From: Pirellulales bacterium
Lineage (GTDB): Bacteria; Planctomycetota; Planctomycetia; Pirellulales; PALSA-1355
Reading direction: 5' to 3'
Assembly: GCA_963733035.1 (NCBI GenBank)
Contig: CAVTBU010000008.1
Span: 64,001-128,000 of the forward strand
Length of the DNA: 64,000 bases
A program made the translations under genes and the position numbers. Under the pieces are notes generated by a model, which saw only the letters and a list, made by a program, of their open reading frames with translations, was not told the DNA's origin and made no database searches. Below, in pieces: positions 1-64,000 of the stretch. Positions within the stretch are counted from its first letter, which is position 1. Every line of letters starts with the position of its first letter.

Positions 1-1
1 C

Positions 2-427
2 GCCCGAGGGACAGTTGTTGGAATTACCCGCGGCACCAACGCGGCGCACATCGCGCTGGCGGCGATTGAATCGATGGCATTCCAATCGCGCGACCTGGTC
101 GAGGCGATGCAGCTCGATAGCGGACTGAAGCTAAACGAATTGAAAGTCGATGGCGGCGCGAGCGTCAACAACCGCTTGATGCAGTTCCAAGCAGACCTAT
201 TGGGCACGACGGTCCGCCGTCCCAAGGTCTCGGAAACGACGGCTCTTGGCGCGGCATATCTGGCTGGTCTGGCGGTGGGCTATTGGAAAGATGAAGCCGA
301 GATCGCGCGAAATTGGATCCTCGATCAGCAGTTCACGCCAAGCATGTCGGAGCCGGAGCGGAATGCTCGCTATGCTCGCTGGCAAAAAGCCGTGGGCCGC
401 TCACGCGATTGGGAAGCACACGCATAG
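2..427 (+). CDS. glpK: Glycerol kinase, C-terminal part (gene starts before the window)
   Basis: GITRGT...[36 protein letters not shown] and [18 protein letters not shown] motifs of the FGGY/glycerol kinase C-domain. Confidence 0.93.
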
Positions 428-445
428 GCAAACGACATTGCCCGA

Positions 446-1909
446 TCAGGGTCCGGGCCGCATGGCCTGATACGTCGGTTGCTGCGTGGCCTGGCTAGCG
501 GCGGCAGTATAGTGTTGCTCATTCTGCTCGAACTGGGCTCGCGAGGCCTCGTTGGCAAACAGGTAAATCTTGCCATCCGCGCCAAACACTCCAAATTCTC
601 GCTTGCCGGGCACCGACGAGTGATTGTCGATGGCCATCACCGGGTCCAGGCCCGACATGACCGGGGCATAGCGATCCGGTTCGGCCAAGAACTTCTCGCG
701 CTCTTGTGGCCCTAGAAACAGATACGTCCGACCGCGATGCACGGCGCCAAATGTCGGGTGTCCTACGGCCCAGCGTTTACGTTCCACGAGCGTGACCGGA
801 CAATTCCCGTCAAGAGCCAGGGGTGGGCACCCAGCCGGAATCGGTGGCAGTTGCACCTGCGGCGCCAAAGACGCTTGGGTCACCTGCGATGGCGGAGCCG
901 CATAAGGGTTGGCAGCGGTTTGCGCAGCCGGCGGCTGTGCAATAGGCTGACCGGTCGGAGGCGCCGCGGCATAAGGATTCATGGCCGTGGGTGGTTGAGC
1001 AGCCGGGGGTTGCGCATAGGGATTCGTGCCGACCGGCGGCTGGTTCGACGGCGGTGCGTATGGATTGGCGCCATTCGTAGCGTACGGATTGGCCGCGGGC
1101 GGAGTGTTGGCCGCGTACGGATTGGCGGCGGGTGCCGCTACGGGCGGAGCCGCGGCAGGCGCTTGAGCGTAAGGGTCGTGTAGCGGCGCGCCTTGTGTGG
1201 CGGGTGCCGACGACGGTACCGCGGCATAGGCCTGTGCCGGCGTCACCTGTCCGGCCGGCGCCGAGGGTGGCGCGGCTTGACCGTTTGGAAAGTACTCCGC
1301 ATAGGGGTCAGTACCTTGCAAGTTTGGCGACTGACCTGCGGGCGGTGTGCTCGGACCTGCGACGGCGGCAGCAGGCGGAGCCGAATAGGGGTCCTGCGTC
1401 ATGCCAGCCCCAGCGGCTGGTTGCGTACCCGGCGCGCCGGGTGCCGCAGCCGGCGTATCGGCCGACGCATCACTCACTCTCCGCGCAAGTGCCCGGTGTC
1501 CGGCCGCGGCCTGGTTCATTTGCTGCACGTATTGCGACGCAGTCGGCGGGCTCTGTAGTTGAGAAACCAATCGGCCAGACGGCGTGGTAATCACGTCCGA
1601 GGGCAAGCTCGATACGCCATACAGTCTGGCGGTTCCCGGCGCCTCATCGGCATTAAGCTTCACAACCACGAAATTGCTTTCGAGTCCTTTGGCCGTCTCC
1701 GGTTTACTGAAGACTTCCTGCTCCATGCGCATACACGGTCGGCACCAGGGAGCCCAGAAGTGAATCAGCACCAGGCGGTTGGATTGAGCCGCCAGGCGTT
1801 GTGCCGTTTCGAGATTCTTCTGCCAAGGCATTTGGTTCTCGGCCGAAGCCGTCGCCGCACAAATCGCCAGCAATAAGGCGGTGGTGGTGAATTGAAAAAT
1901 CGCCCGCAT
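446..1909 (-). CDS. Secreted thioredoxin-like protein with Pro/Ala-rich linker and C-terminal YHS-like domain
   Basis: Signal peptide, WCRPC CxxC motif, repeated NPYA units, ALDGNCPV...TYLF...FLAEPDRYAP. Confidence 0.8.
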   Translation of the reverse strand: MRAIFQFTTTALLLAICAATASAENQMPWQKNLETAQRLAAQSNRLVLIHFWAPWCRPCMRMEQEVFSKPETAKGLESNFVVVKLNADEAPGTARLYGVSSLPSDVITTPSGRLVSQLQSPPTASQYVQQMNQAAAGHRALARRVSDASADTPAAAPGAPGTQPAAGAGMTQDPYSAPPAAAVAGPSTPPAGQSPNLQGTDPYAEYFPNGQAAPPSAPAGQVTPAQAYAAVPSSAPATQGAPLHDPYAQAPAAAPPVAAPAANPYAANTPPAANPYATNGANPYAPPSNQPPVGTNPYAQPPAAQPPTAMNPYAAAPPTGQPIAQPPAAQTAANPYAAPPSQVTQASLAPQVQLPPIPAGCPPLALDGNCPVTLVERKRWAVGHPTFGAVHRGRTYLFLGPQEREKFLAEPDRYAPVMSGLDPVMAIDNHSSVPGKREFGVFGADGKIYLFANEASRAQFEQNEQHYTAAASQATQQPTYQAMRPGP

Positions 1910-2165
1910 GGGAGAACAGCCCCCCTCTGTGGAAAAGACTTCGAGGTGATCTGAGGGCTGTATCGGTTAGCCACCTTGCTCCAGTTTGGTAAATCTTGCC
2001 GGTAAACTGGAGATTGGCGAACCGGGGTTTTTCATCGGGCGTATTGCTGATTGGGACGCCATTTTCAACGGCATGTGAAAGCGTCGACTGCTGGCACAGT
2101 CGGCGCAGTCGCCCTCCCATTTGTGAAAATCTTCCCAGTCTCCCGCAATATCGCTCGAGACTCGC

Positions 2166-2193
2166 TTGACATTGGTCGAGAGATGACTAAGAT
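2166..2193 (+). promoter_or_regulatory. Sigma70-type promoter upstream of the rho leader
   Basis: TTGACA (2166-2171), 16-nt spacer, TAAGAT (2188-2193). Confidence 0.65.
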
Positions 2194-2197
2194 GGCC

Positions 2198-2597
2198 ATA
2201 GTTTTAAGCTCTGCCACGCAGGCAGGCGCCGTGGCTCATGAGTAGTCTCCGGTTGAGGTCGTCTCAGATTGAGACAGTCCCTGCCGGGACCTTGATTCGC
2301 CGGAAAGTGAATCGATGGGCCCCCCCAAGGTGAATAAGACGCTGAGCGTCTTTGCTACTGGGGAAATGAGACGCTTCTGGACTTGGCTCCCGTCGTGAAA
2401 CGTGCGGGAAAGGTCGCGCACGATGGCGGCCAATTGCTTGAATTGCCCGTGAGCCGAATGGGTCGGGCTTCCTTGCGTGAACCGTTTATTCGCACGAGGG
2501 GTAGACGGCCCAAGAGTCCATCCAAGCGACTTGGCGACGCGGGTATTTCGCTGCCGGAACACGGCTGCCGAAAAGGTATGACGGCACCTGGAACTAT
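2198..2597 (+). ncRNA. Candidate large structured RNA / rho 5' leader of unknown class
   Basis: Begins at the predicted TSS; 5' ATAGTTTTA pairs with 3' TGGAACTAT; more than 12 mostly nested helices found by eye; no convincing ORF. Confidence 0.5.
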
Positions 2598-2831
2598 AGT
2601 CGGCTAAAAAGGTTTTCAAGAATCTCGTCCTCGGAATGGGCGCTTCTCTTGCAGAACGTCCAGACCGCGACGAGTGGGGTTTTCGATCTTCGTCACGTGA
2701 CGAAGAACGGCTTCTAGTAAGGGCATTCGGCATCGACGCTGAACCGCCGCTCGATTGTTTCCGCTCGCAAGCCGCGCGCGTGGTCTGCACTCGCGCGCTC
2801 GTTGAGTCGTGGTTTCTTTTCAGGGTGAATC

Positions 2832-4145
2832 ATGGGTAAACGCAAAAAGGGTCGTGCTCGCGGGCGTGGAGGCATGGGAGGCCAAATGGGAGGCGGCGGT
2901 GGCGGGGGGGGACCGCACAACGGTCGATCTCGTGGCCGCGGCGGACGACGGTTCAACAAGGACCAAGGCGATCGTCCACCTTATAGCGAAGCCGATCTGG
3001 CCGCCGACAACGGGGAACCGGGTGCCATTGAACCGGGGATCGGTGTTCTCGAATTGCATCCCAATGGTTACGGCTTTCTACGTAACCCCAAGACAAATTA
3101 TCTTCGCGAGCGATCCGATCCATTCGTGCCCGGCACGATGATCGACAAGTTCGGTCTTCGCGAAGGTGTCTTGATCAATGCCATGGTTCAGCAGGCCCGC
3201 AAGCAGCAGGGCCCCCGGGTCAAGGAAATCGTCGACGTCGACGGCATGAAGCCGGAAGAATACGTCAACGTGAAGAGTTTTGACGCTCTGACGCCGATCA
3301 ATCCGGAAAGCTGGTTGCGGCTCGAAACGGGCCCAACACCGCTCAGTACACGCGTGATGGACCTGCTCACACCTCTGGGCAAGGGCCAGCGTGCTCTGAT
3401 TGTAGCCCCGCCCCGCACGGGCAAAACGTTCCTTCTGCAGCACATTGCGAACGCAATTTCGACCAACTATCCCGAACTCACGTTGATGATGCTGCTCGTT
3501 GACGAGCGGCCGGAAGAAGTAACCGATATGCGGCGCTGCGTCGAAGGCGAGGTCATCGCCAGCAGCCTGGACCGTGACGTCGAAAGCCACGTCCGCCTTT
3601 CGCAGCTCGTCGTCGAGCGCGCCAAGCGTCTGGCCGAAATGGGCAAGGACGTCTTTCTGCTGATGGATTCCATCACCCGCATGGCCCGGGCCTTCAACAA
3701 GTGGGTTGGCAACACCGGCCGCACAATGTCCGGCGGCGTCGATATCAAGGCCCTCGACATCCCCAAGAAGCTCTTCGCCACCGCCCGTGTGTTTGAGGAA
3801 GGTGGCTCACTGACCATCGTGGCCACGGCCCTGGTCGATACTGGTAGTCGCATGGATGAATTGATCTTCCAGGAGTTCAAAGGCACCGGCAACATGGAAC
3901 TGGTGCTCGACCGCAAGCTGGCCGACCGCCGCGTATGGCCGGCCATTGATATCTCGCAGTCGGGCACGCGCCGCGAAGAAAAGCTGCTCGATCCCGAGAC
4001 ATTGCATGCGGTAAACATGCTTCGACGCACGCTTTCCACGATGCATCACGTCGATGCCATGGAACAGCTGACGAGCAAACTGGCCAAGTTCAAATCGAAC
4101 CGGGAATTCATCAGCCTCATCAGCAGCGCTCAAGCGGCCGACTAA
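2832..4145 (+). CDS. rho: Transcription termination factor Rho with Gly/Arg-rich N-terminus
   Basis: GVLELHPNGYGFLR RNA-binding domain, GKGQRALIVAPPRTGKT Walker A, DERPEEVTDM, IFQEFKGTGNMEL. Confidence 0.97.
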   Translation: MGKRKKGRARGRGGMGGQMGGGGGGGGPHNGRSRGRGGRRFNKDQGDRPPYSEADLAADNGEPGAIEPGIGVLELHPNGYGFLRNPKTNYLRERSDPFVPGTMIDKFGLREGVLINAMVQQARKQQGPRVKEIVDVDGMKPEEYVNVKSFDALTPINPESWLRLETGPTPLSTRVMDLLTPLGKGQRALIVAPPRTGKTFLLQHIANAISTNYPELTLMMLLVDERPEEVTDMRRCVEGEVIASSLDRDVESHVRLSQLVVERAKRLAEMGKDVFLLMDSITRMARAFNKWVGNTGRTMSGGVDIKALDIPKKLFATARVFEEGGSLTIVATALVDTGSRMDELIFQEFKGTGNMELVLDRKLADRRVWPAIDISQSGTRREEKLLDPETLHAVNMLRRTLSTMHHVDAMEQLTSKLAKFKSNREFISLISSAQAAD

Positions 4146-4225
4146 CGGGAGCGTCCTCGCAGCGGATCAGGGAAGACCAGCCACCGTCCTGTCTGGATGG
4201 CTGACGACTTTGCCCTGCCCGCGCG

Positions 4226-5983
4226 CTAACGCACGTTTGTCAGCTTGGGCGATCGCGCCAACATGCGAGGCAAGCGCCGCCCGATGACGACGGTTCGGTT
4301 GTGCACTTCGCGCTGGACCGGGTCGCACGGTATTTCGGCGACTTCTTCCCATTCGAACGGTAGCGTACCCGGCGTCGACATGGGCAGGCGACCGTCGCTC
4401 CCGCTACGAGATTCCGGCGTATCGCCGGGTCGACGGTCGAAGCAGAAGTACTCGACGTCCGCGGGCAAGTCGGATGCCGCCACCGGCCAATCGACTTGCC
4501 GAATCTGCCGATCGTAGACGAATGCAAAGCGATGGTACACGCGCCCCAAGCTCACAAGTTCGTCGTCGATGAACCGCTGCTTCAGTTCCGCGACAGCCGG
4601 CTCAAGGTCGTTGGCACCTTGCAGTCTCATGTTGAGGTACAGACCCGATTGACCCATTGCCAGGAAGCCACAGAGGGCCAGAATCGCCACCTGCGGTCGC
4701 GGACGCGATTCGCCTTGTGATGCCCAAATCAGTAGCCCGGCGGAAATCGCCACAACAGGAATCCACACCGCCAAGAAAGGTCCTGATTGCGCGAGCGCGG
4801 AGAGCGGTTGCCACGGCACCAGGGCGGCCGCGACGATTCCAATTCCCACGACCGAAGCCGTGATGGCTGAAATCCGTTGAAAATGCCGCCAAAACATCCG
4901 ATCCGCCGGCGCCGCCAAACGCGCGGTACAGTGCTCGACGACCAGCCCGATCAACACGGCAAGGCAAGGATATAGGGGCATGTAGTAACGTCCCCTCGCT
5001 CCGGCCGCCAACCAAACGCTGGGGTACGTCACGGCCAGGGCCACCAGCAGGAATTTCATTGCCGGACGCTCGGCCCAAATCGAACGCCGCACGCGTGGAT
5101 GCAATAGCGCCAACAGGAGCGGGGACCATGGCAGCAGGCAGCCGAACGTTTCAAGCGGGTAGCTGGCCATGTGGCTGAGCAAGCCACTGATCGTGAAGCG
5201 GTCCTGAGCCAGACCGGCCCAAATATCATCGACGACCTGCCAATTGTTCGTCGCAAAGGGAACCAGCCAGGCGCCCACGATCACGGCGAACACGGCCGCT
5301 CCCACGACGTGAGCCCAACAGAAGAGCCATCGCCAATTCCGTTCCAGAACCAAAAAAACGCCGCACGCGCCGACGAAATAAATCGGTGCCTGCGGGCCCT
5401 TCACCAAGGCACCAAACGCCGCCAGTCCGTAGCCAGCGCACCATGCCAGGAGCCGCGAACGTCCCGAAATATACATTCCGTGCCAAGTCAACAGCGCACC
5501 ACCGACAAACAGGGTGAATAACGCCTCTGACTCACCGAGCCGGCCAATTTGCATCACCTGGCCGAATGTTGCGTAGCTCGCCGCTGCTGCAAATGCACCC
5601 CGCCGAGACAACCAAAGTACGGCGTAACCATAGATTCCGAGCACCATTGCCAGCGTCGCCGCGGCGCTGGGCAGTCGCGTGGCAACCAAATCGACGTCGC
5701 CCCGTACCAGACCGACGAGTCCCATTGCCCAACTGCCGAGCGGAGGGCGTTCAGGGAAGATGGTACCTTGCTGCCGTGGTACCACCCAGTCGCCGGTGGC
5801 AATCATTTCGCGCGCTGCGTTGGCCCATCTCGACTCCTCGCCACAGACAGGCAGTGAAGTCAAACGCGCGAAATACACGCCTAGTACGAGCACTGTCAAT
5901 GCCGCAAATTCCCATTGTCGCCATCCAGCGACGCGGGTTTCTGGCGCGAAACATGAGAGCGGTGCGGTACTGCTGTCTTCCAT
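4226..5983 (-). CDS. ArnT/PMT-family (GT-C fold) membrane glycosyltransferase
   Basis: EESRWANAAREMIATGDWVVP, ERPPLGSW, RLPSA and LVKGPQA motifs; many TM helices; start codon uncertain. Confidence 0.85.
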   Translation of the reverse strand: MEDSSTAPLSCFAPETRVAGWRQWEFAALTVLVLGVYFARLTSLPVCGEESRWANAAREMIATGDWVVPRQQGTIFPERPPLGSWAMGLVGLVRGDVDLVATRLPSAAATLAMVLGIYGYAVLWLSRRGAFAAAASYATFGQVMQIGRLGESEALFTLFVGGALLTWHGMYISGRSRLLAWCAGYGLAAFGALVKGPQAPIYFVGACGVFLVLERNWRWLFCWAHVVGAAVFAVIVGAWLVPFATNNWQVVDDIWAGLAQDRFTISGLLSHMASYPLETFGCLLPWSPLLLALLHPRVRRSIWAERPAMKFLLVALAVTYPSVWLAAGARGRYYMPLYPCLAVLIGLVVEHCTARLAAPADRMFWRHFQRISAITASVVGIGIVAAALVPWQPLSALAQSGPFLAVWIPVVAISAGLLIWASQGESRPRPQVAILALCGFLAMGQSGLYLNMRLQGANDLEPAVAELKQRFIDDELVSLGRVYHRFAFVYDRQIRQVDWPVAASDLPADVEYFCFDRRPGDTPESRSGSDGRLPMSTPGTLPFEWEEVAEIPCDPVQREVHNRTVVIGRRLPRMLARSPKLTNVR

Positions 5984-6173
5984 GACGACACTTCCTACCA
6001 ATCCGTGGCTTGAGGGGCGAGAAGCGTCCCAAAACCCGCAAGGTGCCGCAAGGTCGGTTTCCAGCCTGCACAGTGCGGTCGCACCCAGACACCAGTCAAC
6101 TAGGCAATGGCACGGCCGTGGGCTAGAATTTGACGATGTCCGACGGCCGGCTGCCCGCCGCGGCGTCACAATC

Positions 6174-6255
6174 GGAGGGTAAGCGAATGGCTAGCGGCGA
6201 CACTGGAAATGTCGTGCCGGGTAACCGGTTGCGGGTTCGAGTCCCGTGCCCTCCG
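6174..6255 (+). tRNA. tRNA-Ser(GGA); integration target; CCA not encoded
   Basis: Acceptor GGAGGGT/GCCCTCC plus discriminator G; anticodon arm CGACA-CTGGAAA-TGTCG; long variable arm GCCGG-GTAA-CCGGT; T-arm GCGGG-TTCGAGT-CCCGT. Confidence 0.93.
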
Positions 6256-6257
6256 CT
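6202..6257 (+). repeat. att core, left copy (3' half of tRNA-Ser from the anticodon arm)
   Basis: ACTGGAAATGTCGTGCCGGGTAACCGGTTGCGGGTTCGAGTCCCGTGCCCTCCGCT, identical to 22932-22987. Confidence 0.95.
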
Positions 6258-6308
6258 GTTTCGTAGCAATGACTTGCGTCGATGGTGGTATTGCACATTT
6301 CCGGTCGA

Positions 6309-7496
6309 TCAGGCGTGTTTTACTGCCAATTGACTGCCATTCTCGGAATGGTCGGCGATCATGAGTGAGTCCATCTTCGCCGCGGCGTCAATCTGCATAC
6401 TCGGCATGACGTGGGAGTAGGTATCCATCGTCAGGCTGATCTGTGAATGCCCTAACCGCTCTTGAACCACCTTCATGTGGACGCCCTGACTCAACAGTTG
6501 TGTGGCGTGCGTGTGCCGCAGATCGTGGAAACGGACCATACGGAGCCCTGCCCGCTTGAGTAGCGGCTTGAACTCGTCGGCGTGGAAATGACTCCGCCGC
6601 AGCGGTCCGCCGTGCTGGTTGGTGAATACGTGCTCAGAACCAGCCAAGCCAGCCGCCACGGTCGCCTTGCGATGCCCTGATAGCTTGTCGATGACCTTGG
6701 AGCCGATTACCACCAGCCGACGGCTCTTGGCGCTCTTGGGCTCGGCGAGGGCCAGCTTGCCGTCAATCTCGGTCAGTGTCCGCCTGACGGAAACCGTGCC
6801 AGCCGATAGATCGATATCGGACCACTGGAGTCCGAACAACTCGCCGATACGCAGCCCGGAGCCAATCGCCAGCCAGTACAGAGCCTCCAGGCGGTCACCA
6901 TCCGCCGCGGCCAACAGCCTACCTACCTCTGACGTGTCGAGCGGCGTGATCTCGCTTTTGGGCACCCTGGGGGGCTCTACGGCGTCACAGACGTTCCGAA
7001 CCACGAGTCCCCACTTGAGCGCCTGCTTGAGAGCACGGTGCAGCACAGCATGAGCCAGACGTCTTGGGTTCGGTCCAATCCCGTCGCGCTCCATTTCGGA
7101 GTAGAGCGCCTGGACGTGCACCGGGGTGAGCTTCTGGAGTCCCACGCCGCCGATTCGCGGGTTGATGTGATTCTTCACGATGGCCTTGTAATTGTAGAAC
7201 GTCGTAGCGCGTACGGTCATGCGGGCAACGTCGTCAAGCCACTTTCCCAGGTACTCGGCAACTGTCTTGCGGGACGGATCTACGAGAGTCCCGGTCAGCT
7301 TGGACGACTGCACGCGAGTCAGTTCATCCTGAACAGCCTTTTTCGTCTTGCCGTATACCGTCCTGCGCTTCCGCTTGCCGTCGGCACCGTAGCCGACGCT
7401 AATCATCGCACACCAACGCCCATCGGGTCGCCGATATACCGAACCTTCGCCACGCCCTCGACGCGCTCGGCGTTTACTCTTCGTTGCGTCGACCAT
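6309..7496 (-). CDS. int: Tyrosine recombinase / phage integrase
   Basis: N-terminal RGRGEGSVYRRPDGRW; catalytic R in SGLRIGE, HxxR in FHDLRHT, LGHS and DTYSH. Confidence 0.96.
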   Translation of the reverse strand: MVDATKSKRRARRGRGEGSVYRRPDGRWCAMISVGYGADGKRKRRTVYGKTKKAVQDELTRVQSSKLTGTLVDPSRKTVAEYLGKWLDDVARMTVRATTFYNYKAIVKNHINPRIGGVGLQKLTPVHVQALYSEMERDGIGPNPRRLAHAVLHRALKQALKWGLVVRNVCDAVEPPRVPKSEITPLDTSEVGRLLAAADGDRLEALYWLAIGSGLRIGELFGLQWSDIDLSAGTVSVRRTLTEIDGKLALAEPKSAKSRRLVVIGSKVIDKLSGHRKATVAAGLAGSEHVFTNQHGGPLRRSHFHADEFKPLLKRAGLRMVRFHDLRHTHATQLLSQGVHMKVVQERLGHSQISLTMDTYSHVMPSMQIDAAAKMDSLMIADHSENGSQLAVKHA

Positions 7497-7498
7497 CC

Positions 7499-7717
7499 TT
7501 ATTTCCTCCCCTTGGTTTTCACGAGTCGCAGTCCAAGAAATGCCGCCAGCTTCTCCGCGGTTCCAAGCAGAATATCTTGCTGCCCGGACATGAACCGGCT
7601 TACAACCGGCTGGGGCACGCCCGACTCTTTGGCGATTCGATAGTACGACAGTCCGCTATCGGTCACGAACTGCCGTATCTGGTCGGCCGTCATTGTGTCT
7701 ACCTGTTGCTTTACCAT
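7499..7717 (-). CDS. Small XRE/Cro-like HTH regulator, directly upstream of int
   Basis: SYYRIAKESGVPQPVVSRFMSG HTH; stop codon 2 nt from the int start. Confidence 0.85.
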   Translation of the reverse strand: MVKQQVDTMTADQIRQFVTDSGLSYYRIAKESGVPQPVVSRFMSGQQDILLGTAEKLAAFLGLRLVKTKGRK

Positions 7718-7723
7718 ACTCTC

Positions 7724-7753
7724 CAGTATATATACTGATCGCAATATGGTCAA
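7724..7753 (-). promoter_or_regulatory. Promoter of the HTH-int operon with palindromic operator
   Basis: Minus strand TTGACC-17-TATACT; perfect palindrome CAGTATATATACTG (7724-7737) overlaps the -10. Confidence 0.7.
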
Positions 7754-8136
7754 GCGTTCAGTTGTGTCAAAAATCCCGCCCGGCGCCTTTTCACTGACGC
7801 CGGACGGGTCGCTGTCGGGGCCCGTCTTCACTCGGGTCCGGACCTAGGAGTTGGCTTGTCACTGGCTCACGCCCCTCAATCGCCGCGTGGCGTTCGCCCC
7901 CTTGCGCCTCGATGATCTTGGTTCCAAGTAGCAGCGCACACGCTCGGCCAGCAGGGACGCGTCAAAGGGCCCCTAGCGGCTGCCGACCCAAGTATCGCGT
8001 GGGTGGATTTGCGCGCGTTAGGCGGCGCGTGTGGCGCTCGACGCGCAGGCGATGGCATGGTCGCACCGCGAACCACCCACCGATCCCGACGCAGCGGATC
8101 ATGTGAACACCGCCCCTTCACGTCGCGCTGGAGGCA

Positions 8137-9915
8137 TCATTCGGTCCGCGCGATCTCAATTTCGCGTCCACCATCGACACAGAAAATCCTAAAGCGCACG
8201 ATTGCCTTGTCGTGAATCGCAGTGGTCAGCTCAGCCAGCTCGCTGACAGCCTTGGCACGCTCGCGATTGATCGGCAATTCCGTCTGCATTTGGACAAACA
8301 AGGTTTTCGCGCGTTCAATCCGCTGCAGAGCAGCCGCTTTCAACGCCGCGACCTGTGGTGCCGCCATGTTATCACCATACCGAGCTACTAGTGCATTCAA
8401 GTCAGCGGTGGAATTTTTTACCTCAGCTTCTGCCACCGGTATACTGGCGACTTGCTTCTCAACCAGCGAGTTTAGCTGTCGCAGTAATGTCTGCACTCGG
8501 TCGACTGTCCACGCGTACTCCTTCCGGTCGAACGGCATCATTATTGGCTCGAACCGCACCTGTAAAATGGACTTCCCCGTACCTGACAAGGAGATTTCGA
8601 TGCCGGCCTGTGGCAGTTCATCACGAATTGCGATTCGCAACTTGGAGCCCACCTTTGCAACACGGTCGCTCGGATAGAATGCCCGGGCCGTTGCGCCTTC
8701 GATGCTCAACACTTCAACACGCAGTGAGCGCGGATCAGCTACATCGACGTGCGACAATGTAATTGGGATGGAAGTTTTCGATCGAGTCAGATCGACGGCG
8801 ATCCCTTTGAGAATCAACGTATTTTGACGGTCAACCGAGGGCTTTTGCGAGTCTTTTTTCGGCTGAACCGGCCTACCCATGTCGGGTGACAGTGGCAGCT
8901 GTGTCGGATTGCTCGGAAGAAGCTTCTCTTGGACCTCTCGCTTCAGATCCGGATGGACATCGAACTGTTCCATAAGTTCGTCTACCGCGCGGAGACCAAG
9001 TCGTGTAGCAAGTAAAGGCTTTGAGTCCTTAATTTTGATTGCCTCGCTAATAGCCATCTCGTACAGCACGTAGCGCATCCAATTCTGCTCTTGTGTTTTG
9101 GCCGCGTTCAAATAGTCTTCTGGGTTAAGTTCACCTTCGACGGTGATCGCCTTTCTGGCCTTTGCCTGCTGCTCCGGAGTGGGAACCGGGAGCTTGCCGT
9201 TCCCATTCAATCCCCTGGGTGGCCTCGCGGTGGGGACGACTGGAAGCGTTCTGCCCTTAGTCAATTCGGCAGTGGGTTGCGGCACGTTGCTTGGTACGTT
9301 GTCTTGCCTTGCTCGCGGATTTGGCCTGAGCTGTGGACTGTTTTCGCGAATGGGTTTGTTCTGCTTTTTTGGCAGACCGGCGACCTTTGTGGGGTTGGTC
9401 CCCTGCGGCCTTCCGAGGACCTTGTCAAAATCGATCAAAAACGTTGCCGTAATCACGGCAGCAATTATCGCTACACCGCCGATGATGATTGCAACACCGT
9501 GGTTGCTGCGCCGTCGACGGCGCGGTACCGCGCGTATTCGCGGTTCGACGAACGTTGCGGGTGCCTGAACCGGCGTCGTCGCGGCGACGGCCGGCAATGG
9601 CGATGCGGCAAAATGAGGTGGGGGAGTGATGTCTTCAGGCGGCGACAGCTTTCGACGCAGCTGCTGATCGTATTCCACCTTTGAGGTGGGATTCAACAAG
9701 CAGACTTTCGCGCGAGCTATCTCATTCAGGATCCGCTGCGAAAGCTCAGACTGCGGGCCAATCTTGTAGCTTTGGATGTGCGCCATCTGGCGCTCGCCGG
9801 CAGACTGTATCACTTCCCTGTCGGATTCAAAGTGCTCCAGACCAAGCAACCGATAGTGGTCAGGTGGCTGGTTTTCTGGCCGAATTCCCAGCCACTTGTA
9901 GTATGGATCGAACAC
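8137..9915 (-). CDS. Membrane-anchored protein with N-terminal J-domain-like module lacking HPD
   Basis: GTG start with GGAGG RBS; FDPYYKWLGI..QPPDHYRLLGL...LNEIARAKVCLLNPTSKVEYDQQLR; one TM helix (GVAIIIGGVAIIAAVITATFLI); C-terminal coiled coil. Confidence 0.75.
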   Translation of the reverse strand: MFDPYYKWLGIRPENQPPDHYRLLGLEHFESDREVIQSAGERQMAHIQSYKIGPQSELSQRILNEIARAKVCLLNPTSKVEYDQQLRRKLSPPEDITPPPHFAASPLPAVAATTPVQAPATFVEPRIRAVPRRRRRSNHGVAIIIGGVAIIAAVITATFLIDFDKVLGRPQGTNPTKVAGLPKKQNKPIRENSPQLRPNPRARQDNVPSNVPQPTAELTKGRTLPVVPTARPPRGLNGNGKLPVPTPEQQAKARKAITVEGELNPEDYLNAAKTQEQNWMRYVLYEMAISEAIKIKDSKPLLATRLGLRAVDELMEQFDVHPDLKREVQEKLLPSNPTQLPLSPDMGRPVQPKKDSQKPSVDRQNTLILKGIAVDLTRSKTSIPITLSHVDVADPRSLRVEVLSIEGATARAFYPSDRVAKVGSKLRIAIRDELPQAGIEISLSGTGKSILQVRFEPIMMPFDRKEYAWTVDRVQTLLRQLNSLVEKQVASIPVAEAEVKNSTADLNALVARYGDNMAAPQVAALKAAALQRIERAKTLFVQMQTELPINRERAKAVSELAELTTAIHDKAIVRFRIFCVDGGREIEIARTE

Positions 9916-9987
9916 TTTTCTGTCGCCTCCGTTTTTGCGTGCGTCTCCTCTGCCCTGCTCGCAAGCCCGGCGGCTTAGCACCTTGCC

Positions 9988-10016
9988 ATGATACGAGCGG
10001 GCTCTTAATTGATCAA
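9988..10016 (-). promoter_or_regulatory. Sigma70-type promoter of the J-like gene
   Basis: Minus strand TTGATC-17-TATCAT. Confidence 0.55.
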
Positions 10017-10059
10017 CCTGACCCGAATTGCGGTAGTGTCCTAACAGTGAGGTGGTCCC

Positions 10060-10299
10060 GTGATTGATACCTATCCGCGTCATATCTTGGAGCTGATCGC
10101 GGCCTGCCGCCAGAATCGTGGCCTGGACCCTCGCGACGTACTGGATGCAATCGACGATCCCCAGTGGGAGCGGGCTTGCCACACTAACGACTGGCGTTCT
10201 GTTGTCGTGGATTCCGTCGTCGATATATGGCCTTTTTTGGGGGTTGAGGCGAGGTTGGTGGCCTATCTAACTGCTTCTGTCGAGGTGGCGATTCAGTAA
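10060..10299 (+). CDS. Small hypothetical protein (79 aa)
   Basis: GTG preceded by GAGGTGG inside the left IR; globular-looking PQW...DWR...IW pattern; overlaps the 3' end of the convergent HEPN-like ORF. Confidence 0.5.
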   Translation: MIDTYPRHILELIAACRQNRGLDPRDVLDAIDDPQWERACHTNDWRSVVVDSVVDIWPFLGVEARLVAYLTASVEVAIQ

Positions 10300-10789
10300 T
10301 CTTTTTGGCTTGCTTTCGGATGAAATCATCCAGATATCCTACCGCCAGCTCGATGGATTGTCTCGAAGCGTGCAGGCGCTTGTAACCGTAGATTCGCTTT
10401 ACAAATTCCCGAATTGCCTGAACCTGCTGTTCAATCTCGATGTCATCCAGCGAAACGACACGCGGATGGTGCGCTGCATGATTGCGAATTAGTCTGAGCG
10501 CATCGAGCAGGTCGCACACTTCGTGAGCCAGGAGGCCAAAGGCCCGGCACATGGTTATTTTCATGCCGAACGAATAGAGCGGCGACGTAAAGGTATCTAG
10601 CAGCCTGCCTCGGAGATCTGAGTTCAGTCCTTCTCTTGCAAAAGTCTCCCGTAAAAGATCCTCCATTCGATCGTTCAATACCTCGCATCCGATTAGAGGA
10701 CATGCACGATCGGAATCAGACCACATCGCGCTGGTCGTAAGTAGCCAATCCACTAAGGATTTCTTACGTCTATTTTTCTTGCCGCTCAT
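10184..10789 (-). CDS. MltR-like HEPN-superfamily protein (putative RNase)
   Basis: SDRAC..IG...L...L..LL, PLYSFGMKI..CRAFGLL, and RxxxxH motif RNHAAH. Confidence 0.72.
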   Translation of the reverse strand: MSGKKNRRKKSLVDWLLTTSAMWSDSDRACPLIGCEVLNDRMEDLLRETFAREGLNSDLRGRLLDTFTSPLYSFGMKITMCRAFGLLAHEVCDLLDALRLIRNHAAHHPRVVSLDDIEIEQQVQAIREFVKRIYGYKRLHASRQSIELAVGYLDDFIRKQAKKITESPPRQKQLDRPPTSPQPPKKAIYRRRNPRQQNASR

Positions 10790-10871
10790 ACGTTAGCCCC
10801 TTGGGCGTGGCGTAGTGCGGTCCCTGCCTTATACGCTCACGGATTCGGTGTGCAAATCACCGCACGTCCAT

Positions 10872-11039
10872 TCAGCGGCGTTTAGCGGCCTTTAGAAGCA
10901 CCTCACGCGCCCAGGTGGACGTGTTGCCGTCTGCGGCCTTCTCAAGCTGCTTTAGCTCGGATTCGCTCAAGCGAATCTGAAAGCGTATGTCGCGTCGCTC
11001 CGCGTCGTCTTTTGGGGGTCTACCCCTTTGTGATTCCAT
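10872..11039 (-). CDS. Small ribbon-helix-helix-like DNA-binding protein (55 aa, not in the ORF track)
   Basis: MESQRGRPPKDDAERRDIRFQIRLSESELKQLEKAADGNTSTWAREVLLKAAKRR; divergent from the transposase. Confidence 0.75.
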   Translation of the reverse strand: MESQRGRPPKDDAERRDIRFQIRLSESELKQLEKAADGNTSTWAREVLLKAAKRR

Positions 11040-11045
11040 GACAGG

Positions 11046-11105
11046 ATTGTACAGACAAAAAATATTCGTGCAAGCTATTTACCGCCGATTAAATGTCTGT
11101 ACAAT
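11046..11105. promoter_or_regulatory. Inverted-repeat operator pair between the RHH and transposase genes
   Basis: ATTGTACAGACA (11046-11057) and TGTCTGTACAAT (11094-11105), perfect 12-bp IR in an AT-rich spacer. Confidence 0.65.
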
Positions 11106-11248
11106 AAATTATGTTGGGAACGGCAATTCCCAATAAAAAACCCCGACTCGGCCCTGGCAGGCTGAATCGGGGGACAAACAACCAGGCTCTCGCTAGGCTG
11201 CTGTGACAAGCCAATTCTAGCGGAAGCCGTAACCAAGGCTACCCCGCG

Positions 11249-12283
11249 ATGATGATGATTGCTTGTGCCCATGCGACGTTCCAGAAATACGGCAAAGACC
11301 GCAAGGGAAACCAGCGGTTTAAGTGCTCGCTGTGCGGCAAGCGATGGACGGAAGAACACGCCAAGCCGCTCGGCGAGATGCGCGTGCCGGTCGAAACCGC
11401 CAAACTCGCGCTCCGTCTGCTGACGGAAGGCATGAGCATCCGCGCCACGGAACGCACAACCGGCTTGCACCGAGACACGATTTGCAAACTGCTGGTGTTA
11501 TTTGGCGATGCCTGCCAGCGGTTTTTAGACGAGCGTATGCGTGGGCTCACACTGTCTCATCTGCAATTCGACGAACAGTGGACTTACGTCTACAAGAAAC
11601 AATCTCGGCTCACCACGACCGAGCGCGAGCGATCGAGCGAGCAAGGCGATATGTACTTGTGGACGTGAGTGGACCAGAAAACGAAGCTCATGCCCGCGTT
11701 CCTGATCGGCAAGCGTTCGGCCGACAATGCCCGCCGTTTTATGATGGACGTTGCGAACCGGCTGGTGTTCCCAAAGCCGCACCAGAGCGATGACCAGAGC
11801 TATACAAAGCCTGGATACCAGCCCATTACTCAAATTTCGACGGATGGCTTCCCGGCCTACCCCGAGGCCGTGGACCTGGCTTTCGGTCCCTACGTCAAGT
11901 TCGGCACGATCATAAAGGAGTACCGCAACGCGAGCATGATCTATACGCCCTCAGAAATGGTCGGTACGAAGCGGACGGGCGTTCGCGGGATAAGCGGCCG
12001 GAACCAGCGGACGATATGTACCTCGCACGTGGAGAGGTTGAACGGCACCCAGCGGCTATTTATGAAGCGTCTCAACCGGTTGACCTACTGCTTTTCCAAG
12101 AAACTACGGAACCTGGACGCGGCATTCGCCATGTTCGCGGCCTACTACAACTTTTGCTGGCAGACCCGCAAGCCGGGCAAGTCGGGGCAGAAACGGGGGA
12201 CCGCCGCGATGATGGCTGGACTGGCCGGCCACGTGTGGAGCTTCGACGAACTATTCGATGAGGCAATTGCCAAAATTGCCTGA
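11249..12283 (+). pseudogene. IS1-family transposase (Zn ribbon, HTH, DDE) interrupted by an in-frame TGA at 11666-11668
   Basis: KYGKDRKGNQRFKCSLCG, EGMSIRATERTTG, QFDEQWTYV, YLWT*VDQKTKL, STDG, TSHVERLN; both ORFs are in the same frame. Confidence 0.88.
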
Positions 12284-12331
12284 CCCCCCGTTATGGTTGA
12301 AGCCGGACGCACATTCGAGTAGTCTGCTGGC

Positions 12332-12919
12332 ATGATTTGTCGAATCGCACGTATATCGGCCGTTTTGGTATATTTCGCATTATCTGCGGACGCGCCTGCG
12401 CAAGACATAATTCAATTTACAAATCCACCCGGAAATGGCACCGTTCAACTGCAAATATGGCCGATGTCGGTCGCAGGACCGCAAGCCAATTTCATCCTAA
12501 AGCCCGGTCAAAGCATGCCGGTTCAGCTAGTATCGCAGGGAAAATTCAACATCCGCAGCCTGCAATGGAGCCCAGACGGGAACACCTGCACTCGCTGGCT
12601 CGTACAGAATTTGGATCTCCATGCGATCGCAGATGGATCAGTCCTATCGATCAAGCTTTATGCATCTCGGGAAGCGATGTGGGAGCGATTTGATGGGCAA
12701 TACATGCAGGTGGCAGTGCCTCCAGGAGATTCAAAATGCATCTGGGAATTCACGACAATACCGACGGCGGTAGAATCACCTCCCCTGCTGGAGCCGATAG
12801 AAACAGAGCCTGCGCCTACCGGTGTGCAGCAGTACGCAACTGTTTCCATGCCAGCTGGATGCCCGGTAATTGGGCATGATCCGCCGAGAGAACCAAAAAT
12901 CCCAAAACGTAAAAAGTAG
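12332..12919 (+). CDS. Hypothetical secreted protein (transposon passenger)
   Basis: Signal-peptide-like N-terminus, beta-rich core, basic Pro-rich tail. Confidence 0.65.
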   Translation: MICRIARISAVLVYFALSADAPAQDIIQFTNPPGNGTVQLQIWPMSVAGPQANFILKPGQSMPVQLVSQGKFNIRSLQWSPDGNTCTRWLVQNLDLHAIADGSVLSIKLYASREAMWERFDGQYMQVAVPPGDSKCIWEFTTIPTAVESPPLLEPIETEPAPTGVQQYATVSMPAGCPVIGHDPPREPKIPKRKK

Positions 12920-12934
12920 CAGGAAGGGATTGAT

Positions 12935-13543
12935 ATGGGGTCCGACGCAATTTGGGAAAAGCTGATGTCTCTCAGCATCGTTGCCGGCATGAATCAGCGG
13001 TATTCGCAGTACATGCTGACTAAGGCGGAGTGGTTCAGTAGTGCGATAGACGTTGCGGTTGTTGTCTTTACTATGCTCACCTTGGTTTTCGGGGTGGCTG
13101 CCTATTACAAGCCCGGGAATCTGATGCCCTTATTGCCATATTGGTGGAGCGGAACTGGATGGGGCGTATGGCGTGTTAAGTATAGTCGAATGGCTATCGC
13201 GATGTCGTTGTTCGCTGCGCTCAGTGGTGTGGTGCTCGTTGTCGTGCCAACAAACAAGTCAGTTCATTTCTATAGCACGATGCTTCAAAGCTGGAGCGAC
13301 CTGAGGCAGGACATAGATTCCGCAATTGTCGATTCCGACTCGCACACATTGATTTCCAATGAGCACGGTGAAATGTACCTGGAAAGGCGATATCGCGACC
13401 TGCTGGCAAAAAAGAATGCTCTAAATGCAAGGGAGCCATCTCCCGACCAAGAGCTTCTTGAGCATTTCTTAACGCTGGAAGAGCGGTCGAGGTCGGCCCA
13501 AGATGAAATAGCCGACCAGAAACCAGTCGCACTAAGGGAATAG
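12935..13543 (+). CDS. SLATT-like two-TM protein (transposon passenger)
   Basis: N-terminal helix with NQRY, two hydrophobic helices, then helical WSDLRQDID...RYRDL...LNAREP region. Confidence 0.6.
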   Translation: MGSDAIWEKLMSLSIVAGMNQRYSQYMLTKAEWFSSAIDVAVVVFTMLTLVFGVAAYYKPGNLMPLLPYWWSGTGWGVWRVKYSRMAIAMSLFAALSGVVLVVVPTNKSVHFYSTMLQSWSDLRQDIDSAIVDSDSHTLISNEHGEMYLERRYRDLLAKKNALNAREPSPDQELLEHFLTLEERSRSAQDEIADQKPVALRE

Positions 13544-13567
13544 ACAGAGGCAATTCAGAACCACAAC

Positions 13568-13594
13568 AGCCCCGGCCCCCTGCCGGGGCTTTTT
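13568..13594 (+). terminator. Intrinsic terminator after the SLATT-like gene
   Basis: AGCCCCGGC-CCCCT-GCCGGGGCT followed by TTTT. Confidence 0.8.
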
Positions 13595-13616
13595 CATGCG
13601 CGATAGAATGGTGCCT

Positions 13617-13751
13617 ATGAGCGAGATTCATTTCACCTATCACGCGTCTTCGACCTGGCTGCCGTGGGCTGGGGTTGCGTTTGGGCTGGCCATGATCATC
13701 GGCTGCTCCGTAGCACTCTGGCGTGGCAGACGCCGACCACCTCAGTCCTAG
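13617..13751 (+). CDS. Putative 44-aa single-TM peptide ending inside the right IR
   Basis: MSEIHFTYHASSTWLPWAGVAFGLAMIIGCSVALWRGRRRPPQS; TAGAAT 7 nt upstream of the ATG. Confidence 0.4.
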   Translation: MSEIHFTYHASSTWLPWAGVAFGLAMIIGCSVALWRGRRRPPQS

Positions 13752-13802
13752 GACACTACCCGAATTGCATGGGGTTTTGGATTCTGATAGCCTTTTTCTG
13801 CC

Positions 13803-15692
13803 ATGTCCCACCCGCCAATAGGCATTGACCTTGGAACGACTTACTCGGTCATCGCGTTCGTTGATGACACTGGTCGCCCTACGTCAATTGCGAACGAAGA
13901 CGGGGAAATTCTAACGCCGAGTGCGATTTCAATTGACCAGGGCGAAGTTGTCGTTGGAAAAGAGGCGATAAAGCAGGCCATATTCGAGCCATCGGTTTTT
14001 GCTGACTGCTTCAAGCGTGACATGGGGCGATCGCACTATCACCGGCCGATTGCGAAAAGACGGATTCCGCCTGAAGTCTTAAGCGCTTTTATCTTAAGGC
14101 GCCTCAAGCAGGACGCAGAACGCCGACTCGGACCAATTAGGCAAGCGGTTATTACCGTTCCAGCCTTTTTTGACGAAACACGCCGTCGCGCGACTCAAGA
14201 GGCCGGTAGGATCGCGGGACTCGAAGTCCTCGACATAATCAATGAGCCGACCGCAGCTGCTGTAGCGTTTGGCTACCAATCATCGACCGAGCATGAACAC
14301 GTTTTGGTCTACGACTTGGGTGGCGGAACGTTTGACGTGACCGTTTTGCAGATTGATGGCAAGAAGTTCCGCACATTGGCAACCGATGGCGATGTTCAAC
14401 TCGGGGGCAGGGACTTTGATGAGCGCCTTGTGAATCACGTAGCGGATAAGTTTAAGGACGCACATGGGTCCGACCCTCGCAGTGACCCCCACGATGCGGC
14501 CCAACTATGGCAGAATGCCCAAGACGCAAAACATACGCTTTCTCAAAGGTCCAGTGTGGCGATTCCATGCTTTCATACCGGTATCAGAATGCGGGTCGAC
14601 CTTACTCGTTCCGAATTCGAGGAAATGACCGCGGACTTGATCGAGAGAACAGAAACCACGACTCAACTTGTCTTGAGACAAGCGAAACTGGATTGGAGTA
14701 AGATCGACCGGGTGCTTCTTGTCGGCGGGTCGACAAGAATGCCGAAGGTATCTGAGATGCTGCAGCGCGTTTCAGGAAAGGAGCCCGACCGATCAATGTC
14801 GCCGGACGAAGCGGTGGCCCACGGGGCAGCACTTTATGCCGGCCAACTTATGGCTGAACCCAGTCTGCCCCAGTCGTCAGCCTTTGAGCTTGTCAATGTG
14901 AACTCGCATAGCCTGGGCATAATTGGCATAGATCAGCGAGAGGACCGCTACCGAAATATCATCATAATCCCAAAGAACACACCGCTCCCCTGCAAGGTTG
15001 TTCGCAAGTTCGCTACTGCGCGAGAGAATCAAAACAGTGTTCGCGTCGTCGTCGTGGAAGGTGAAAGCGAACGACCAGAACACTGCATCGAACTTGGCGT
15101 ATGCGTGGTTCGCAATTTGCCGCCAGGACTGCCAAAGGGAACAAGAATAGAAGTCGAATATAGCTATGCGGCAAATGGTCGAATCTCGGTTCGTGCCCGA
15201 GTGCCGAAGGCACGTCAGTCGGCCGCAGTAGATTTGCAGTACGATGCTGCGTTGAACTTGGGCTTGAACGATTGGAAGACGAAGATTTGTGGTGATGAGC
15301 CAGCAGAAATTGTTGAGGGCGAAGACGAACTCGACAAATTCGTAAAGTACCTTGATGAGCTACTTGTTTCGATGGGACAGCGCGCCGCCAAGCTACGTCT
15401 GCCCGCCATATTTCAACGGAAACAGGTGGACGCAGTCGATGTCGCGGAAGAGTTACGATCGCTAACCACAGGCTATCTGGAGGCCGAACGGAATCGGCAG
15501 TCAGCCGTTGGTCAGTCTGAGATTCTCAAAACATCTGCCGCTCTATCGCAATTGACGGTCGCAATGGAGCTTGCGGAGGTCAAATTGCGATCAGCCTATC
15601 GCGCGCTCGCGCAGGCATGCGTCGAGGCGGAATACGCCCCTGAACCCCTTGCAGGTTTATACAACGAAATCAAGCGGGTTCACTCAGCATGA
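13803..15692 (+). CDS. Specialised Hsp70 (DnaK-like paralogue) with non-canonical C-terminus
   Basis: IGIDLGTTYS, ITVPAFF, INEPTAAA, YDLGGGTFDVT, LLVGGSTRMPKV, PDEAVAHGAA; beta-sandwich SBD; helical tail unlike the DnaK lid. Confidence 0.93.
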   Translation: MSHPPIGIDLGTTYSVIAFVDDTGRPTSIANEDGEILTPSAISIDQGEVVVGKEAIKQAIFEPSVFADCFKRDMGRSHYHRPIAKRRIPPEVLSAFILRRLKQDAERRLGPIRQAVITVPAFFDETRRRATQEAGRIAGLEVLDIINEPTAAAVAFGYQSSTEHEHVLVYDLGGGTFDVTVLQIDGKKFRTLATDGDVQLGGRDFDERLVNHVADKFKDAHGSDPRSDPHDAAQLWQNAQDAKHTLSQRSSVAIPCFHTGIRMRVDLTRSEFEEMTADLIERTETTTQLVLRQAKLDWSKIDRVLLVGGSTRMPKVSEMLQRVSGKEPDRSMSPDEAVAHGAALYAGQLMAEPSLPQSSAFELVNVNSHSLGIIGIDQREDRYRNIIIIPKNTPLPCKVVRKFATARENQNSVRVVVVEGESERPEHCIELGVCVVRNLPPGLPKGTRIEVEYSYAANGRISVRARVPKARQSAAVDLQYDAALNLGLNDWKTKICGDEPAEIVEGEDELDKFVKYLDELLVSMGQRAAKLRLPAIFQRKQVDAVDVAEELRSLTTGYLEAERNRQSAVGQSEILKTSAALSQLTVAMELAEVKLRSAYRALAQACVEAEYAPEPLAGLYNEIKRVHSA

Positions 15693-15785
15693 TGTAAACA
15701 CCGCTCAATGTGCTGTTGGCGAAAACAGAGCCGCGGTTCGCGACGCCACGGCTCGCCGAATTGTCAAAGAGCCTCGCGAGACCAA

Positions 15786-16508
15786 TTACCTCTGTGGGTC
15801 AACTTCGATGTCGACGATTTCAGACAGCAGGACGGCTTGCCCGCGGCGGTCGTAGCACGTGTTTCCCTTGAGTGATGGCTGGCCGGCAAACACGTAGAAG
15901 ATCGCAGTGCGCAGAGCATCGGGCCGATCGGAAGGGCCGCGAAACTTCACAATACAAGGCTTGGACGCGTCCATGAGCTCGGCCATTAAGTCGATGCCGT
16001 AACACTCAGAACGGCAGATGTCCTCGACAAGCTCGGGAAACTCCAGGTAGGAGCGACTTACTTCCCGACTGAACACTGCATCGCGAACAAGCATCCCGAA
16101 TGGACCGGAATAACCGGCGGAAGACTCTCGCATTTTTTTCCAATGATGCCCGTTGTTGCCGGCGCCATGTTCGACCCTCTCGCGAAACTCGGCCTTTTGG
16201 TCTGCCACCAAGCGGTTGCCGATAAGACGGTCTACCATCTGCCAAATTCGCTCAGTCATTGCCTCGCGCGGCAGGATTCCCTCACGCCGAAAGGATTCCG
16301 GGGCGATCGTCCGGGTAGCATGGAACCAGTAGATCGCATCGAATGAGCAGTCACGACCGACCACCGCTTCCCAAAGCGCTTCCGGCCCATCCTCAAACGA
16401 CTTGCCGACTCGTTGCAGCCGATGCGTTAGTTCGTAATGCTCGATGCCAATGATCGAGCAAAGCGACTGAGTCGCGGACGTCAGATTTGAGCAGTCGAGG
16501 GTTTTCAC
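15786..16508 (-). CDS. Hypothetical protein, possibly ADP-ribosyltransferase-like fold
   Basis: YWFHATRT..ESFRREGILP; last gene of the terS-terL run. Confidence 0.65.
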   Translation of the reverse strand: MKTLDCSNLTSATQSLCSIIGIEHYELTHRLQRVGKSFEDGPEALWEAVVGRDCSFDAIYWFHATRTIAPESFRREGILPREAMTERIWQMVDRLIGNRLVADQKAEFRERVEHGAGNNGHHWKKMRESSAGYSGPFGMLVRDAVFSREVSRSYLEFPELVEDICRSECYGIDLMAELMDASKPCIVKFRGPSDRPDALRTAIFYVFAGQPSLKGNTCYDRRGQAVLLSEIVDIEVDPQR

Positions 16509-16514
16509 GGTTGG

Positions 16515-17192
16515 TCATCCTGCTTGTGGCTGCGAGTTGTACTTCTCCCGAAGGCCCAGGGACACAATGGCGAACGTCGTCAGGCAGTACGTGGCCAGAG
16601 CCCGGTTGGCCGCGATCGCGATGAAATGTTTTAGCCCTACCAATTCGTCCCCGGTAAGGAAGTGCGCGTCTAGCAAGCCCACGGCCAGGCGGTAAGCCGC
16701 GCCAGCTCGATACGCGTGAGTCTGCGGGTCGTCGCCATGCGGGTACAACTCCGCGCGGTGTTGGCCGTCTTCCGCCAATTGCACGAAATTGGCGGTCGCA
16801 TTGGTGGGTTTCGTGCAGCCGTCGCATTGGAACCTTTCGCCCTTTTCATCGAACCTTACGCGGCCGGCCCCTTCATGAACAAAATCGGCGAAAGCACAAG
16901 GGCCGGCGGGTGACGGCAGAAGACCCGCGTTGTTTGCGACTGTCAGAGCGATTCTCGCGGCCGTTTCCTCACGTGTGACGGGCATCTTGACCAGGACCGA
17001 CGGGGCCGCAGGCGTGAATTGCACGCAGGATTCGCCGACCTGATAGGTGCTTTCCAGACGGGGACGCCGCCGCAAGTCCTTCATGCCGACTTCGACGATC
17101 TCCATGAAGGGGAGCATCGCGAGTGCGGTCTTCGCAGGAATATAGGTTTCAAGTGACCCGAACGCTAAGTAGGAATTGGTTTGCGGGAGCAT
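16515..17192 (-). CDS. Hypothetical protein downstream of terL
   Basis: ATG with AAGGA upstream; 225 aa; CDGC pair; no recognised family. Confidence 0.6.
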   Translation of the reverse strand: MLPQTNSYLAFGSLETYIPAKTALAMLPFMEIVEVGMKDLRRRPRLESTYQVGESCVQFTPAAPSVLVKMPVTREETAARIALTVANNAGLLPSPAGPCAFADFVHEGAGRVRFDEKGERFQCDGCTKPTNATANFVQLAEDGQHRAELYPHGDDPQTHAYRAGAAYRLAVGLLDAHFLTGDELVGLKHFIAIAANRALATYCLTTFAIVSLGLREKYNSQPQAG

Positions 17193-17275
17193 CTGTATCC
17201 ATCCTTGAGAGAAAGTTGAGGTTAAACGGAAACCGGGGCGACCGACGCAAGTTTCCCTGATGTTTGTGTGAGGAA

Positions 17276-18724
17276 TCACCAGCCATACATTTCATTTGGC
17301 AACATCAACGGCCGGGGTGCGGGACACTGAATAACCTCTTCGATGTGCATGACGGATGGTCCGCACCGCATCGCGTCCGCGGCAATGGGGATTGCGATCG
17401 ACAACGCTATCGCTCGGTCCGCGTGGCCCAAGATCTTGTCGCTGGGGGCCGTTAGCTTATAGCCGTAGCTCTTCTCGACAATTTGCAGCCGGCACAGATC
17501 AGTAATCAGGTCGGGCTCGCGATACAGTTCGACGGTTCGGCCACGAAACGCTTGCAGCAGCGTGCTTGCCATTGTGTCGAGATGCTTGCCGATGAAGGGA
17601 ACTTCAAGCATGTTCACGCCGTCACGTCGTAGCGACTGCGACATAAAGCTGGCTTGGTGAGGATCGTAGCCGATCGTCAATCCTCGAAACCGACGGGACG
17701 CCTCAAGCACGCAGTCCTTGACTAGCAACAGATCGACTTCGCCGCCGGGCTCAGGCGCCGAACTTTGGCAGTCGGCAAGATACATTCGCTCCGTGTCGCT
17801 ATCGACGGCCAGGACGACTAGGGCCGCGTGATCGCGCTTCACCCCAAGATCCAGGCCGGCCACATAACCGAATCGACCAGCGTAGTCTTCGATTGGACCG
17901 TCAAGCGTGATTGCGGCCTCGATATCTGCGACGTCCAGGCAATCGCCGCCGGAACTCCAGACCCCTCCGAACAGGCGATTGAAACGACTGGCGGTGCTTC
18001 GACGTCGGGCATCCTCGATGCCGGCAGGATCGTGATAGGGCGCAGGGCCCGTAATCGTTCGGAATTGCCAGCGTTCGGGCTGAGACTGCACTGCTTCGCG
18101 GAGTCGATATTGCCACGAGTCGACGTTGCCCGCGTTCATGGCAAGCATGACAAGTCCGTGGGGAACCTTTTCAGAGTTGTCCAACAAATTGAACACAAAT
18201 TCTTCTGAAACGATGCACGTCAGTTCATCGACGAAAAGCGCGTCGGGTAGCGCGCCTTGGCTTCCGGCTTCGTCGGCGGGAATGATTTCGGCGAGCGCCT
18301 CAGTGTCGGAGCACACGATTTGCCACTTGTCGACACGGACCCGGTTCGCAAGCCATGGCATCGCCTGGGTGATCTTGACGGCCGCCATCCGTACTTCAGC
18401 CGCTTGGTCTTTGTCCGCGGCCGCAATTTGAATCCGCAGCATGCGGCGTGAAAACGCGATCATCCACAGCACGGTCAAAGCGATCATCCACGATTTGGCG
18501 TAACCTTTGGTTGCCTCCAACCAGAACCGACGAATTGGGGCGGGTCGTCCCTGCATCGCGGCAATGGCGGCGGGCTCAAGCGCAACCAGCATGTCGCGCT
18601 GGGCGGGCACTTTGACGTCGCCGAAACGGCGCAGACCGGTAGCGGTGTGCACGGGCATGTCGTCCGCAAAATCCGCCAGGCTGCCGCGGTAGTGAGCAAT
18701 CTGATCCGGGGTCAGGTTTCGCAT
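17276..18724 (-). CDS. terL: Terminase large subunit
   Basis: Walker A-like ATKGYAKS, AAADKDQA, Walker B LFVDE; RNase H-like nuclease acidic motifs AGLDLG, GYDPHQ, HADRAIA; start could extend to 18895. Confidence 0.85.
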   Translation of the reverse strand: MRNLTPDQIAHYRGSLADFADDMPVHTATGLRRFGDVKVPAQRDMLVALEPAAIAAMQGRPAPIRRFWLEATKGYAKSWMIALTVLWMIAFSRRMLRIQIAAADKDQAAEVRMAAVKITQAMPWLANRVRVDKWQIVCSDTEALAEIIPADEAGSQGALPDALFVDELTCIVSEEFVFNLLDNSEKVPHGLVMLAMNAGNVDSWQYRLREAVQSQPERWQFRTITGPAPYHDPAGIEDARRRSTASRFNRLFGGVWSSGGDCLDVADIEAAITLDGPIEDYAGRFGYVAGLDLGVKRDHAALVVLAVDSDTERMYLADCQSSAPEPGGEVDLLLVKDCVLEASRRFRGLTIGYDPHQASFMSQSLRRDGVNMLEVPFIGKHLDTMASTLLQAFRGRTVELYREPDLITDLCRLQIVEKSYGYKLTAPSDKILGHADRAIALSIAIPIAADAMRCGPSVMHIEEVIQCPAPRPLMLPNEMYGW

Positions 18725-18791
18725 GGCTTGTAAACGCCGGGCAACCGCCACGCCTGGAGGGAGACGCAGCAGCGCCCAGCGCGCAAAAGTT

Positions 18792-19346
18792 TTAGTTGGG
18801 CTGGTGTGTCTCGGGTGACTGCGAATTGCCGCTAGGGCCGATTTGCTGGCCTCCAGGCTGCTTGCCGTCAGAGGTTGAGCTTTCATGCAATCCATCGCCG
18901 CGTTGCATCCAGACGGCGTCTGTGGGCAGCGCCCACGGGTCGACCGCTTCGCCGTCGGTGTCGAGTCCTAACCGTCGAATCGCCTTGTCGCGGGCATCGC
19001 ACGCCGCGGCCATCGTCGCCCAAAGGGCTTGCTGATCTGCCAGCGATGCATCCTTTCCCCTGTCTCGAAACGCTCGGGCGGCGTACAAGTAGCGCAACTC
19101 TGCACGCGTAGCCCCGTTGATAACTACTGCATGGGATGCGCCCACATGGCCGTGCAACTCGCAAACGGCATCTTCGAGCCCCCGTCGAAAGCGATTGACG
19201 GCCCCACGGACCCCCGGCATCCACTTGGGAACACCGCCGATCGTGAGGGCCGAGCGTAGACCGTGCAACATTCGATTGACGTTGCCCCGCGGTGCACCGC
19301 TGCGGTTCGGCTTGGAAGGCTCGTTTGGCAGTACGTTGGCAGTCAC
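18792..19346 (-). CDS. Putative terminase small subunit
   Basis: GAPRGNVNRMLHG motif typical of TerS-like N-termini; immediately upstream of terL. Confidence 0.6.
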   Translation of the reverse strand: MTANVLPNEPSKPNRSGAPRGNVNRMLHGLRSALTIGGVPKWMPGVRGAVNRFRRGLEDAVCELHGHVGASHAVVINGATRAELRYLYAARAFRDRGKDASLADQQALWATMAAACDARDKAIRRLGLDTDGEAVDPWALPTDAVWMQRGDGLHESSTSDGKQPGGQQIGPSGNSQSPETHQPN

Positions 19347-19396
19347 GTTTCACTAACCCTTTGCTAGTAGTAACTTACGGGGAGGCACAATCTACG

Positions 19397-19666
19397 CTAT
19401 GTCGTGCCGGCGCTCGCCCCTCCGCATCGGCAGCTTTCCTTGAGCCGTTCCAGATCCGCAGGGTCGATCCGCCTCGCAGATCCGAACCGGTAATAGGCCA
19501 ACTCGCCCCGGTCCATCAACTGGTACAGTGTCGTGCGCCCAAGTCCCAACAGGCTGGCAGCCTCTTTGACGGTCAGCAGCCGCTCGGATTGAACGTGCCG
19601 CGCCGTCAACTCGGGCAGCCCTGGATGGGGTTTGCAGGTGTCCCTGCGTGTGTGTGTGCTGCTCAT
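19397..19666 (-). CDS. Excisionase / HTH_17 DNA-binding protein
   Basis: LLTVKEAASLLGLGRTTLYQLMDRGEL...FGSARRIDPADL. Confidence 0.88.
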   Translation of the reverse strand: MSSTHTRRDTCKPHPGLPELTARHVQSERLLTVKEAASLLGLGRTTLYQLMDRGELAYYRFGSARRIDPADLERLKESCRCGGASAGTT

Positions 19667-19690
19667 TTCCTGCCCCGCAATTTCGTCAGT

Positions 19691-19843
19691 GCATCGGTGC
19701 GGTCGATCTTGTATCGTTGCGACCTCTTTTCAAACGCATCGGTACGTACGGTACGGGGCCTCTTATAAGGCCCCCGTACTGTACCGATGCGACTGCACCC
19801 GTACGGCTGTGTACCGTTGCGGTGTACCGTTGCGTACCGATGC
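19691..19843. repeat. Iteron-like array, putative replication origin of the element
   Basis: GTACCG(A/T)TGC at 19781, 19811, 19824 and 19834; inverted copies at 19736 and 19691; variant at 19711; arranged around the palindrome CTTATAAG. Confidence 0.75.
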
Positions 19844-19845
19844 GG

Positions 19846-21393
19846 TTAATTTTCATCGTCCACGACCCTGTAACCTTCGTAGCGGCGGCTGTTGGCCTTC
19901 GCGATTTCACACGGCTCCAGGTGGCCGGCGTCAAGCGCGGCGGCGAGCGCGGCGTCAAACGCTTGACCGTTGCGGCCGGTACGGGCGCGAATGTCTGTTT
20001 TGGTGCCTTGGTGGCCCGGCAGCTTGTGGCAGGCTTCGACAACCAGTTGCACGTCGCGCTCGAGCCCCTCGGCGCGCTTCTGGTCGGCCCGCTGTTCTTT
20101 GGCGGCCTCGGCCATGTCCGCGATGGCTGACGGCTCGAGGACCAATACGTGCCAGGTGCGGTTGCTGCCGGTGCCTTCGCAGATCTGCAAGCCGTGTAAG
20201 CCGCTGTGGCCAGCGCTGCCGCCGGTGACCATCCACAAGTGGTGCTCGCCGGTACCGGGCTCGTAGTCGCGTCTGCGGCTCAAGAGAAGCCATTGCCGGG
20301 CCCATTCGCTGGTACCGCTCCAAGAGACTTGCGTTAGCTCGGGCGGTGCGTGACGATTGTCGATGCCGCTTTTGCGAATGTGGTGGACCACGACCAGCGT
20401 GATGCCGATCTCTTCGCACATGCCTGACAGTTGACGTAGCTGCCGGCCGACTGCCATGAGGTTGCCGGCGTCGGCTGCGGCCAGCATGAAATACAGTGGG
20501 TCCACGATGGCAATTTCGATTCGTTCGCGCACCAGTGCACGGCGCAGGGCGGCCAGTTCGTCGGCGGCGTCGAGCCTGGGCACGACTGTGGTCCAAAACA
20601 AATTGCCAAGCTGGGCCAGCGTGGTGCCTTGGGCTGACGCGATGCGTTCCCCTGTTTCCCGCAGCGTCGAGCCGCCGCTTTCAGCGTTTGCGATCAGCAC
20701 GCGATAGGGTCGGGCGACTGAAAACCGGCCGAGAAACGGCTCGCCGCTGGCCAGGGCGATGCCCATCGCGACGCAGATCGTGCTTTTCATGCCCTTCAAC
20801 TGGGCTGCCACAACCATGGGCTGCCGTTCGGCCAGGATGCCTTCGATTGCGTACGTCGCTACATCATTTGTCGCGGCGAACGCAGGGCTGGGTGTCACGT
20901 CGATGCGAAACCCTTGGCTGTCGGCGGCGATGCCGTCCAGGTTGTCGCGGTGGTGGGCGTATGCTTCAGCGAATGGCTTCACTCGCAGATCTCGCAGAAA
21001 CGCCACGCCACTAAGATATCCCTCGCGTTTTGCTCGACAGTCGCGTGCCACGCGCAAGTAGTACGACGTGTTCGACGGCAGCGCATCGCCTGTGATGATC
21101 TCCGCCAGTTTCGCGGCGCCGCCGACGGCTTTGAGTCGGTCGGTGCGGGTCAATTCGCGGTGCAGGTTCGTCAGGTCAACGGGCTGCAGGTTCTCGCGTA
21201 GGGCCGCCATCGCCCCGAAGATTTCCGCATGCGGTTCGTGGTGAAAATCGGCGGCTTCGATTTGATGCTCGTCGATCACCCTAGGCAGCAGTAGACATGA
21301 TCGCAAGAGCATCTGCTCGCAGTGCTCGTCGCTGGGCATGCCCGCATCGAGAATCTCGCCATTTGTCCGGGCGCCGGCGCCGTTTTGCTTCAT
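19846..21393 (-). CDS. Replicative helicase: DnaB N-terminal-like domain fused to AAA_25 (RepA-like SF4) ATPase
   Basis: PSDEHCEQMLL..DFHHEPHAEIF..L..VGGAAKLAEI; KGMKST, NAESG, IVDPLY, VVVHHIRK. Confidence 0.85.
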   Translation of the reverse strand: MKQNGAGARTNGEILDAGMPSDEHCEQMLLRSCLLLPRVIDEHQIEAADFHHEPHAEIFGAMAALRENLQPVDLTNLHRELTRTDRLKAVGGAAKLAEIITGDALPSNTSYYLRVARDCRAKREGYLSGVAFLRDLRVKPFAEAYAHHRDNLDGIAADSQGFRIDVTPSPAFAATNDVATYAIEGILAERQPMVVAAQLKGMKSTICVAMGIALASGEPFLGRFSVARPYRVLIANAESGGSTLRETGERIASAQGTTLAQLGNLFWTTVVPRLDAADELAALRRALVRERIEIAIVDPLYFMLAAADAGNLMAVGRQLRQLSGMCEEIGITLVVVHHIRKSGIDNRHAPPELTQVSWSGTSEWARQWLLLSRRRDYEPGTGEHHLWMVTGGSAGHSGLHGLQICEGTGSNRTWHVLVLEPSAIADMAEAAKEQRADQKRAEGLERDVQLVVEACHKLPGHQGTKTDIRARTGRNGQAFDAALAAALDAGHLEPCEIAKANSRRYEGYRVVDDEN

Positions 21394-21590
21394 GGCTGGG
21401 AATCCTTTCCGTCAGCTGTCGTCAATCCGACAAGGCGACAGCCGCACGTTCGCAAGAGCACTTTCGCAGCATGACGCAGCGAACGAAGCCGTTCGGACGG
21501 TGTGTCACCTCGAACGGCGAGCGTCGCCTCGAACCGCTCGGCCAGCGGGCGGCGCTCGACTTTCATCTGATGGCTGGGTAGGCTGTTCAT
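21390..21590 (-). CDS. Small hypothetical protein, translationally coupled to the helicase
   Basis: ATGA overlap with the helicase start; RLRSLRHAAKVLLRTCGCR. Confidence 0.6.
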   Translation of the reverse strand: MNSLPSHQMKVERRPLAERFEATLAVRGDTPSERLRSLRHAAKVLLRTCGCRLVGLTTADGKDSQP

Positions 21591-21644
21591 GTTCGATCCA
21601 TCGGCGGCCGGTTTCCTTTTGCCAGCGGGGGCCGGCCGCTATTT

Positions 21645-21830
21645 TTAGCTTTTCCGTGCCGGCCGACGATTGGTGGCTGCCGACGTGAACCTTACAGTCA
21701 CGCCGAGCCTACGCAGGTTTCTCACGGCGTCGGCTGCCACTTCAAAATCACCCCTCGACCTTGCTGCCTCCAGCACTGCAAACCAAGCGGTTGGCGAATC
21801 TGTCGGGTCGTCTTTTTCGTGCCGCGCCAT
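21645..21830 (-). CDS. Small hypothetical protein
   Basis: AAGGAG RBS; SPTAWFAVLEAARSRGDFEVAADAVRNLRRLGVTVRF. Confidence 0.7.
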   Translation of the reverse strand: MARHEKDDPTDSPTAWFAVLEAARSRGDFEVAADAVRNLRRLGVTVRFTSAATNRRPARKS

Positions 21831-21953
21831 CGCGATTTTCTCCTTCTAGATAATCACCACTGGATTAGCCGGCTAATGCCAATGGGAAAACAAGAAACCC
21901 GCGAAAACACGCGGGTTTGAGTAGAAAAAGAATATTCAGCGTTAGCCGACCGG

Positions 21954-22661
21954 CTAGTCCGCCGGAGCGACGGCCTCAAGGGTGCCGTCGCTGGACTTCA
22001 TACCACGTGGAATATTGGCGTTCATTGCCGCGCGTGCAATCAGATACCGCCGCCATGTCTTTTTGTACATGGTTGTGCGACAGACTTGGGCTTCATCCAT
22101 GATTTTGGCGTCAGACCAATCGGGATGTGCCGCAAGCAGCCCTAACGCCGTCGCTAGTTTTGTCATTCCCGATCGCCCAGCGGTTCGCTGTTCGCTGTCT
22201 GGCGACAGCCTCTTACGCATCCAGTCGAGTAGATCCTTCGCGGCGCGCTCGAGGTCTGGCAGTCGCGCCAGTCGTCGGCCGGACATGAGCCGAAGATCTG
22301 GAGGGCCGATAGTTGGGCACTTGGCCGTCGTGAGGCGGGGAAAATCACGCTGCCTCAAGTATTCGAGAACACGGTACGCGTTGCGTAGTTGTAACGCTGC
22401 GAACTCACTGGCGGTGTTTGGACGGTATTTTTCCGCGTTATCCCGAAACCCAACAATCATTGCGACCATCGTCTCAAACCAGGCTAGAACATCCTCCAGG
22501 GTATCGAGTGGCATGTCGTACCACCGTCCTTCCCAGCCGACAAGAAAGCGCGTAGCCGAGGGCGCATCGGCTAACGTCAGAATCGGCTGCGTCTTCGCCT
22601 CTGGCGACTTTCGGGTCCGTTTCTTCTTGCTGGTGGCGCGGCCATTCTTGTCCTTGGCCAT
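21954..22661 (-). CDS. Protein with C-terminal HTH (putative element regulator)
   Basis: GGAGG RBS before MAKDK; ALGLLAAHPDWSDAKIMDEAQVCRTTMYK. Confidence 0.7.
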   Translation of the reverse strand: MAKDKNGRATSKKKRTRKSPEAKTQPILTLADAPSATRFLVGWEGRWYDMPLDTLEDVLAWFETMVAMIVGFRDNAEKYRPNTASEFAALQLRNAYRVLEYLRQRDFPRLTTAKCPTIGPPDLRLMSGRRLARLPDLERAAKDLLDWMRKRLSPDSEQRTAGRSGMTKLATALGLLAAHPDWSDAKIMDEAQVCRTTMYKKTWRRYLIARAAMNANIPRGMKSSDGTLEAVAPAD

Positions 22662-22931
22662 GAGAACCTCCATCTGTCGCGGGCGAGCGCCGGGCCGAAG
22701 GCCACCAGATGGAGAGAGTGGCCACTCGGCCGGGCGCTCGTCGGGGATCAATCCGACGACCCGCAGTAACTTAGTCCGCCAGATTCTACCAACCCGGATC
22801 TGTTTTGACTGCCAATATACTGCCAAACCCACGCATGCACCGGAAATCCGCGGACACGTGCGGACGACGCAAGACATTGATCTGACAAGCTTTGAACAAC
22901 TGCGAACAATCGCGAACAACGCTCCAACGCA

Positions 22932-22987
22932 ACTGGAAATGTCGTGCCGGGTAACCGGTTGCGGGTTCGAGTCCCGTGCCCTCCGCT
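22932..22987 (+). repeat. att core, right copy (displaced 3' half of tRNA-Ser)
   Basis: Identical to 6202-6257; its end runs into the hairpin CGCTTC-GGG-GAAGCG. Confidence 0.95.
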
Positions 22988-23436
22988 TCGGGGAAGCGAA
23001 AGTCTATTCTGCCAGTGACTTTTACTCGCTTGAGGGGGCAAATCGCCGTGCCAATGCGACACGATAAATCTTGACCCCAGCGGGCGTTCCGACTACTGTA
23101 ACGTCGTGTAGTACTTTGATCCCGCCGCGTGGCCAAACGTCATTTGGCCCAATCACCCCCCCGGGCGGGCAGCGTCGTCAACGAGCAAGGACCCGCTCTG
23201 AAGCGGCAAGACCATCGGCTGCCTGGCGCCCAGCGGTTGGCGTCGAGCAGCATGTTCTCCATCACGACAGCGTCTGTTAAATCCGTTGGATCGAGTACAA
23301 CCCCCACCAGGTTGGCAGACCGCGCACGGTTCGGGGCTCCTTTCCGCGGCGTGAACATTGCAAGCCAATTACGAGTCTTCGGTGGCGTGGCCATTACCGG
23401 CGTACGCCGGCCCTTTTCCCGCACGACCGCATGCCC

Positions 23437-24851
23437 ATGAAACAAGACGCCGCTACCGCACCGCGCCAGGAATCCACAGCCGATCAGCGCGGGTCCTTGC
23501 CGGTGGAGTTCGTTCGCGTGACGGCTCCAATTGCCATTGTCGTGGGCGGGTTCGTAGCGTTCTTCGGACTAGCCCGTCTGAAGCAGGACCCCGCGCGGCG
23601 CGAGAGCAGGCCTTGGCACCGATGGTCGAAACCATCGAAGTGGCACCACATCGAGGTGGGCTCGACATCTCCGTCGATGGCGTCGTCGTGCCGTTTCGCG
23701 AAATCGACCTGTCGGCGGAAGTTTCCGGCCGCATCGCCAAGAAATCAGACCTGTGCCGAGCCGGTACCTACGTGACTCGTGGCACGCCGCTCATCGCGAT
23801 CGACTCGCGCGATTACCAACTTGAGGTCGATCGGCTGGAGCGAGAGCTGTCCCAAGCGGCGGTGTCGCTCCAAGAGCTCGACGTCGAATACTCGAACAAC
23901 CAGTCACTTCTGAAACTCGCCAAGGACCAATTGGCTCTGCAGAGGCGAGAACTCGAACGGCAAAGGTCTCTGGCTACGAAGAAGATTGTCACCGACTCCG
24001 ATCTCGACAAAACCAAGCGTGACGAGTTGGCGGCGGTCAACGCGGCAATGACGCTTTCCAATGAGCTGCAATTGCTCACGACGCGTCGCAATCGATTGGA
24101 AAACGCGCGCGACTTGTGGCGATCGCAACTCGAACGGGCCCAGCTCGACCTGCAGCGGACCAAGGTCGCCGCTCCGATCGACGGGGTGATCATTCGCGAA
24201 ATGGTCGAGGAAGACTCCTACGTACAAAAGGGCACCTCGTTGGCGAAGATCGAGGACACGTCCGCCGTCGAAGTAAAGTGCAATTTGCGCATGGAGGACC
24301 TGTATTGGCTGTGGTCTCAGGGACGTGGCGATGATCACGCCCAAGCGGCCGCAAGCGCGACACGTGACTACCAGATTCCGCAGGCCCCGGTCACCGTGTA
24401 CTACGAATTGGGTGGCCACCGCTATGAGTGGGGAGGCATCTTGTCGCGCTTCGACGGCATTGGCGTTGACGAGCGTACTCGTACCGTGCCGTGCCGCGTG
24501 CTGGTTGCCGAGCCTCGCAAAGTAACGATTAAGGATGTCGGCGACGGCGATGCCGGCGCGGTCGGCCCACCGGCTCTGGTTCGCGGAATGTTCGTCACCG
24601 TCGACGTCCACGCGCAGCCCTCGACCGTGCTGCTGGAGATTCCGCAGCGAGCGGTCCAGCCGGGCAACACGGTTTGGCAGGTCGTAGGCGGCACACTGCG
24701 TATCCGCAAAGTGCGCGTCGCCGACGCCGAGGGGGATCTGGTTCTGATATACACCGATCCGTCCGGGCTCCAGCCGGGCATGAAACTGGTCAGTTCGCCA
24801 TTGGCGATGGCCACCGACGGCATGGCGGTGCGGGAGCAGACGCCACAATGA
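23437..24851 (+). CDS. RND efflux periplasmic adaptor (frameshift near 23605)
   Basis: TM N-terminus in one frame, then LSAEVSGRI, APIDGVI and GMFVTVDV in the -1 frame. Confidence 0.88.
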
Positions 24852-27800
24852 AATCGCTCGTCCAGTGGGCCGTTCGCAACACGCCCGCCATGAACACGCT
24901 CATGATCGCGTTCATGGTCGTCGGCGCATTCAGTCTCTACAAAATGCGCCGCGAGGTATTTCCCGAGTTTGATCTCGAGATCATCTTGGTCACGGTGCCC
25001 TATCCCGGTGCCAGCCCGGACGAAGTGGAAGAGGGCATCTGCCAAAAGATCGAGGAGGCGGTTCGCTCCATCGAGGGCATCAAATACCAGACCTCGATTG
25101 CTCAGGAGGGCGCCGGACATGTCGTCCTGGAGCTTGAAGCCGACGTGAAGGACGTGCAAAAGATCCTCAACGAGGTCCGCTCCGAGGTCGACCGCATTCC
25201 CAGCTTTCCGGAACTTGCCGAGGAGCGGGAAGTCAAGCAAATCACGATGCGCGAGCCGGTCATTCAGGTCGGCATCATCGGCCCGGACAGAAAGGACATG
25301 GCCGCCGAACTCCATCTGCGCGATGTCGCCGAGCAAGTACGAGAGGATTTGTTGCAGCAGCCGGCTGTCTCGCAAGCCACGATCATTGGAGCCCGCGAAT
25401 ACCAAATCGACGTTGAAATACCGGAAGAAACGCTGCGCAAGTACGGGCTGTCACTGACGCGAGTGGCCGACATTATCCGCCGCGAGAACGTTGAAATCCC
25501 AGGCGGTACGATGCGCACCGATGCGCAAGAAGTGTTACTGCGCGGCAAGAACAAACGCAGCATCGGCGAGGAACTGCTTGAAATCCCACTCGTGACCGCG
25601 CCGGGCGGCGTCGTGCTCCGTGTGGGTGATCTCGGAACCGTTCGCGATGAGTTCGACGATACGATCACCTCGATTAGTCGCATTAACGGACAACCCGGAC
25701 TTGTCATCTCCGTCGAGCGCACGACGAGCGAAGACCTGCTGGCCATGGTCGACGATGTAAGGCGCTACGTATCCGCGAAGACGCTGCCCCCGGGCTACAA
25801 ATTGGCGGTGTGGGGCGACCAGTCGATCGAAGTCTCCGACCGCCTGAATATGCTGGCTAAAAACGGCATTCAGGGACTGATCCTCGTGTTCGTGCTGCTA
25901 GCGATTTTTCTCGACTTGCGATTGGCATTCTGGGTTGCTTTGGGCATTCCCGTAGCCATTCTTGGCACGTGCGCCGTTTTATATTTTGGCGGTCATACGC
26001 TAAACATGCTCACCAGTTTTGCGTTCCTGATGGTCCTTGGCATTCTGGTAGACGACGCGATCGTGGTCGGCGAAAATATCTACGCTCACCGGCAGCGCGG
26101 CAAGGGATTCTTGCAGGCGGCCGTTGAAGGCGCAGAGGAAGTGCTGCCCAGCGTTGCCGCATCGGTGGTTACCACCGTCATCGCCTTTATGCCGCTGCTG
26201 TATGTGGCCGGCGTGATGGGCAAGTTTCTGGGCGTGATGCCCGTGGCGGTGATCGCGGCACTGCTGATTTCGCTCACCGAGGCGACTTTCGTGCTGCCAT
26301 GCCACTTGAGTCATGCCCCTCCGGCCGAGGACTTTCTTACACGTTGTCGCCGCTGGCGACGCACGATGTCGGCTCCCTTGCAATTGACGTTGGGCAATGC
26401 CCTGGTGCTGTTTGCCTTTGTCATGACCCAGTTTTTTTATCCGCTGCGGCGGCTTGGCGACTTGTTTCACTGGCTGAACGTGAGGTCGTCTCGAGTGCTC
26501 GACGGGTTCATCAATCGGATCTATCGTCCTTCGTTGCGGTGGGCGATCGACCATAGCGCCATCACACTTTCCGCCTGCTTTGCACTGTTGTGCTTATCGT
26601 TGGGACTCGTCGCTTCCGGGCATCCACCCTTTAACGTCTTTCCCCGCCTTGACAGCAAGCAGATTACTTCCAGCATCGTCTATCCTGACGGCACACCCGC
26701 CACGGTCACCGACGCCGCGACGGCCCAGATCGAAAAGGCGATCCTCGAGCTCGGTGAAAAGTACAAGGCCCACGACGGTTCGTCCGTCGTTCGCTACGTG
26801 CACAAGAAGGTTGGAGAAGTGACCACGATGGGTTCGCGGCCCCGACACGCGCACCAACGGCAGCCATGTCGGCGGCGTCGATGTCGAACTGGCCGATAGC
26901 AGAGAACGAGACGTGCGGAGCGATACCATCATCGCCGAGTGGCGAAAGCTCGCGGGCGATTTCCCAGGAGCCGAAAGCGTTACCTATGGTACACCCAACT
27001 TTGGGCCCGGTGGTCGCCCCATTGAGTTCAAGCTGTTGGCCGACGCGGAAGACATGACAAAATTGGAAGCCGCGATCGAGGAAACCAAGGCCAAGTTGGC
27101 CGAATACGGCGGTGTGTTTGATATCTCCGATGACTCACGTCCCGGAAAGTGGGAGTTTCAGCTCCGTGTTAAGCCCAGCGCCATGTCGATGGGGGTTCCT
27201 CTGGCTGATTTGGCCGAAACGGTTCGCGCTTCCTATTACGGCGAAGAAGTCATGCGATTGCAGCGCGGTCGACATGAAGTCAAGCTGATGGTTCGCTATC
27301 CGCGGGAAGACCGTCGCTCCTTGGCCGATTTCGAGGAAATCCGGGTCCGCACTTTCGACGGCGCCGAGCGGCCCATTACCGAGTTGACCGACGTGAACGT
27401 GGCCCGCGGATTCTCGGAAATCAACCGCATCGAGCAGCGACGCTCGATCACCATTACTGCCGACGTCGACGAAACCACCGGCAACGCGTACAGCATCGTC
27501 AGCGACCTGCGCTCCAGCTTCATGCCAGACTTGCTCAAACGCTATCCGGGAGTGGGCGTTTTGTGGCAGGGCCAACAGGAGCGCACCACCGAGTCCATTG
27601 ACAGTTTGCTGATTGGGCTGCTCATCGCGCTGATCGCGATGTTCGTGCTCCTCACGGTCGAATTCCGGTCGTATCTGCAGCCGCTGATGATCATGGCGAT
27701 CATTCCGTTCGGCATCATCGGCGCCATCTGGGGACATTTCCTGCAGGGCATGGAAATGACGATGTTCAGCTTGTTTGGCCTTGTGGCCCTGACAGGCGTC

Positions 27801-28274
27801 GTCGTGAATGACTCGATCGTGCTGATCGATTTCATCAATCATCGCGTTCGTGACGGGCTGGCGATCAAAGACGCGCTGGTCGACGCCGGCGCTCAGCGCT
27901 TCCGGCCCGTCATGTTGACCAGCGTCACGACGGTCGCCGGACTATTGCCAATTCTGCTCGAACGGTCGTTCCAGGCTCAGATTGTGATTCCGATGGCAAC
28001 CAGCCTTTGCTTTGGCTTGATCATGGCGACCGGCTTGGTGCTGTTCTTGATTCCGGCGCTATACTACATCTATGCTCTGATGAGTGGGGGTGGGGCGCAC
28101 GCGCCCAAGAACGACGAGCACCCGGCCCCCCAAGGCGGTCCGACCGAAGCTTGGACGGCCGACGATCCTGAGCTTTCGCACGGCGACCATGAGCGCCCAC
28201 TGGCTGAAAGTGAGTTGTTGGGTCCGCACCGGCGGCCGCGGGCCGACCATGTTGGGTCCGTTTCTCACGACTGA
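24848..28274 (+). CDS. RND efflux permease, AcrB family (frameshift near 26837)
   Basis: GILVDDAIVVGENI, GVVVNDSIVL, RFRPVMLTS; two ORFs join at TTMGS/GPDTRTNG. Confidence 0.92.
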
Positions 28275-28307
28275 ACGCCTGCCTCGTACGCCCTGGGTCG
28301 GAGTCGC

Positions 28308-28915
28308 ATGGATGACTCACAACTAGTTGACCGCATCAAGACGCACGATGTTTCGGCACTCGCCGAATATCTGCGCTCGGTTCGCAAGCCGCTGTTCGCG
28401 TACATCGAACGACATCTCGGCGCCGGCTTGCGGCGCAAGATTGAATCGGAGGACGTCTTTCAAGAGGTGAGTGTCGAGGCCGTGCGGGCGCTGCCCGAGA
28501 CTGACTTCAATCATCGCGAGCCGTTTTCCTGGTTGTGTCAGATTGCCGAGCACCGCATTGTCGATGCGCACCGCCGTTTCTACGGTGCTCAAAAACGGGA
28601 TGCCGGCCGCGAAGTTGCGCTAGCGCACCCGGCGGCGACGGCCGGCACGCGGCCATCGTCGACCTGCTCGTGGCCTCGATGACGACTCCCACGCAGGCAC
28701 TCTCGCGGAAAGGGCGAGAATCTCGGCTGTTTGAAGCCCTGGCCAGCTTGCCCAGCGAGCAACGCGATGCATTGCGGCTGAGGTATATCGAGGGGCTGCC
28801 CAGCAAGGAAATTGCCGCACGTCTTGGAAAGAGTGACGGTGCGGTCCGCGTCATGTTGACCCGCAGCCTCGATCGCCTGCAGAAAGTCCTGGGTCCTGAG
28901 AATGCCCCCCGATGA
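28308..28915 (+). CDS. ECF sigma-70 factor (frameshift near 28623)
   Basis: EDVFQEV..WLCQIA in the first frame; QRDALRLRYIEGLPSKEIAARLGKSDGAVR in the -1 frame. Confidence 0.88.
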
Positions 28916-29078
28916 TCGGCGCAAGTAGTCTCCTGCCAACCGCTTCTGATGACGCAGCAGCTGCCGCGACGATTTTTTTGCAGCCCTGTAACATTTCGGC
29001 CGCGCGCACGCTTGGCTGAGGTAGAGGGGACGAAAGCTCTCCGAAACAGACCTCAGACACTGAAAGCGAGCGTGCATC

Positions 29079-30209
29079 ATGACTCGAGTTTTCAACAAGT
29101 TCGGTCGTATCGCGGCGGTGGCAATCCTGACGGGAGTCATGGTTCCCAACGCAAGCCTGGCGGGTAACCACGGAGGTCATCACAGCTCTGGCAACGCCAT
29201 GAAGTCCGGCGGAAACCAGTTCCACGCCACACAGTTCAAGTCCATCGGCAATGCCAAGTCCAATAGCAACAACTTTCGGCGGCTGAACACGAGTTCCCTC
29301 CAGTCGGCGAACAATTGGACGAATTCCGTCAAGCTTGAGACGGGCAAATTCAACTCAAACGTTCTCAAGACCAGCAACCTCAGCAAAAACCTGGGAACCG
29401 GAAAGCTCGGTCAGTTCAAGCAGTTGTCCAGCGATGTCATTAAGCTGAAGGACCGCGGCAAGATCAATTTCCCCGGCGGACCACTCGTCACCGGCGGTTC
29501 TGGCAAGTTCAAGTTTCCGGGTGGTCCAATTGTTGGGCCATTCAACCCCGGCAACGTTGGACCGCTGCCGGGCGGCAAGCCAATCGATCCGGGCCAGGGC
29601 AATGGCAACCCCGGTGGCGGCAACGACGGCGGCACGGGAAACGGCCACAACCACTGTCACCACAATTGCCCGTGGCCCGTGTTCTGGCCGCTCTACGGCG
29701 GCGGCAACTATTGGAATAGCCCCTACTACGGTCCCTCCTACGCGACCCCCACGGCAATCGTGAATGATGTCGTGCCGGTCTCGACGCAAACACCCGCCCA
29801 GGTCGACGTAAGTGTCGCAAGTAAACCTGATTTGGTACTCGAAGACGTGCAGTATGTCGAACCGGCTACGCTATTGGTAGGTCCGGCCTACCGCGTGAAG
29901 TTTCGCAACCAGGGAATGGTCGCTGCCGGTAAGTTCCGCTTGGCTCTGATCGCCTCTATCGACGGTCAAGCCTATGAACAATCGCCGCAAACGATGGTGG
30001 AAGTCGCGGGCTTGGCCAGTGGTGAGTCAGGCGAGGTAACCGTTCGACTTCCACATACCGCAATGCAACTGGCCAATTCGACCGGACAGTCGACCGCCTT
30101 CACGGACCTGCTCGTGGCCGCCGACATCGACAATCTGGTCATCGAATCAGACAAGACCAACAATGTGGCGATCATTTCCCGCTCACAACTGGAAGTCCCC
30201 TCGAAGTAG
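29079..30209 (+). CDS. Secreted protein with low-complexity region and C-terminal CARDB domain
   Basis: Signal peptide; PDLVLEDV...NQG...ESDKTNNVA. Confidence 0.78.
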   Translation: MTRVFNKFGRIAAVAILTGVMVPNASLAGNHGGHHSSGNAMKSGGNQFHATQFKSIGNAKSNSNNFRRLNTSSLQSANNWTNSVKLETGKFNSNVLKTSNLSKNLGTGKLGQFKQLSSDVIKLKDRGKINFPGGPLVTGGSGKFKFPGGPIVGPFNPGNVGPLPGGKPIDPGQGNGNPGGGNDGGTGNGHNHCHHNCPWPVFWPLYGGGNYWNSPYYGPSYATPTAIVNDVVPVSTQTPAQVDVSVASKPDLVLEDVQYVEPATLLVGPAYRVKFRNQGMVAAGKFRLALIASIDGQAYEQSPQTMVEVAGLASGESGEVTVRLPHTAMQLANSTGQSTAFTDLLVAADIDNLVIESDKTNNVAIISRSQLEVPSK

Positions 30210-30239
30210 GCCCGTGGTCAACGGAACGTCCCTGTCGAC

Positions 30240-30288
30240 CGTGGCGTGCGGTGGCCTCCCCGAAAGGCTGCCGGGCGCCGCGGTTTTT
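30240..30288 (+). terminator. Putative intrinsic terminator
   Basis: GC-rich imperfect stem followed by TTTTT. Confidence 0.5.
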
Positions 30289-30461
30289 CGCTGCGCGCTC
30301 GCGCGCGAAAACGGTCACCGGCGTTTCCGCTTGCAAGCCAAATGGCGGGCCGGCGTCACGGCCAGACCCTTATCGCTGCCGTCCGTGGTAGTGGTATACT
30401 TACACGGTTGCGTTCGACGGACGAGCGCCTTCTCGCTGCCTCTACCCGCATTCAACGATCG

Positions 30462-32740
30462 ATGTCGCACGCCGCCGATACGTTGACGCACATCGACCCG
30501 TCCCTGGTTTGGGACCAGTTGTCCGAGCACATCGATCAGTTCATTGAGGTTTGGGAGGACGCCCCGAAGCCTCCCGTGCTCTTGGATTTCGTCCCGGCCG
30601 GACCGCCGATTCTACGCCGTTTGACGCTCGTCGAGCTGATCAAGGTCGACCTTGAGCACCGCTGGCACGGCCGGCGGTGGCCGAAGCTGATCGAACAGTA
30701 TCTGAGCGACTTTCCCGAGCTCGCGGCCGACGGCGGCATTCCCTGCGACCTCGTGTACGAAGAATTTCACGTGCGCCGACAGCAGGGAGACGACGTCACG
30801 CTGGAGGAGTTTTGCGACCGCTTTCCAACGCGGGCAGGTGAGTTACGAAGGCTATTGAGCATCGATGCACCGACCCAGTCGACGTTGCTCGTCGAGGCGC
30901 GCAAAATACCATCGTTTGAGCCGGGTCAGCTGTTGGACGACTTTGAACTCTTGGCGCCCTTGGGGAAAGGGGCCTTCGCAACGGTGTTCCGCGCCCGGCA
31001 AAAGTCAATGCAGCGCATCGTCGCATTGAAGATTTGCGCGATCGCAGCTTCGAACCGCAGACACTTGCTCAGCTCGAACACCCAAATATCGTCCACGTGT
31101 TCGATCAGCGGCAACTGGTCGACTCGCGGCTGCGACTGCTCTACATGCAATACGTTCCGGGAGGTACGTTGCACGGCGTGCTTGAGCACATCCGGGCCCG
31201 GCCCACCGAACGCTTATCCGGAGCGTCGCTGCTGGCCGCCGTCGACCAGGCGCTGCTCGAAAACGGTGAAGAACCACCGGCCGACTCGCTCACGCGCTAC
31301 AAACTGTTGACGGCCAGTTGGCCGGAAGTTGTTTGCTGGATCGGTGTCCGGATGGCAGGCGCACTGGCCCACGCTCACGCCCAAGGCATACTGCACCGCG
31401 ATATCAAACCGGCCAACGTTCTGGTCGGTGCCGATGGACAGCCACGGCTGGCCGACTTCAATATCAGTTGCTCGAAACTCGACGGCGTCACGCCCGCCGC
31501 CTACTTTGGCGGAACGCTGGCATACATGTCGCCCGAGCAGCTCGAAGCCTATAACCCGGCCCACGAAAGAACTCCCGACGAAATCGACGGACGAGCAGAC
31601 GTCTACGCGCTTGGGCTAATGCTTTGGGAGCTACTTACGCGGGTGCGTCCCTTTGCTGGCTTAGCAATGCCTGCCGATTGGTCGCTTGCCCTGCCGGCCA
31701 TGACGGCTTTCCGCCGCGAGGGCCTACCGGCCGAAGACCGCGCGCTCCTGCCACCTGACTGTCCGCCGGCCGTCGCCGAAGTGCTAACAAAATGCCTAGA
31801 ACCAAATCCCAATGATCGCTACCAATCAGCCGGCGACCTGGCCCGCGAACTTGATCTCTGCCTGCAACCGTGCGCCCGATCGCTGTTGCGGGCCCGTGGT
31901 CGTTGGCAGTCGATGTTGCGGCGTCATCCGGTAGCGACGACGCTCACTCTGGGCCTCCAGCCAAACATCGTCCTTAGTGGGCTGAACATCGTCTACAATT
32001 TCAGTCAAATCGTCGACCAGCTAAGCCCCGAGGCACAGCACCTTTTCTTCGGTTCGCAGATATTGGCAGTCAACTCCATCGCATACACGATCGGTCTAGG
32101 ATACATCGTGGCGACGCGTTGGCGGCTCTTTGGAACCTTGATGCGATTGGCTCGGGCCGATAGCGTTGAACCACCGCCGTCGGTAGATCTGGTGCGACGC
32201 TGTCTGCGTTTAGGTGCGGCCACGGCCTTGGTATCGGCGGCGCTGTGGGCCGTTTCCGGCTTTGTGTTTCCCACCTGGATGCGCTTCGGGGCAGGGGGGC
32301 CTGGCCAGATCTCCGCCGCGAACTATGTCCACTTCATTGTGTCCAACATGCTGTGCGGTCTGATCGCGGCAACACAGAGCTACTACGTCGTCACATTTCT
32401 CTCGGTGCGGGTTTGTTATCCCTGGCTCTTGCAGGCGCGACCGCCTGATGCCCGAGAACTGCCAGAACTCGCCAACCTGGCAAGAGTCGGACGCATCGTG
32501 CTGGGACTTACCGTGGCGGTTCCATTTCTCGCCCTAGCGGCTTTGTTGCTGAAGGATGTCGACCGTAGCGTGATCGGCGCGATTGCGGCGACGGGCTTTT
32601 TCGGTTGTGCGCTCGCCTACTGGCTCGATTTGGCCATTCGCGGCGACGTGAGCGCGTTGGCTACGGCCATCAACCCTTCCGGTGACGCCCTGCTGGCCGG
32701 CGATTCCGTGGAATCGCTGTTGAACGGGTCGCGCCGGTAG
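30462..32740 (+). CDS. Membrane Ser/Thr protein kinase (frameshift near 31036)
   Basis: LGKGAFATV, VALK, HPNIV, HRDIKPAN, ADFN, YMSPEQ; C-terminal TM helices. Confidence 0.9.
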
Positions 32741-33007
32741 AAGGGCGATGTCGCCCCTGGATTCTTGGCCTCGCCAGTGCCCGTGGTTCGCTGTGAGCGC
32801 ACAAACTAAATGGCCCGCGTCGCAACTCATTAGTACAACCATTTTTACGCTCCGCGCATTGCGACCTAGACTTGCAGAGAGTATCGCGGCCCACCCAAGT
32901 GTGGGCCGATCGCGGGTCGACGGCTTGCATGCGAGCCCATCGCCCGAGTTTCGTACACCGGCATTCACACTGCATACAGTTTTCTGATTTCTGAAAGGGC
33001 TCACGCC

Positions 33008-33607
33008 ATGAACGCCACGACCCCGTCGCCGCTTGGAACGCTTCGTCACGAACTCGAACACATGGGCCAACATTGGTGGTGGTTCCTTCTGCTGGGTGCG
33101 CTACTGGCCATCTGTGGCACGCTGGCAATCGTGTTTCCGCCGGTGATGGTGGGCACATCGATCGCCGTGCCGGTCGTGCTGGGAGTTCTGCTAATGATCG
33201 GCGGCATCGCGACAATCATCAGTTCCTTCTGGGCCGGTAAGTGGAGTGGATTCTTGCTGCAACTCCTGGTCGGCATCCTCTACCTGGCATGCGGGTTCGT
33301 GTTCACCGAAAATCCGTTTGAGTCGGCGCTCGCGCTAACGCTGTTTATTGCCATCGCGTTCATCGTGATGGGCATCTTCCGCACCACGGCGGCGTTGGTC
33401 ATTCAGTTTCCGCAATGGGGCTGGGCCCTGCTCAACGGTGTCATCACTTTCCTGGCCGGCGTCGTCATCTATCGCACTTTGCCCGAGGGGGCGCTATGGG
33501 TGATTGGATTGCTGATTGGCCTGGAAATGCTGTTCAACGGCTGGATGTGGATCATGCTCTCGTTGGCGCTGCGAAACTTGCACAAGCACGCCACCGCGTC
33601 GGCGTGA
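33008..33607 (+). CDS. HdeD/DUF308-family membrane protein
   Basis: WWWFLLLG...GILYL...WGWALLNGVI...WVIGLLIGLEMLFNG. Confidence 0.85.
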   Translation: MNATTPSPLGTLRHELEHMGQHWWWFLLLGALLAICGTLAIVFPPVMVGTSIAVPVVLGVLLMIGGIATIISSFWAGKWSGFLLQLLVGILYLACGFVFTENPFESALALTLFIAIAFIVMGIFRTTAALVIQFPQWGWALLNGVITFLAGVVIYRTLPEGALWVIGLLIGLEMLFNGWMWIMLSLALRNLHKHATASA

Positions 33608-33651
33608 CTTTATGCTTTCCACGATCAATTCTCGTATCAAGGGTTCTCACG

Positions 33652-34593
33652 ATGCATTTGGTTAGTTTCTTCAAAGGCGCGGCATACCTGACCGCAACCG
33701 TCGCCATCCTGTCATCGGCCGCGGCCGTTCGCGCCAATGATTCGGTTGAGAAGGCGAATCCTGCTGCACAGAGCAACGAGGACGAAGCCGCCATTCGCGC
33801 ATCGGCAAAGGCCTACGAAAAGGCCTTCGCCGACGCCGACGCTAAAGCCCTGGCGGCAATGTTTGCCGAGGATGGCGAGCTGATCGACGTAACGGGACGC
33901 ACCTTCAAGGGACGCGACGAACTCGAACAGGACTTCGCCGCGATCTTTGCCGATCGGCCAGGGGCGAAGGTCGAGGTGCAAATCGACTCGATCAAGTTCC
34001 TCAGTCCCGATGTCGCCATCGAAACCGGCATTGCCAAGGGACAATCGAACTCGCGTCCGGCTGGCCCGCCGACAAAGTACACGGCCGTGCACGCGAAGCG
34101 CAACGGCAAGTGGCTGCTCACGAACGTGAACGAGTCTCACCCAGCGACCTCCAACGATTCCGAGCAACTCGCCGATCTGAGCTTTCTTATCGGTGAGTGG
34201 AAAGCCGACCTGGGCGCCGGCAAGGTCTACCAAATGCGTTGCGAATGGATGCCCGAAAAGAGTTTCCTGAAGCGGTCTTTCAACGTACAGGAAAACGGGA
34301 AGGAACTCAGTGCTGGCACGCAGATTATCGGCTACGACCCGCTGGCGGACCAGATCGTCTCCTGGACGTTTGACTCCAGTGGCGGATTCGGTCACGAAAT
34401 GTGGGACGATCAAGGTGGTCGCTGGCGGGTCACTGCCTCAAGCATTCTGCCCGACGGCAGCACCAGCCTGGCCACGAACTATCTGACCAAGGGGGACAAC
34501 AATTCGTTTACCTGGCAGAGCGTCGAGCGCAGCCTGAACGACCAGCTGTTACCCGACACGACCGTCGTGCGTGTCGAGCGGGTTTCCGAATAG
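33652..34593 (+). CDS. Secreted NTF2-like (SgcJ/EcaC, DUF4440) protein
   Basis: Signal peptide; DAKALAAMFAEDG...GRDEL...SPDVAIETG...YTAVH..GKW. Confidence 0.8.
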   Translation: MHLVSFFKGAAYLTATVAILSSAAAVRANDSVEKANPAAQSNEDEAAIRASAKAYEKAFADADAKALAAMFAEDGELIDVTGRTFKGRDELEQDFAAIFADRPGAKVEVQIDSIKFLSPDVAIETGIAKGQSNSRPAGPPTKYTAVHAKRNGKWLLTNVNESHPATSNDSEQLADLSFLIGEWKADLGAGKVYQMRCEWMPEKSFLKRSFNVQENGKELSAGTQIIGYDPLADQIVSWTFDSSGGFGHEMWDDQGGRWRVTASSILPDGSTSLATNYLTKGDNNSFTWQSVERSLNDQLLPDTTVVRVERVSE

Positions 34594-34659
34594 GGTACGG
34601 CGGCAGATTCTGTATTTCCAGCAAACATCATTTTCTCATGCGTGCGTAAGGAGTTTCTC

Positions 34660-35775
34660 ATGTTGAAGACGGCAACGACACTGGTCGCCGCCTTGGCTCT
34701 ACTGGTTGGTTCGACGCAGCCTTGTGCGGCCCGCGGCGGTGGCGGATTCCACGGCGGTGGCGGCGGTTTCCACGGCGGTGGGTTCGGTGGTGGTGGCTAT
34801 CGAGGCGGTGGATTTGGTGGCGCTGGCTTCGGGGGCTATCGTGGCGGCGGCTTCGGTGGTTACGGCGGCGGCATTGACGGCTTCCGGGGTGCGGGCGGAC
34901 CTCGCAACTTTGGTCCCGGACTCGATAGTTTCAACGGCTTACGCGGCGGCGGTTTCGACCGCGGCTCGTTCGCCGGCGACCGCAGCTTCGGGCAACACGC
35001 CAATTTGCCGAGCGACTTCGGCTTCGGCCACGCGGGTGCCCGTAATTATCTGCCGGCCGGCCATGCCACTCATGCCTGGTCGAACAACGCGATGCGCGAC
35101 CGAGGAAACACGGTTCGCAATAACTTCTGGAACCACAATTACTTCAACAATAACTGGTGGCATAACCATCCCGGCGCTTGGTTTGCCGCAGGCTGGGGCG
35201 TCGGTTCCGCTTGGGCCTGGTCCACCTGGCCCGCGCTGGGCGCCTGGTATGGTTGGGGTGGCGGTGTGGCACCGATTTACTACGACTATGGGACCAACGT
35301 CGTCTACGACGGTGACGAGGTCTACTACGGCGATCAACCCACTGCCTCGGCCGACGAGTACTACCAGCAGGCTCAGGCCATCGCCAACAACGCCCAGGAC
35401 ACGGACCCCAACCAGGGAGAGTGGACTCCGCTGGGTGTGTTCGGCCTGGTACAGGGAGAGCAATCCAGCGCCACCGCGTTGTTCCAACTGGCGACCAACA
35501 AGAGCGGTACGATCGCCGGCAACTTCTGCGACATGCTAAGCGGCAACACGCTGCAGGTCGAGGGATCGGTTGACGAGAAGACGCAACGAGCCGCCTGGAC
35601 CGTGGGCGACAACAAAGACACGGTCTACGAAGCGGGTATTGTCAACCTCACTCAGGACGAGGCGCCCGTGTTGGTGCACTTTGGCAAGGACCGGACGCAA
35701 CAATGGATGCTGGTACGGATGAAGCAGCCGGATCAAGCGCAGCAACAGCAAGCGCCCGCACCGCAACAGCAATAG
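34660..35775 (+). CDS. Secreted Gly-rich protein with aromatic-rich segment
   Basis: Signal peptide, GGF/RGG repeats, YYDYG..VYY, WTPLGVF domain. Confidence 0.8.
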   Translation: MLKTATTLVAALALLVGSTQPCAARGGGGFHGGGGGFHGGGFGGGGYRGGGFGGAGFGGYRGGGFGGYGGGIDGFRGAGGPRNFGPGLDSFNGLRGGGFDRGSFAGDRSFGQHANLPSDFGFGHAGARNYLPAGHATHAWSNNAMRDRGNTVRNNFWNHNYFNNNWWHNHPGAWFAAGWGVGSAWAWSTWPALGAWYGWGGGVAPIYYDYGTNVVYDGDEVYYGDQPTASADEYYQQAQAIANNAQDTDPNQGEWTPLGVFGLVQGEQSSATALFQLATNKSGTIAGNFCDMLSGNTLQVEGSVDEKTQRAAWTVGDNKDTVYEAGIVNLTQDEAPVLVHFGKDRTQQWMLVRMKQPDQAQQQQAPAPQQQ

Positions 35776-35798
35776 GCGGTGCGCTGTTGAGACCGGTC

Positions 35799-35842
35799 AA
35801 GAGGGTCGGGAGCCTAACGGCTGCCGACCCTCTTCGTTTTTG
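35799..35842. terminator. Terminator between convergent genes
   Basis: AAGAGGGTCGG...CCGACCCTCTT stem followed by CGTTTTT. Confidence 0.7.
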
Positions 35843-35874
35843 GTGGCCAATTCTAATTGCTATTCGCCACACGA

Positions 35875-36247
35875 CTAGGTCTTTTCCGGCGGTCGTTGTC
35901 CGCGTGCGAACTGCTTCAAGTCGTTGCGCGCCTTGTCCCACTGGCCGGCTCGCGCTGGCGATGACGCCCGTCAAGATCTCGAACGAATCGTCCGCCATCT
36001 TGCCGTCGACGTGCAACTGTTCGATGACTTTCGCACTGGTATCGATGAACTGAATGTCTTGGGCCGTGACCGCAGTCCACAGACCGTCGGCAGCCCCCAG
36101 GCACTCTTCACTACCCAGTTGCGGCGTGCTTCCGCAGCCCCACAGCAAAAGCGCGACGAGTGGAACCGCAACCACACAGAAACGGGGAACCCGCGGTCGC
36201 CACGTTCGCTCTGGAACCGATTTGCAACCTTCATTGCTCGCCATCAT
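35875..36247 (-). CDS. Small lipoprotein downstream of the DUF1559 gene (frameshift near 35951)
   Basis: LLLWGCG lipobox; ADGLWTAV; the alternative frame gives RAGQWDKARNDLKQFARGQR*. Confidence 0.65.
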
Positions 36248-37298
36248 AGGAAACCATTTCTTCCCCGTTGCGGGTCGATAGGGCGACAAACGTCAGGGGA
36301 TGAATTGCCTCGCTCATGAACTTAACCGAGCCGTCGCCGAACAAGATGTTGGCGCCCTCGGGGTGTTCGGCGTACATCTCGTCCGTATGGCCAAATGGAT
36401 TGTTCGGAGCGTGAATGATGACCTGGGGCCGATCGTGCGTGTCCGGTCCGCTGTGCGCTGCAACAAGCGCGCCGCCGCTATTGCAAGCCGAGGGAAACGG
36501 AAACTTTGGACAAGTCACTGAGTACGGCACCACCCCCACCCAAGTCTTGTTGCTCAGGACGGAGCTATGTTCACCAATAAAAATGGTGGTGGACAGTCCG
36601 TCCGTGATGTTTTTAGCCCGCAATTTGGCGTTGCGATAAAACGGGCCATCGATCGTGGCGATGTACGTCTGTCCTCCGGCACTTACGGTTTCAGGCTTCG
36701 TGAAATCCGTGAACTCGGTCACGCGTCCCCAGGGCTGGTGGATTCCCGCGTTCGTTACGTAGTGCGAATGCGCGAAGAAGATCTCGGGGTCATACGGCGT
36801 GTTCGAAAGCGAAGGGTCCCAGGCGTCGCCTTGTCCGCGGTCCACAACAAAGCCGTCGCTGCCACCAGAAGCGGACGGGCAGAGAAACACCTCGACGCGG
36901 GTTTTTGCCGCAGCGGCGTTCTCAGGCGCCCAACAGGCTAACTTCATGTTGAACTGCCAAGTCAGATTCGACTCCTCCAGAAACGGCAGAATCAATGTTC
37001 CCCAGGCAAAGCCGGACGGGCCATTGGCGTTTCCATCCGGAAAACCAACGCCGGCAATGGTGCCGGTGGCATAGGGACTACCGATGTAGGCGGGCGGATA
37101 TACACCTTGCACGTCGTGGTAGGTTTGGATTGCCAGTCCAAGCTGATGCAGGTTGCTCGAACATTGCGTGCGCCGTGCTGCTTCACGCGCCGCTTGTATC
37201 GCCGGCAAGAGCAAAGCGACCAGAATACCCATAATCGCAATGACGATCAGCAGCTCGACGAGGCTGAAACCCGCTATTCGGTTGGCGGTCGCCGGCAT
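36231..37298 (-). CDS. DUF1559 prepilin-type N-terminal cleavage protein
   Basis: GFSLVELLIVIAIMGILVALLLPAIQAAREAARR; ITDGLSTT; HPEGANILFGDGSV. Confidence 0.95.
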   Translation of the reverse strand: MPATANRIAGFSLVELLIVIAIMGILVALLLPAIQAAREAARRTQCSSNLHQLGLAIQTYHDVQGVYPPAYIGSPYATGTIAGVGFPDGNANGPSGFAWGTLILPFLEESNLTWQFNMKLACWAPENAAAAKTRVEVFLCPSASGGSDGFVVDRGQGDAWDPSLSNTPYDPEIFFAHSHYVTNAGIHQPWGRVTEFTDFTKPETVSAGGQTYIATIDGPFYRNAKLRAKNITDGLSTTIFIGEHSSVLSNKTWVGVVPYSVTCPKFPFPSACNSGGALVAAHSGPDTHDRPQVIIHAPNNPFGHTDEMYAEHPEGANILFGDGSVKFMSEAIHPLTFVALSTRNGEEMVSYDGEQ

Positions 37299-37519
37299 GC
37301 GGATTTCGCCAGACCGCTTCGACTGACCCTGGAGCTGGGGCGAAAATTCAGGCATTTGGCGCTGCTTTCCGATCGACCTATTCGTTGAAATACCGCCTTT
37401 CAAGCAGCTTAGCAGGTATTTTTGTCTACGCAACAACATTATTTTGGCTTACAAAAAATTAAGCTGAGGAGCCCCGGGACGCTGCAATTCCAGGTCTCCG
37501 AACGCTGACGCCGGTACGG

Positions 37520-38701
37520 CTAGCGAGAACTGCCGCTCATGACGCCGCCGCTCACTGTGGCGCGAATGCGTAGCTGGCCACCAGCTCCGCTTGAGGCATC
37601 CGGCAAATCAAAGAACGTGATGTCAGCCGAATCGCCCAGTTCCAGGCGAACCGGTTTGAGCCCCAGCAGGCGAGCCGGGTGCTCGGTCGCCATTTCAACC
37701 GCCGTGGCCAGATCAACCCCAGCAAAGCGCATTACGTTGGCAATGCCGTCTCCGATCGGCCGCGACGCCCCGGCCAGTAGCTGATCTTGTCCGGCAATCA
37801 CCAGCCGGCCGTCGGCCAAGATCTCGAGTTCACAAAGCTCCGTGTCGTAACGTCCCGGCGGAAGCCCCGCCAGGCCGGACAAGTCGCTCACCAAAATACA
37901 GCGACTGGGAGTCTTGGCACGGACTAGCGACTGCACCACTTCCGGCGGAAGGTGGTGCCCATCGACGATCAGACTCGCCATTAGCCGGTCCTCTGCCAAT
38001 TGGTCCCACAGGTAGTTGGGATGCCGACGAAGCATGCGATGCGCGCCATTGCCCAGGTGCGTGCTCAAACGGGCTCCAGCGTCGACGGCGGCTCGGATCT
38101 GTGCTGAATCGGCGGCCGTGTGTCCGATCGAAACGACCACGCCGCTGTCGACCGCACGACGAATGAACTCGGGCGATTGTGGATACTCGGGAGATAGTGT
38201 GAGCAGTCGCAAGCGTCCGTCGGCCGCCTCCTGAAACCGCTGGAACTCCTCCCAATCCGGTGGTCGGCAGTGCGTCAGCGGATGCGCGCCTCGCGGACCG
38301 TCCTCGCTGGCGATGTACGGCCCCTCAAGATGAATGCCGGGTGCGATATGGTCCACGTCCGACCGTTGGTGGCAAGCCGCGGCGATCGTTCGCAGGCTAT
38401 GTACGATCGTGTCGAAGCTTGCCGTGGTCACCGTCGGCAGAAACTGCGTCACGCCGAATTCAGCCTGCCGCATCGCAATTGCAACGACCTTTTCGATCGT
38501 CAGTGCAGGTGAGGCGAATTCCTGTCCGCCATACCCGTTGCTCTGAATGTCGATAAACCCCGGCGCCAGCCACGGCAGGGGACCAGCAGATTCGGATCGC
38601 TGGCGCACGCCGGTAATTCTGCCGTCGCCGACATCAAGCTGAATGGGCAGCCCGGTGCGATAGTGACGTCCGGAAAGCTGGAAGGTTTCGCCGCGATTCA
38701 T
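37520..38701 (-). CDS. nagA: N-acetylglucosamine-6-phosphate deacetylase family amidohydrolase
   Basis: PGFIDIQSNG, GIHLEGPY, GAH, TLSPE, SIGHT, THLGN. Confidence 0.82.
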   Translation of the reverse strand: MNRGETFQLSGRHYRTGLPIQLDVGDGRITGVRQRSESAGPLPWLAPGFIDIQSNGYGGQEFASPALTIEKVVAIAMRQAEFGVTQFLPTVTTASFDTIVHSLRTIAAACHQRSDVDHIAPGIHLEGPYIASEDGPRGAHPLTHCRPPDWEEFQRFQEAADGRLRLLTLSPEYPQSPEFIRRAVDSGVVVSIGHTAADSAQIRAAVDAGARLSTHLGNGAHRMLRRHPNYLWDQLAEDRLMASLIVDGHHLPPEVVQSLVRAKTPSRCILVSDLSGLAGLPPGRYDTELCELEILADGRLVIAGQDQLLAGASRPIGDGIANVMRFAGVDLATAVEMATEHPARLLGLKPVRLELGDSADITFFDLPDASSGAGGQLRIRATVSGGVMSGSSR

Positions 38702-38824
38702 CAAGCCGCCATTGATGCGGTGTCAGGAGTCCGAGCCGTTTATCGTAGTAGCCCAGCCCTGCCCGCCGCAACCGCCCGCGCGTTCCAACGACGGAGCTGC
38801 CAACGCACGAGCGGCGTGTTGCCG

Positions 38825-39244
38825 TCAGTAGCGATCTGCGTTCGGGTGCAGCACGACATACGGCGGGTAGACGCGCCAGCGGTTGGGATCGTAGGTGTTG
38901 GAACCCCAGAATGCCGACTGGTAACCGCCCAACATCGGCGTCGAGGTCACATAGGGCCGAGAGTTGTTGATGCCGTACCATTTTTGCGAGGCCAGGCGTG
39001 CGGCCCGCTGCATCCCCTTGAGCTCGGCCTTGCGGCGAACGGCCATTTTAGGACTCTCGTAGCGTTCACGCTCGCGCTCGTAGAGCCACATTTCCGGCGA
39101 TTGCGGAGTTGCGGCACTCGGTTGTTGAGCCGCAGGGGCAGGGGGCGCGTCACGACGTACATCGAACGGCGAATCCTGAGCGAAACTCGGAACTGCCCAC
39201 AGAACAATCAACAGCGACAGCGGTATCCAGGTGGGACGACGCAT
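38825..39244 (-). CDS. Hypothetical secreted protein
   Basis: Signal peptide; SPEMWLYE...RLASQKWYG. Confidence 0.7.
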   Translation of the reverse strand: MRRPTWIPLSLLIVLWAVPSFAQDSPFDVRRDAPPAPAAQQPSAATPQSPEMWLYERERERYESPKMAVRRKAELKGMQRAARLASQKWYGINNSRPYVTSTPMLGGYQSAFWGSNTYDPNRWRVYPPYVVLHPNADRY

Positions 39245-39533
39245 CGGTATGTCTCCTTTGCAGCGTGCCTGCTCGATGAAAGCGTACACGCCACCAACTG
39301 AAATGGGTCTCGGCCGTCGTTACGGAGTCTTGCGCGGCGCGGGTTGCCGCTTTCCGGTCAACTGCCTTCGTCTCTGCGATCCTCAACGATGGGAACTTCG
39401 GCCGACGTCGGTAATCGTGCGGGAAATACCGCCGCCCCTTGGTCGGAAAGGCGCGCACTCAGCGGGCATCTTCCCTCCGAAGTCTAGCACGGGACTCGCT
39501 ATTAGGGCTTTCGGCGCGACAAGGGCTACGAGA

Positions 39534-40423
39534 TTAAGCGATTTTACGTGCCACGGCGCGGATCCGAATTGCACGACCATCATATCGGTGCTGCGATGGC
39601 GGCACTATAATTGCCAGCGGCGCTGATGGCGGTTGGATAAATACTCGATAGCTTCGCGCGTCGGGAACTACTAGCACGTAGACGATGTCACCCGACCGCC
39701 AGTACGAGATGGCCTGGCCGGCCGCGTCAGACAGGGGTGAAACGGGCGGCGTACTCGAGAGATCGGCCCGAGGCATACGAGCCACATAGAGCATGGCCTT
39801 GGTCTTACCGTGGACCAATTCGTAGGCCACTACCTGCGTTGGCGTATACGCCCGATCCATTGCCAGCGGCTGGGTGGCACCCGAACCGCACCGGGCACTG
39901 GGAAATTTCTGGGCGACGTCTTCGCCGGTTGCCACTTATTGGTCAGTTCATCGTGCCAGTGCGCTGCAAGTTGATCAAGTGGCAGATCGCTCCCCCACTG
40001 CAGCCAGTAGCCGACGACCACGACGAGCACCGCGGCCGCGATGACCGAAAGCGAAGCGCCCGCCCAATGCCGACGCTGCCAAATACTACGCGGGGCCGCC
40101 AGATCCACGGTACCGCTTTCCACGGGTGTCGCCTCGTGTGCCGCGCTCACCACGTTGTTCAGTAGCGACTGCGACAAACCTCCCAATGGTGACTCGCTTT
40201 GCGCCTCAAGCCGAGTCAAAATCCGCTGGGCCAAGTCCGCGGGCACCGGAATTTGTTCAAGCGATGCACCGATGGCGACGTCCCACTTCTGCACTCGCTG
40301 GCGCGTCAGCTCGGCGTCGGCGTCCTGCCGAATCGCCTCCGCCGTATCGGCCAAGTCCGAATCGAGCAAATCGTCACTGCCGGGCCGGCAAGCCTCGATT
40401 CCCTCACGAATGCGTTTGTCCAT
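39534..40423 (-). CDS. Putative anti-sigma factor, single TM (frameshift near 39847)
   Basis: Directly downstream of an ECF sigma; VPADLAQRIL, TM helix; second frame continues to WRSGDIVYVLVV. Confidence 0.65.
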
Positions 40424-40448
40424 TGGAAGCTCGTCTATATCCCCAGGG

Positions 40449-41021
40449 TTACCTTCGGGTGACCGTGGGGTGGTGGTACGTTGGACCGGCCAGCGGAGAG
40501 TCTACAGCTCTCGCACGGGCCGACTCGGTCTTGTTTGGCTCCGACAACCGCTCACGCAAATGCGCTTTCGCACGCGCCAGGCGGCTCATCACGGTTCCCA
40601 GGGGAATTTCCAGCGTTTCGGCAATCTCTCGGTAAGATCGGTGTTCGTAATAAAACAACAAAACGACTAATTTGAACTCGTCTCCCAGGGTGTCGATGGC
40701 GGCCTGCAACTCCTGGCTGTCGATCGGTTCGGCCGGCGGCTCCTCGGGGATTTTGTTGACGTCCAGGTCGGCAATCGGCAAACCTAGTCCTTTGCGTCGG
40801 CCCTTCAAATAGCAGTTACGCAACACTGTAAACAACCAGCCGCGTACGCTGTCGGCATTGCGCACCTGGTCCAACTTCTGGTGGGCGACAAGGAAGACCT
40901 GTTGGGTCAAGTCCTCGGCATCCGACGTCGAACCGCTGAGCCGGTAGGCATAACGGTACAACGCTTCGTGATAGTCCGCGACCAATTTGGCAACCGCCAA
41001 CGGCGCAGCACGATCAGCCAT
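40449..41021 (-). CDS. ECF sigma-70 factor
   Basis: DAEDLTQQVF, WLFTVLRN, SYREIAETLEIPLGTVMSRLARA. Confidence 0.93.
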   Translation of the reverse strand: MADRAAPLAVAKLVADYHEALYRYAYRLSGSTSDAEDLTQQVFLVAHQKLDQVRNADSVRGWLFTVLRNCYLKGRRKGLGLPIADLDVNKIPEEPPAEPIDSQELQAAIDTLGDEFKLVVLLFYYEHRSYREIAETLEIPLGTVMSRLARAKAHLRERLSEPNKTESARARAVDSPLAGPTYHHPTVTRR

Positions 41022-41491
41022 GGTTCGCCCTTCCAGTTTCTAAGAGGCCCGACGCCAACGATTTATTCCCGATCGGGCAAATTCAGTTCCGACATGATCG
41101 CCAGCCCCGACCAGAGGCCCATCGCGTGCCGCCAATCGGATCGCGAAATTCCGGTCGTGCCCCAGCTAGCCCGTTGCTAGCGGAAGAGTACGCTTTTGCG
41201 CCGGTAAGTATACCGTGCTGGCATTCCAATCCCAGTTTTTGTCCGCGCATCCGTCCTGGTTTTGGTTAGCTGCATCCATTTGCAAGTTCGGCGGCAACAG
41301 GGCAATCTTGGCAATTTCAACGCCCCCCCCTGCACTTGTCGGTCCGAGAGCTCCAAGTCAATGCAAAATCAGGGTTTGAGGCCATCACCCGGGCCGCTAC
41401 ACTCCGCCGGGACGCAGCGAGGGCCCAGGCGCACCCGCGATCTGCCGGTCGGTCGACCACTTTTCGCATCTTTGCATGGAAAGGAAACCAC

Positions 41492-41893
41492 ATGAACGTC
41501 AGAACTTGGACCATGTTGGCGTTGCTTGCCACGTTGCATGTCGGATGTGGCAAACAGGAAACACCGCCCGCCGCCGCGCGGCCCGCGGACAACATCGAGC
41601 AACTCGCCACCGATACGCAACACGCCGTCGAACGCCAAGCTCGCCGCGTCCAGGATGACTGGGACAGGTTCGCCCGCGATGCGAAGGGCGAGGTGCAACG
41701 AAGCCGAGACAAGATCGATTCGCAACTCAAAAAACAGCATGACGAAATGGCCGAATTTGCCGCTCAGATGGCGGAAGACGCCAAAGATCGCGCCCTCGAC
41801 ATCCCGGATGTTCTGGACGAGTTTTTTGGCGCGCCCACGGACGAACAGAAGCGTCGGTCCCCGGGAGATCGCACCGAGAGCCGTCAACGATAG
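41492..41893 (+). CDS. Helical lipoprotein
   Basis: LHVGC lipobox; amphipathic helices. Confidence 0.7.
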   Translation: MNVRTWTMLALLATLHVGCGKQETPPAAARPADNIEQLATDTQHAVERQARRVQDDWDRFARDAKGEVQRSRDKIDSQLKKQHDEMAEFAAQMAEDAKDRALDIPDVLDEFFGAPTDEQKRRSPGDRTESRQR

Positions 41894-42059
41894 CGCCCTA
41901 TGCCGACTCTCCCATCTACCCAGCCTATCCTGCTTGGCATTGCCGAGAAAAATTCGCAGTACGGGAATAAACAGCTGGCATGGTGGATCGTTGTACATAG
42001 AGACCAAGCAGGGAGGTCCTGCGTGGGCTGAATATGACAATTGAGACGGAAGGTGCGTC

Positions 42060-42209
42060 ATGAAGAAGTTTGCTCCGCTGTTCCTGTTGCTGGGCCTGGG
42101 TCTGTTCACCGTCGGTTGCGAGAAGAAGCCCGCAGCCACCCCCGAAGCCACTCCCGAAGCAACTCCGGAAGCTACGCCCGAAGCCGCTCCCGAAACCCCC
42201 GCTGAATAA
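42060..42209 (+). CDS. 49-aa lipoprotein with ATPE repeats (not in the ORF track)
   Basis: MKKFAPLFLLLGLGLFTVGCEKKPAATPEATPEATPEATPEAAPETPAE; GGAAGG RBS; terminator downstream. Confidence 0.8.
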   Translation: MKKFAPLFLLLGLGLFTVGCEKKPAATPEATPEATPEATPEAAPETPAE

Positions 42210-42250
42210 GCAGGCGTTTTCTGGCGAGACACTCGCTGAAACATACGATC

Positions 42251-42290
42251 GGGGAGAGACGCTCAGTTCGGTGCGTCTCTCCCTTGTTTT
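42251..42290 (+). terminator. Intrinsic terminator
   Basis: GGGAGAGACGC...GCGTCTCTCCC followed by TTGTTTT. Confidence 0.8.
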
Positions 42291-42343
42291 ATGCGCAGAT
42301 CACGTGCGCGGTACCGTCTCATCGAGTGCCGAAAAGCTGCCCT

Positions 42344-44401
42344 CTATCGCTTCGGCCTCGGCAATCGGCCTCCCTTGCCACGCCGGCGTCGGCCGTTGCC
42401 CCCGCCCCGCACGTCGACTTCGTCTACTTTCTTTCCGAGCGAGCCGCGCATCTTCTCAATCCGGTCGCGAATTCCAGCAGCCCGCTCGAACTCTAGAGCG
42501 TCGGCTGCCGACATCATTTCGCCTTCGAGCTCGGCCAAGTATTCCTCGGTGATGTATTGTGCCTCGTCCGAACGCCCCACGGCGGCATTGGCGGCCGCAT
42601 GTGCCTTGGCCTCGCCCTCGATCCCCGCCCGGATGCTCTTGCGAATCGTCTCGGGCGTAATACCGTGCTCTCGGTTGTATTCCTGCTGCACCGATCGCCG
42701 GCGTTCGGTCTCATCGATGGCCCGTTGCATCGAGTCGGTTACCCGATCGGCATAGAGCAGAACTTTGGCGTTGACATTGCGTGCCGCGCGCCCGATCGTC
42801 TGCATCAGGGAGGTTTCGCTGCGTAAGAACCCCTCCTTGTCGGCATCGAGGATCGCCACCAGCGAAACCTCGGGCAGGTCGAGCCCCTCTCGAAGCAGGT
42901 TCACACCCACCAGCGCCTCGAACTGCCCCTGGCGGAGATCGCGCAGGAGTTCCACGCGTTCAAACGCATCGAGTTCGCTATGCAGCCATTTGCACTTCAC
43001 GCCTTGTTCGACCAGATAAGCGGACAGGTCCTCGGCCAGTCGTTTGGTAAGCGTGGTGACTAGCACGCGTTCGCTTACGGCCGCTCGCTCGCGAATCTGG
43101 CTGAGTAAATGTGGCACCTGCGTGCGGGCCGGGGCCACTTCGATCACCGGGTCCAACAAACCCGTCGGGCGGATGATCTGCTCGACGAATTCGCCTCCCG
43201 TCTGGTCGAGCTCGTACGGTCCTGGAGTCGCTGAAACGTAGACCACCTGGTTGATCTTTTTTTCCCACTCCTCGAACTTGAGAGGGCGATTGTCCAGGGC
43301 GCTGGGGAGTCTGAAGCCATGCTCCACGAGTGTCGTTTTGCGGCTCTGGTCGCCCGCGAACATCGCCCGGACCTGCGGCACCGTGGCGTGTGATTCGTCA
43401 ACGAACAATAGATAGTCGTCCGGAAAGAAATTGAACAGCGTGTGCGGTGTCGAACCGGGTGGCCGCCCCGACAGCGGGCGGCTGTAGTTCTCGATCCCAG
43501 GACAGAAGCCGACTTCGAGCATCATTTCGATGTCGAACCGGGTACGGGCGTTGAGCCGCTGCGCTTCGAGCAATTTGCCCGCATTCCTCAGCACTTCAAG
43601 CCGTTCTTCGAGTTCCTGCTTGATCGCATCGATCGCTGCGGCGATCCGTTCTTCAGGCATGACAAAGTGCTTGGCGGGATAGACGAATATTTCCGCTTCC
43701 TGGCGAACCACCTCGCCGCTGATGGGATTGATGATCGACAGTTGCTCGACCTCGTCTCCCCAAAACTCGATGCGATACGCGAATTCCTCGTAAGACGGCC
43801 ACACTTCAACGCAATCTCCTCGCACGCGAAACTTCGCCCGGGCGAACTCCACGTCGTTTCGCTCGTACTGTACGTCGACCAATTTCATCAACACGGCGTC
43901 GCGATCAACGGTCATGCCGCGTCGCAGGCCAACCATCATTGCCTTGTAGTCCTCGGGCGATCCCAAGCCGTAGATGCACGAGACACTCGCCACGATGATC
44001 ACGTCGCGACGACTGACCAACGCGCTGGTGGAGGCCAGTCGCAAGCGGTCAATCTCCTGATTGATCGAGGCGTCCTTTTCGATGTAGATATCGCGCTGCG
44101 GGATATACGCTTCCGGCTGGTAGTAGTCGTAGTAGCTGACAAAGTAGTGCACCGCGTTGTGCGGAAAGAATTCCTTGAACTCCGAATAGAGCTGTGCCGC
44201 CAGCGTCTTGTTGTGCGACAGCACCAGCGTTGGACGCTGCACCTGCTGGATCACGTTCGCCATGGTAAATGTCTTGCCCGAGCCGGTGACCCCCATCAGC
44301 ACCTGGCTCTTGCGGTCACTGCGCAGGCCATCCACCAATACGTTGATCGCCTCCGGCTGATCACCGGCCGGACTGAACTGACTGACTAGTTCGAATGGCA
44401 C
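42344..44401 (-). CDS. uvrB: Excinuclease ABC subunit B
   Basis: [47 protein letters not shown]. Confidence 0.97.
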
Positions 44402-44511
44402 GCGAAGTTCCGTGGCAACCGGGCAGGGCAGGGAGGAGTCTTCCGAGGGCCAGTGAGCGAGGTATTCGCCACACCGCAACTAAGAAGAATACGCGAGGCG
44501 ACCGATATTGG

Positions 44512-44931
44512 CTACCGCCCGGCCACGTTGCCGCTGGGCGGCAGTGGACGCAGGTAGGGGCGGATTTGCTCCAAGGTCTTGGGACCGATGCCGCGCACAC
44601 GCCGCAGTTCGTCAAGATCGGCAAATGGACCGTCCTCCTGGCGCGAGTCGACGATGCGCTTGGCGAGCGTCTCGCCGATGTTCGGCAGGGCGGATAGTTC
44701 CGGCCAATCGGCCAGGTTAATATCCACTTCGAACGCCACCGGCCGCGTCGCGGCGCGATCGACCTCGATCGCCCGGCCGCTTAATCCACCGTGCGCGACC
44801 CAATAGACTCCCAGACTGACGAGCGCCGACATCACCAGCGCAGCCACGGCCGCCTGGTCGAGGCGCTTAAGCCATGGCGATCGCCGCTTGGGCTGCAAGG
44901 GAGGCCGGCGCTGGGGATAGGAGGGGCTCAT
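44512..44931 (-). CDS. ComEA-family helix-hairpin-helix protein
   Basis: TM helix, then VDINLA..LPNIGETLAKRIV..VRGIGPKT. Confidence 0.88.
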   Translation of the reverse strand: MSPSYPQRRPPLQPKRRSPWLKRLDQAAVAALVMSALVSLGVYWVAHGGLSGRAIEVDRAATRPVAFEVDINLADWPELSALPNIGETLAKRIVDSRQEDGPFADLDELRRVRGIGPKTLEQIRPYLRPLPPSGNVAGR

Positions 44932-45018
44932 GGCAGTCGGTATTATGACTGAAAGTTGCGAATTACACAAAGTTGAGGCCAACGCTCGGGCCATACGAGC
45001 CGGGGCGGTAGAGGCATC

Positions 45019-45945
45019 GTGTCGAAGGAATTCAACCAAATCACTTGGGACGCAGCGGTCGAAGAAGACTGCCGACAAATCGTGCGGCTGGCGATTCGAG
45101 AGGACCTCGACCGGCTGTTCGACTGGACGACGCTGGCACTCGTCCCCAGCGGCACCCAAGCCGAAGCTGCAATTGTCACGCGCCAATCCGGCGTGGCCTG
45201 TGGCTTGCAAGCCGCCGAATTGGCCATCTCGGAAATGGATGTCACGATGCAACTCGTGCCCAACGTCAACGATGGCGATCGGATCCAGGCACAGCAGGCA
45301 TTGGCGACTCTTACAGGCCCCGCACGCAGCCTGCTCACGGCCGAACGAATCCTATTGAATCTGATCGGGCGACTATCGGGCATCGCCACGCTCGCGCGTC
45401 AATATGTCGACGCCGTGCAAGACACGAAGGCCCGCATCTACGACACCCGCAAGACCACGCCTGGCTGGCGGCGACTGGAAAAATACGCCGTGCATTGCGG
45501 CGGCGCCAGGAACCATCGCACTGGATTGTTCGACGCGATTCTGATCAAGGATAACCACCTTGCCCTGGCAGCCCAGACGCAAGGCACCGGACACCTTACA
45601 ATCGCCGAGGCAGTGCGGCGCGCCTGTGAGTTCGTCGACACAATGGCAGCGAGCCAACGCGGAGTTCCCCTGCTGATCGAAGTCGAGGTCGACACCTTCG
45701 AGCAACTCAGCGAAGTGCTCGCCGAGAAGCCCGACATCGTGCTATTGGACAACATGTCGGTCGAACTCTTGCGGCGATGTGTGACGCTTCGTGACGGGGT
45801 GGCTCCCGGCGTCGAATTGGAAGCGTCGGGCGGCGTGAATCTGTCAACCATCGCGGCGATCGCCGCCAGCGGCGTGGACCGCATCAGCGTGGGGGCGCTT
45901 ACGCATTCGGCCAAAACGCTCGACCTGGGGCTCGATTGGCGCTAG
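45019..45945 (+). CDS. nadC: Nicotinate-nucleotide diphosphorylase (carboxylating)
   Basis: DTRKTTPG, NHRTGL, LIKDNH, LLDNM, EASGG, ISVGALTHS. Confidence 0.96.
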   Translation: MSKEFNQITWDAAVEEDCRQIVRLAIREDLDRLFDWTTLALVPSGTQAEAAIVTRQSGVACGLQAAELAISEMDVTMQLVPNVNDGDRIQAQQALATLTGPARSLLTAERILLNLIGRLSGIATLARQYVDAVQDTKARIYDTRKTTPGWRRLEKYAVHCGGARNHRTGLFDAILIKDNHLALAAQTQGTGHLTIAEAVRRACEFVDTMAASQRGVPLLIEVEVDTFEQLSEVLAEKPDIVLLDNMSVELLRRCVTLRDGVAPGVELEASGGVNLSTIAAIAASGVDRISVGALTHSAKTLDLGLDWR

Positions 45946-46296
45946 CGATTTTCCGTGTTCCGCCGACCCTGCCGCGACGCCACGCAAGGAATTCGAGTGG
46001 GCCGGTACTTCGTTTGACCCCTCGATGCTTTCGACCTAGGGTTGCGATGCACTTGCGCCTTTGGGGAGGGGCGCCAGTCACGGGGCACGGCGGGGATTGC
46101 ATGGAGCTCGAGGGGACCCTGCCGTGCCTTTTTCGTTAAACGGCCCAAACCGCCGTCATAACCCGCCCATCTCGCCTCTTCGGACCTACGCGAAACCTCG
46201 AAGTTCGTGGACAGGGGGGGCCGGGCAACCTACGTTTGCACGGGTTGCTTGGCTGCGTCCCGATCTCGTTTTGACTCCCCCAGTTGTGGCTGCGAC

Positions 46297-47823
46297 ATGC
46301 TGTTTTTTTCCAAGTGGTCCATGGCCGCCCTCGGCGTGGCGCTCACGGTAGCGCTGGCCCTTGGCGTCGACTGGCTGGCCGCCGAAGTCCTCGGCATCGG
46401 GGGACCACAGGTTCGCTGGTGGTTACTAACAACGACGCTAGTTCTGGTCGCTGCGTCACTTGCATTTCTAGTCGGACGTGAACGTGCGCTCCGCCGCGAA
46501 GCCACGCACGATGTTGAATTGCTCGGTCGCGCCGGTTCGCACCAAACGCCGTTGCCAGCACTAGCCGCTAAATTGCGTCGTCCGCAGGACTGGGAACGCG
46601 CTTTCGGCCGCCTGCAGGAACGCATGTCCGCCATGTCGCGGCGACTGGAAGAGATCGATCGCGAGCGGGCGGCGCACGAATATCGCGCAAAGTGTTTTGA
46701 GTCGAAATCGCGGCAAGTGCACTCGATTTTGTCCGCCTTGGCGGAGCCCGTGCTGGTAATCGACAAGCGTGACAAGCTGGTGCTTACCAACTCCAGCGCC
46801 GACCGTTTGTTGTCGCTCAAGGCCGACGCCTGCGAGGAGCAGGCCCTGGCCAACCTCGTGCGATGCGAACAACTTGTGGAACTCCTCACCGATACTCGAA
46901 AACGCCGGGCGTTTACGCAGCGAAGTTGCGAAATCGAAATGTTCGACGAACAAGGCGAGCCGCGCTGGTACCGTGTCACGGCCCGCAATATTCCCACGCA
47001 ACCGGGCGATTCGGATCCCGACGGAACGTCTCAAGGGGCTGTGGCACTGATGCACGACATCAGCGCCCAGCGCACCCTGCAAAAGCGCAATGCCGAGTTC
47101 GTCACGATTGTGAGCCACGAAATGAAGACGCCGCTGGCAAGCATCAAGGCCTATGTCGAGTTGCTCGCGGACGGCGAAGTGGAGGACCCGGTATCTCGTC
47201 AAGAGTTTCTCCGCGTGGTGTCGACGGAGTCCGACCGCCTGCAATACCTGGTTGACGACCTGGTCGAGCTGGCCCGCATCGAAGCCGACCTGGCCGGGGA
47301 GCAAAAACGAGCGCAGCCTCTACTGCCGATCCTGGAAGATGCCTTCGCGGCGGTACGTCCCTTGGCCGCCGAAAACGGTGTTCACCTGGAGACCGCCTGT
47401 TGCGGCGAGGAGATCAACGTCTCGGTCGATCGCCCGCTCTTGTATCAGGCCGCTTTGCACTTGCTGTCAAATGCCGTTAAGTACACACCCGCGGGAGGTC
47501 GTGTCTGTCTTCGTGCCGAATCCGACGGCCGGATCGCCAATTTCGAAGTTGCCGATACCGGAGTGGGCATCGCGGCGGAAGACTGCCAAAAGATCTTCGA
47601 AAAATTCTATCGCGCCCACAAAGACCAGGTCGTGGCCGACGGCACGGGCCTCGGCCTGCCGCTCGTCAAGCACATTATCGAAGGTGTCCATGGCGGACAT
47701 GTCGAAGTGCGTAGCACACCGGGCGAAGGCAGCGTGTTTCGCGTCCGGCTTGCCTGTGCCGCCGGCGACGCCTTAACCGGCAGCGCAGTCCCTACTCGAA
47801 TACAAGGAGATGATGATGGTTAA
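46297..47823 (+). CDS. Membrane PAS sensor histidine kinase
   Basis: Two TM helices, VSHEMKTPL H-box, NAVKY, DTGVGI, GTGLGL. Confidence 0.93.
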   Translation: MLFFSKWSMAALGVALTVALALGVDWLAAEVLGIGGPQVRWWLLTTTLVLVAASLAFLVGRERALRREATHDVELLGRAGSHQTPLPALAAKLRRPQDWERAFGRLQERMSAMSRRLEEIDRERAAHEYRAKCFESKSRQVHSILSALAEPVLVIDKRDKLVLTNSSADRLLSLKADACEEQALANLVRCEQLVELLTDTRKRRAFTQRSCEIEMFDEQGEPRWYRVTARNIPTQPGDSDPDGTSQGAVALMHDISAQRTLQKRNAEFVTIVSHEMKTPLASIKAYVELLADGEVEDPVSRQEFLRVVSTESDRLQYLVDDLVELARIEADLAGEQKRAQPLLPILEDAFAAVRPLAAENGVHLETACCGEEINVSVDRPLLYQAALHLLSNAVKYTPAGGRVCLRAESDGRIANFEVADTGVGIAAEDCQKIFEKFYRAHKDQVVADGTGLGLPLVKHIIEGVHGGHVEVRSTPGEGSVFRVRLACAAGDALTGSAVPTRIQGDDDG

Positions 47824-48202
47824 AAAAGTTCTGTTGTGTGACGACGAGATCCATATCCTGCGGGCCGCCGAATTCAAAATGGTTCGTGCGGGCTACCAGG
47901 TCCGCATCGCCCGCGATGGCCAGGAAGCTTGGGAAATGATCCAGCAAGAGCGGCCCGATGTGTTGGTAACCGACGTGCAAATGCCCCGCATGGACGGTTT
48001 CCAACTCAGCCAACGGATACGCAGCAATCCAGTGACGAAGGATTTGCCGATCCTGATGCTCACGGCCAAAGGCTTCGAGCTCGAGCAGCAGGACCTGATG
48101 GCAAAATGGGGGATCGTCGATATCGTCGCCAAGCCATTCAGTCCACGCGAACTCGTGCGTCAAATTGACCAGATCGTCGAAGCCCCCGCAGCGGCACACT
48201 GA
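47816..48202 (+). CDS. Single-domain response regulator
   Basis: VLLCDDE, TDVQMPRMDG, LTAK, KPFSP. Confidence 0.93.
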   Translation: MVKKVLLCDDEIHILRAAEFKMVRAGYQVRIARDGQEAWEMIQQERPDVLVTDVQMPRMDGFQLSQRIRSNPVTKDLPILMLTAKGFELEQQDLMAKWGIVDIVAKPFSPRELVRQIDQIVEAPAAAH

Positions 48203-48906
48203 GAACGCTCGACCTTCAACGTCAAGGCGAAGGGGGGGACCAGACGGTCGTCACGGTGCGCCTTTCCGCCAATCCATGCGCTCCACAAGGCATCGGCGGC
48301 TTTCGCTGTGCCCAAATGCGCAACAAAACGATCTTCGAGGGGGGCTCCCCGTGTACGGCGCCGGCATGGCTCCCGAAACAATTTTACGAGTTTTCCTTGC
48401 GCCTGCTTGACGCCACACTTTGGGTAATTACCCTAGAGCGTGTAACTCGCAGAAGCGTTAGCTTCGGCAATCTTACCGCAATCAGAACTTCCACACAGGC
48501 GCTCATGAAGCTCGCGACAGCACCGTCGAAGGATTTCGCACGGCACGCTTGTCAGAGAATTCAGCCGCACGCCTGAGTGTCTGGCAATCGGTAGGCCTTA
48601 ACTCCTGTTGGCCGCCGGCTCCTCGTGTGCAAGCCATGACGGGTTTATTCCGTCGTCGATTCTCTGCCGAGCCGCGCGATTTCGCCCGCACCACCGAGCC
48701 GGTGAATGTGCCCGCACCGTGCGCTCTTCCGGCGCGGTAAAGCCCAACGCGCAACGCGGCTGCTGTCTGTTTCCGTCCTCCCTGGTTTCGCTGCGAAACG
48801 CGGCCAGCGGCGGCACGCGCGCTCAGCGAGGTTCTACGGGAAGGTCCAACTTCATGCCAAACCAGAAAGCAAAACCTTGCAGACGAAATTTCGGGAATCG
48901 GCGGCT

Positions 48907-49713
48907 ATGAAACGCGCGTCACTACGTTGCATCGGCTCGACACTATTGTTTGTCGCGGCGCTCGGTGGGTTGGCTACCCACGCGCAGGCCGACGCAATTT
49001 CCTACTCGCTGACGCTCTGCGAAGATCTCGACGTGCTGAAAGATCCGACAAATAAGACGCTGGCAATGAATGCCGGCTGGAAACCGCAACACACGCTGAT
49101 GATGGAGCGAACCTCGCCATACGTAGAACTGAAAAACACGTCGGATTCCGCCTTGATTACTCAGTTGAGCATGTCAATCGGTGATTTATCGAAGAACTTC
49201 GACTGGGCCAAAATGGTCGAAGTCTCGCCGGGAGTTTCCATAACTGTCTTGACTGTTGACTCGGTCATGGGGGGCACGAAATCAGATACGCTAACCATCA
49301 GTTTCAGCGGATTTGCGCCCGGAGACTTCGTGCGGTTTCGCATGGGTTTGAGCGACGACAATCCCAACGCGAGCCTGCTGCAGGACTACCGCGCGATCCT
49401 ATTTCACCTTGACGGTAATAACCCAAGTTCGAATTCCACGGTCTCGGTGGATTTCCAAAGCAACAGCGGCACGTCGACCCTCACCGACCAATTGCCCAAC
49501 TTCTCCATGGGCGGTATGTCCACGTCGACCAGCATGGCGTTTCCGCACCAATACGGGATGGACACGGTGATGCCCTTCCAACTCACCGGCAGCGGTTCGA
49601 CGACCGACGAGACCTCGACGGCGACGGTGCCCGAGCCCGCCAGCATCTTGCTACTTGGCTGTGGCCTGGCGGGATTTGTGGCGTGTCGATTTGGTCGCCG
49701 AATTCGTGCATAA
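48907..49713 (+). CDS. PEP-CTERM sorting-domain surface protein
   Basis: Signal peptide; C-terminal VPEPASILLLGCGLAGFVACRFGRR. Confidence 0.9.
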   Translation: MKRASLRCIGSTLLFVAALGGLATHAQADAISYSLTLCEDLDVLKDPTNKTLAMNAGWKPQHTLMMERTSPYVELKNTSDSALITQLSMSIGDLSKNFDWAKMVEVSPGVSITVLTVDSVMGGTKSDTLTISFSGFAPGDFVRFRMGLSDDNPNASLLQDYRAILFHLDGNNPSSNSTVSVDFQSNSGTSTLTDQLPNFSMGGMSTSTSMAFPHQYGMDTVMPFQLTGSGSTTDETSTATVPEPASILLLGCGLAGFVACRFGRRIRA

Positions 49714-50042
49714 CGATCGAGCGCACGCCCGCAGACTCAAGTCGAACCATTTTCGGTCGGCAGCGCCGACCGGCGCCTGAATCGACGTGACGGCTTTTGC
49801 AGTCTGGTCCCACCACTGCTTTGTCGGCACATCCCCCGGCTGCCGGCGAATGTAAAACCGTGACGATTTTTCTGGTTCTACCGGAAATTCCTGCAATGCC
49901 CGTCGTAGGGGTGCCGATATCTAGGCAAGACCCGGCAACCTTGCGCCCGATTTCGGTTGTGCCTGCACGGTTGCCGCGAGTCCCGCAGTGTATTCCACAG
50001 GGCAGTGGAAACTTCGCTCATTTTGAGCTTTAGGGGGGAGTC

Positions 50043-51314
50043 ATGAAGGTTGTTTTTCGCGCACAAATTGTTTTCGCGGCGGCATTTATATGCCTTGCGG
50101 CGAGTGTGGTTCAAGGGGCCGATCCGTTTGGCTTGCGCTACCCTGTCAAGCGCAGCTCACACCAGAGTCGCGCGGCAGCCGATTCTGAGCCGGCGATGCT
50201 GATTTCGCATGCCGATCCGCAGCCGAGTCCCGAGCCAATCGCCGATCCCATGCTGGAAGCCGACGGCCCGATGATGGAGGACGGCGTGTCGAGTTGGGAG
50301 GACGTCGGGACGTGCGACAGCTGCGGAGGCGGAGATTGCATGACCGGGGGCTCACGCGGCTGCCTGGGGAACCTCTGGTACGGCGGGGTCGACTACCTGC
50401 TGTTTCGGCCGCGGTACAGCCAGGCGGTGGCCGCCGTGCGTCGTCAGGAGACGACCGACACGTCGACCTTTCCGTCCACGAGTACCAACACCGATACGGT
50501 AATCGCCTATCCGTTCAACTACTCGAGCGGCTTTCGCGTTTCCGCCGGCTATCGGCTGTTGGATTGTGGGGGAGATTTTCAGGTAACCTATTGGCGAATG
50601 GCCAACAACGCCCAAGTAACAGAGGGGCCGGCGAACACCAGTACGAACAACCCGTTCATCGCCGGCAACCTCGAGAACAATCCCGCGACCGGTCAATTCC
50701 TGAATGCCAGAACCGGCGTGACCGCGAATATTTTCGACGCCAATTTTACGAAGTGCATTTCCCTGGGCGGTCCATGTAGTCCGTGCGACACGTGCTTCTG
50801 CCCGCGCTGGGACTTGCGGTATTTCGTCGGAGCGCGTGCGGCAGACATCAGCCGCTATAACAACAATGTGGTCGAGGACGCCAACGGCACGGGAGTGTCG
50901 TATGGCAACATCAATGCACGATTCGTTGGCGCCGGACCTCAAATCGGCTTTCAGACTCGCCGATATCTGGGACAAAATGGCTTCTGGTCCTTGTACGGTC
51001 GTGGCAGCCAGGCGCTGTTGATTGGCGACTACCGCATGAGTCGCCAGTTGTCGATACCCAGCGACGGCACGACGGCGAACCAAATCACCAACCAATTCGA
51101 CAGGTACTCACGGATGATTCCGGTCACGGACATCGAAGTGGGGCTGTCATGGCAGGCCGCGCCCTACACCTTTGTGTCCGTGGGCTATTTCTGGCAGTGT
51201 TGGTGGGACCTGGGACAGGCCGAGAACATTTCCGGCACCAACTTCGGTCCGCTCGACTCGGCAAACATTCTCGGCTTCGACGGTCTGTTCGTGCGTGGCG
51301 AGATGTTGTTCTAA
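50043..51314 (+). CDS. Outer-membrane beta-barrel (Lpg1974/BBP7-like)
   Basis: Signal peptide, amphipathic strands, FVGAGPQIG, terminal GFDGLFVRGEMLF. Confidence 0.78.
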   Translation: MKVVFRAQIVFAAAFICLAASVVQGADPFGLRYPVKRSSHQSRAAADSEPAMLISHADPQPSPEPIADPMLEADGPMMEDGVSSWEDVGTCDSCGGGDCMTGGSRGCLGNLWYGGVDYLLFRPRYSQAVAAVRRQETTDTSTFPSTSTNTDTVIAYPFNYSSGFRVSAGYRLLDCGGDFQVTYWRMANNAQVTEGPANTSTNNPFIAGNLENNPATGQFLNARTGVTANIFDANFTKCISLGGPCSPCDTCFCPRWDLRYFVGARAADISRYNNNVVEDANGTGVSYGNINARFVGAGPQIGFQTRRYLGQNGFWSLYGRGSQALLIGDYRMSRQLSIPSDGTTANQITNQFDRYSRMIPVTDIEVGLSWQAAPYTFVSVGYFWQCWWDLGQAENISGTNFGPLDSANILGFDGLFVRGEMLF

Positions 51315-51372
51315 GAAGGGGTACGCCAGGCGAACGCGACGCCAGCAACCCAAACATAAAATGACGACCCGC

Positions 51373-51409
51373 GAGAGGATCGGTTCCATGGGAGCCGGTC
51401 CTCTTTTTT
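51373..51409 (+). terminator. Intrinsic terminator
   Basis: AGAGGATCGGTTCC-ATG-GGAGCCGGTCCTCT followed by TTTTT. Confidence 0.8.
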
Positions 51410-51556
51410 GATGAACCGACCGACGACTGGCGCGGCGTCAAATGACCGGTGTGACAAAAGTCCGATGAGCTCGGCAACCATGCCGAGCGCAGCGTTGAAT
51501 CAGCCATTGCCGCCACGAACCATCGGAACGATAAGTAGGCGATTGAGAAACAGGCC

Positions 51557-51751
51557 CTACATACCCTCAAGCATGCTAGCGCGCCCACGGCGAGCGGCCC
51601 TCAAGCGTGCACGACGCCGGGTCTCACTCGGTTTCTCGTAGTATTCGCGCCGACGCATTTCCTTCTTGATGCCGCTCCGCTCGACTAGCTTGCGGAACCG
51701 CCGGACCGCTTCTTGAATCGACTCGCGGTCTCTGACGTTCAACTTGACCAC
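51557..51751 (-). CDS. rpsU: 30S ribosomal protein S21
   Basis: GTG start with [37 protein letters not shown]. Confidence 0.95.
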
Positions 51752-52076
51752 ACGTCCTCCTTTGAACAGGTTTTTCGCCAAAAAACAGTAAATCGTGAAA
51801 CGAACAGCCACTAAGAATTTACACGCCCAGACCGGGCCGTGTCCAGCCGCTCTCAGGCGGTTTTTTCGAACGGTCACCCCACTCGAGACTAGCTGGCACG
51901 TGGTTTTCTTCCCAATCTTCCCAACCGACAAATTCCCCACCGCGGCGCGTGCGCCTCGTCATGCCGTGGCAACCCGCGAACTACAGTTGGACCGGCACAT
52001 GGGGTGGCGCCGATGGATTACTCTGGCCACAAAGGCCACAGCCCAACTGCCCGCTTCCCACCCTCGGCGACCCCCC

Positions 52077-52292
52077 ATGCCTCTCGACCGCTCCCATGCA
52101 GCCGCCGCGCGGCTGGCAGAAATCGATGCGCTGCAAGATGACGTGCTGCGGCGGCTGGACGACCTCGAGCGTCGCACGGCCGCTATCTTGGCCCAATGCC
52201 TGGGTAACAGCGCACTTTCCTGCCGGGAACAGCCGGGGTCCCAGTCGGCGGATTCCCATTCGGCCGATGCCCAGTCGCGCGAGGCCGCGTGA
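52077..52292 (+). CDS. Small coiled-coil hypothetical protein
   Basis: LAEIDALQDDVLRRLDDLERRT. Confidence 0.55.
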   Translation: MPLDRSHAAAARLAEIDALQDDVLRRLDDLERRTAAILAQCLGNSALSCREQPGSQSADSHSADAQSREAA

Positions 52293-52455
52293 GGGCGGCA
52301 GCTCGTTGACTCGCCTCGAATCATCGACGAAACTTATCTCGTGCCCCGACTTTGTGCACGGGGTAGGCTTGGTCGAGTCTTTCGCTGCCCAGCAAGGCGC
52401 TCGCCAGCCTGACGTTTTCCCACCTGCTTTGTTCACCCGTCGAGATTCCCCCGCC

Positions 52456-53730
52456 ATGCCCGACCTTCGACCCCTGCGCACTACCGTCTGTTCACTACTG
52501 CTCGCAATGGCCACCTCCGCAGTGCATGCCGAGAACTGGCCCCAATGGCGGGGAGCCAAGCTCGACGGCATCAGCCACGAAAAGAACTTGCCTCTAACCT
52601 GGAGCAAGACCGAAAACGTCGCCTGGCGGCTCGAACTCCCGGGCCCGGCTGGAGCCACGCCCGTGGTCTGGGATGATCGGATTTTCCTGACCTCGGCTGA
52701 GGGCGACGATCTGGTCCTCATGGCCGTTAGCACCGAGGGCCAGCCGCTGTGGAAGCAAACCCTTGCCCAGCACAACAAGACCGTGCGTGGCGACGAGGGA
52801 AATTCCGCCTCCCCGTCACCATCAACCGACGGCAAACACGTGTGGGCCATGACCGGCACGGGCGATCTCGCATGCTATACGGTCGACGGTCGGGAAGTCT
52901 GGAAATTCAATCTGCAAGACCGCTACGGCAAGTTCGACATCCAATTTGGTATGACGTCAACGCCCGTGCTCGACGGTAACCGCCTGTATTTGCAATTACT
53001 CCATAGCGGAGGGGCGATAGTTCTGGCGCTCGATACGCTCACTGGGGAAGAAGTTTGGAAACAGACCCGCCCGAGCGATGCCCGAGCGGAATGCGAACAT
53101 TCGTACGCCTCGCCGGTGCTCTATCGCGACGACACGACGGAATTGTTGCTCACTCACGGCTGTGACTACATCGTGGCTCATCGACTTAGCGACGGAAAAG
53201 AAGTGTGGCGTTGCGGGGGCCTGAACATCAAGAGCAACTACAACCCCACGCTCCGTTTCGTGGCATCGCCGTTGGCAGTGCCGGGGTTGGTGATCGCACC
53301 GAGCGCTAAGAATGGCCCTGTGTTGGCGCTCGATCCGCATGCGCAGGGCGACATCACCGACAAGTCCGCCGGACATCTTTGGACGCGTGACCACAACACC
53401 CCCGATGTCCCGTCACCGCTGGTTGTCGACGGACTGGTATATCTCTGCCGCGAGGACGGCACCCTGATTTGTCTGGATGCAAAGACCGGCGAAGAATGCT
53501 ACACGAAACGCACCCACGCCGACCGCCATCGTGCCTCGCCTGTCTACGGCGACGGCAAAATCTATTTAACCGCCCGCGACGGCACGATCACCGTGGTCAA
53601 GCCTGGCAAGGACTTTGAGATTCTGGCCAGCAACGACATGACCGAATCGACTTCGTCGTCTCCCGCCATTTCGAATGGTCGCATTTACATCCGCACGTTC
53701 GACGCGCTCTACGCCATCGGACCGAAATAG
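52456..53730 (+). CDS. PQQ-binding-like beta-propeller (BamB-like) protein
   Basis: Signal peptide, ENWPQWRG, repeated SP...G..VW motifs. Confidence 0.9.
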   Translation: MPDLRPLRTTVCSLLLAMATSAVHAENWPQWRGAKLDGISHEKNLPLTWSKTENVAWRLELPGPAGATPVVWDDRIFLTSAEGDDLVLMAVSTEGQPLWKQTLAQHNKTVRGDEGNSASPSPSTDGKHVWAMTGTGDLACYTVDGREVWKFNLQDRYGKFDIQFGMTSTPVLDGNRLYLQLLHSGGAIVLALDTLTGEEVWKQTRPSDARAECEHSYASPVLYRDDTTELLLTHGCDYIVAHRLSDGKEVWRCGGLNIKSNYNPTLRFVASPLAVPGLVIAPSAKNGPVLALDPHAQGDITDKSAGHLWTRDHNTPDVPSPLVVDGLVYLCREDGTLICLDAKTGEECYTKRTHADRHRASPVYGDGKIYLTARDGTITVVKPGKDFEILASNDMTESTSSSPAISNGRIYIRTFDALYAIGPK

Positions 53731-54083
53731 AGGATGTCGCCAGGGCCCACGACACCAAAAACCCTCTCCTCGCGGGTTTGCCATGGACAGGCGCGAAGAT
53801 ATTCCGCCTGGCCATGCTGTGCGGGTGTGGATTGTATGGACTCGCTAAGGAGTTCCAAAACTGCTCGTCAGCGCGGCAAATCGGCTTTCTTTGGAATCTC
53901 TGTCGCATCCCGACGATTCGTTACCTCAGCAACGTTTCGTCGCAGGATAGGCACGGCGCCCAGTCGCGGCGTCGAGTCGGACACGAATACTTCCACCTGC
54001 TGCAGACGATTCCTCCAACCACGGCGGAGGAAAGTCCACGGACGGCGTTTCCGTACCCAGATGGATTGAAAGGCAAGGAAGCC

Positions 54084-55094
54084 ATGAATTTTCGCCTGTT
54101 CGCTTGCGCGCTTGCGCTAGTAGGTTGCTGGGCGTCCAAAGCGGATTCGGCCGATTGGAGCATTTCCTCCACGTCCGACGACGACCCTCAAGCGGTCGAA
54201 CCGCTCGTTACTGATTGGACCGAAACGGCCGACTACGCGTACCCATCGCGGTGGACAGCTTGGGCGGGAGCCATCTTTCTCGACCGCTCCAATCCCCGCA
54301 GCCAGTCGCTCGTCCGCGACGGTGAGACCACGCTGCTCAATGCCAACAACATGAGTTTCGGCCCTCAGGCGGGCATCGATTTGAATGCGCTGCGCCACGG
54401 CGAAGTCTTCGACGTTGGCTTTCGCTATTTTCAGGTCAACAACATGTCGGCGCACCAGCGGCTGTTTCCTCCCAGTTCCGCCAGCTTGGATTTGGCCAAC
54501 CCGTTCCCGATTGATGTTCCGCAACTCGACGCTTACTACAACACGAGCATCCAAAGCGTCGAGCTGAACCTGCGTAAGAACCTGACGCCGCGACTTGCGC
54601 TGTTGGCCGGCTTTCGCTACCTCGCGCTAGACGATGATTTGGCTCACAAGTTTGATATCACGGGCGACAGCTTCAGCCTCTTCAAATTGAACGTCGACGG
54701 CATCAACCGACTGTATGGCGCTCAAATTGGCGCCGACGCCGTGCTGTTCTCGGCGGGGCGATTTCAGTTTGAAAGCGCGATCAAGGCCGGCATCTACGGC
54801 AATAGCGCTCGCAACGCATTGCGCGTGTCGGTGCTCGAATTGCCGACCACGTCGCTGATCCACCGTGCCGCGAACACGGCCTTTGTGGGCGACTGGAATT
54901 TCTCGGGAGTCGTGCAACTCAACGACCACTGGGCGTTGCGCGGCGGATACCAACTGCTGTGGCTATCGGGAGTGGCTCTCTCATCGGAACAGTTTCCGGT
55001 GACGTTTCCCAACCCGATTCCTGGGCTCAACGTCATCACCACGGGCGATCTGTTTTTGCACGGCGCCTTGGTGAGCGTGCAGGCGAACTGGTAG
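54084..55094 (+). CDS. BBP7-like outer-membrane beta-barrel protein
   Basis: Signal peptide, LAGFRY, NRLYGAQIG, LRGGYQLLWLSGVA, terminal Trp. Confidence 0.78.
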   Translation: MNFRLFACALALVGCWASKADSADWSISSTSDDDPQAVEPLVTDWTETADYAYPSRWTAWAGAIFLDRSNPRSQSLVRDGETTLLNANNMSFGPQAGIDLNALRHGEVFDVGFRYFQVNNMSAHQRLFPPSSASLDLANPFPIDVPQLDAYYNTSIQSVELNLRKNLTPRLALLAGFRYLALDDDLAHKFDITGDSFSLFKLNVDGINRLYGAQIGADAVLFSAGRFQFESAIKAGIYGNSARNALRVSVLELPTTSLIHRAANTAFVGDWNFSGVVQLNDHWALRGGYQLLWLSGVALSSEQFPVTFPNPIPGLNVITTGDLFLHGALVSVQANW

Positions 55095-55185
55095 CGGCTC
55101 GGGGCCTCCCCAAACAATTTGCACGAGCGGACGCCGGCGAGGCAGCGAGGAGCGCAGGGGGCTGCCTCGCTGGTGACGGAGCCGT

Positions 55186-56262
55186 TTACAGCGTGTTGGA
55201 TTCAGCCACTTCGGATTCCGTCGCGACCACGTGTCCCGCCGGCTCCTCATGGCGCGTGACCACGAATCCCAACTCCTCGATCATCTTGTAGTCGGACGCT
55301 GGCGCTTGGCCCTGGGTCGTCAGATAGTCACCGACGAAGATCGAATTGGCCGGGTAAAGACCGAGCGGTTGCAGGCTTCCCAGGTGAAGTTCGCGGCCGC
55401 CGGCAATGCGAATCTCCGACGTCGGATTGGCAAACCGAAACATCGCAAGCACTTTGAGGCAGTAGCGGGGGTTGAGCTTTCCCTCGCCAGCGAGGGGAGT
55501 TCCCGTGATTGGGTTCAGAAAATTGACTGGAATCGATTCGACTTTGAGATCGCGCAAAGCAAACGCCATCTGTACCACGTCATCGTGCTGTTCGCCCATG
55601 CCGACGATGCCGCCTGAGCAGAGTTCCATACCAGCCGAGCGGACCGCCTGCAGCGTGGCAATGCGATCGGCGTAGCCGTGCGTGGAGCAGATCTCGCCGT
55701 AGTAGTGTTCGCTCGTGTTCAGGTTGTGATTCACCTTGTCCACACCGCAGGCCTTCAGACGCGCGGCATCTGCTGGAGTAAGAAGTCCCAAGCAAGCGCA
55801 GATCTTCAAGTCGTACTGCGCCTTGATCTGCGGAACGATCGTCGTAATGGCATCCATTTCGCGTTGCGAGGGACCTCGGGCCGAGATCACGATGCAATAG
55901 GTCTTGGCGTGCCGCTCCGCCGCCACGCGAGCCCCATCGAGCAGCTTCTGCGCATTGAGTAGGTTATAACGCGGAATATCCGCATCGGAGACTTTGGACT
56001 GCGAGCAGTAGCCGCAATCCTCGGGACACAACCCGCTTTTGGCATTCATCAGAAAATACAGCTGCACGGTGTTTCCGAACGACTGTCGACGAATGACATA
56101 CGCGGCCGACAACAAACCGAGGAGTTGATCGTCCGGGCTCGTGAGAATGGCAACCGCCTCGTCCCGAGTCAGGAGGTGACCTGCCAAAACCCGGTCGGCG
56201 AGGGCTTGCCAGTCTTGCGCGGCATGTGCGGGCGTGGAACCAGTTTGCGCCTGTTCGATCAT
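55186..56262 (-). CDS. bioB: Biotin synthase
   Basis: Radical SAM CPEDCGYC motif, NHNLNTS, CSGGIVGMGE, SIPVNFL, RIAGGRE. Confidence 0.96.
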   Translation of the reverse strand: MIEQAQTGSTPAHAAQDWQALADRVLAGHLLTRDEAVAILTSPDDQLLGLLSAAYVIRRQSFGNTVQLYFLMNAKSGLCPEDCGYCSQSKVSDADIPRYNLLNAQKLLDGARVAAERHAKTYCIVISARGPSQREMDAITTIVPQIKAQYDLKICACLGLLTPADAARLKACGVDKVNHNLNTSEHYYGEICSTHGYADRIATLQAVRSAGMELCSGGIVGMGEQHDDVVQMAFALRDLKVESIPVNFLNPITGTPLAGEGKLNPRYCLKVLAMFRFANPTSEIRIAGGRELHLGSLQPLGLYPANSIFVGDYLTTQGQAPASDYKMIEELGFVVTRHEEPAGHVVATESEVAESNTL

Positions 56263-56345
56263 GGTCAACCTCCGTCTCTCAGCATGGACAAACTCACGTG
56301 ACACAAGTATCGTGACAGAAGAGCTTTACGCAAGGGGGGATTCAT

Positions 56346-56930
56346 TTGTTGACACCCGTTACGGCGAACTCCGACGGAGCCTCACAGGGACGCCACCATG
56401 TGGTGCGCGTCGGCTCCCTGGGTCACATCGGCCGGTTCACTTCGGTCGATGCGGTTCGCTATCCGCGCGGTACGCGGGTCGTCGTTCGCACCGGCCGTGG
56501 ACTCGAAGTTGGTGAAATCTTGGCTGAGCCACAGGGGTCGGACGTCGAGTCGGCCGATGGTTCAATACTTCGCGGCGTGACCGTGGCCGACGATCTCTTG
56601 TTGGCCCGATTGGAGAAAAACCGTGCAGATGCCTACGAGGCTTGTGCGGCGCGATTGGCTCAATTGTCAACTCCAACAGTCTTGATGGATGTCGAGTACC
56701 TGTTCGACGGCCGCACGCTGGTATTCTACTTCCTAGGCGAGATGACTACCGAACTCGACGCCCTGACCAACGAACTGGCAGGTATCTACGAATCGCGCGT
56801 GCAGTTCCGCCAGTTCGTCGACGCGGTAAACGAAGGCTGCGGTCCCGAATGTGGTACCGAGGCCGCCGCAGGCTGCAAGACCTGCGTAAGCCATTGCGCC
56901 GTGGCCGACGCCTGTAGCGCCAAACGATAG
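56346..56930 (+). CDS. PSP1-domain protein with Cys-rich C-terminus
   Basis: VVVRTGRGLEVG, DVEYLFDGRTLVFYF, CGPECG..GCKTC...C. Confidence 0.8.
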   Translation: MLTPVTANSDGASQGRHHVVRVGSLGHIGRFTSVDAVRYPRGTRVVVRTGRGLEVGEILAEPQGSDVESADGSILRGVTVADDLLLARLEKNRADAYEACAARLAQLSTPTVLMDVEYLFDGRTLVFYFLGEMTTELDALTNELAGIYESRVQFRQFVDAVNEGCGPECGTEAAAGCKTCVSHCAVADACSAKR

Positions 56931-57212
56931 CTATTGCGCATCCAAGTGCACCATCGTGGTCGTGCGGTCACGGTCGGTAACGACGACCAGCCGCCGACCA
57001 TCCGCCATGGTGTACGTTGACTGCAGATTGAACTGATCGCTCAACCCACGCTCGTTGACCGCGCGAACTGCTTCCGACACTTCGCCCCAGTCGCCGTTTT
57101 GGTGACGCGCCAGCAAGTCTCCCAGTGCAACGCCGTTGCTCGTTAGCACCGCAGCGGCGGCGGGCGTGATGATGATCGTGCCGACGTCAAATTTCGGATT
57201 CTGCAATTTCAT
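56931..57212 (-). CDS. Small hypothetical protein with RHxxGDWG motif
   Basis: FDVGTIIITPAA, LLARHQNGDWG, TDRDRTTT; GGAG-like site upstream. Confidence 0.75.
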   Translation of the reverse strand: MKLQNPKFDVGTIIITPAAAAVLTSNGVALGDLLARHQNGDWGEVSEAVRAVNERGLSDQFNLQSTYTMADGRRLVVVTDRDRTTTMVHLDAQ

Positions 57213-57418
57213 GGAGTTCCGTTCCTCACCCAGCGACTAGCCCCGGCCGCCAAGTGGCCCCTGAATCGATTGCGGCCCGGCGGGGTGAGAAGAAGGCCCC
57301 GCGAGGAGTTGTCCCGGCTCGATATTGTCGCCAGCAGAGTCCGGTTTTGCAAACAAATTCCCCTGCTTACGGGTGGCTGTTTTCCAAGTCGGTGCGGTAT
57401 GGTATGACCGTTCCTAGC

Positions 57419-58777
57419 ATGAACCTTCCCTTGACGATCGTCGAAGCGGCCGCCGCCTATCGCCGCGGAAGCCTGTCACCAAGCGAGTTGCTGGCAGACT
57501 GCCTGAGTCGAATCAGCAGTTTGGATGGCCAGATTTCGGCCTGGGTTGAAGTCGATGCGGCCGGTGCTATCGAAACTGCCAAGCGATGCACCCGCGAATT
57601 GGTCGAGGGCAAATCGCTGGGACCATTGCATGGCATTCCCATTGGCATCAAGGACATCGTCGACGTGGCCGGCATGCCGGTCCGGGCAGGCTCGAAGCTG
57701 ACGAATGCGGGCCTGGCTTCGGCCGATGCCTGCGTGGTCGCTCGACTCCGCGCCGCCGGCGCGATTATCCTGGGCAAGACGGTGACGACGGAGTTTGCTT
57801 GTTTCGATCCGCCGCCCACCCAGAACCCGTGGAACGCCTCTCACACACCGGGAGGCTCGTCGAGCGGTTCGGCGGCCGCGCTTGCCGCGGGGATGTGCCT
57901 GGGAGCAGTCGGCTCGCAGACCGGCGGTTCGATCAATCGGCCGGCCAGCTACTGTGGAGTGGCCGGCATCAAACCGACATTTGGCCGCGTGAGTCGTCGT
58001 GGCGTCTTGCCCGTTAGCTTTCATTTGGACCACGTGGGCCCGCTGGCGCGCACGGCCGAAGACTGTGGCCTGATTTTGGCCGCCATCGCCGGCTGCGACC
58101 CACAGGATCCCGCTTCGAGCTTCCGGCCCGGAATTGAACTGCCGGAAGATCGAGCGATTTGGCCATCGGACCATCCGCCGCGGCTCGGAGTTGTGCGGCC
58201 TTACTTCTTCGACGGCGCCGATCCGGAAACGGCCCAGCTGGTCGAAGTCGCGCTCGGCTCGCTCGCCGAGCAGGGAGCCAAGCTGACGGATCTCGTGCTA
58301 CCCGATCATTTTGATCAGGTCCACACGATGCACCGCCGGATCATGGCATGTGAGGCCGCCGAATATCACCGAAGCGCGTACGGTGCTCCACGCGATGGCT
58401 ACGGACCGCTCATGCAAGAACTTCTCGACGAAGGATTCGCTGTCAGTCTCCGCGAGTATCAGGAAGCCGTGCGGCACCGCCTCGCATTCCGCAATGCCGT
58501 GCAGCGTCTCCTGGCCGGCGTGGATGCCCTTGCAATTCCGGCTACACCGGGGCCGGCACCAGACGCTTCGACCACCGGCGACGCGCGATTCAACGCGCCC
58601 TGGAGTCATGCCGGGGTGCCGGCCGTGTCGATGCCCTGCGGCATTACACAGGCAGGCCTCCCCGTGGCAATACAACTCGTCGGCGAAGCCTGGAGCGAGG
58701 ATTGGCTCCTGCCAATCGCCGCCTGGTGCGAAAAAAAACTCCGCTTTCACGGCGTGCCGCCGCTACTCGCCAAGTGA
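57419..58777 (+). CDS. Amidase-signature family protein
   Basis: GPLHGIPIGIKD, GKTVTTEF, PGGSSSGSA, GSQTGGSINRPA. Confidence 0.93.
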   Translation: MNLPLTIVEAAAAYRRGSLSPSELLADCLSRISSLDGQISAWVEVDAAGAIETAKRCTRELVEGKSLGPLHGIPIGIKDIVDVAGMPVRAGSKLTNAGLASADACVVARLRAAGAIILGKTVTTEFACFDPPPTQNPWNASHTPGGSSSGSAAALAAGMCLGAVGSQTGGSINRPASYCGVAGIKPTFGRVSRRGVLPVSFHLDHVGPLARTAEDCGLILAAIAGCDPQDPASSFRPGIELPEDRAIWPSDHPPRLGVVRPYFFDGADPETAQLVEVALGSLAEQGAKLTDLVLPDHFDQVHTMHRRIMACEAAEYHRSAYGAPRDGYGPLMQELLDEGFAVSLREYQEAVRHRLAFRNAVQRLLAGVDALAIPATPGPAPDASTTGDARFNAPWSHAGVPAVSMPCGITQAGLPVAIQLVGEAWSEDWLLPIAAWCEKKLRFHGVPPLLAK

Positions 58778-59083
58778 ACCAAGTGACGCCAACAGCTCGC
58801 TCATTTCCCCCGCGGCATGCGAGTTGCCGGCGGCACGAGCCAGTTCGATGCCCTCCCGAAGCGCCGTGCGTGCTTCATTGACGCGACCCAACCGGGTCAA
58901 CTGCTGGGCTGACATAAAAAACGCCGGCACGTAAGGCTCCACGTCTTTCATTAGTGAGGCAAACTCGCCGAGGCTCCGCTCGTGGTCTCCCTCCTTGTCC
59001 AATTCCATCGCGAGACTGTAGCGCAAGAACTGATCGCCGGGTTCGACGGACAGCATGTTCTCGATCTTTTCGCGGCGCGACAT
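58763..59083 (-). CDS. TPR-like protein
   Basis: PGDQFLRYSLAMEL..PYVPAFFM..EARTALREGI. Confidence 0.8.
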   Translation of the reverse strand: MSRREKIENMLSVEPGDQFLRYSLAMELDKEGDHERSLGEFASLMKDVEPYVPAFFMSAQQLTRLGRVNEARTALREGIELARAAGNSHAAGEMSELLASLGSLGE

Positions 59084-59109
59084 TGGATAGCAATCGCAGG
59101 GGTGGAGAA

Positions 59110-59706
59110 CTAACCGGCCAGAATCCCGTGCTGCTTTTCGTATTGTGCGATCTTGTCCTCGTGGGCCAAGGTGAGCCCAATGTCATCCAGCCCATTGAGC
59201 AGGCAGTGTCGACGGAACGGCTCAACGTCGAACGGGATCTTCAAGCCGGCGTCGTCGCTAATCGTGCAAGTTTCCAGATCAACCGTTAGGCGATAGTCAC
59301 CGCTGGCAGCCCGTTTGAACAGTTCGTCAACCGTGGCTTCGTCCATGCGGATCGGCAGCATGCCGTTCTTGAAGCAATTGTTGTAGAAAATATCGGCGAA
59401 GCTGGGAGCAATCAACACGAGAAAGCCATAGTCGTTTAGCGCCCAGGGCGCGTGCTCGCGGCTGGAACCGCAGCCGAAATTTCGCCGGGCCAAGAGGATA
59501 CTCGCGTCTTTAAGATTCGGGGCATTGAGTTCGAAGTCGGGATTCGGCGACCCATCGTCGTTGAACCGCCAATCGAAGAACAGGAACTGGCCGAAACCGG
59601 TCCGCTCGATCCGCTTGAGAAACTGCTTCGGAATAATCTGATCAGTGTCAACGTTGGCCCGGTCCATTGCGGCGACCAGGCCTGTGTGCTTCTTGAAAGG
59701 TTGCAT
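59110..59706 (-). CDS. leuD: 3-isopropylmalate dehydratase small subunit
   Basis: [28 protein letters not shown]. Confidence 0.97.
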
Positions 59707-59773
59707 GACGGATTTGTTGGTTAACGTATAAATGAGCCGCGAGCGGCGCGAAGATTCGATTCAATCGCAGGGA

Positions 59774-61189
59774 CTAGTTCTTGTAGTCCCACTGGCGGAC
59801 GTCGACAAAGTGGCCGGCAATTGCAGCCGCGGCGGCCATGGCCGGCGAAACCAGGTGCGTGCGTCCACCCTTGCCTTGACGCCCCTCGAAGTTACGGTTG
59901 CTCGTCGATGCACAGCGCTGGCCAGGTTCGAGCTTATCGGGGTTCATGGCCAGGCACATACTGCAACCGGCCTCGCGCCACTCGAAACCCGCCTCCGTAA
60001 AGACGCGGTCGAGCCCTTCGGCTTCGGCCTGTTTTTTCACCTGGCCGCTTCCCGGTACAACCATCGCCCCCACGTGACCGGACACGTGGTATCCCTTGGC
60101 CACGGCCGCGGCAGCTCGCAAATCTTCAATTCGGGAGTTCGTGCACGAGCCGATAAACACCCGATCGAGCTTCAATGCAGTGATCGCCTCGCCGGGCTCG
60201 AGGCCCATGTAGGAGAGCGCATTGGCGACCGTCTTGCGTTCCGTCTCGTCGCCTGCCTGCGTGGGATCGGGCACGCGCCCCGTCACCGGCGCAACCTGGC
60301 CGGGATTCGTCCCCCAGGTAACCTGCGGCGTGATGTCCGCCGCTTGGAATACCAACGACTTGTCGTACGTGGCGCCGGGATCCGTCGGCAGCGTTCGCCA
60401 ACGGGCCACTGCCGCCTCAAAATCCTGGGGAACGTACTGTCGGCCGCGCAGATACTCAAACGTCGTTTCGTCGGGGGCGATCATGCCGGCTCGAGCCCCG
60501 GCTTCAATGCTCATGTTGCAAACGGTCATCCGCTCTTCCATGCTCAGGCTGCGGATGGCGCTGCCGGTGTATTCGATGACGTAGCCGGTGCCGCCATCGG
60601 TGGTAATTTGGCCGATCAGATACAGGATCAGGTCCTTGGCCGTCACGCCCGGCGGAAGCTGGCCCTCGACGCGCAGCTCCATCGTCTTAGGGCGCGACTG
60701 CAGCAGCGTCTGCGTGGCCAGCACGTGCTCGACCTCGCTCGTACCAATGCCGAACGCCAGGGCACCAAAGGCCCCGTGCGTCGCCGTGTGGCTGTCGCCG
60801 CAGACAATCGTCATGCCCGGGCGCGTCAGGCCCAGCTCCGGCCCGATGACGTGCACGACGCCCTGATTGGGGTCGTTAAGGTCGTACAGGCGAATGCCGA
60901 ACTGCCGGCAATTCTCACGCAGCGTGTCGATCTGCTGCTTGGAAATCGGGTCGGCGATGGGCAGGCTGCGGTCGGTCGTCGGTACGTTGTGATCGGCGGT
61001 GGCCACCGTCAGTTCGGGCCGCCGCACCTTGCGCGAGGTGAGTCGCAATCCCTCGAACGCCTGCGCGCTGGTCACTTCGTGCACCAGTTGCAGGTCGATA
61101 TACAGGATCGTCTGCTTGCCTTCTTCGGCCAGCACGACGTGGTTGTCCCAAATCTTGGCGAACATCGTTCGCGGCGTGGAGGTAATCAT
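59774..61189 (-). CDS. leuC: 3-isopropylmalate dehydratase large subunit
   Basis: [38 protein letters not shown]. Confidence 0.97.
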
Positions 61190-61349
61190 GGAAGTTGCGG
61201 CTCACTATGCGACGAGCGATTATCAAGCAAACTATCAGAATACCCTATTATACGATGGGCCTGCTAGGGTCCGAGCAGATCAATAGCCAGCTGGCCAGTC
61301 GCCTGTCGGTCCCGCCACTCGGCCAGCCCGACTCCTCAAAAGGAACGGG

Positions 61350-62981
61350 CTAAATGGCGCTCGCGGCCAAGGCCTCAGCCTGTTGGTCGGATTTGCCGTT
61401 GGCTCGCCACCACTCGGCGGCCGCGGCCGCACTCCATTGGCCAGCCGCTTCGCATTCGCCAAGCGCCTTGCGCAAGGCGGCCGCCGACGGATACCGATCG
61501 AGCGGATTCTTAGCCAGGCAACGCAAGATCACCTGCTCTAAATCGCGCGGCAGGTCGTCGCGGTGCCGGGTCGGCAGAACGACCTCATCGTGCGCATGCG
61601 CCAGGATGATCTTAATTGCCCGATCGCCCTCGAACGGCGGCCGGCCGGTCAGCACGTAGTAGGCAACGGCTCCCAACGAATAGACGTCCGAACGCTCGTC
61701 AGGTTCACTATCTCCAAGAGCTTGTTCGGGTGCCATGTACATCGGCGAGCCCGTAATCGAACCCTCCTGCGTGAGTTGCACCGGCACAGTGTCGTTGGAC
61801 AGCGGCTTGGCCAGCCCAAAGTCGAGCAATTTGGCCACGTCATAATAGCCGCCGCGCTGGGCGGCAAATATGTTGCCAGGCTTCAGATCGCGATGAATCA
61901 GGCCTCGTCCATGCGCTTCCGAAAGCGCGTCGCAGGTCTGCATCAGCAAATGAATCGCCCGGGCAGGCGGAAGGGGCCCATGTTTTTCGACCAGATCGGC
62001 GAGACTCAAGCCTGGTAGATACTCCATTACGTAGTAAAACGTGCCATCCTCGGTGCGCCCATAGTCGAAGATTTCAATCGTGTTCCAATGCGAAAGCTTG
62101 GCGGTGGCGCGCACCTCGCGCTCGAACCGGGCCAGCGCTTGCTTGTCGGCAGCCTTCCCGGGCCGAATCAGCTTAATCGCCACGGGGCGCTTCATCATCT
62201 GATGTTCGGCCAGGTAGACATCGCCCATTCCACCGGAACCGATCAAGTTCACGAGTCGGTATTGGCCGAGTTGCTTCGCCTCAAAGGCTTCCTCGCGCAA
62301 TTCGTTGATTACGTGTGTGCCGTAGGTCGCGGCCAGGAACGTGACTCCCATGATGATGACCAATTCCATCACGAACGAGCGGTGGGCGGCCATGGCCGCC
62401 GCGTAGGCCGGATCCTGCCACCACAAATACACCGAGAGCAAGACAGGTGCCGCGCACATTACGCCGAGAATCCAGGCTGCCCGTCGCCAGCGGTTCGGGA
62501 TGAACATCGCATAGATGAACACGGTGCCCACCCAAGGAGCAAGCTGGTCGTGTGTCATGCCGCGTTCGGCCAGCAATTTCGAAACCCAGTATTGCTGGTG
62601 CACGAAATACGCCGTCGGCAGGCCAAAAATGGCCACCTCGTAAACGCGAAGCTTCCGCAACGAGATCGAGCATTTCCGGCACAGCGAAAAGAACGAAAGT
62701 CCTAAGACCAGGGTGACGCCCAGATGGAAAACAAAGTCGACCGATGGGTCGATCCCCCCCATGAACAGCCGCCAGACGAAAAACGAACCGAAGGCCAGAC
62801 AGAGCAGCCCGGCAGCGGCTCTCAGACGCGTACGGAGCAGGGTAGCCGTTTCGGTGCTGATCTGGGGACCACTGCCCTCGATGATCGCCACTTGATTCAA
62901 CGCGGTGCCTGGGGGCGTCGACAGCTCGCCCACCTGGGCGTCCAGCGTGATCTCGGTCGAAGATTTGGAGACGGTAGGCAC
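61350..62981 (-). CDS. Ser/Thr protein kinase with N-terminal multi-TM sensor
   Basis: IGSGGMGDVY, VAIK, HRDLKPGN, DFG, YMAPE; start uncertain. Confidence 0.93.
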   Translation of the reverse strand: MPTVSKSSTEITLDAQVGELSTPPGTALNQVAIIEGSGPQISTETATLLRTRLRAAAGLLCLAFGSFFVWRLFMGGIDPSVDFVFHLGVTLVLGLSFFSLCRKCSISLRKLRVYEVAIFGLPTAYFVHQQYWVSKLLAERGMTHDQLAPWVGTVFIYAMFIPNRWRRAAWILGVMCAAPVLLSVYLWWQDPAYAAAMAAHRSFVMELVIIMGVTFLAATYGTHVINELREEAFEAKQLGQYRLVNLIGSGGMGDVYLAEHQMMKRPVAIKLIRPGKAADKQALARFEREVRATAKLSHWNTIEIFDYGRTEDGTFYYVMEYLPGLSLADLVEKHGPLPPARAIHLLMQTCDALSEAHGRGLIHRDLKPGNIFAAQRGGYYDVAKLLDFGLAKPLSNDTVPVQLTQEGSITGSPMYMAPEQALGDSEPDERSDVYSLGAVAYYVLTGRPPFEGDRAIKIILAHAHDEVVLPTRHRDDLPRDLEQVILRCLAKNPLDRYPSAAALRKALGECEAAGQWSAAAAAEWWRANGKSDQQAEALAASAI

Positions 62982-63220
62982 CGACGTCTCCCGAGAAACT
63001 AGGGGCAGGAAAACCAACCGCAGTACGTAACTCCATCATATCCGGTTCGGAAATCCCCAGCGAGGTCAGCCCTGGGCCAATTCGGCGACTGCCACCGAGC
63101 CACACGGGGTGGTCACAGCCCGATGCCCGGACCGGATAGTCACTTACGCATTTGCTAGACACCAAACGGCCGCGTCGGGTTCTGTGGTCCCAAAAAGGTT
63201 CTGGACGATCGCTATCCGAC

Positions 63221-63766
63221 CTACGCCGCTCGGCGACGGCCGCTGCCCGCCCACTCTCGAACCTTGGACAACTCGACGGTTTGGAACGAAATCCCCTCGC
63301 TGCCGGCTGCCTCGCGAAGTACGAGCGAACCGCTGTTGAGCATACGCGGCAGATAGAACCAGGCCCCTGCCAGCGCCGCATCGTTGTGATTGGCCGAAAT
63401 CAACACCAGATCGACGTCAGGTAGTGCATTGGCCACCCGCGCCAAGGCCCCAGCGGGCTCTCCGGGGATGAGCTGCGACTGGGCATCGGTCATCTTGAGT
63501 TGCCGGTGACAGTCCTTCAACGAGAGCTTCGGTTCGCTGGGCCCCCGCGCTTCGAACAGATCAATTGCCGCATACCGGATAGGCTCACCCTCGACTAACT
63601 TTTGCGCAAAAGCAAGCATCCGGAGCGTGCGGTCCATCGTGCTGATGCCAATTTCCAAGACTTTTCTCGGCCGTTTCTTGCGCAGGAGGCGATAGAGAGC
63701 GCGATCCGACGCCGGTTTGGAAAAGTAGGAAAGATAGAGGTATCGTAGAGTGGTGGCGAGACGCAA
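63221..63766 (-). CDS. Hypothetical methyltransferase-fold-like protein
   Basis: KVLEIGI, IDLFE, DLVLIS; TTG start. Confidence 0.6.
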   Translation of the reverse strand: MRLATTLRYLYLSYFSKPASDRALYRLLRKKRPRKVLEIGISTMDRTLRMLAFAQKLVEGEPIRYAAIDLFEARGPSEPKLSLKDCHRQLKMTDAQSQLIPGEPAGALARVANALPDVDLVLISANHNDAALAGAWFYLPRMLNSGSLVLREAAGSEGISFQTVELSKVREWAGSGRRRAA

Positions 63767-64000
63767 CGTTCACCCTCCCTGGTGATTTGCGTGTGCTTGG
63801 CGGGGTTTCGATGCAAGTTATTTTCGGTTGACATCGGCGGCGAAATGGAGCGGAAACCAACTCGCCGACGGCAAGGGGCCGTCCTGGCATGGCACCTCTC
63901 GCAACGGCGGCAATCCTTGCCAAAGTCCCCCAGAACCCGTTCCGCGCAAGTCGATTGGCTCAACTACCTTCCCTCTGGACGCGGCACCCTGGTGGCGAGT

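Follow-up and report, generated by a model that had tools for sequence, protein, structure and literature searches.

A structured leader RNA family upstream of rho in Pirellulales

A long untranslated region lies between a strong promoter and rho in the genome of a Pirellulales bacterium. What is this RNA, and what might it do for the gene that it precedes? The DNA analysed (the window) is a stretch of 64,000 nucleotides. An earlier note, made from its sequence alone, had described positions 2198-2597 as a terminally closed RNA of about 400 nt in three domains, either an unclassified ncRNA or a complex cis-regulator of rho. The reading held here, with moderate confidence, is that 2198-2831 is the 5' untranslated leader of the rho mRNA, that it is a member of a family of structured leader RNAs, and that it acts in cis by feedback attenuation. 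Cis-regulation of rho is the most likely function, and feedback attenuation is probably the mechanism. The features of the locus are collected in Table 1.

Table 1. Features of the rho leader and its surroundings; positions are those of the window.
Feature	Position	Strand	Details
Sigma-70-type promoter	2166-2193	+	TTGACA 2166-2171, 16-nt spacer, TAAGAT 2188-2193
H1 hairpin	2211-2225	+	CUGCC 2211-2215, loop ACGCA, GGCAG 2221-2225
H2	2233-2321	+	GGCUCAU 2233-2239 pairs with AUGGGCC 2315-2321
H3	2323-2363	+	CCCCA 2323-2327 pairs with UGGGG 2359-2363
Conserved, apparently single-stranded motif	2368-2383	+	GAGACGCUUCUGGACU; from alignments
Variable, strongly self-pairing middle region	2384-2636	+	Lineage-specific sequence and length; domains 2 and 3 of the earlier note
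Hairpin at position of family H6	2638-2661	+	GGGCG.UUCU/AGAACGUCC; from folding
H7 hairpin	2684-2709	+	CGAUCUUCGUC, loop ACGU, GACGAAGAACG; U-rich and C-rich flanks
Conserved H7-H8 linker	2710-2721	+	GCUUCUAGUAAG; from alignment A4
H8	2722-2748	+	Outer helix GGC/GCC, inner helix UUCGGC/GCUGAA
Most C-rich 60-nt window of leader, candidate Rho loading site	2733-2792	+	C 23, G 17
GC-rich hairpin before ribosome-binding site	2770-2799	+	2768-2802 folded alone; region variable in alignments
Shine-Dalgarno and rho start codon	2822-2834	+	AGGGUGA 2822-2828, start codon 2832-2834; read in sequence
rho CDS	2832-4145	+	437 aa; Pfam Rho_RNA_bind (4.8e-13) and ATP-synt_ab (5.2e-24)

The near-consensus promoter had been read correctly in the earlier note, and the predicted transcription start, about 632 nt ahead of the rho ATG, agrees with its placement there. 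A promoter scan finds this single site, where 0.4 are expected, and the promoter is retained in 19/19 leaders extracted from relatives in the window's family and in 10/10 leaders of other families. Promoter spacing and a conserved RUAGUUU place the predicted transcription start site at about 2198-2201. The untranslated leader (2198-2831) is 634 nt long, with the rho ATG at 2832; CAGGUGA and ATGGG are retained in the alignments of relatives' leaders. Leader lengths of 410 to 941 nt were counted, and the variants run from compact forms of 390-430 nt to expanded forms of about 940 nt. Two terminator-like sites occur between the promoter and rho, where 1.4 are expected, and none stands out. At TTGAC motifs that might mark a second, internal promoter, no -10 element is seen by eye; the scan gave one promoter only. 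The GC-rich hairpin before the ribosome-binding site differs in sequence between genomes.

Pirellulales genomes with the element belong to the window's family and to at least four further families, and the window's genome has a single copy. The exact 5' pattern is uninformative outside the family because a reversed control pattern matches equally: across the order, the exact motif is found in 6/368 genomes outside the family, against 6 matches for the control. Covariance models were therefore used. Model R1, which covers the 3' domain, gives at most one match per genome, save in one duplicated contig pair. It matches 14 of the 15 own-family genomes that are at least 90% complete, and genomes of four other families (f28, 3/4; f6, 3/6; f22, 1/13; f19, 1/14); there are no matches in the other 21 families sampled, nor in 150 other genomes of a class-wide sample. 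The nine R1 matches from other families all immediately precede rho, on its own strand. Within the family, the order 5' block, 3' block, rho is found at 17/17 loci with both blocks and rho in view. Pattern scans gave noisier results. In the genome collection, the 5' pattern yields at least 23 loci with promoter context, and among the matches listed most are chance; in metagenomes, 6/32 matches are true rho leaders (three of them identical), and the others are chance matches in unrelated contexts.

Covariation was counted in three alignments. A3, a plain MAFFT alignment of 15 compact leaders with a structure derived from A3 itself, has 58 pairs, of which 17 show double changes, against 7.4±1.8 when shuffled (0/500 reach 17); 94.8% of cells are paired, and with the partners slid only 5-6 pairs show double changes. 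A5 and A6 were fitted to models, so that their pair counts are biased towards the structure. With that bias, A5 (H7 and H8, 32 sequences) has double changes at 12/20 pairs against 4.0±1.2 when shuffled (0/500) and 1-7 when slid, and A6 (H1-H3, 30 sequences) at 11/17 pairs against 5.5±1.0 (0/500) and 1-4. For the 5' domain, MAFFT gave alignment A2, which mis-registers H2 in its 3' arm; model R2 was built on A2 with the majority-register structure and the sequences were realigned by the model, so that the A6 counts lean towards the structure. Conserved G·U pairs, at H7 column pair 12/54 in 28/30 sequences and at H8 pair 77/111 in 22/28 (A5), indicate that the plus strand is the RNA. Insertions are located at the tips of hairpins. 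The earlier note had proposed that conservation and covariation be sought upstream of rho in relatives, and both are found over several families of Pirellulales.

A low folding z-score is no property of the family. The 400-nt excerpt of the earlier note folds better than shuffled sequence (-170.6 kcal/mol, z = -3.92, 0/100 shuffles); in a compact relative of 429 nt, z is only -1.20 and 16/100 shuffles fold as well. The minus strand of the excerpt has z = -2.69, and the full leader of the window's genome z = -2.53 (20 shuffles). The excerpt's low z-score (-3.9) is due mostly to private insertions, and the z-score was dropped as evidence for the family, given the value of the compact relative.

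The family plan comprises a 5' domain (H1, H2, a C-run/G-run H3 and CGCUUCU), a variable middle rich in lineage-specific hairpins, and a 3' domain with H6, H7, H8, a modestly C-rich stretch, the GC-rich hairpin and the ribosome-binding site. The 5' domain (2198-2383), with H1, H2 and H3 followed by CGCUUCU, is the best-conserved part of the leader within the window's family. H1 is present in the MFE structure of the window's sequence, with a mean pair probability of 0.60, and 97.2% of its cells are paired in A6. It is part of an invariant 5' motif within the family; in other families its stem changes with pairing retained (CUACC/GGUAG, GCCUG/CAGGC, AUCUG/CAGGU and UGCC/GGCA, compared by eye). 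H2 has changes on both sides at 5/6 pairs (A6) and a pair probability of only 0.13 in the window's sequence. At its tip the window's genome carries a private insertion of about 75 nt (2240-2314), which contains three hairpins of the earlier note; compact relatives have a loop of 12-20 nt at this place. H3 has a pair probability of 0.78 and changes on both sides at 5/5 pairs (A6). Its tip is variable, and in the window's genome it contains the hairpin AAGACGC/GCGUCUU (2336-2352). The CGCUUCU core of the single-stranded motif is kept across families; f6 and f28 leaders show GCCGCUUCUGGCCC and GGCGCUUCUUC. A pairing of CGCC or GCC in the 5' motif with GGUG of the Shine-Dalgarno sequence, proposed by RNAalifold, was rejected, as it comprises just 3-4 invariant pairs.

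The middle of the leader varies between lineages in sequence and length. Between 2244 and 2673, BLAST-detectable similarity is absent even within the same genus. The helices of the family mid-domain (A3 columns 172-278) have a pair probability of about 0 in the window's sequence, and forcing every family helix on that sequence costs 15.8 kcal/mol. The complementary segments listed by the earlier note are all found in the sequence, but the architecture built on them is not that of the family. Its terminal closing helix (2198-2206/2589-2597) has a mean pair probability of 0.02 in the full leader and arises only with a cut at 2597; the 3' arm falls in an insertion unique to the window's genome, where all other aligned leaders are gapped (A1). 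The closure of domain 1, CTCAT/ATGAG, has a pair probability of 0.005 in the full leader, and the conserved pairs there are different ones, namely those of H2 and H3. Domains 2 and 3 and most inner hairpins of domain 1 are specific to the lineage. The conserved element does not end at 2597; it continues through H7 and H8 to the Shine-Dalgarno sequence and start codon.

The 3' domain proper consists of H7 and H8 (2674-2753). H7 is the most widely conserved module and is included in model R1; its pair probability is 0.94, and in A5 it has double changes at 7/11 pairs with 97.6% of cells paired. H8 has pair probabilities of 0.45 for the outer and 0.89 for the inner helix. It is invariant in the window's family; when other families are added, 5/9 pairs change on both sides (A5). 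In 18 family leaders H7/H8 lie at a near-fixed distance from the ATG (77-103 nt). Pairing alone does not account for the strong sequence conservation of H7 and of the 5' motif; a partner other than Rho, whether a specific protein, a small RNA or a ligand, would explain it just as well.

Leaders are G-rich overall, with C/G ratios of 0.70-0.99 (0.84 in the window's genome), and outside the C-rich window the leader is densely paired. As judged by eye from a table, the window that ranks first or second in C content is found 86-117 nt ahead of the start codon in most of 36 leaders. A modest window with C above G recurs just after H8 in most relatives. Even so, C/G in the best C-rich window is only 1.2-2.0 in this set of 36 (1.33 for the window's genome), and such values mark a classical Rho loading site only weakly. 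We infer that 2733-2792 may be such a site. Under feedback attenuation, transcription from the strong, conserved promoter would yield the long structured leader. Pyrimidine-rich segments left exposed are few, namely those flanking H7 and the C-rich window that follows H8; there Rho would load, and it would halt transcription either ahead of rho or in the early part of the gene. Elsewhere the hairpins would make the long untranslated RNA inaccessible to Rho. The start site, any termination and the role of Rho as effector are predictions.

The leader has no counterpart among catalogued RNAs. At gathering score the whole window matches none of 4227 Rfam families, the check that the earlier note had called for, and ARAGORN finds no tmRNA; the impression that the sequence bears no tmRNA or RNase P signature is borne out. 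In E-value mode, positions 1900-2900 (E up to 10) and the compact relative L013 (E up to 5) give chance-level matches only. Weak matches to SrbA (18.7 bits against a threshold of 69, minus strand), Bacilli-1 and NPPA-AS1_3, and to Bcj11 on L013, are far below thresholds and were rejected as chance. No aptamer of the riboswitch classes in Rfam is matched in the window, in 1900-2900 or in L013. Pseudomon-Rho (RF01720) is matched neither at gathering score in the window nor at E<=10 in 1900-2900 or E<=5 in L013. Full-text searches of the literature and Rfam 15 gave no description of the leader element. The leader belongs to an uncatalogued RNA family, of a kind already known. The earlier note's description of an unclassified complex cis-regulator of rho fits an element that is conserved, single-copy, on the rho strand and built of covarying hairpins.

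Pseudomon-Rho is the closest precedent. This is a structured motif of about 100 nt with two hairpins in the rho 5' UTR, found in Pseudomonas only (Weinberg et al. 2010, PMC2864571). The two have in common a conserved structure in the rho 5' UTR on the rho strand, a cis-regulatory classification, restriction to one lineage and an undemonstrated mechanism; the Pirellulales element differs in its size (390-940 nt), its at least six conserved hairpins and its lineage-specific insertions, and no sequence likeness was seen. The earlier note was fair in remarking that known rho autoregulation uses unstructured C-rich RNA, yet with Pseudomon-Rho a structured rho-leader motif was already in print. The enterobacterial rho leader is about 250 nt long and acts via C-rich, poorly structured Rho loading sites. 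Unlike it, the Pirellulales leader is G-rich (C/G 0.84) and densely paired, with covarying hairpins, and Rho dependence is only proposed. Like the rho attenuator leaders of E. coli, Salmonella and other bacteria (PMC6582626), the Pirellulales leader is long and runs from a strong promoter to rho, the expected place for feedback control of an essential global factor.

The size, covarying hairpins and tip insertions of the element resemble those of large Rfam RNAs (RNase P, tmRNA, 6S, OLE, GOLLD, HEARO, ROOL, raiA and riboswitches); unlike these, it is strictly tied to one downstream gene, and it matches none of them. In lambda tR1, rutA-boxB-rutB, split Rho loading sites have a hairpin between them. 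H7 with its pyrimidine-rich single-stranded flanks resembles this layout, a likeness that is a lead only, no homology having been found. The rRNA leader of the window's genome (L211) contains GAUCUUUGACAAUU, which we take to be boxA-like by the E. coli consensus. The family leader motif GCUUCUUGAC agrees with it at 7/10 positions by our own count, a loose likeness.

Could the leader respond to a signal other than Rho? It might be a sensor RNA, either of riboswitch type or one that answers to a protein or small RNA, in which H1 and H6 compete with a 13-bp long-range helix and so gate read-through or translation of rho; we think this unlikely. The two strands of the helix would be GCAGGCAGGCGCC, which is the invariant 5' motif, and the 5' half of H6, some 340-420 nt downstream. 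In the window, 2639-2652 (the 5' half of the hairpin at the H6 site) is complementary to 2218-2230 in 11/13 positions, so an alternative long-range helix is possible. RNAalifold picks this helix on the 15 compact leaders, and its five variable positions are all C<->U opposite G. The competing local H6 is equally well kept: in family counts, H6 (8 pairs) has 96.7% of cells paired with two double changes, and the long-range helix (13 pairs) has 96.4% with zero. In 17/27 leaders the 5' motif finds its best duplex partner in the H6 region, and in six more this region ranks second, with site equivalence judged by eye and without a shuffle control. The conservation of the 5' motif and H7 beyond pairing needs also suits a sensor, in which the near-invariance of the motif would be explained by a sequence kept for two pairings. 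However, the long-range helix lacks any double compensatory change and both its strands are near-invariant, so its conserved complementarity follows from conservation of the sequence itself. Moreover, 2/13 of its pairs are broken in the window's genome, and in the three other members of the genus the H6 region is outside the top three sites. By eye, no long-range helix is seen in the leaders of other families, whereas the local H1 covaries there; no terminator follows H6, and no riboswitch family is matched. A bolder form, which strikes us as quite unlikely, makes the leader a new class of large sensor RNA for the global termination factor. Here the 5' motif would toggle between H1 and the 13-bp helix with the H6 region, possibly also with a further site that lies 44-70 nt ahead of the rho ATG, and a ligand, protein or small RNA would decide whether RNA polymerase or ribosomes reach rho.

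The hairpins could also be passive, shielding a long leader from premature Rho or nucleases, with conservation reflecting that need together with promoter-proximal DNA signals. The leaders are indeed G-rich and densely paired throughout, with a middle free to vary while still folding, and long rho leaders (about 390-940 nt) also occur in families with different sequence modules. Shielding does not account for loops, linkers and single-stranded motifs that are near-invariant across families, among them CGCUUCU, the sequence of H7 and the linker UUCUAGUAAG, nor for the retention of so long a leader, and we regard it as quite unlikely.

A free-standing ncRNA of about 400 nt with paired ends, merely upstream of rho, is very improbable. 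The strong conserved promoter, the good fold of the excerpt with its ends paired (z = -3.92) and the 5' domain as the best-conserved part within the family would suit it. However, the closing helix and about 2384-2636 (domains 2 and 3) are private to the window's genome, and with the real downstream sequence included the closure has a probability of 0.02. Between the element and rho there is no terminator, the conserved modules H7 and H8 fall past the supposed 3' end, and the element was found nowhere but at rho; the discrete three-domain ncRNA of the earlier note is abandoned on these grounds. That the conservation reflects small protein-coding ORFs or DNA-level sites, not RNA, is scarcely credible. 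Both strands of the region do carry ORFs of 64-184 codons, and translated searches give short matches in relatives, but these span 17-55 residues only and fall on the two strands equally, at the same blocks of conserved nucleotides. No ORF is conserved at full length, none in the leader matches Pfam, and inter-block lengths vary by non-multiples of three; the compensatory changes and the conserved G·U pairs, for their part, are signals of RNA. Small ORFs on either strand were rejected.

A structured leader that would act in cis, probably by feedback attenuation, is the reading retained. Rho shapes the whole transcriptome, and the setting of its cellular level is a central regulatory question. 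To our knowledge, work on the control of the Rho level is almost confined to proteobacteria and Bacillus, and we know of almost no characterised RNA regulation in Planctomycetota. For this phylum the element is a concrete, testable candidate regulatory RNA, with a defined promoter, at least six covariation-supported hairpins and unpaired motifs that can be mutated; its spread over at least five families offers natural variants from compact to expanded. In the textbook picture, Rho loads on unstructured C-rich RNA, and a heavily structured, G-rich leader sits awkwardly with this; it could therefore reveal how targets are recognised by Rho proteins that carry a glycine/arginine-rich N-terminal extension, as the one encoded in the window does.

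The 922-bp gap between a thioredoxin-like gene (446-1909, minus strand) and rho houses the rho leader, a conserved structured RNA on the plus strand that keeps a fixed place between the gene and a strong promoter upstream. The promoter and leader length reported in the earlier note are correct: TTGACA-16-TAAGAT is the sole such site in 1800-3000, where 0.4 are expected, and transcription would start near 2198-2201, as placed from the promoter, ~632 nt ahead of the rho ATG. The divergent neighbour encodes a 487-aa protein with a thioredoxin fold at its N-terminus; its C-terminal YHS and FAP206 matches are below or near cut-offs. The window's only tRNA is a tRNA-Ser (GGA) at 6174-6256.

When 2150-2831 is compared by BLAST with 60 relatives, 22 of the 32 genomes of the same family are matched, in two blocks only. 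BLAST finds next to no similarity in the stretch between the blocks, which holds most of the structure drawn in the earlier note, and this is so even for the genus's three other genomes; middle-region matches at E <=0.01 are all weak or short (e.g. E 0.003 at 69% identity in genome G007). Block 1, block 2 and rho follow in this order on one strand in 17/17 loci showing all three, and the promoter is retained in 19/19 extracted leaders. Leader length varies from 429 to 779 nt in these 19 and from 410 to 941 nt in eight further loci. Full alignments show the conserved motifs as a mosaic, with insertions between them at hairpin tips. In 18 family leaders, 77-103 nt separate hairpin H8 from the ATG.

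Features of the rho leader and its surroundings in the window
Feature	Position	Sequence or remark
Promoter, sigma-70 type	2166-2193	TTGACA-16-TAAGAT
Block 1 (BLAST)	~2155-2243	promoter and first 45 nt of transcript
H1	2211-2215 / 2221-2225	CUGCC / GGCAG
H2	2233-2239 / 2315-2321	GGCUCAU / AUGGGCC; ~75-nt insertion private to this genome at the tip
H3	2323-2327 / 2359-2363	CCCCA / UGGGG
Unpaired motif	2368-2383	GAGACGCUUCUGGACU
Variable middle	2384-2636	
Hairpin in H6 position	2638-2661	
Block 2 (BLAST)	~2674-2795	just ahead of rho
H7	2684-2709	
Linker	2710-2721	GCUUCUAGUAAG
H8	2722-2748	
C-rich window	2733-2792	C/G 23:17
GC-rich hairpin	2770-2799	
Shine-Dalgarno	2822-2828	AGGGUGA
rho	2832-4145	Pfam Rho_RNA_bind and ATP-synt_ab

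Covariation was counted in three alignments, each with shuffle and slid-partner controls. In A3, a plain MAFFT alignment of 15 compact leaders whose RNAalifold structure (58 pairs, 94.8% of cells paired) is derived from the alignment itself, 17 pairs show double changes against 7.4±1.8 in shuffles, with 5-6 for slid partners. The other two are fitted to their own covariance models. A5 covers H7 and H8 (32 sequences, 20 pairs, 96.8% paired), aligned by model R1, which was built from alignment A4, and has 12 pairs with double changes against 4.0±1.2 (slid 1-7). A6 covers H1-H3 (30 sequences, 17 pairs, 93.1% paired), aligned by model R2, and has 11 against 5.5±1.0 (slid 1-4), including 5/6 pairs of H2 and 5/5 of H3. 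The observed count is reached in 0/500 shuffles in each case, a significance that is inflated because the sequences are related; the slid controls, which keep relatedness, still lie two to three times below the observed counts. Per-sequence folds give the H2 stem as GGCCCA/UGGGCC, GGCUCAC/GUGAGCC, GGCCCU/AGGGCC, GGCUCG/CGGGCC, AGCACCCA/UGGGUGCU and CGCCCAAA/UUUGGGCG. Conservation of G·U pairs identifies the plus strand as the RNA.

R1 was searched against 151 genomes of the order (completeness >=90%). It matches 14/15 genomes of the same family and, in other families, 3/4 (f28), 3/6 (f6), 1/13 (f22) and 1/14 (f19), with none in the other 21 families sampled at this completeness. Outside the family, 9/9 R1 matches share the strand of rho and sit immediately ahead of it; in these leaders the promoter is retained, as is the RUAGUUU start, and the H1 stems are altered yet complementary. 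R2 also recovers four of them. Among the matches listed for the 5' pattern, the record titles name Pirellulales, Planctomycetia, 'Planctomycetaceae' and Thermoguttaceae MAGs. In a class-wide sample R1 matches 0/150 other genomes, including 0/36, 0/36 and 0/31 in three other large families. In five further families inspected by hand, rho is preceded by a long gap that carries promoter-like sites, with partial likeness or none. The exact 5' motif is present in 21/32 family genomes and 6/368 outside; a reversed control also gives 6, so the motif is informative only inside the family. Conservation and covariation upstream of rho in relatives, which the earlier note had proposed to examine, are found: the 5' domain (H1-H3 and CGCUUCU) and H7-H8 are conserved, and their hairpins carry double changes.

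R1 matches occur once per genome, except in G019, where two contig ends (C63 and C391) each carry the 3' part of the leader with the same score, apparently through duplication in the assembly and not because the genome has two copies. A complete rho leader of planctomycete type, followed by rho, lies on a contig titled as a Solirubrobacterales (Actinomycetota) MAG; the contig is probably mis-binned. In seven leaders, the one on this contig among them, a second H7-like hairpin (CGAUUUUCG...) lies in tandem upstream of or beside the conserved H7, which suggests module duplication. Beside the orthologue, 5/5 Pirellulales genomes searched with the window's Rho encode another, longer Rho (open frames of 516-644 aa, 49-52% identical over residues ~68-430); this paralogue lacks the leader, since R1 finds the leader once per genome. 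The window's Rho has a Lys/Arg/Gly-rich low-complexity extension (MGKRKKGRARGRGG...GGGGGGGG...RGRGGRR; 2832-2960) preceding the RNA-binding domain, and similar extensions are seen in relatives.

The closed, multi-domain structure that the earlier note had described at 2198-2597 is borne out in part. All of its listed complementary segments are present in the sequence, but its closing helix does not hold: mean pair probability in the full leader is 0.02, and every other leader in alignment A1 is gapped at the 3' arm (2589-2597). The CTCAT/ATGAG closure has a probability of 0.005. The excerpt itself folds at -170.6 kcal/mol (z = -3.92; 0/100 dinucleotide shuffles fold as well; minus strand z = -2.69). 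The full leader gives only z = -2.53 (20 shuffles) and the compact 429-nt leader of a relative (L013) z = -1.20, with 16/100 shuffles folding equally well; the excerpt's striking value therefore owes much to perfect hairpins in private insertions. H1 (pair probability 0.60), H3 (0.78), H7 (0.94) and H8 (0.45/0.89) are all in the minimum-energy fold of the full leader; H2 reaches 0.13. The mid-domain helices of the family have probabilities of ~0 in the window sequence, and a fold made to contain every family helix is 15.8 kcal/mol less stable (-244.9 vs -260.7), so the middle of this leader folds its own way. Domains 2 and 3 of the earlier note may well form in this genome; they are not what selection kept across the family.

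A minority reading is that the leader switches between local hairpins (H1, H6) and a long-range helix. In compact leaders RNAalifold pairs GCAGGCAGGCGCC (the H1 3' half and five bases) with GGCGYGCUGYUUGY (the H6 5' half); 96.4% of cells are paired over 13 pairs, 11 of them intact in the window (2218-2230 with 2639-2652), the five variable positions are all C/U opposite G, and the mutually exclusive local hairpins are equally well conserved. However, there are zero double compensatory changes. The site is also absent from the top three pairing sites in the genus's three other genomes, and by eye no equivalent helix is seen in other families, where H1 itself covaries; the reading is rated low for these reasons. 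The interpretation in the earlier note is supported in part. A separate gene with its own terminator is rejected, as no terminator-like site stands out between the promoter and rho. The leader is single-copy in its genome and therefore not a repeat or mobile element. Protein coding is rejected: no leader ORF has a Pfam match, translated matches in relatives are 17-55 residues long and fall within the conserved nucleotide blocks, equally on either strand, and block spacing differs by non-multiples of three.

The description of the RNA as unclassified is borne out, as Rfam 15 gives no gathering-score match in the whole 64-kb window (E-value mode returns chance-level hits only), and ARAGORN likewise finds no tmRNA. 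The nearest precedent is Pseudomon-Rho (RF01720), which is listed as a cis-regulatory element of ~100 nt with two hairpins in Pseudomonas rho 5' UTRs (Weinberg et al. 2010, PMC2864571). It shares gene context and presumed role with the Pirellulales leader but differs in size, architecture and lineage, and its model does not match the leader. The 'Rhodopirellula-1' motif appears in that paper as a short element, unrelated to the rho leader. Searches of the main text of published articles turned up no account of a rho leader from planctomycetes.

The 16S rRNA leader of the same genome (L211, ~3190-3215, minus strand) has two TTGACA promoters and the motif GAUCUUUGACAAUU, which we take to be boxA-like. 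Nine bases (UUCGAUCUU) are common to the H7 5' arm of this genome and the rRNA-leader stretch ending in this motif, which also agrees with the family motif GCUUCUUGAC at 7/10 positions; chance may account for both.

The leader presumably regulates rho in cis. By analogy, feedback attenuation is the favoured mechanism: Rho would load on the pyrimidine-rich segments left exposed near H7 and on the C-rich window that follows H8, which by eye ranks first or second in C among the 60-nt windows in most of the 36 leaders. The fit is imperfect, as G outweighs C in the leaders overall (C/G 0.70-0.99) and the skew of the C-rich window is modest. The invariant sequence of H7 and of its flanks, like that of the 5' motif, suggests a specific partner, which may be a ligand, a small RNA or a protein, either Rho or a different one. 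The element represents a new RNA family of a known kind, the structured cis-acting rho leaders, and its mechanism is a proposed one.

Follow-up and report, generated by a model that had tools for sequence, protein, structure and literature searches.

An att-bounded island of a Pirellulales bacterium with an HK97-type terminase and no recognized head genes: a candidate helper-dependent phage satellite

The locus analyzed here raises the question of why an integrated island should keep a large terminase, TerL, and a TerS-like partner and yet show no recognizable gene for the head that a terminase fills. The island lies in a 64,000-nt window (Pirellulales bacterium GCA_963733035.1 CAVTBU010000008.1:64001-128000), the whole stretch of DNA that was analyzed, one strand of which was read and from the start of which all positions are counted. 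Two perfect 56-nt repeats, the left of which is the 3' part of tRNA-Ser(GGA), are spaced 16,730 nt apart and define an island of 16,730 bp (Table 1), confirming the complete att-bounded element of that size described in an earlier note on this DNA. The same note had put the element at about 13.0 kb without its nested insertion sequence (IS); the computed backbone is 12,993 bp (16,730 - 3,729 - 8). The flanks carry ordinary chromosomal genes, encoding Rho and a PMT_2 glycosyltransferase on the left and HlyD and AcrB on the right. The backbone comprises integrase, XRE regulator, cargo, TerL, TerS-like protein, excisionase, six iterons and a DnaB_N/AAA_25 helicase; all backbone ORFs are intact, with int, xis, helicase, TerS and TerL open. 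The minus-strand gene order given earlier holds, with the exception that the first ORF of that order (321 aa), then called an HTH regulator, has no match in Pfam, PHROGs or NCBIfam. Reads across the attP junction, suggested at the time as a check, were sought in public data, where one low-coverage DNA run contains island sequence, as short identical contigs in which no joints are seen. We conclude that the island is an intact att-bounded insertion at tRNA-Ser that carries integrase, excisionase and helicase genes and an iteron cluster of its own.

Table 1. Features of the island and its integration site, with positions in the 64,000-nt window
Feature	Position	Strand	Evidence or remark
tRNA-Ser(GGA), integration target	6174..6256	+	ARAGORN; 3' part supplied by attL
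attL, 56-bp direct repeat	6202..6257		100% identical to 22932-22987
Tyrosine integrase, 395 aa	6309..7496	-	PF00589 1.2e-27, PF14659 3.9e-13; phrog_1 1e-82
XRE-type HTH regulator, candidate repressor	7499..7831	-	PF01381 4e-7 (HTH_3)
Cargo, 681-aa J-like/membrane protein	8137..10182	-	no Pfam, PHROG or PADLOC match
Nested IS1-family insertion sequence, 3,729 bp	10032..13760		32-nt inverted repeats, 84% complementary
IS transposase in two ORFs	11249-11668, 11669-12283	+	NF033558 1.4e-17 (IS1-family)
IS passenger ORFs (three)	10184-10789 (-), 12332-12919 (+), 12935-13543 (+)		
Cargo, Hsp70/DnaK-family protein, 629 aa	13803..15692	+	PF00012 6.8e-123; below NCBIfam DnaK cut-offs
Cargo, 240-aa protein of unnamed bacterial family	15786..16508	-	31 homologues beyond itself; alpha/beta fold
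ORFan, 254 aa (225 aa from called start)	16515..17279	-	abuts TerL stop codon; coding-like GC3
TerL, HK97 type, 539-aa ORF (gene caller's start: 482 aa)	17276..18895	-	phrog_9 3e-18, phrog_2 1.5e-9
TerS-like partner of TerL, 184 aa	18792..19346	-	conserved position upstream of TerL; local HMM; weak fold matches
Tandem pair of ACTGCCAA boxes	19323..19345		just inside terS start codon; inverted-repeat and motif scans
Excisionase/AlpA-like HTH_17 protein, 89 aa	19397..19666	-	PF12728 1.6e-14; TIGR01764 5e-15; phrog_66 1.8e-11
Iteron cluster and GC-rich palindrome, putative replication origin	19711..19844		adjoins helicase gene
Replication helicase, DnaB N-terminal domain and AAA_25, 515 aa	19846..21393	-	PF13481 1.8e-19, PF00772 6.9e-16
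Two small ORFs, 66 and 61 aa	21390..21830	-	ORF list; no Pfam or PHROGs match
321-aa ORF (237 aa from internal Met)	21954..22919	-	no match in Pfam, PHROGs, PADLOC, NCBIfam
attR, 56-bp direct repeat = displaced tRNA 3' part	22932..22987		perfect copy of attL

The iteron GTACCGWTGCG is present in six copies in the cluster beside the helicase gene, five exact and one with one mismatch; the whole window has eight matches vs. 2.8 expected, a number reached in none of 100 shuffles. A consensus scan for terminator-like and promoter-like sites placed a terminator-like hairpin after the 321-aa ORF (21918-21895), and a second hairpin (7808-7775) with a promoter-like site (7770-7743) inside the XRE ORF, the true start of which is probably downstream of both. 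The ACTGCCAA tandem pair recurs close to both ends of the island, at 6318-6341 (about 65 bp inside attL) and at 22806-22828 (about 105 bp inside attR); the boxes are candidate integrase arm-type or regulator sites. The 8-mer of the boxes is enriched outside the island as well.

The accessory genes lie between TerL and int: those for Hsp70 and for J-like and ART-like proteins, and an ORFan; the Hsp70 and the 681-aa J-like protein had been left out of the earlier note. The Hsp70 has four paralogs in the genome. The N-terminal region of the 681-aa protein appears J-domain-like by eye, with no HMM match; sequences paralogous to its residues 81-180 occur elsewhere in the genome, once next to an Hsp70 paralog (C5:2121873-2123793). 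The IS, flanked by an 8-bp target duplication (CGAATTGC at 10024-10031 and 13761-13768), is located between the Hsp70 gene and the 681-aa gene and leaves the backbone genes unbroken; the first ~50 codons of the 681-aa ORF run into the IS, and the native start is probably further downstream. The transposase region is 82% identical to a sequence at C5:1180312 in the same genome. PADLOC assigned no defence family among the 12 ORFs tested, save for two weak HTH matches.

The TerL named in the earlier note is borne out by its PHROG matches (Table 1), and comparison with its homologues, which reach 59% identity in the protein database, argues that it is an enzyme of the HK97 type. Among the 77 TerL homologue proteins listed (the island's own being one of the 77), 37 carry PF03354; the island's TerL alone has no match to PF03354 in Pfam at E<=0.01. 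The TerL family profile matches one solved structure only, HK97 TerL (6Z6D, E 2.8e-8), placing the lysine of KGxxK(S/D) on GKT and the hhhDE motif on ILDE, that is, aligning the Walker A lysine and Walker B glutamate; the first nuclease aspartate motif, GLDLG, falls on AGLDLS in a second, weak stretch. Across 34 aligned sequences, the island's included, K77 and E167 do not vary, and nor do the nuclease residues D292, D354 and D436; all 27 invariant columns are present in the island's TerL, which thus has the Walker A lysine and Walker B acidic residue of the ATPase and the aspartates of the RNase-H-like nuclease. Residues 391-445 also match phrog_2699, weakly. The island's TerL is accordingly predicted to be catalytically intact. 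Its branch in the TerL tree is long (1.19 changes per column) and close DNA relatives were lacking in the data used, so that dN/dS was taken from other family pairs: values are 0.045-0.126 in all seven pairs with unsaturated dS, and 0.126 for L029 vs. L030, both head-less, the TerLs of which are 94% identical while their backbones differ. These ratios indicate that the family's TerL is under strong purifying selection, also between two head-less members.

The TerS-like assignment has just three supports: conserved position, co-occurrence and weak fold matches. The gene lies directly upstream of TerL in relatives and is co-inherited with it, and a local HMM matches the island and 25 of 40 loci, 14 of which were outside its building set. 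The protein carries the motifs GNxNxxxHGL (N-terminal) and D-x-W-A (C-terminal) and has a three-helix core. In a BFVD search with its AF2 model (core pLDDT >90), small terminases stood at ranks 1, 2 and 11, with prob 0.97-1.0 but weak E of 0.14-0.41. The best viral fold matches are, weakly, small terminases of the P27/COG3747 type, the kind used by HK97-like phages. No Pfam match at E<=1 was found for any of seven members scanned, no PDB match better than E 0.85, and none in PHROGs or NCBIfam.

The absence of a recognizable capsid or portal, as claimed earlier, held in every search made. In Pfam and PHROGs, none of the island's 19 ORFs matches a family of capsid, portal, protease, connector, tail or lysis proteins, nor do the 18 of them scanned against NCBIfam match there; tblastn queries with the capsid, portal and protease of the family gave no match in the island at E<0.1, and hhalign of its unknown ORFs against the family's profiles of these three proteins gave P<1%, as did that of the 254-aa ORFan against p155. 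An HNH endonuclease is likewise absent from the island in Pfam, PHROGs and NCBIfam. The HK97 terminase works with an HNH protein, and HK97-type terminases reportedly need one as a rule; HK97 is a full phage, whereas the island has neither head genes nor HNH. A complete temperate prophage, with capsid, portal, tail and lysis genes and typically >30 kb, is ruled out by a 13.0-kb backbone with no structural or lysis match.

A capsid or portal too divergent for HMMs, which would make the island a capsid-forming, PICI-like satellite, would have to be sought among the backbone ORFs with no family match, namely the 254-aa ORFan, the 321-aa ORF and the two small ones. The ORFan occupies the slot after TerL where head genes follow in L048, L054 and L057; it is shorter than most capsid proteins, finds only itself among 1.84 billion representatives, and has no Pfam, PHROG, PADLOC or NCBIfam match. 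The next ORF, of 240 aa, is ruled out as a capsid protein by a predicted alpha/beta fold that is confidently non-capsid (AF2 pLDDT 89.7); for this ORF the fold check proposed in the earlier note thus speaks against a head protein. Its model has no Foldseek PDB match at E<=0.001 and a best VIA Z of 5.3; the matches in the Z range 3.6-5.3 include many ART toxins and DarT, suggesting a weak likeness to ADP-ribosyltransferases. Every ORF of at least 300 aa is assigned except the 321-aa one, at the far end behind a terminator-like site, and no portal-sized candidate is left. With the profile and tblastn results, this makes a hidden head very improbable.

To place the island among its relatives, we collected TerL-encoding loci of 32-48% identity (22 genome, 4 IMG/VR and 10 metagenome loci). 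Including the island, seven family members are att-bounded, all of them tRNA-integrated, 9.3-17.3 kb long and from Planctomycetota; the six others (10.9, 10.9, 10.1, 17.3, 12.8 and 9.3 kb) are far under phage size. All-against-all clustering shows a conserved core of TerS-like protein and TerL, with variable integrase and replication modules. A census of head genes in those 16 family loci where 3 kb or more of sequence follows TerL found none in 11 (island included), remnants in two, and intact capsid and/or portal in three; the head-less state recurs on several branches of the TerL tree, and head-bearing relatives branch at its base, one also inside. The earlier note had named syntenic relatives with portal and capsid as what would refute its reading, and this has in part come true: capsid and/or portal genes stand beside the homologous TerS-TerL pair in L048, L054, L057 and L065 (TerL 32-42% identical).

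Three of these, L048, L054 and L057, in which the local HMM also finds the TerS-like protein, carry a cf-PICI-like set of TerS, TerL, protease-capsid fusion, portal, and HNH (L048) or connectors (L057), with tail genes absent. Partial sets occur as well: in the paralogous C9 island of the same genome, a protease and a C-terminal capsid fragment lie on opposite strands, and L039 keeps the protease and no other head gene. Because of the relatives with capsid or portal and the remnants in the C9 island and L039, a separate invention of a terminase-only island is rejected; most likely, judging from these comparisons, the lineage arose from capsid-forming satellites by head-gene loss and the island is its reduced end. 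Head-less relatives can also have large family-less ORFs 3' of TerL (300 and 588 aa in L042; 388 and 629 aa in L032), which could be very divergent head proteins.

Descent from head-bearing ancestors raises the prospect that the island is simply an immobile remnant, a capsid-forming satellite or small prophage-like element that lost its head genes, can no longer be packaged, and has TerS and TerL intact since the loss is recent. Such a history would agree with the head-bearing relatives, with the decay stages represented by the C9 island, L039 and L043 (TerL and primase frameshifted), and with the arrival of an IS; moreover, what follows TerL here is an ORFan and then a cargo gene, neither of which has a counterpart in any relative, as is also expected from replacement after deletion in a decaying element. 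It accords poorly, however, with the purifying selection on TerL among head-less members and with the recurrence of the head-less state in the census, and the island itself has perfect att repeats, an open int, xis, helicase, TerS and TerL, and an IS placed between cargo genes, where it disrupts no backbone gene. We therefore consider a remnant unlikely, though the most serious of the alternatives. A different use of the terminase, mainly to cut or mis-package phage DNA or to titrate portal in an island that is chiefly defensive, would be in line with the interference with helper packaging through terminase components that is common in satellites (PMC11417361 and PMC10085698, in their available text), and the weakly ART/DarT-like protein and the Hsp70 and J-like pair are possible defence-type cargo. 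The PADLOC result speaks against it, and self-packaging is the better fit for the tight linkage of TerS-TerL to int, xis and an origin seen in all att-bounded members; interference and self-transfer are compatible with each other, but an island devoted chiefly to defence seems improbable. The explanation that we prefer, and to which we give about an even chance, is that of a helper-dependent phage satellite with a complete HK97-type terminase (TerS-like protein and TerL) but lacking head, tail and lysis genes. Points against it are the missing HNH match, the ORFan that abuts TerL, and the large family-less ORFs 3' of TerL in head-less relatives.

Such a satellite would differ from known types. 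The available text of de Sousa et al. 2023 (PMC10085698) defines a PICI by TerS only and a cfPICI by TerL with capsid, portal and connectors, and by these definitions the island is neither, in agreement with the earlier note. Classical PICIs/SaPIs, as that text presents them, share with it a terminal integrase, regulator, replication protein and origin, small terminase, accessory genes, a size of ~10-17 kb, and the absence of structural and lysis genes; in the island, these modules are represented by int, an HTH_17/excisionase, a helicase with iterons and, as putative small terminase, the TerS-like gene. PICIs, however, redirect the helper's TerL via their own TerS or Rpp, whereas the island encodes a complete conserved TerL, which on the same source's criterion excludes a classical PICI; no gene for capsid-size redirection was recognized in the island. 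Cf-PICIs (core set in the available text of PMC10085698 and PMC10690885; Alqurainy et al., bioRxiv 10.1101/2022.09.08.507074) resemble it as small att-site islands with int, an AlpA/Xis-type HTH, a replication module and their own HK97-type TerS and TerL. The island has that TerL and TerS; it differs, together with 10 other family loci, in having no capsid, protease, portal, connector or HNH, the components that define a cf-PICI. P4-like markers (Psu/Sid, P4 alpha primase, P2-type cos site) have no match in the island in PHROGs or Pfam, both general profile sets. No published description of a terminase-only satellite was found in the literature searched.

Spread inside helper-phage particles is the most likely route for the island. 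In the mechanism that we propose, the XRE regulator would keep the island silent until helper infection derepressed the long minus-strand operon; Int and Xis would excise the island, the helicase would replicate it from the iterons, TerS would recognize a site on it, and its own TerL would cut its DNA and pump it into helper-supplied procapsids, on which the island's motor would dock, with the helper also supplying portal, tail and lysis functions. The analysis turned up no helper phage. Resident prophage structural genes are absent from the 92%-complete genome, where portal, capsid, sheath and tape-measure families are found nowhere else except for the capsid fragment of the C9 island, and with no chromosomal particle genes the particles would have to come from an incoming phage. 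We know of no satellite for which such motor-swapping piracy has been shown. A conserved ~155-aa protein encoded 3' of TerL in a subclade, and absent from the island, may be an adaptor or interference factor.

We suggest, more tentatively and at somewhat less than even confidence, that the island represents a functional example of a so far undescribed class, terminase-only satellites that are widespread in Planctomycetota and that arose more than once from capsid-forming satellites, shedding capsid and portal and keeping a complete HK97-type TerS-TerL motor. If this is true, terminase-only satellites would have to dock their motor on the foreign portal of a helper procapsid.

The window contains a single tRNA gene, tRNA-Ser(GGA), the 3' part of which constitutes the left copy of a perfect 56-nt direct repeat that bounds the island. 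The central part of the island has a G+C content of 0.52-0.57, vs. ~0.61 outside; the flanking genes are chromosomal, with Rho and a PMT_2 glycosyltransferase to the left and HlyD and AcrB to the right, and no phage genes are found in the window outside the repeats. Because the repeat includes the tRNA 3' part and because the flanks are ordinary chromosomal sequence without phage genes, we conclude that the island is a genuine insertion at a tRNA. The spacing of the repeat, the ends of a nested IS1-family element and the 8-bp target duplication of that element, CGAATTGC, confirm that the island minus the IS is a backbone of 13.0 kb, as the earlier note had stated. The IS carries three passenger ORFs, one of them with weak matches of DUF4145/HEPN-like type (E 0.003-0.005). 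Another contig of the same genome has a related IS (C5:1180312-1184099), with transposase DNA 82% identical, a second short match ~3.7 kb off and no match to the passenger region. On a further contig, an island-like region (C7:729813-739339) encodes an integrase and an excisionase 59% and 42% identical to those of the island and lies near a sequence 80% identical to the tRNA-Ser region. To the right of the island, the AcrB-type RND transporter is represented by two adjacent ORFs; either the gene is broken or the transporter exists in two parts.

Features of the island and its borders, in window coordinates
Feature	Position	Strand	Match or remark
tRNA-Ser(GGA)	6174-6256		
Direct repeat, 56 nt	6202-6257 / 22932-22987		spacing 16,730 bp
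int	6309-7496	minus	PF00589 1.2e-27
Tandem ACTGCCAA boxes, 11 bp apart	6318-6341, 19323-19345, 22806-22828		inside both att sites and at terS start
XRE HTH	7499-7831	minus	
81-aa ORF	7876-8121		
681-aa protein	8137-10182	minus	no family match; N-terminus J-domain-like by eye
Nested IS, IS1-family	10032-13760		3,729 bp; 32-nt terminal inverted repeats; transposase NF033558 1.4e-17
IS passenger ORFs	10184-10789, 12332-12919, 12935-13543		
Hsp70	13803-15692	plus	PF00012 6.8e-123
240-aa ORF	15786-16508	minus	
254-aa ORF	16515-17279	minus	
TerL	17276-18895	minus	phrog_9 3e-18, phrog_2 1.5e-9
184-aa ORF (TerS-like)	18792-19346	minus	no match in family databases
Excisionase	19397-19666	minus	HTH_17 1.6e-14, TIGR01764 5e-15
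Iterons GTACCGWTGCG, six copies	19711-19844		
Helicase, DnaB_N + AAA_25	19846-21393	minus	
Two small ORFs	between helicase and 321-aa ORF	minus	
321-aa ORF	21954-22919	minus	no match
AcrB-type transporter, two ORFs	24674-26899, 26913-28274		profile positions 8-484 and 636-1019 of 1021

None of the 19 island ORFs matches a capsid, portal, protease, connector, tail or lysis family, and PHROG profiles bear out the absence of a recognisable head gene that the earlier note had reported. GC3 is coding-like for every listed ORF but the 81-aa ORF. The label "HTH regulator" given earlier to the 321-aa ORF is unsupported, there being no family match. In consensus scans, terminator-like hairpins follow both the 321-aa and the 240-aa ORF and also precede the HTH-int pair, and the positions of these pattern matches suggest three putative transcription units. 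The iteron motif has 8 matches in the window vs. 2.8 expected, a number reached in 0 of 100 shuffles. The tandem ACTGCCAA boxes may be candidate integrase arm-type sites or regulator operators; the 8-mer is over-represented elsewhere in the window too (13 matches vs. 1.5 expected). Two of the three box pairs (19323-19345 and 22806-22828) form an inverted repeat, I2, which is not read as the ends of a second IS; protein-binding sites fit better, since tandem boxes also adjoin attL. The pairing of Hsp70 with a J-like/membrane protein gene, divergent in the island with the IS between, occurs again in the genome at C5:2121873-2123793, and the genome has four more Hsp70 paralogs.

For the terminase large subunit, TerL, a protein search lists 77 proteins including the window's own, the others being at most 59% identical (55% for the second closest) and chiefly from Planctomycetota/Pirellulales MAGs, with PF03354 in 37 of the 77. 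Against solved structures, a 34-sequence TerL profile gives one match, HK97 TerL 6Z6D (E 2.8e-8), to which the lysine of Walker A, the glutamate of Walker B and the first of the nuclease motifs (GLDLG) align, and the window protein has 27 of the 27 invariant alignment columns. On the basis of the motif alignment to 6Z6D and the invariant columns, we conclude that the window TerL is predicted to be a catalytically intact HK97-type large terminase.

The assignment of the 184-aa ORF as its small-subunit partner stands in part. Relatives of the ORF sit directly upstream of TerL in many loci and have in common a GNxNxxRHGL motif, a helical core and a C-terminal D-x-W-A-x-L-D; a local HMM matches the window and 25 of 40 loci searched, 14 of the 25 outside the HMM training set, including the head-bearing loci L048, L054 and L057. 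An AF2 model from 17 sequences has a mean pLDDT of 73, with a three-helix core above 90, and its top BFVD matches are COG3747, "terminase small subunit" and P27 family, with probabilities of 0.97-1.0 and E-values of only 0.14-0.41. Since Pfam (7 members, E<=1), a PDB profile search and NCBIfam give no usable match, the name TerS rests on position upstream of TerL, co-inheritance and a weak fold signal, and not on family membership. Prediction of a TerS-TerL complex with alignments gives a score of 0.00, which counts neither for nor against binding.

The TerL of the island belongs to a larger family. A match at E<=1e-10 is present in 21 of 401 sampled genomes of the phylum (the island's own included), and matches outside the island's genome are at most 36% identical in this sample. 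Single-protein TerL scans of genome contigs and viral contigs gave no match; pattern scans seeded with an 8-sequence alignment yielded 22 genome, 4 IMG/VR and 10 metagenome loci. Like elements at tRNAs in other Planctomycetota, for which the earlier note had proposed a search, are represented by six att-bounded relatives: L029 (10,915 bp, tRNA-Arg), L039 (10,861 bp, tRNA-Thr), L040 (10,076 bp, tRNA-Thr), L042 (17,260 bp, tRNA-Phe), L048 (12,831 bp, tRNA-Lys) and L043 (9,315 bp, tRNA-Gln; TerL frameshifted). By all-against-all clustering, the sole conserved core is TerS-like plus TerL, and integrases (tyrosine or serine) and replication modules (AAA_25 helicases, Prim-Pol/D5, DUF3854, DnaB) vary. 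Two Schlesneria MAG contigs, L029 and L030, have TerL proteins 94% identical and a p155 gene (encoding a ~155-aa protein after TerL) in common, but differ in integrases, replication genes and TerS variants: one backbone combines a tyrosine integrase with a DUF3854 primase and a standard TerS, and in the other a serine recombinase and a resolvase accompany an AAA_25 helicase and a TerS variant with the C-terminal motif only. It looks as though the packaging module has been exchanged between elements. The p155 gene follows TerL in nine loci (C9, L029, L030, L035, L039, L040, L045, L058 and L061) and is absent from the window; its product has a FRNGAQSNG...PP.DP motif and a coiled-coil tail (e.g., L039:10163-10630, L040:11528-11998, L003:13829-14311), with no Pfam, PHROG or NCBIfam match and no HNH motif. 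A distant TerL homolog, 25-30% identical, is found in 16 of 20 sampled genomes of the neighbouring family f4; in one of them (L060, G270:C1:413001-433000) it adjoins a portal (phrog_21) and a ParB-like gene, and f4 genomes may thus share a locus of prophage-like or GTA-like type.

Head genes are present in some members of the family. L048 (TerL 32% identical; 12.8 kb) encodes TerS, TerL, a 479-aa protease-capsid fusion (PF05065), a portal (PF04860 5.6e-36) and HNH; L057 (34%) encodes Neck1, a head-tail adaptor, TerL, capsid, portal, a head-morphogenesis protein and int; L054 (38%) encodes TerS, TerL, capsid, portal and a serine integrase; and in L065 (42%) a capsid gene directly follows TerL. 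Remnants also occur. The second TerL island of the window's own genome (C9:212713-225284; L003:4713-17284; TerL 37% identical) lies between two large serine recombinases, has an internal resolvase, and encodes a DUF2213/phrog_760 protease on one strand and the C-terminal part of a capsid protein (PF25209 5.4e-18) on the other, resembling a protease-capsid fusion gene broken apart by an inversion; in L039 the head remnant is a protease only. TerL is followed by at least 3 kb of sequence in 16 family loci (the window, C9, L029, L030, L032, L036, L039, L040, L042, L043, L048, L054, L055, L057, L058 and L062); among these, intact head genes are present in 3, remnants in 2, and none are detected in 11, L062 having been assessed with local family HMMs only and L055 and L058 with PHROGs only; the count leaves aside L056, a duplicate of L057, as well as L059 and L060, which are distant (<=30% identity). 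The earlier note had held that portal and capsid genes in relatives would mark the island as a decayed prophage or capsid-forming PICI (cf-PICI): such genes are found in L048, L057 and L054, with a capsid gene in L065 as well, and the objection holds in part. In a maximum-likelihood TerL tree (27 rows, midpoint root), L054 and L048 are basal in the main clade, L057 lies inside it with weaker support, and the window pairs with the head-less L032 (95/90). The evidence supports a planctomycete family that grades from cf-PICI-like to terminase-only members.

That the island contains divergent head genes escaping recognition has low odds. The island has no portal-sized candidate, as all ORFs of at least 300 aa are assigned save the 321-aa ORF at the right-hand end. 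Among 1.84 billion representatives the 254-aa ORF has no match but itself and counts as an ORFan, with no usable Atlas match, no counterpart in any relative, and P<1% in hhalign comparisons with family capsid, portal, protease and p155 profiles; for 33 unassigned ORFs, 7 in the window and 26 in its relatives, comparisons with portal, capsid, capsid-fragment, protease and p155 profiles all give probabilities <8%. Large unassigned ORFs lie downstream of TerL in head-less relatives: 300, 588 and 569 aa in L042, 388 and 629 aa in L032, and 259 and 201 aa in L029. The search for hidden head folds that the earlier note had suggested covers the 240-aa ORF by modelling, with a non-capsid result. This ORF has 31 homologs in diverse bacteria, forming an unnamed family with conserved WFHATR and PEIVED motifs; its model is confident (pLDDT 89.7) and has no PDB match by Foldseek at E<=0.001. 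A VIA wide search gives Z of at most 5.3, a middling value that may reflect common arrangement; ADP-ribosyltransferase folds recur in its list (an Rhs toxin, DarT four times, several classical ART toxins), and a weak Atlas lead agrees with this likeness. The model indicates that the 240-aa ORF is a non-capsid accessory gene; as a lead only, it could be of ADP-ribosyltransferase/DarT type, cargo that may be a toxin or defence gene.

The main rival reading is that the island is a decaying remnant, no longer transferable. Remnants do exist within the family; however, purifying selection on TerL, the repeated occurrence of head-less elements and an unbroken backbone speak against this reading for the family as a whole, and less strongly for this copy. 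TerL dN/dS (Nei-Gojobori) is 0.045-0.126 in 7 pairs with finite dS, which do not include the window's lineage, two more pairs being saturated; the head-less pair L029/L030 has the value 0.126. These low ratios, including that of the head-less pair, indicate that selection maintains TerL in elements without head genes. The island's genome, 92% complete, has no match to PF04860, PF05065, PF05133, PF04984 or PF10145, nor to PF06074, a profile whose positive control gave no signal either; PF03354 and PF25209 match in the C9 island only, apart from a weak PF25209 match at C6:462080, and PF03237 has one sub-threshold match. As no resident helper prophage is found in this genome, particles would need an incoming phage. 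One DNA run, a soil metagenome, has 9% of sampled island words and gives 18 short contigs, mostly identical to the island and without joints; this run may be the sample from which the sequence came. No RNA run is listed. That the terminase serves mainly for interference likewise has low odds.

The evidence supports, as a plausible reading, that the island is a helper-dependent satellite keeping a full terminase without a head; the feature described by the earlier note is real, and its description was largely right. Judging from the gene set, the island would be derepressed, excised by Int/Xis and replicated from the iterons, TerS would provide a recognition step, and TerL would package the island into helper procapsids. 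Terminase-only elements appear to derive from capsid-forming ones and to constitute a new variant among phage satellites; the mechanism is a proposal.

Known satellites package their DNA by two strategies: borrowing the helper's large terminase, redirected by their own TerS, an Rpp protein or a cos site, or building the whole head themselves, as do cf-PICIs and Streptomyces satellites. In the published core gene sets (de Sousa et al., 2023, PMC10085698; deCarvalho et al., 2023, PMC10690885), PICIs encode TerS and not TerL, and in cf-PICIs and Streptomyces satellites both subunits are accompanied by capsid, portal and connectors. The island fits neither the PICI nor the cf-PICI set, as the earlier note had argued, having TerL alongside the TerS-like protein in contrast to the former, and having no detected capsid, portal or connectors in contrast to the latter. 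Marine VEIMEs are reported to have small terminases, the large terminase being presumed by the authors to come from the helper (PMC9618062), and EPIPs have TerS, adaptors and tape measure (PMC12822802). A full-text literature search, supplements aside, returned no satellite described with both terminase subunits and without head genes.

If the reading of the island as a terminase-only satellite is true, a whole motor without a head would be a third satellite packaging strategy, and TerL-portal specificity would become testable: can a foreign terminase use another phage's procapsid? If the terminase instead serves interference only, it would represent a new kind of packaging-directed defence. 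The family provides a natural series, from capsid-forming to terminase-only, useful for studying satellite shrinkage. Very few phages are known for Planctomycetota, and these elements would be the first satellite candidates for the phylum.

Follow-up and report, generated by a model that had tools for sequence, protein, structure and literature searches.

The 64-kb window, the whole stretch of DNA analysed here, contains an IS1-like transposase gene with other genes on both sides and inverted repeats farther out, which raises the question of whether all of the enclosed DNA moved together and, if so, what kind of element it forms and what that element carries. The left terminal inverted repeat (IRL; 26 bp, plus strand, 10,032–10,057) starts with GGTAGTG and reads GGTAGTGTCCTAACAGTGAGGTGGTC, and the right one (IRR; 26 bp, minus strand, 13,735–13,760) has the reverse complement GGTAGTGTCCTAGGACTGAGGTGGTC; 23 of their 26 bases are identical. 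Each is directly abutted by a copy of a perfect 8-bp target-site duplication (TSD), CGAATTGC, at 10,024–10,031 on the left and 13,761–13,768 on the right. A repeat search returned IRL and IRR as the longest inverted repeat in 9500–14,300, and the 12-nt IR core occurred without mismatch at these two sites only in the 64-kb window (0.05 expected). A third site with one mismatch, at 39,823, was rated as chance because no transposase lies near it. The TSD 8-mer alone is common (10 copies in the 64-kb window versus 4.4 expected); its weight comes from its presence at both ends and from the identical 8-bp rule in related elements.

IS1-family elements have ends of the form GGnnnTG, imperfect inverted repeats of about 25 bp and target duplications of 8–9 bp, and the GGTAGTG at both ends fits this end rule. 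We conclude that positions 10,032–13,760 moved as a single unit and that DDE transposition placed it there, duplicating 8 bp of the target. At 3,729 bp, this unit is 3.6 times as long as its transposase frame (11,249–12,283; 1,035 bp). The core of the preliminary description, an IS1-type element with intact ends, far longer than its roughly 1-kb transposase and with passengers on both sides of it, is supported, and every ORF it listed is present in the sequence.

The element landed in a divergent intergenic region (J-like/Hsp70-like) of a tRNA-Ser integrative island of 16.8 kb (6202–22,987), which is bounded by an identical 56-bp repeat (6202–6257 and 22,932–22,987) and has its own integrase (6309–7496; PHROGs, 1e-82). 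The island also holds HTH, Hsp70-like, TerL-like and primase/helicase-like genes, with PHROGs matches to a repressor-type HTH, TerL-like (3e-18) and primase/helicase-like proteins; among 12 island ORFs, none matched a capsid, portal or tail protein in PHROGs. A phage satellite combines integrase, regulator and replication genes with a packaging-hijack gene and lacks a complete virion set. Of the nesting proposed earlier, the larger integrated element with its 56-bp att repeat at tRNA-Ser stands, while the identification of that host island as a phage satellite is plausible from its gene set.

Related elements and the interrupted transposase

We found both IRs flanking the transposase in 48 of 79 related loci, with a perfect 8-bp TSD in 43 of these 48 and a 9-bp TSD in one more. 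Two relatives on alphaproteobacterial plasmids share the IR start, and both have a perfect 8-bp TSD. Homologous elements with IRs and flanking duplications are thus known from genome contigs (43) and from plasmids (2). Detection was seeded with the window's own IR core, and for this reason the 31 of 79 loci lacking an IR pair are left unexplained; 10 of those 31 yielded neither IR, although most have long flanks. The family IR consensus is GGTAGTGTCcTAAnanTGtGttGctgg. All 88 IRs have G1, G2, T6 and G7, and positions 17–24, which lie outside the positions used for detection (1–12), are likewise conserved. No target-site consensus is evident across the family. The elements range from 1,805 to 6,063 bp, differ in cargo, and share at most 57% of their length between any two. 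Every one of the 43 TSD-verified elements is longer than a bare transposase unit, and only one has a left arm of less than 1 kb. The best match among the 79 loci, which do not include the window's own genome, is 85%, and no second copy of the exact window element was seen. Our literature searches found no description of this large IS1-like family of cargo carriers in planctomycetes.

The transposase gene (11,249–12,283, plus strand) encodes a single-frame IS1-like protein with Zn-finger, HTH and DDE regions, 344 aa at full length without its stop, and is a pseudogene: an in-frame TGA at 11,666–11,668 (codon 140) occupies a position that is Cys in 14 of 14 relatives. Because this stop replaces that Cys, the window copy is non-autonomous; we infer that it lost autonomous mobility through the Cys140-to-stop change, and it would now depend on transposase supplied in trans for any movement. 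Apart from the TGA, the protein is 89% identical to one intact relative. The in-frame TGA had been missed in the preliminary description.

The best NCBIfam match of the window transposase is transpos_IS1 (E = 1.8e-21). The same model is the top NCBIfam match for the window protein and three intact relatives (E = 1e-19 to 1e-22), at scores of 69–79 bits that lie under its 100-bit cutoff; IS1_IS1595_Zn exceeds its cutoff in the window protein and in one of the three intact relatives, and Pfam DDE_Tnp_IS1 scores 21.5 against a cutoff of 24.1 in the window protein. Relatives of the transposase number 1,677, and those with names are called IS1 family transposase; the best 120 of the 1,677 are single ORFs of 339–395 aa. 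Among the 12 matches listed to plasmid genes, identity is 24–33%, and five are annotated as IS1 family transposase or IS1 transposase.

In classical IS1 of enterobacteria, insA and insB' are joined by a programmed −1 frameshift. The window protein appears to share with the classical one an N-terminal zinc-binding region and HTH followed by DDE, and the ends, IRs and 8-bp duplication are alike. The window clade differs in having one long ORF, and what splits the window copy is a stop within a single frame, not an IS1-type two-ORF frameshift. Its elements also differ in their size of 1.8–6.1 kb, in a separate RHH gene and in cargo on one or both sides. The window unit is likely a transporter IS of a distant IS1-like clade that is common in Planctomycetota.

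A conserved putative regulator and two cargo bays

The RHH gene (10,872–11,039, minus strand) encodes a 55-aa DNA-binding protein, a putative regulator with weak Pfam matches to NikA-like and RHH_7. It had been counted as a passenger; instead, it belongs to the conserved core of the family, occurring in 35 of 44 elements, in every case on the minus strand and about 200–230 bp from the transposase start. RHH and transposase genes are divergent, with a spacer of about 210 bp, and between them lies an operator-like pair of palindromes (11,046–11,105) with 12-bp inverted arms at 11,046–11,057 and 11,094–11,105, each containing TGTACA; a promoter-like site at 11,078–11,105 overlaps the right arm. 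Comparable inverted repeats adjoin the beginning of the RHH gene in 17 of the 34 intergenic regions, versus 0.17 in shuffles. Judging from position and conservation, RHH may repress its own promoter and that of the transposase via these palindromes.

Inside the transposase leader, the minus strand carries an intrinsic-terminator-like element (11,135–11,172), consisting of a hairpin at 11,141–11,172 (dG −23.8, z −2.63) and a T-run at 11,135–11,140. Of 44 elements, 31 have a minus-strand terminator at this position and none has a plus-strand one. Its placement and conservation suggest that it would either terminate an RNA antisense to that leader or insulate the leftward genes. Antisense control of a transposase is exemplified by RNA-OUT of IS10, and by analogy a terminator opposite the leader of this transposase gene would suit a short antisense RNA that covers the transposase 5′ end; the difference is that no promoter for such a putative RNA was found and that the terminator could be an insulator.

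Across the family, cargo occupies two bays, one from IRL to the RHH gene and one from the transposase stop to IRR. The left bay of the window holds a 201-aa protein (10,184–10,789, minus strand) of the HEPN superfamily, MtlR/DUF4145-like, whose gene lies 82 bp downstream of the RHH gene on the same strand. One account of HEPN domains (PMC3710099) places MtlR and DUF4145 among the HEPN families and describes an all-helical domain with the motif Rx4-6H and a polar residue after the R. The window protein has this motif as R102-N103-x3-H107, and none of these three residues varies across 40 aligned sequences. Taken alone, it falls under Pfam cutoffs (DUF4145 at 0.0034), while 21 of 40 relatives match DUF4145 (best 2e-7) and 12 of 40 match MtlR. 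Its profile matched MtlR in PDB (E = 1.9e-4), and its predicted structure (seven helices, pLDDT 89) matched MtlR/YggD in Foldseek with probability 1.0 and a target-normalised TM of 0.54–0.67. The HEPN-like left-arm gene reported earlier is therefore well supported, by motif, profile and modelled fold. Its activity as an RNase toxin is putative; the same account describes some MtlR-type HEPN domains as non-catalytic.

Convergent with the HEPN gene and overlapping its 3′ end by 116 bp is a 79-aa ORF (10,060–10,299, plus strand) of no known family, a possible HEPN partner, which had no match in Pfam, NCBIfam, PADLOC, PHROGs or PDB. It is 58% identical over 64 aa to an ORF at the matching place in one related element, L061, although the DNA alignment between the two is lost there. 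In a type II toxin–antitoxin pair, the antitoxin binds and neutralises the toxin and the two genes are co-transcribed; RHH and the 79-aa protein are the candidate antitoxins for a putative HEPN toxin.

The right bay begins with a 195-aa protein (12,332–12,919, plus strand), read directly from the sequence, with a signal-peptide-like N-terminus and no known family; database searches gave no family match, and it has no relatives in other elements. It is followed by a 202-aa protein (12,935–13,543, plus strand) with two transmembrane (2TM) helices, which has 12 relatives and retains family-invariant motifs. Its model (pLDDT 80) has hydrophobic runs in helices 2–58 and 83–103, then three more helices; SLATT proteins have two transmembrane helices with cytoplasmic helices on either side. 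The earlier proposal that it is SLATT-like stands as far as this architecture goes and is otherwise weak: the lead came from a language model (Atlas feature search, 0.92, 198 shared features, 19 of 30 matches in the SLATT_4 set), the window protein had no SLATT Pfam match at E ≤ 1, its relatives gave two marginal matches (DUF4231 at 0.049 and SLATT_fungal at 0.051, each in 1 of 11), and a fold search with the model gave no support for SLATT. Downstream are a terminator-like hairpin with T-run (13,568–13,595, plus strand) and a putative 51-aa ORF (13,596–13,751, plus strand) with one hydrophobic segment, which overlaps IRR and has no relatives among related loci. No counterpart of the right-arm cargo was found in other elements, and none of the window cargo matched PADLOC. 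The left side of the window element would carry an RNase-type HEPN toxin with its conserved 79-aa neighbour, and the right side a secreted and a 2TM protein.

Elsewhere in the family, the cargo domains include SocA/Panacea, MazF, ParE, PIN, Fic, GmrSD, MTase (+Mrr), NYN and kinase. Toxin–antitoxin (TA) and defence domains were found in 17 of 145 arm ORFs versus 3 of 150 flanking ORFs (p = 9e-4), in a comparison where the domain set was picked after viewing the arms, ORF calling was naive and the elements are non-independent. Within that scope, the passengers vary between elements and are enriched in such domains, in keeping with the toxin or defence genes of the preliminary description. Cargo of this kind may stabilise the element or defend its host. 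If the family is confirmed, it would also be a source of new toxin and defence genes, because Pfam assigns no family to 113 of the 145 ORFs in the arms.

Competing explanations and significance

The explanation that we consider best, and quite likely correct, is an IS1-like transporter IS with a conserved core and two cargo bays, RHH and terminator control, and in the window a copy with the Cys140-to-stop change. That the IR pair instead arose by chance or as a composite, with a small IS sitting between unrelated IR-like sequences, is scarcely credible. The length of the element relative to its transposase and the frequency of the TSD 8-mer would suit it, but no IR-like sequence adjoins the transposase, and the TSDs around the whole long unit in 43 of 48 relatives, and in the two plasmid relatives alike, contradict it. 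Hardly more probable is readthrough of the TGA, by selenocysteine or other recoding, in a still autonomous element. The TGA coincides with a near-invariant Cys, classically the position of selenocysteine, and the remaining frame is intact; yet a single base change turns TGY into TGA, no SECIS-like fold follows the TGA (the next 60 nt fold worse than shuffles, z +1.28), Rfam gave no match, and a TGA at codon 140 occurs in no other locus. A decaying relic, with passengers no longer functional and of structural interest only, is unlikely but deserves more weight, given the nonsense codon, the frequency of decay in the family (internal stops or frameshifts in 7 of 79 matches, 12 of 79 partial), GmrSD cargo in pieces in L024 and L067, and the lack of relatives in other elements for the 51-aa ORF and the secreted protein. 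Against it, all five cargo ORFs are open, the HEPN R-N-x3-H is kept, the 79-aa protein is conserved where the DNA is unalignable, the 2TM protein keeps its invariant motifs, and the transposase is close to an intact relative apart from its stop.

The left-arm genes could form an addiction or regulatory module integral to transposition, acting by post-segregational killing and transposition tuning rather than as defence cargo, a reading to which we give appreciable but minority credence. RHH is conserved and adjoins the transposase promoter region, most of the cargo that can be recognised is classical TA (MazF, ParE, PIN, Fic, Panacea, HEPN), and such a role has been proposed for TA pairs of Tn3-family transposons (PMC7157771). 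However, in about half of the elements RHH is a solitary gene that converges with plus-strand cargo; it is also the first gene of operons that include GmrSD or kinase genes, which are not TA toxins; and restriction-type cargo (MTase + Mrr, GmrSD, NYN/HEC-09) suits defence better. The addiction-module and defence-cargo readings are mutually compatible. Equally tentative is our broader proposal that these elements form a phylum-spanning IS1-like clade that evolved into dedicated miniature TA and defence shuttles, in which a fixed chassis (the IRs, the RHH regulator with its operators, the transposase with its structured leader and the antisense-strand terminator) would serve two exchangeable bays, RHH coupling cargo expression to transposition.

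The ISfinder authors define a transporter IS (tIS) as an IS with its own IRs that carries passengers unrelated to transposition (PMC7986276, PMC9330008). The window unit, whose TSD encloses all 3,729 bp, and 43 relatives with different cargo conform to this; they differ in that cargo looks like the rule for the whole clade, that it occupies two bays and that a regulator gene is conserved. Tn3-family transposons, as surveyed by Lima-Mendez et al. 2020 (PMC7157771), similarly carry TA pairs of several toxin types, including ParE, PIN and HEPN, beside transposition genes and promoters, with toxin types exchanged among related elements; the window clade has another transposase family, lacks a resolvase and res site, is far smaller, and keeps its RHH regulator while toxins change. 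The cargo of Tn7-like transposons is described as made up mainly of defence systems and of further mobile elements (Benler et al. 2021, PMC8649781); these transposons span tens of kb and are multi-protein and site-specific, in contrast to the 2–6 kb, the single transposase and the absence of an evident target consensus here.

Transposons carrying defence or TA genes are known for large elements such as Tn7-like and Tn3; here the carrier is a very small IS1-type element, cargo looks like the rule for the clade and the regulator gene is conserved. Genes beside such "IS1 family transposase" calls are part of the mobile unit, which should be kept in mind in annotation. If confirmed, the family would offer a simple system for studying how an IS gains and swaps cargo and would explain the spread of toxin and defence genes to islands and plasmids in Planctomycetota and Alphaproteobacteria. 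Should the shuttle proposal be true, few autonomous carriers of defence genes would be smaller than these 2–6 kb elements, which would seed islands, satellites and plasmids with such genes.

Element ends and transposase

The left inverted repeat (IRL) of the IS1-like element, GGTAGTGTCCTAACAGTGAGGTGGTC at 10032-10057, has an imperfect inverted copy (IRR) at 13735-13760 that matches it at 23 of 26 bases, and the sequence CGAATTGC directly adjoins both repeats (10024-10031 and 13761-13768). This pair was the longest inverted repeat of its region in a repeat search, and its 12-nt core occurred without mismatch at these two sites alone in the 64-kb window, compared with 0.05 expected. The duplicated 8-mer is common in the window by itself (10 copies versus 4.4 expected); the duplication carries weight because of its placement. 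The 3,729-bp unit bounded by inverted repeats and a target duplication, as proposed in the preliminary description, was thus borne out by the match of its ends and the abutting 8-bp repeats. We attribute a third IR-like site at 39823 (one mismatch), with neither transposase nor RHH gene beside it, to chance.

Between these ends, ORFs 11249-11668 and 11669-12283 (plus strand) form a single frame split by a TGA at 11666-11668. Searching with the 344-aa product, in which the TGA was written as X, we found 1,677 relatives (E ≤ 1e-3) among 2,778 candidates; the 120 listed were 339-395 aa long, 74-89% identical to the window transposase and chiefly from Pirellulales or Planctomycetota, and those with names were called IS1 family transposase. 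For the window transposase and for each of three intact relatives, the top NCBIfam match was transpos_IS1 (E 1e-19 to 1e-22), at scores of 69-79 bits against a curated cutoff of 100. The IS1/IS1595 zinc domain scored above its cutoff in the window transposase and one of the three intact relatives, and Pfam DDE_Tnp_IS1 fell slightly under its cutoff in the window transposase. When plasmids were searched with a close relative, the genes under the 12 matches listed were 24-33% identical, and five of these 12 were annotated as IS1 family transposase or IS1 transposase. Together, these matches place the transposase in a distant, single-ORF clade of IS1-like enzymes. Residues D108, D199 and E262 were invariant in an alignment of the window transposase with 14 relatives.

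In that alignment the X column is cysteine in all 14 relatives, and none of the 79 related loci described below has a stop at the TGA codon. A nonsense change of one base is the simplest account of the TGA. Recoding, for example as selenocysteine, was rejected: the 60 nt downstream fold worse than shuffled sequences (z +1.28). An Rfam search of 9500-14300 gave no match. The window transposase therefore reads as broken, and its sequence marks the window copy as non-autonomous; the earlier reading of an IS1-family element with intact ends holds for the ends, while the transposase itself is interrupted by a nonsense codon. The TGA is followed immediately by an in-frame GTG (11666-11671). The N-terminal product before it, 139 aa with a zinc finger and HTH, would presumably resemble the IS1 InsA repressor and could serve as an inhibitor in trans.

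A family of long elements with a conserved core

A transposase-alignment scan of genome contigs produced 117 pattern matches; confirmation left 103, and the 80 kept represent 79 loci from 55 assemblies (two to four loci in 15 of them); the window's genome is not among these loci, where the top match was 85%. The preliminary description had proposed a search for homologous IR-bounded elements, and these were found both among the genome loci and on plasmids. Scanning each locus for the window's 12-nt core (≤2 mismatches), we found that in 48 of 79 the transposase is flanked by an IRL on its 5' side and an IRR on its 3' side. A perfect 8-bp duplication was present at 43 of these 48 and a 9-bp duplication at one more (L052), leaving four with none (L028, L036, L045 and L062). 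The remaining 31 loci, some of which are cut by contig ends, had only an IRR (19), only an IRL (2) or neither (10). The duplicated 8-mers had no consensus across elements. The family IR consensus is GGTAGTGTCcTAAnanTGtGttGctgg, in which positions 17-24 are conserved even though they were not used in detection. The 43 verified elements ranged from 1,805 to 6,063 bp in length (median 3,648 bp), with left arms of 492-3,964 bp (median 2,033 bp) and right arms of 15-2,426 bp (median 445 bp); the right arm was ≤45 bp in 17 elements and >500 bp in 20.

Two relatives on alphaproteobacterial plasmids, whose transposases are 33% identical, also have perfect 8-bp duplications, and their IRs begin GGTAGTGTCTCAG: a 4,224-bp element on a Hoeflea plasmid (L080, 1591-5814) and a 2,634-bp element on an Acidiphilium plasmid (L081, 2231-4864), both with left-arm cargo. 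This pattern of repeats and duplications in genome loci and plasmids thus identifies the long IR-to-IR unit as the mobile unit throughout the clade. In RefSeq, the plasmid elements are annotated as just an IS1 family transposase and hypothetical genes; a RES-Xre toxin-antitoxin pair lies immediately outside the IRR of L081. Two loci have a pair of same-orientation IRR-like ends 3' of one transposase (L062, 9873/9898; L022, 3119/4607), which may be alternative or nested ends. Cargo capture by end bypass, which would leave internal IR remnants, was unsupported, internal copies of the IR being almost absent from the core scan.

To determine which genes the elements share, we clustered the arm ORFs across 44 elements (43 loci and the window). 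The family of the small RHH gene (10872-11039, minus strand in the window) was present in 35 of 44, in every case as a minus-strand gene of the left arm. Three further elements have another small cluster, from which one member matches Pfam RHH_1. The distance from RHH start to transposase start was 73-287 bp, typically ~210 bp, except in L011, which has a group II intron between the two genes (reverse transcriptase at 5872-7245). Given this near-universal presence and fixed place and strand, the RHH gene is a core gene of the element family and not, as previously described, a left-arm passenger.

Of 34 intergenic regions, 17 have an exact inverted repeat (arms ≥9 bp) that starts no more than 20 nt from the RHH start (mean 0.17 and maximum 2 in 200 shuffles); the arm sequences of this repeat vary from element to element. 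In the window, its arms lie at 11046-11057 and 11094-11105, each with TGTACA, and the right arm overlaps a promoter-like site (11078-11105). DNA likeness between elements begins ~100-130 nt 5' of the transposase ATG, and the transposase leader is structured (z -3.16), with a terminator-like hairpin on the minus strand at 11141-11172 and a T-run at 11135-11140 (dG -23.8, z -2.63). Counting terminators sequence by sequence, we found that 31 of 44 elements have a minus-strand terminator-like site in the 200 nt before the transposase start, 29 of them at a near-identical offset, and that 0 of 44 have one on the plus strand; the mean in shuffles was 1.4. RNAalifold on a MAFFT alignment of the transposase leaders returned three pairs only, the alignment being too poor. 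We propose that the RHH protein would act as the element's repressor, and that the minus-strand terminator may either mark the end of an antisense RNA directed at the transposase leader or insulate leftward genes; a search for an antisense promoter at the window leader found none.

Cargo of the two bays

The left bay of the window element encodes a 201-aa protein (10184-10789, minus strand) that alone is weakly DUF4145-, RiboL-PSP- or Abi_2-like. A word-based homologue search found one relative only; an exhaustive profile search was required, and yielded 4,967 representatives (E ≤ 1e-3). In an alignment of 40 sequences, R102, N103 and H107 were invariant, and DUF4145 was matched by 21, MtlR by 12 and Abi_2 by 8. 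The profile matched MtlR structures in the PDB (1.9e-4) and HepS (0.073), and the structural model (pLDDT 89) had a fold match to MtlR/YggD (probability 1.0, target-normalised TM 0.54-0.67). DUF4145, MtlR and Abi_2 types are HEPN families, and the HEPN RNase motif is R-polar-x3-H (PMC3710099). Starting 3 bp past the IRL, a 79-aa ORF (10060-10299) is convergent with the HEPN gene and overlaps it by 116 bp; a PDB sequence search with its product gave nothing usable. Both genes occur together in just one other element, L061, in matching places (79-aa protein 58% identical; HEPN protein 33%, motif kept), and in L076 a more distantly related HEPN protein is encoded left of the transposase. Either the 79-aa protein or the RHH protein may be a candidate for neutralising the HEPN protein.

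The right bay, whose genes were absent from all other loci, encodes a 195-aa protein whose N-terminus reads directly as signal-peptide-like and for which Pfam, Atlas and PDB sequence searches found no relatives of known family, a 202-aa 2TM protein followed by a terminator-like site (13568-13595), and a putative 51-aa ORF. For the 2TM protein we found 12 relatives, among which motifs are strongly conserved; the model of the window protein shows two hydrophobic helices and, after them, three others. An Atlas feature search returned SLATT_4 (0.92, 198 shared features), which we take as a lead. However, Pfam gave two marginal clan matches among 11 family members, the model fold search returned weak helical-bundle matches only (E above 0.05) and a PDB sequence search gave nothing usable, so the SLATT-like label proposed earlier is weak. 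No window cargo or island gene matched PADLOC.

Across the family, pairwise sharing between elements was ≤57% of length, the shared part being the core. A Pfam search of 240 arm ORFs identified SocA/Panacea (4 elements), DUF6941 (3), PemK/MazF (2), ParE (2), PIN (2, plus PIN_10 in 1), GmrSD (2), N6_N4 methylase (2, one with Mrr_cat) and Fic (1), with NYN, protein kinase, Bro-N, HTH_3, HARE-HTH, SDH-type protease and DUF2335 in one element each. One module can occupy either bay: L003 and L007 carry the Panacea cluster in their left arms, L041 and L055 in their right arms. In three elements a DUF6941 gene (L007, 5973-6410; L044, 6464-6883; L057, 6361-6804) comes first in a plus-strand cargo operon whose last gene encodes Panacea, MazF or ParE. 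In two elements (L024, 5842-7617; L067, 5950-7570), the GmrSD/HEC-06-type cargo immediately 3' of the RHH gene is broken up over two or three ORFs, which suggests decay or a sequencing frameshift. Cargo bays also contain a nested IS256-family transposase (L002, 5720-6967) and IS21 istA/istB (L056, 5278-7318).

PADLOC, run on the 145 arm ORFs of ≥95 aa, matched in 7 elements (SoFic, type II methylases, HEC-06, HEC-09, PD-T4-6, PDC-S13 and PD-Lambda-5_B-like). As a control, we drew 150 flank ORFs at random from 459 at the same loci, with identical ORF calling. The toxin-antitoxin (TA) and defence domain set matched 17/145 arm ORFs versus 3/150 flank ORFs (Fisher odds ratio 6.5, p = 9e-4), a comparison in which the set was picked after the arms were seen, ORFs were called naively and the elements are related to one another. 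Any Pfam match was found in 32/145 arm and 77/150 flank ORFs (p = 2e-7). The passenger catalogue that the preliminary description had suggested is varied, and these counts support, and do not prove, enrichment of the arms in TA and defence genes.

The host island and the element among known transposons

The element sits in a 16.8-kb island bounded by an identical 56-bp direct repeat (6202-6257 and 22932-22987), whose second copy lies 16.7 kb downstream of a tRNA-Ser gene (6174-6256) that is followed by an integrase gene (6309-7496). With this repeat, tRNA and integrase, the three nested layers described earlier are structurally real. PHROGs matches in the island include the integrase (1e-82), repressor-type HTH proteins, a terminase large subunit (3e-18) and primase/helicase proteins, and an Hsp70-like gene (13803-15692, plus strand) matches a phage family of unknown function (phrog_22485, 3e-112); no capsid, portal or tail match was found among 12 island ORFs. 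A phage satellite is thus plausible from these phage-type genes, although they are not proof and the label is weak. On the left of the element a 592-aa gene starts at 9915 (minus strand); on the right, 35 bp away, is the Hsp70-like gene. The insertion probably disturbs the divergent promoters of these two genes. Hsp70-like genes are also found within a few kb of two other family elements (L044, 2616-4142; L046, 32-283 and 742-1356), and one of these neighbourhoods also has DUF2760. Elsewhere in the window, two adjacent ORFs at 24674-28274 are pieces of a split AcrB-type transporter and cover profile positions 8-484 and 636-1019.

A search confined to papers turned up no account of cargo elements of the IS1 family that have RHH, TA or defence genes. 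ISfinder's IS1 family lists long members. Earlier papers treat insertion sequences with passenger genes (tIS) as an established category (PMC7986276, PMC9330008), and describe TA modules embedded beside transposition genes in the Tn3 family (PMC7157771) and defence cargo in Tn7-like elements (PMC8649781). The finding is real and the preliminary description was largely right, with corrections to the RHH, transposase, SLATT and satellite labels. IS passengers as such are known; what we judge to be new here is the IS1-like chassis, in which a conserved regulator is combined with two cargo bays. Judging from the loci compared, this chassis variant is widespread in Planctomycetota and has relatives on alphaproteobacterial plasmids.
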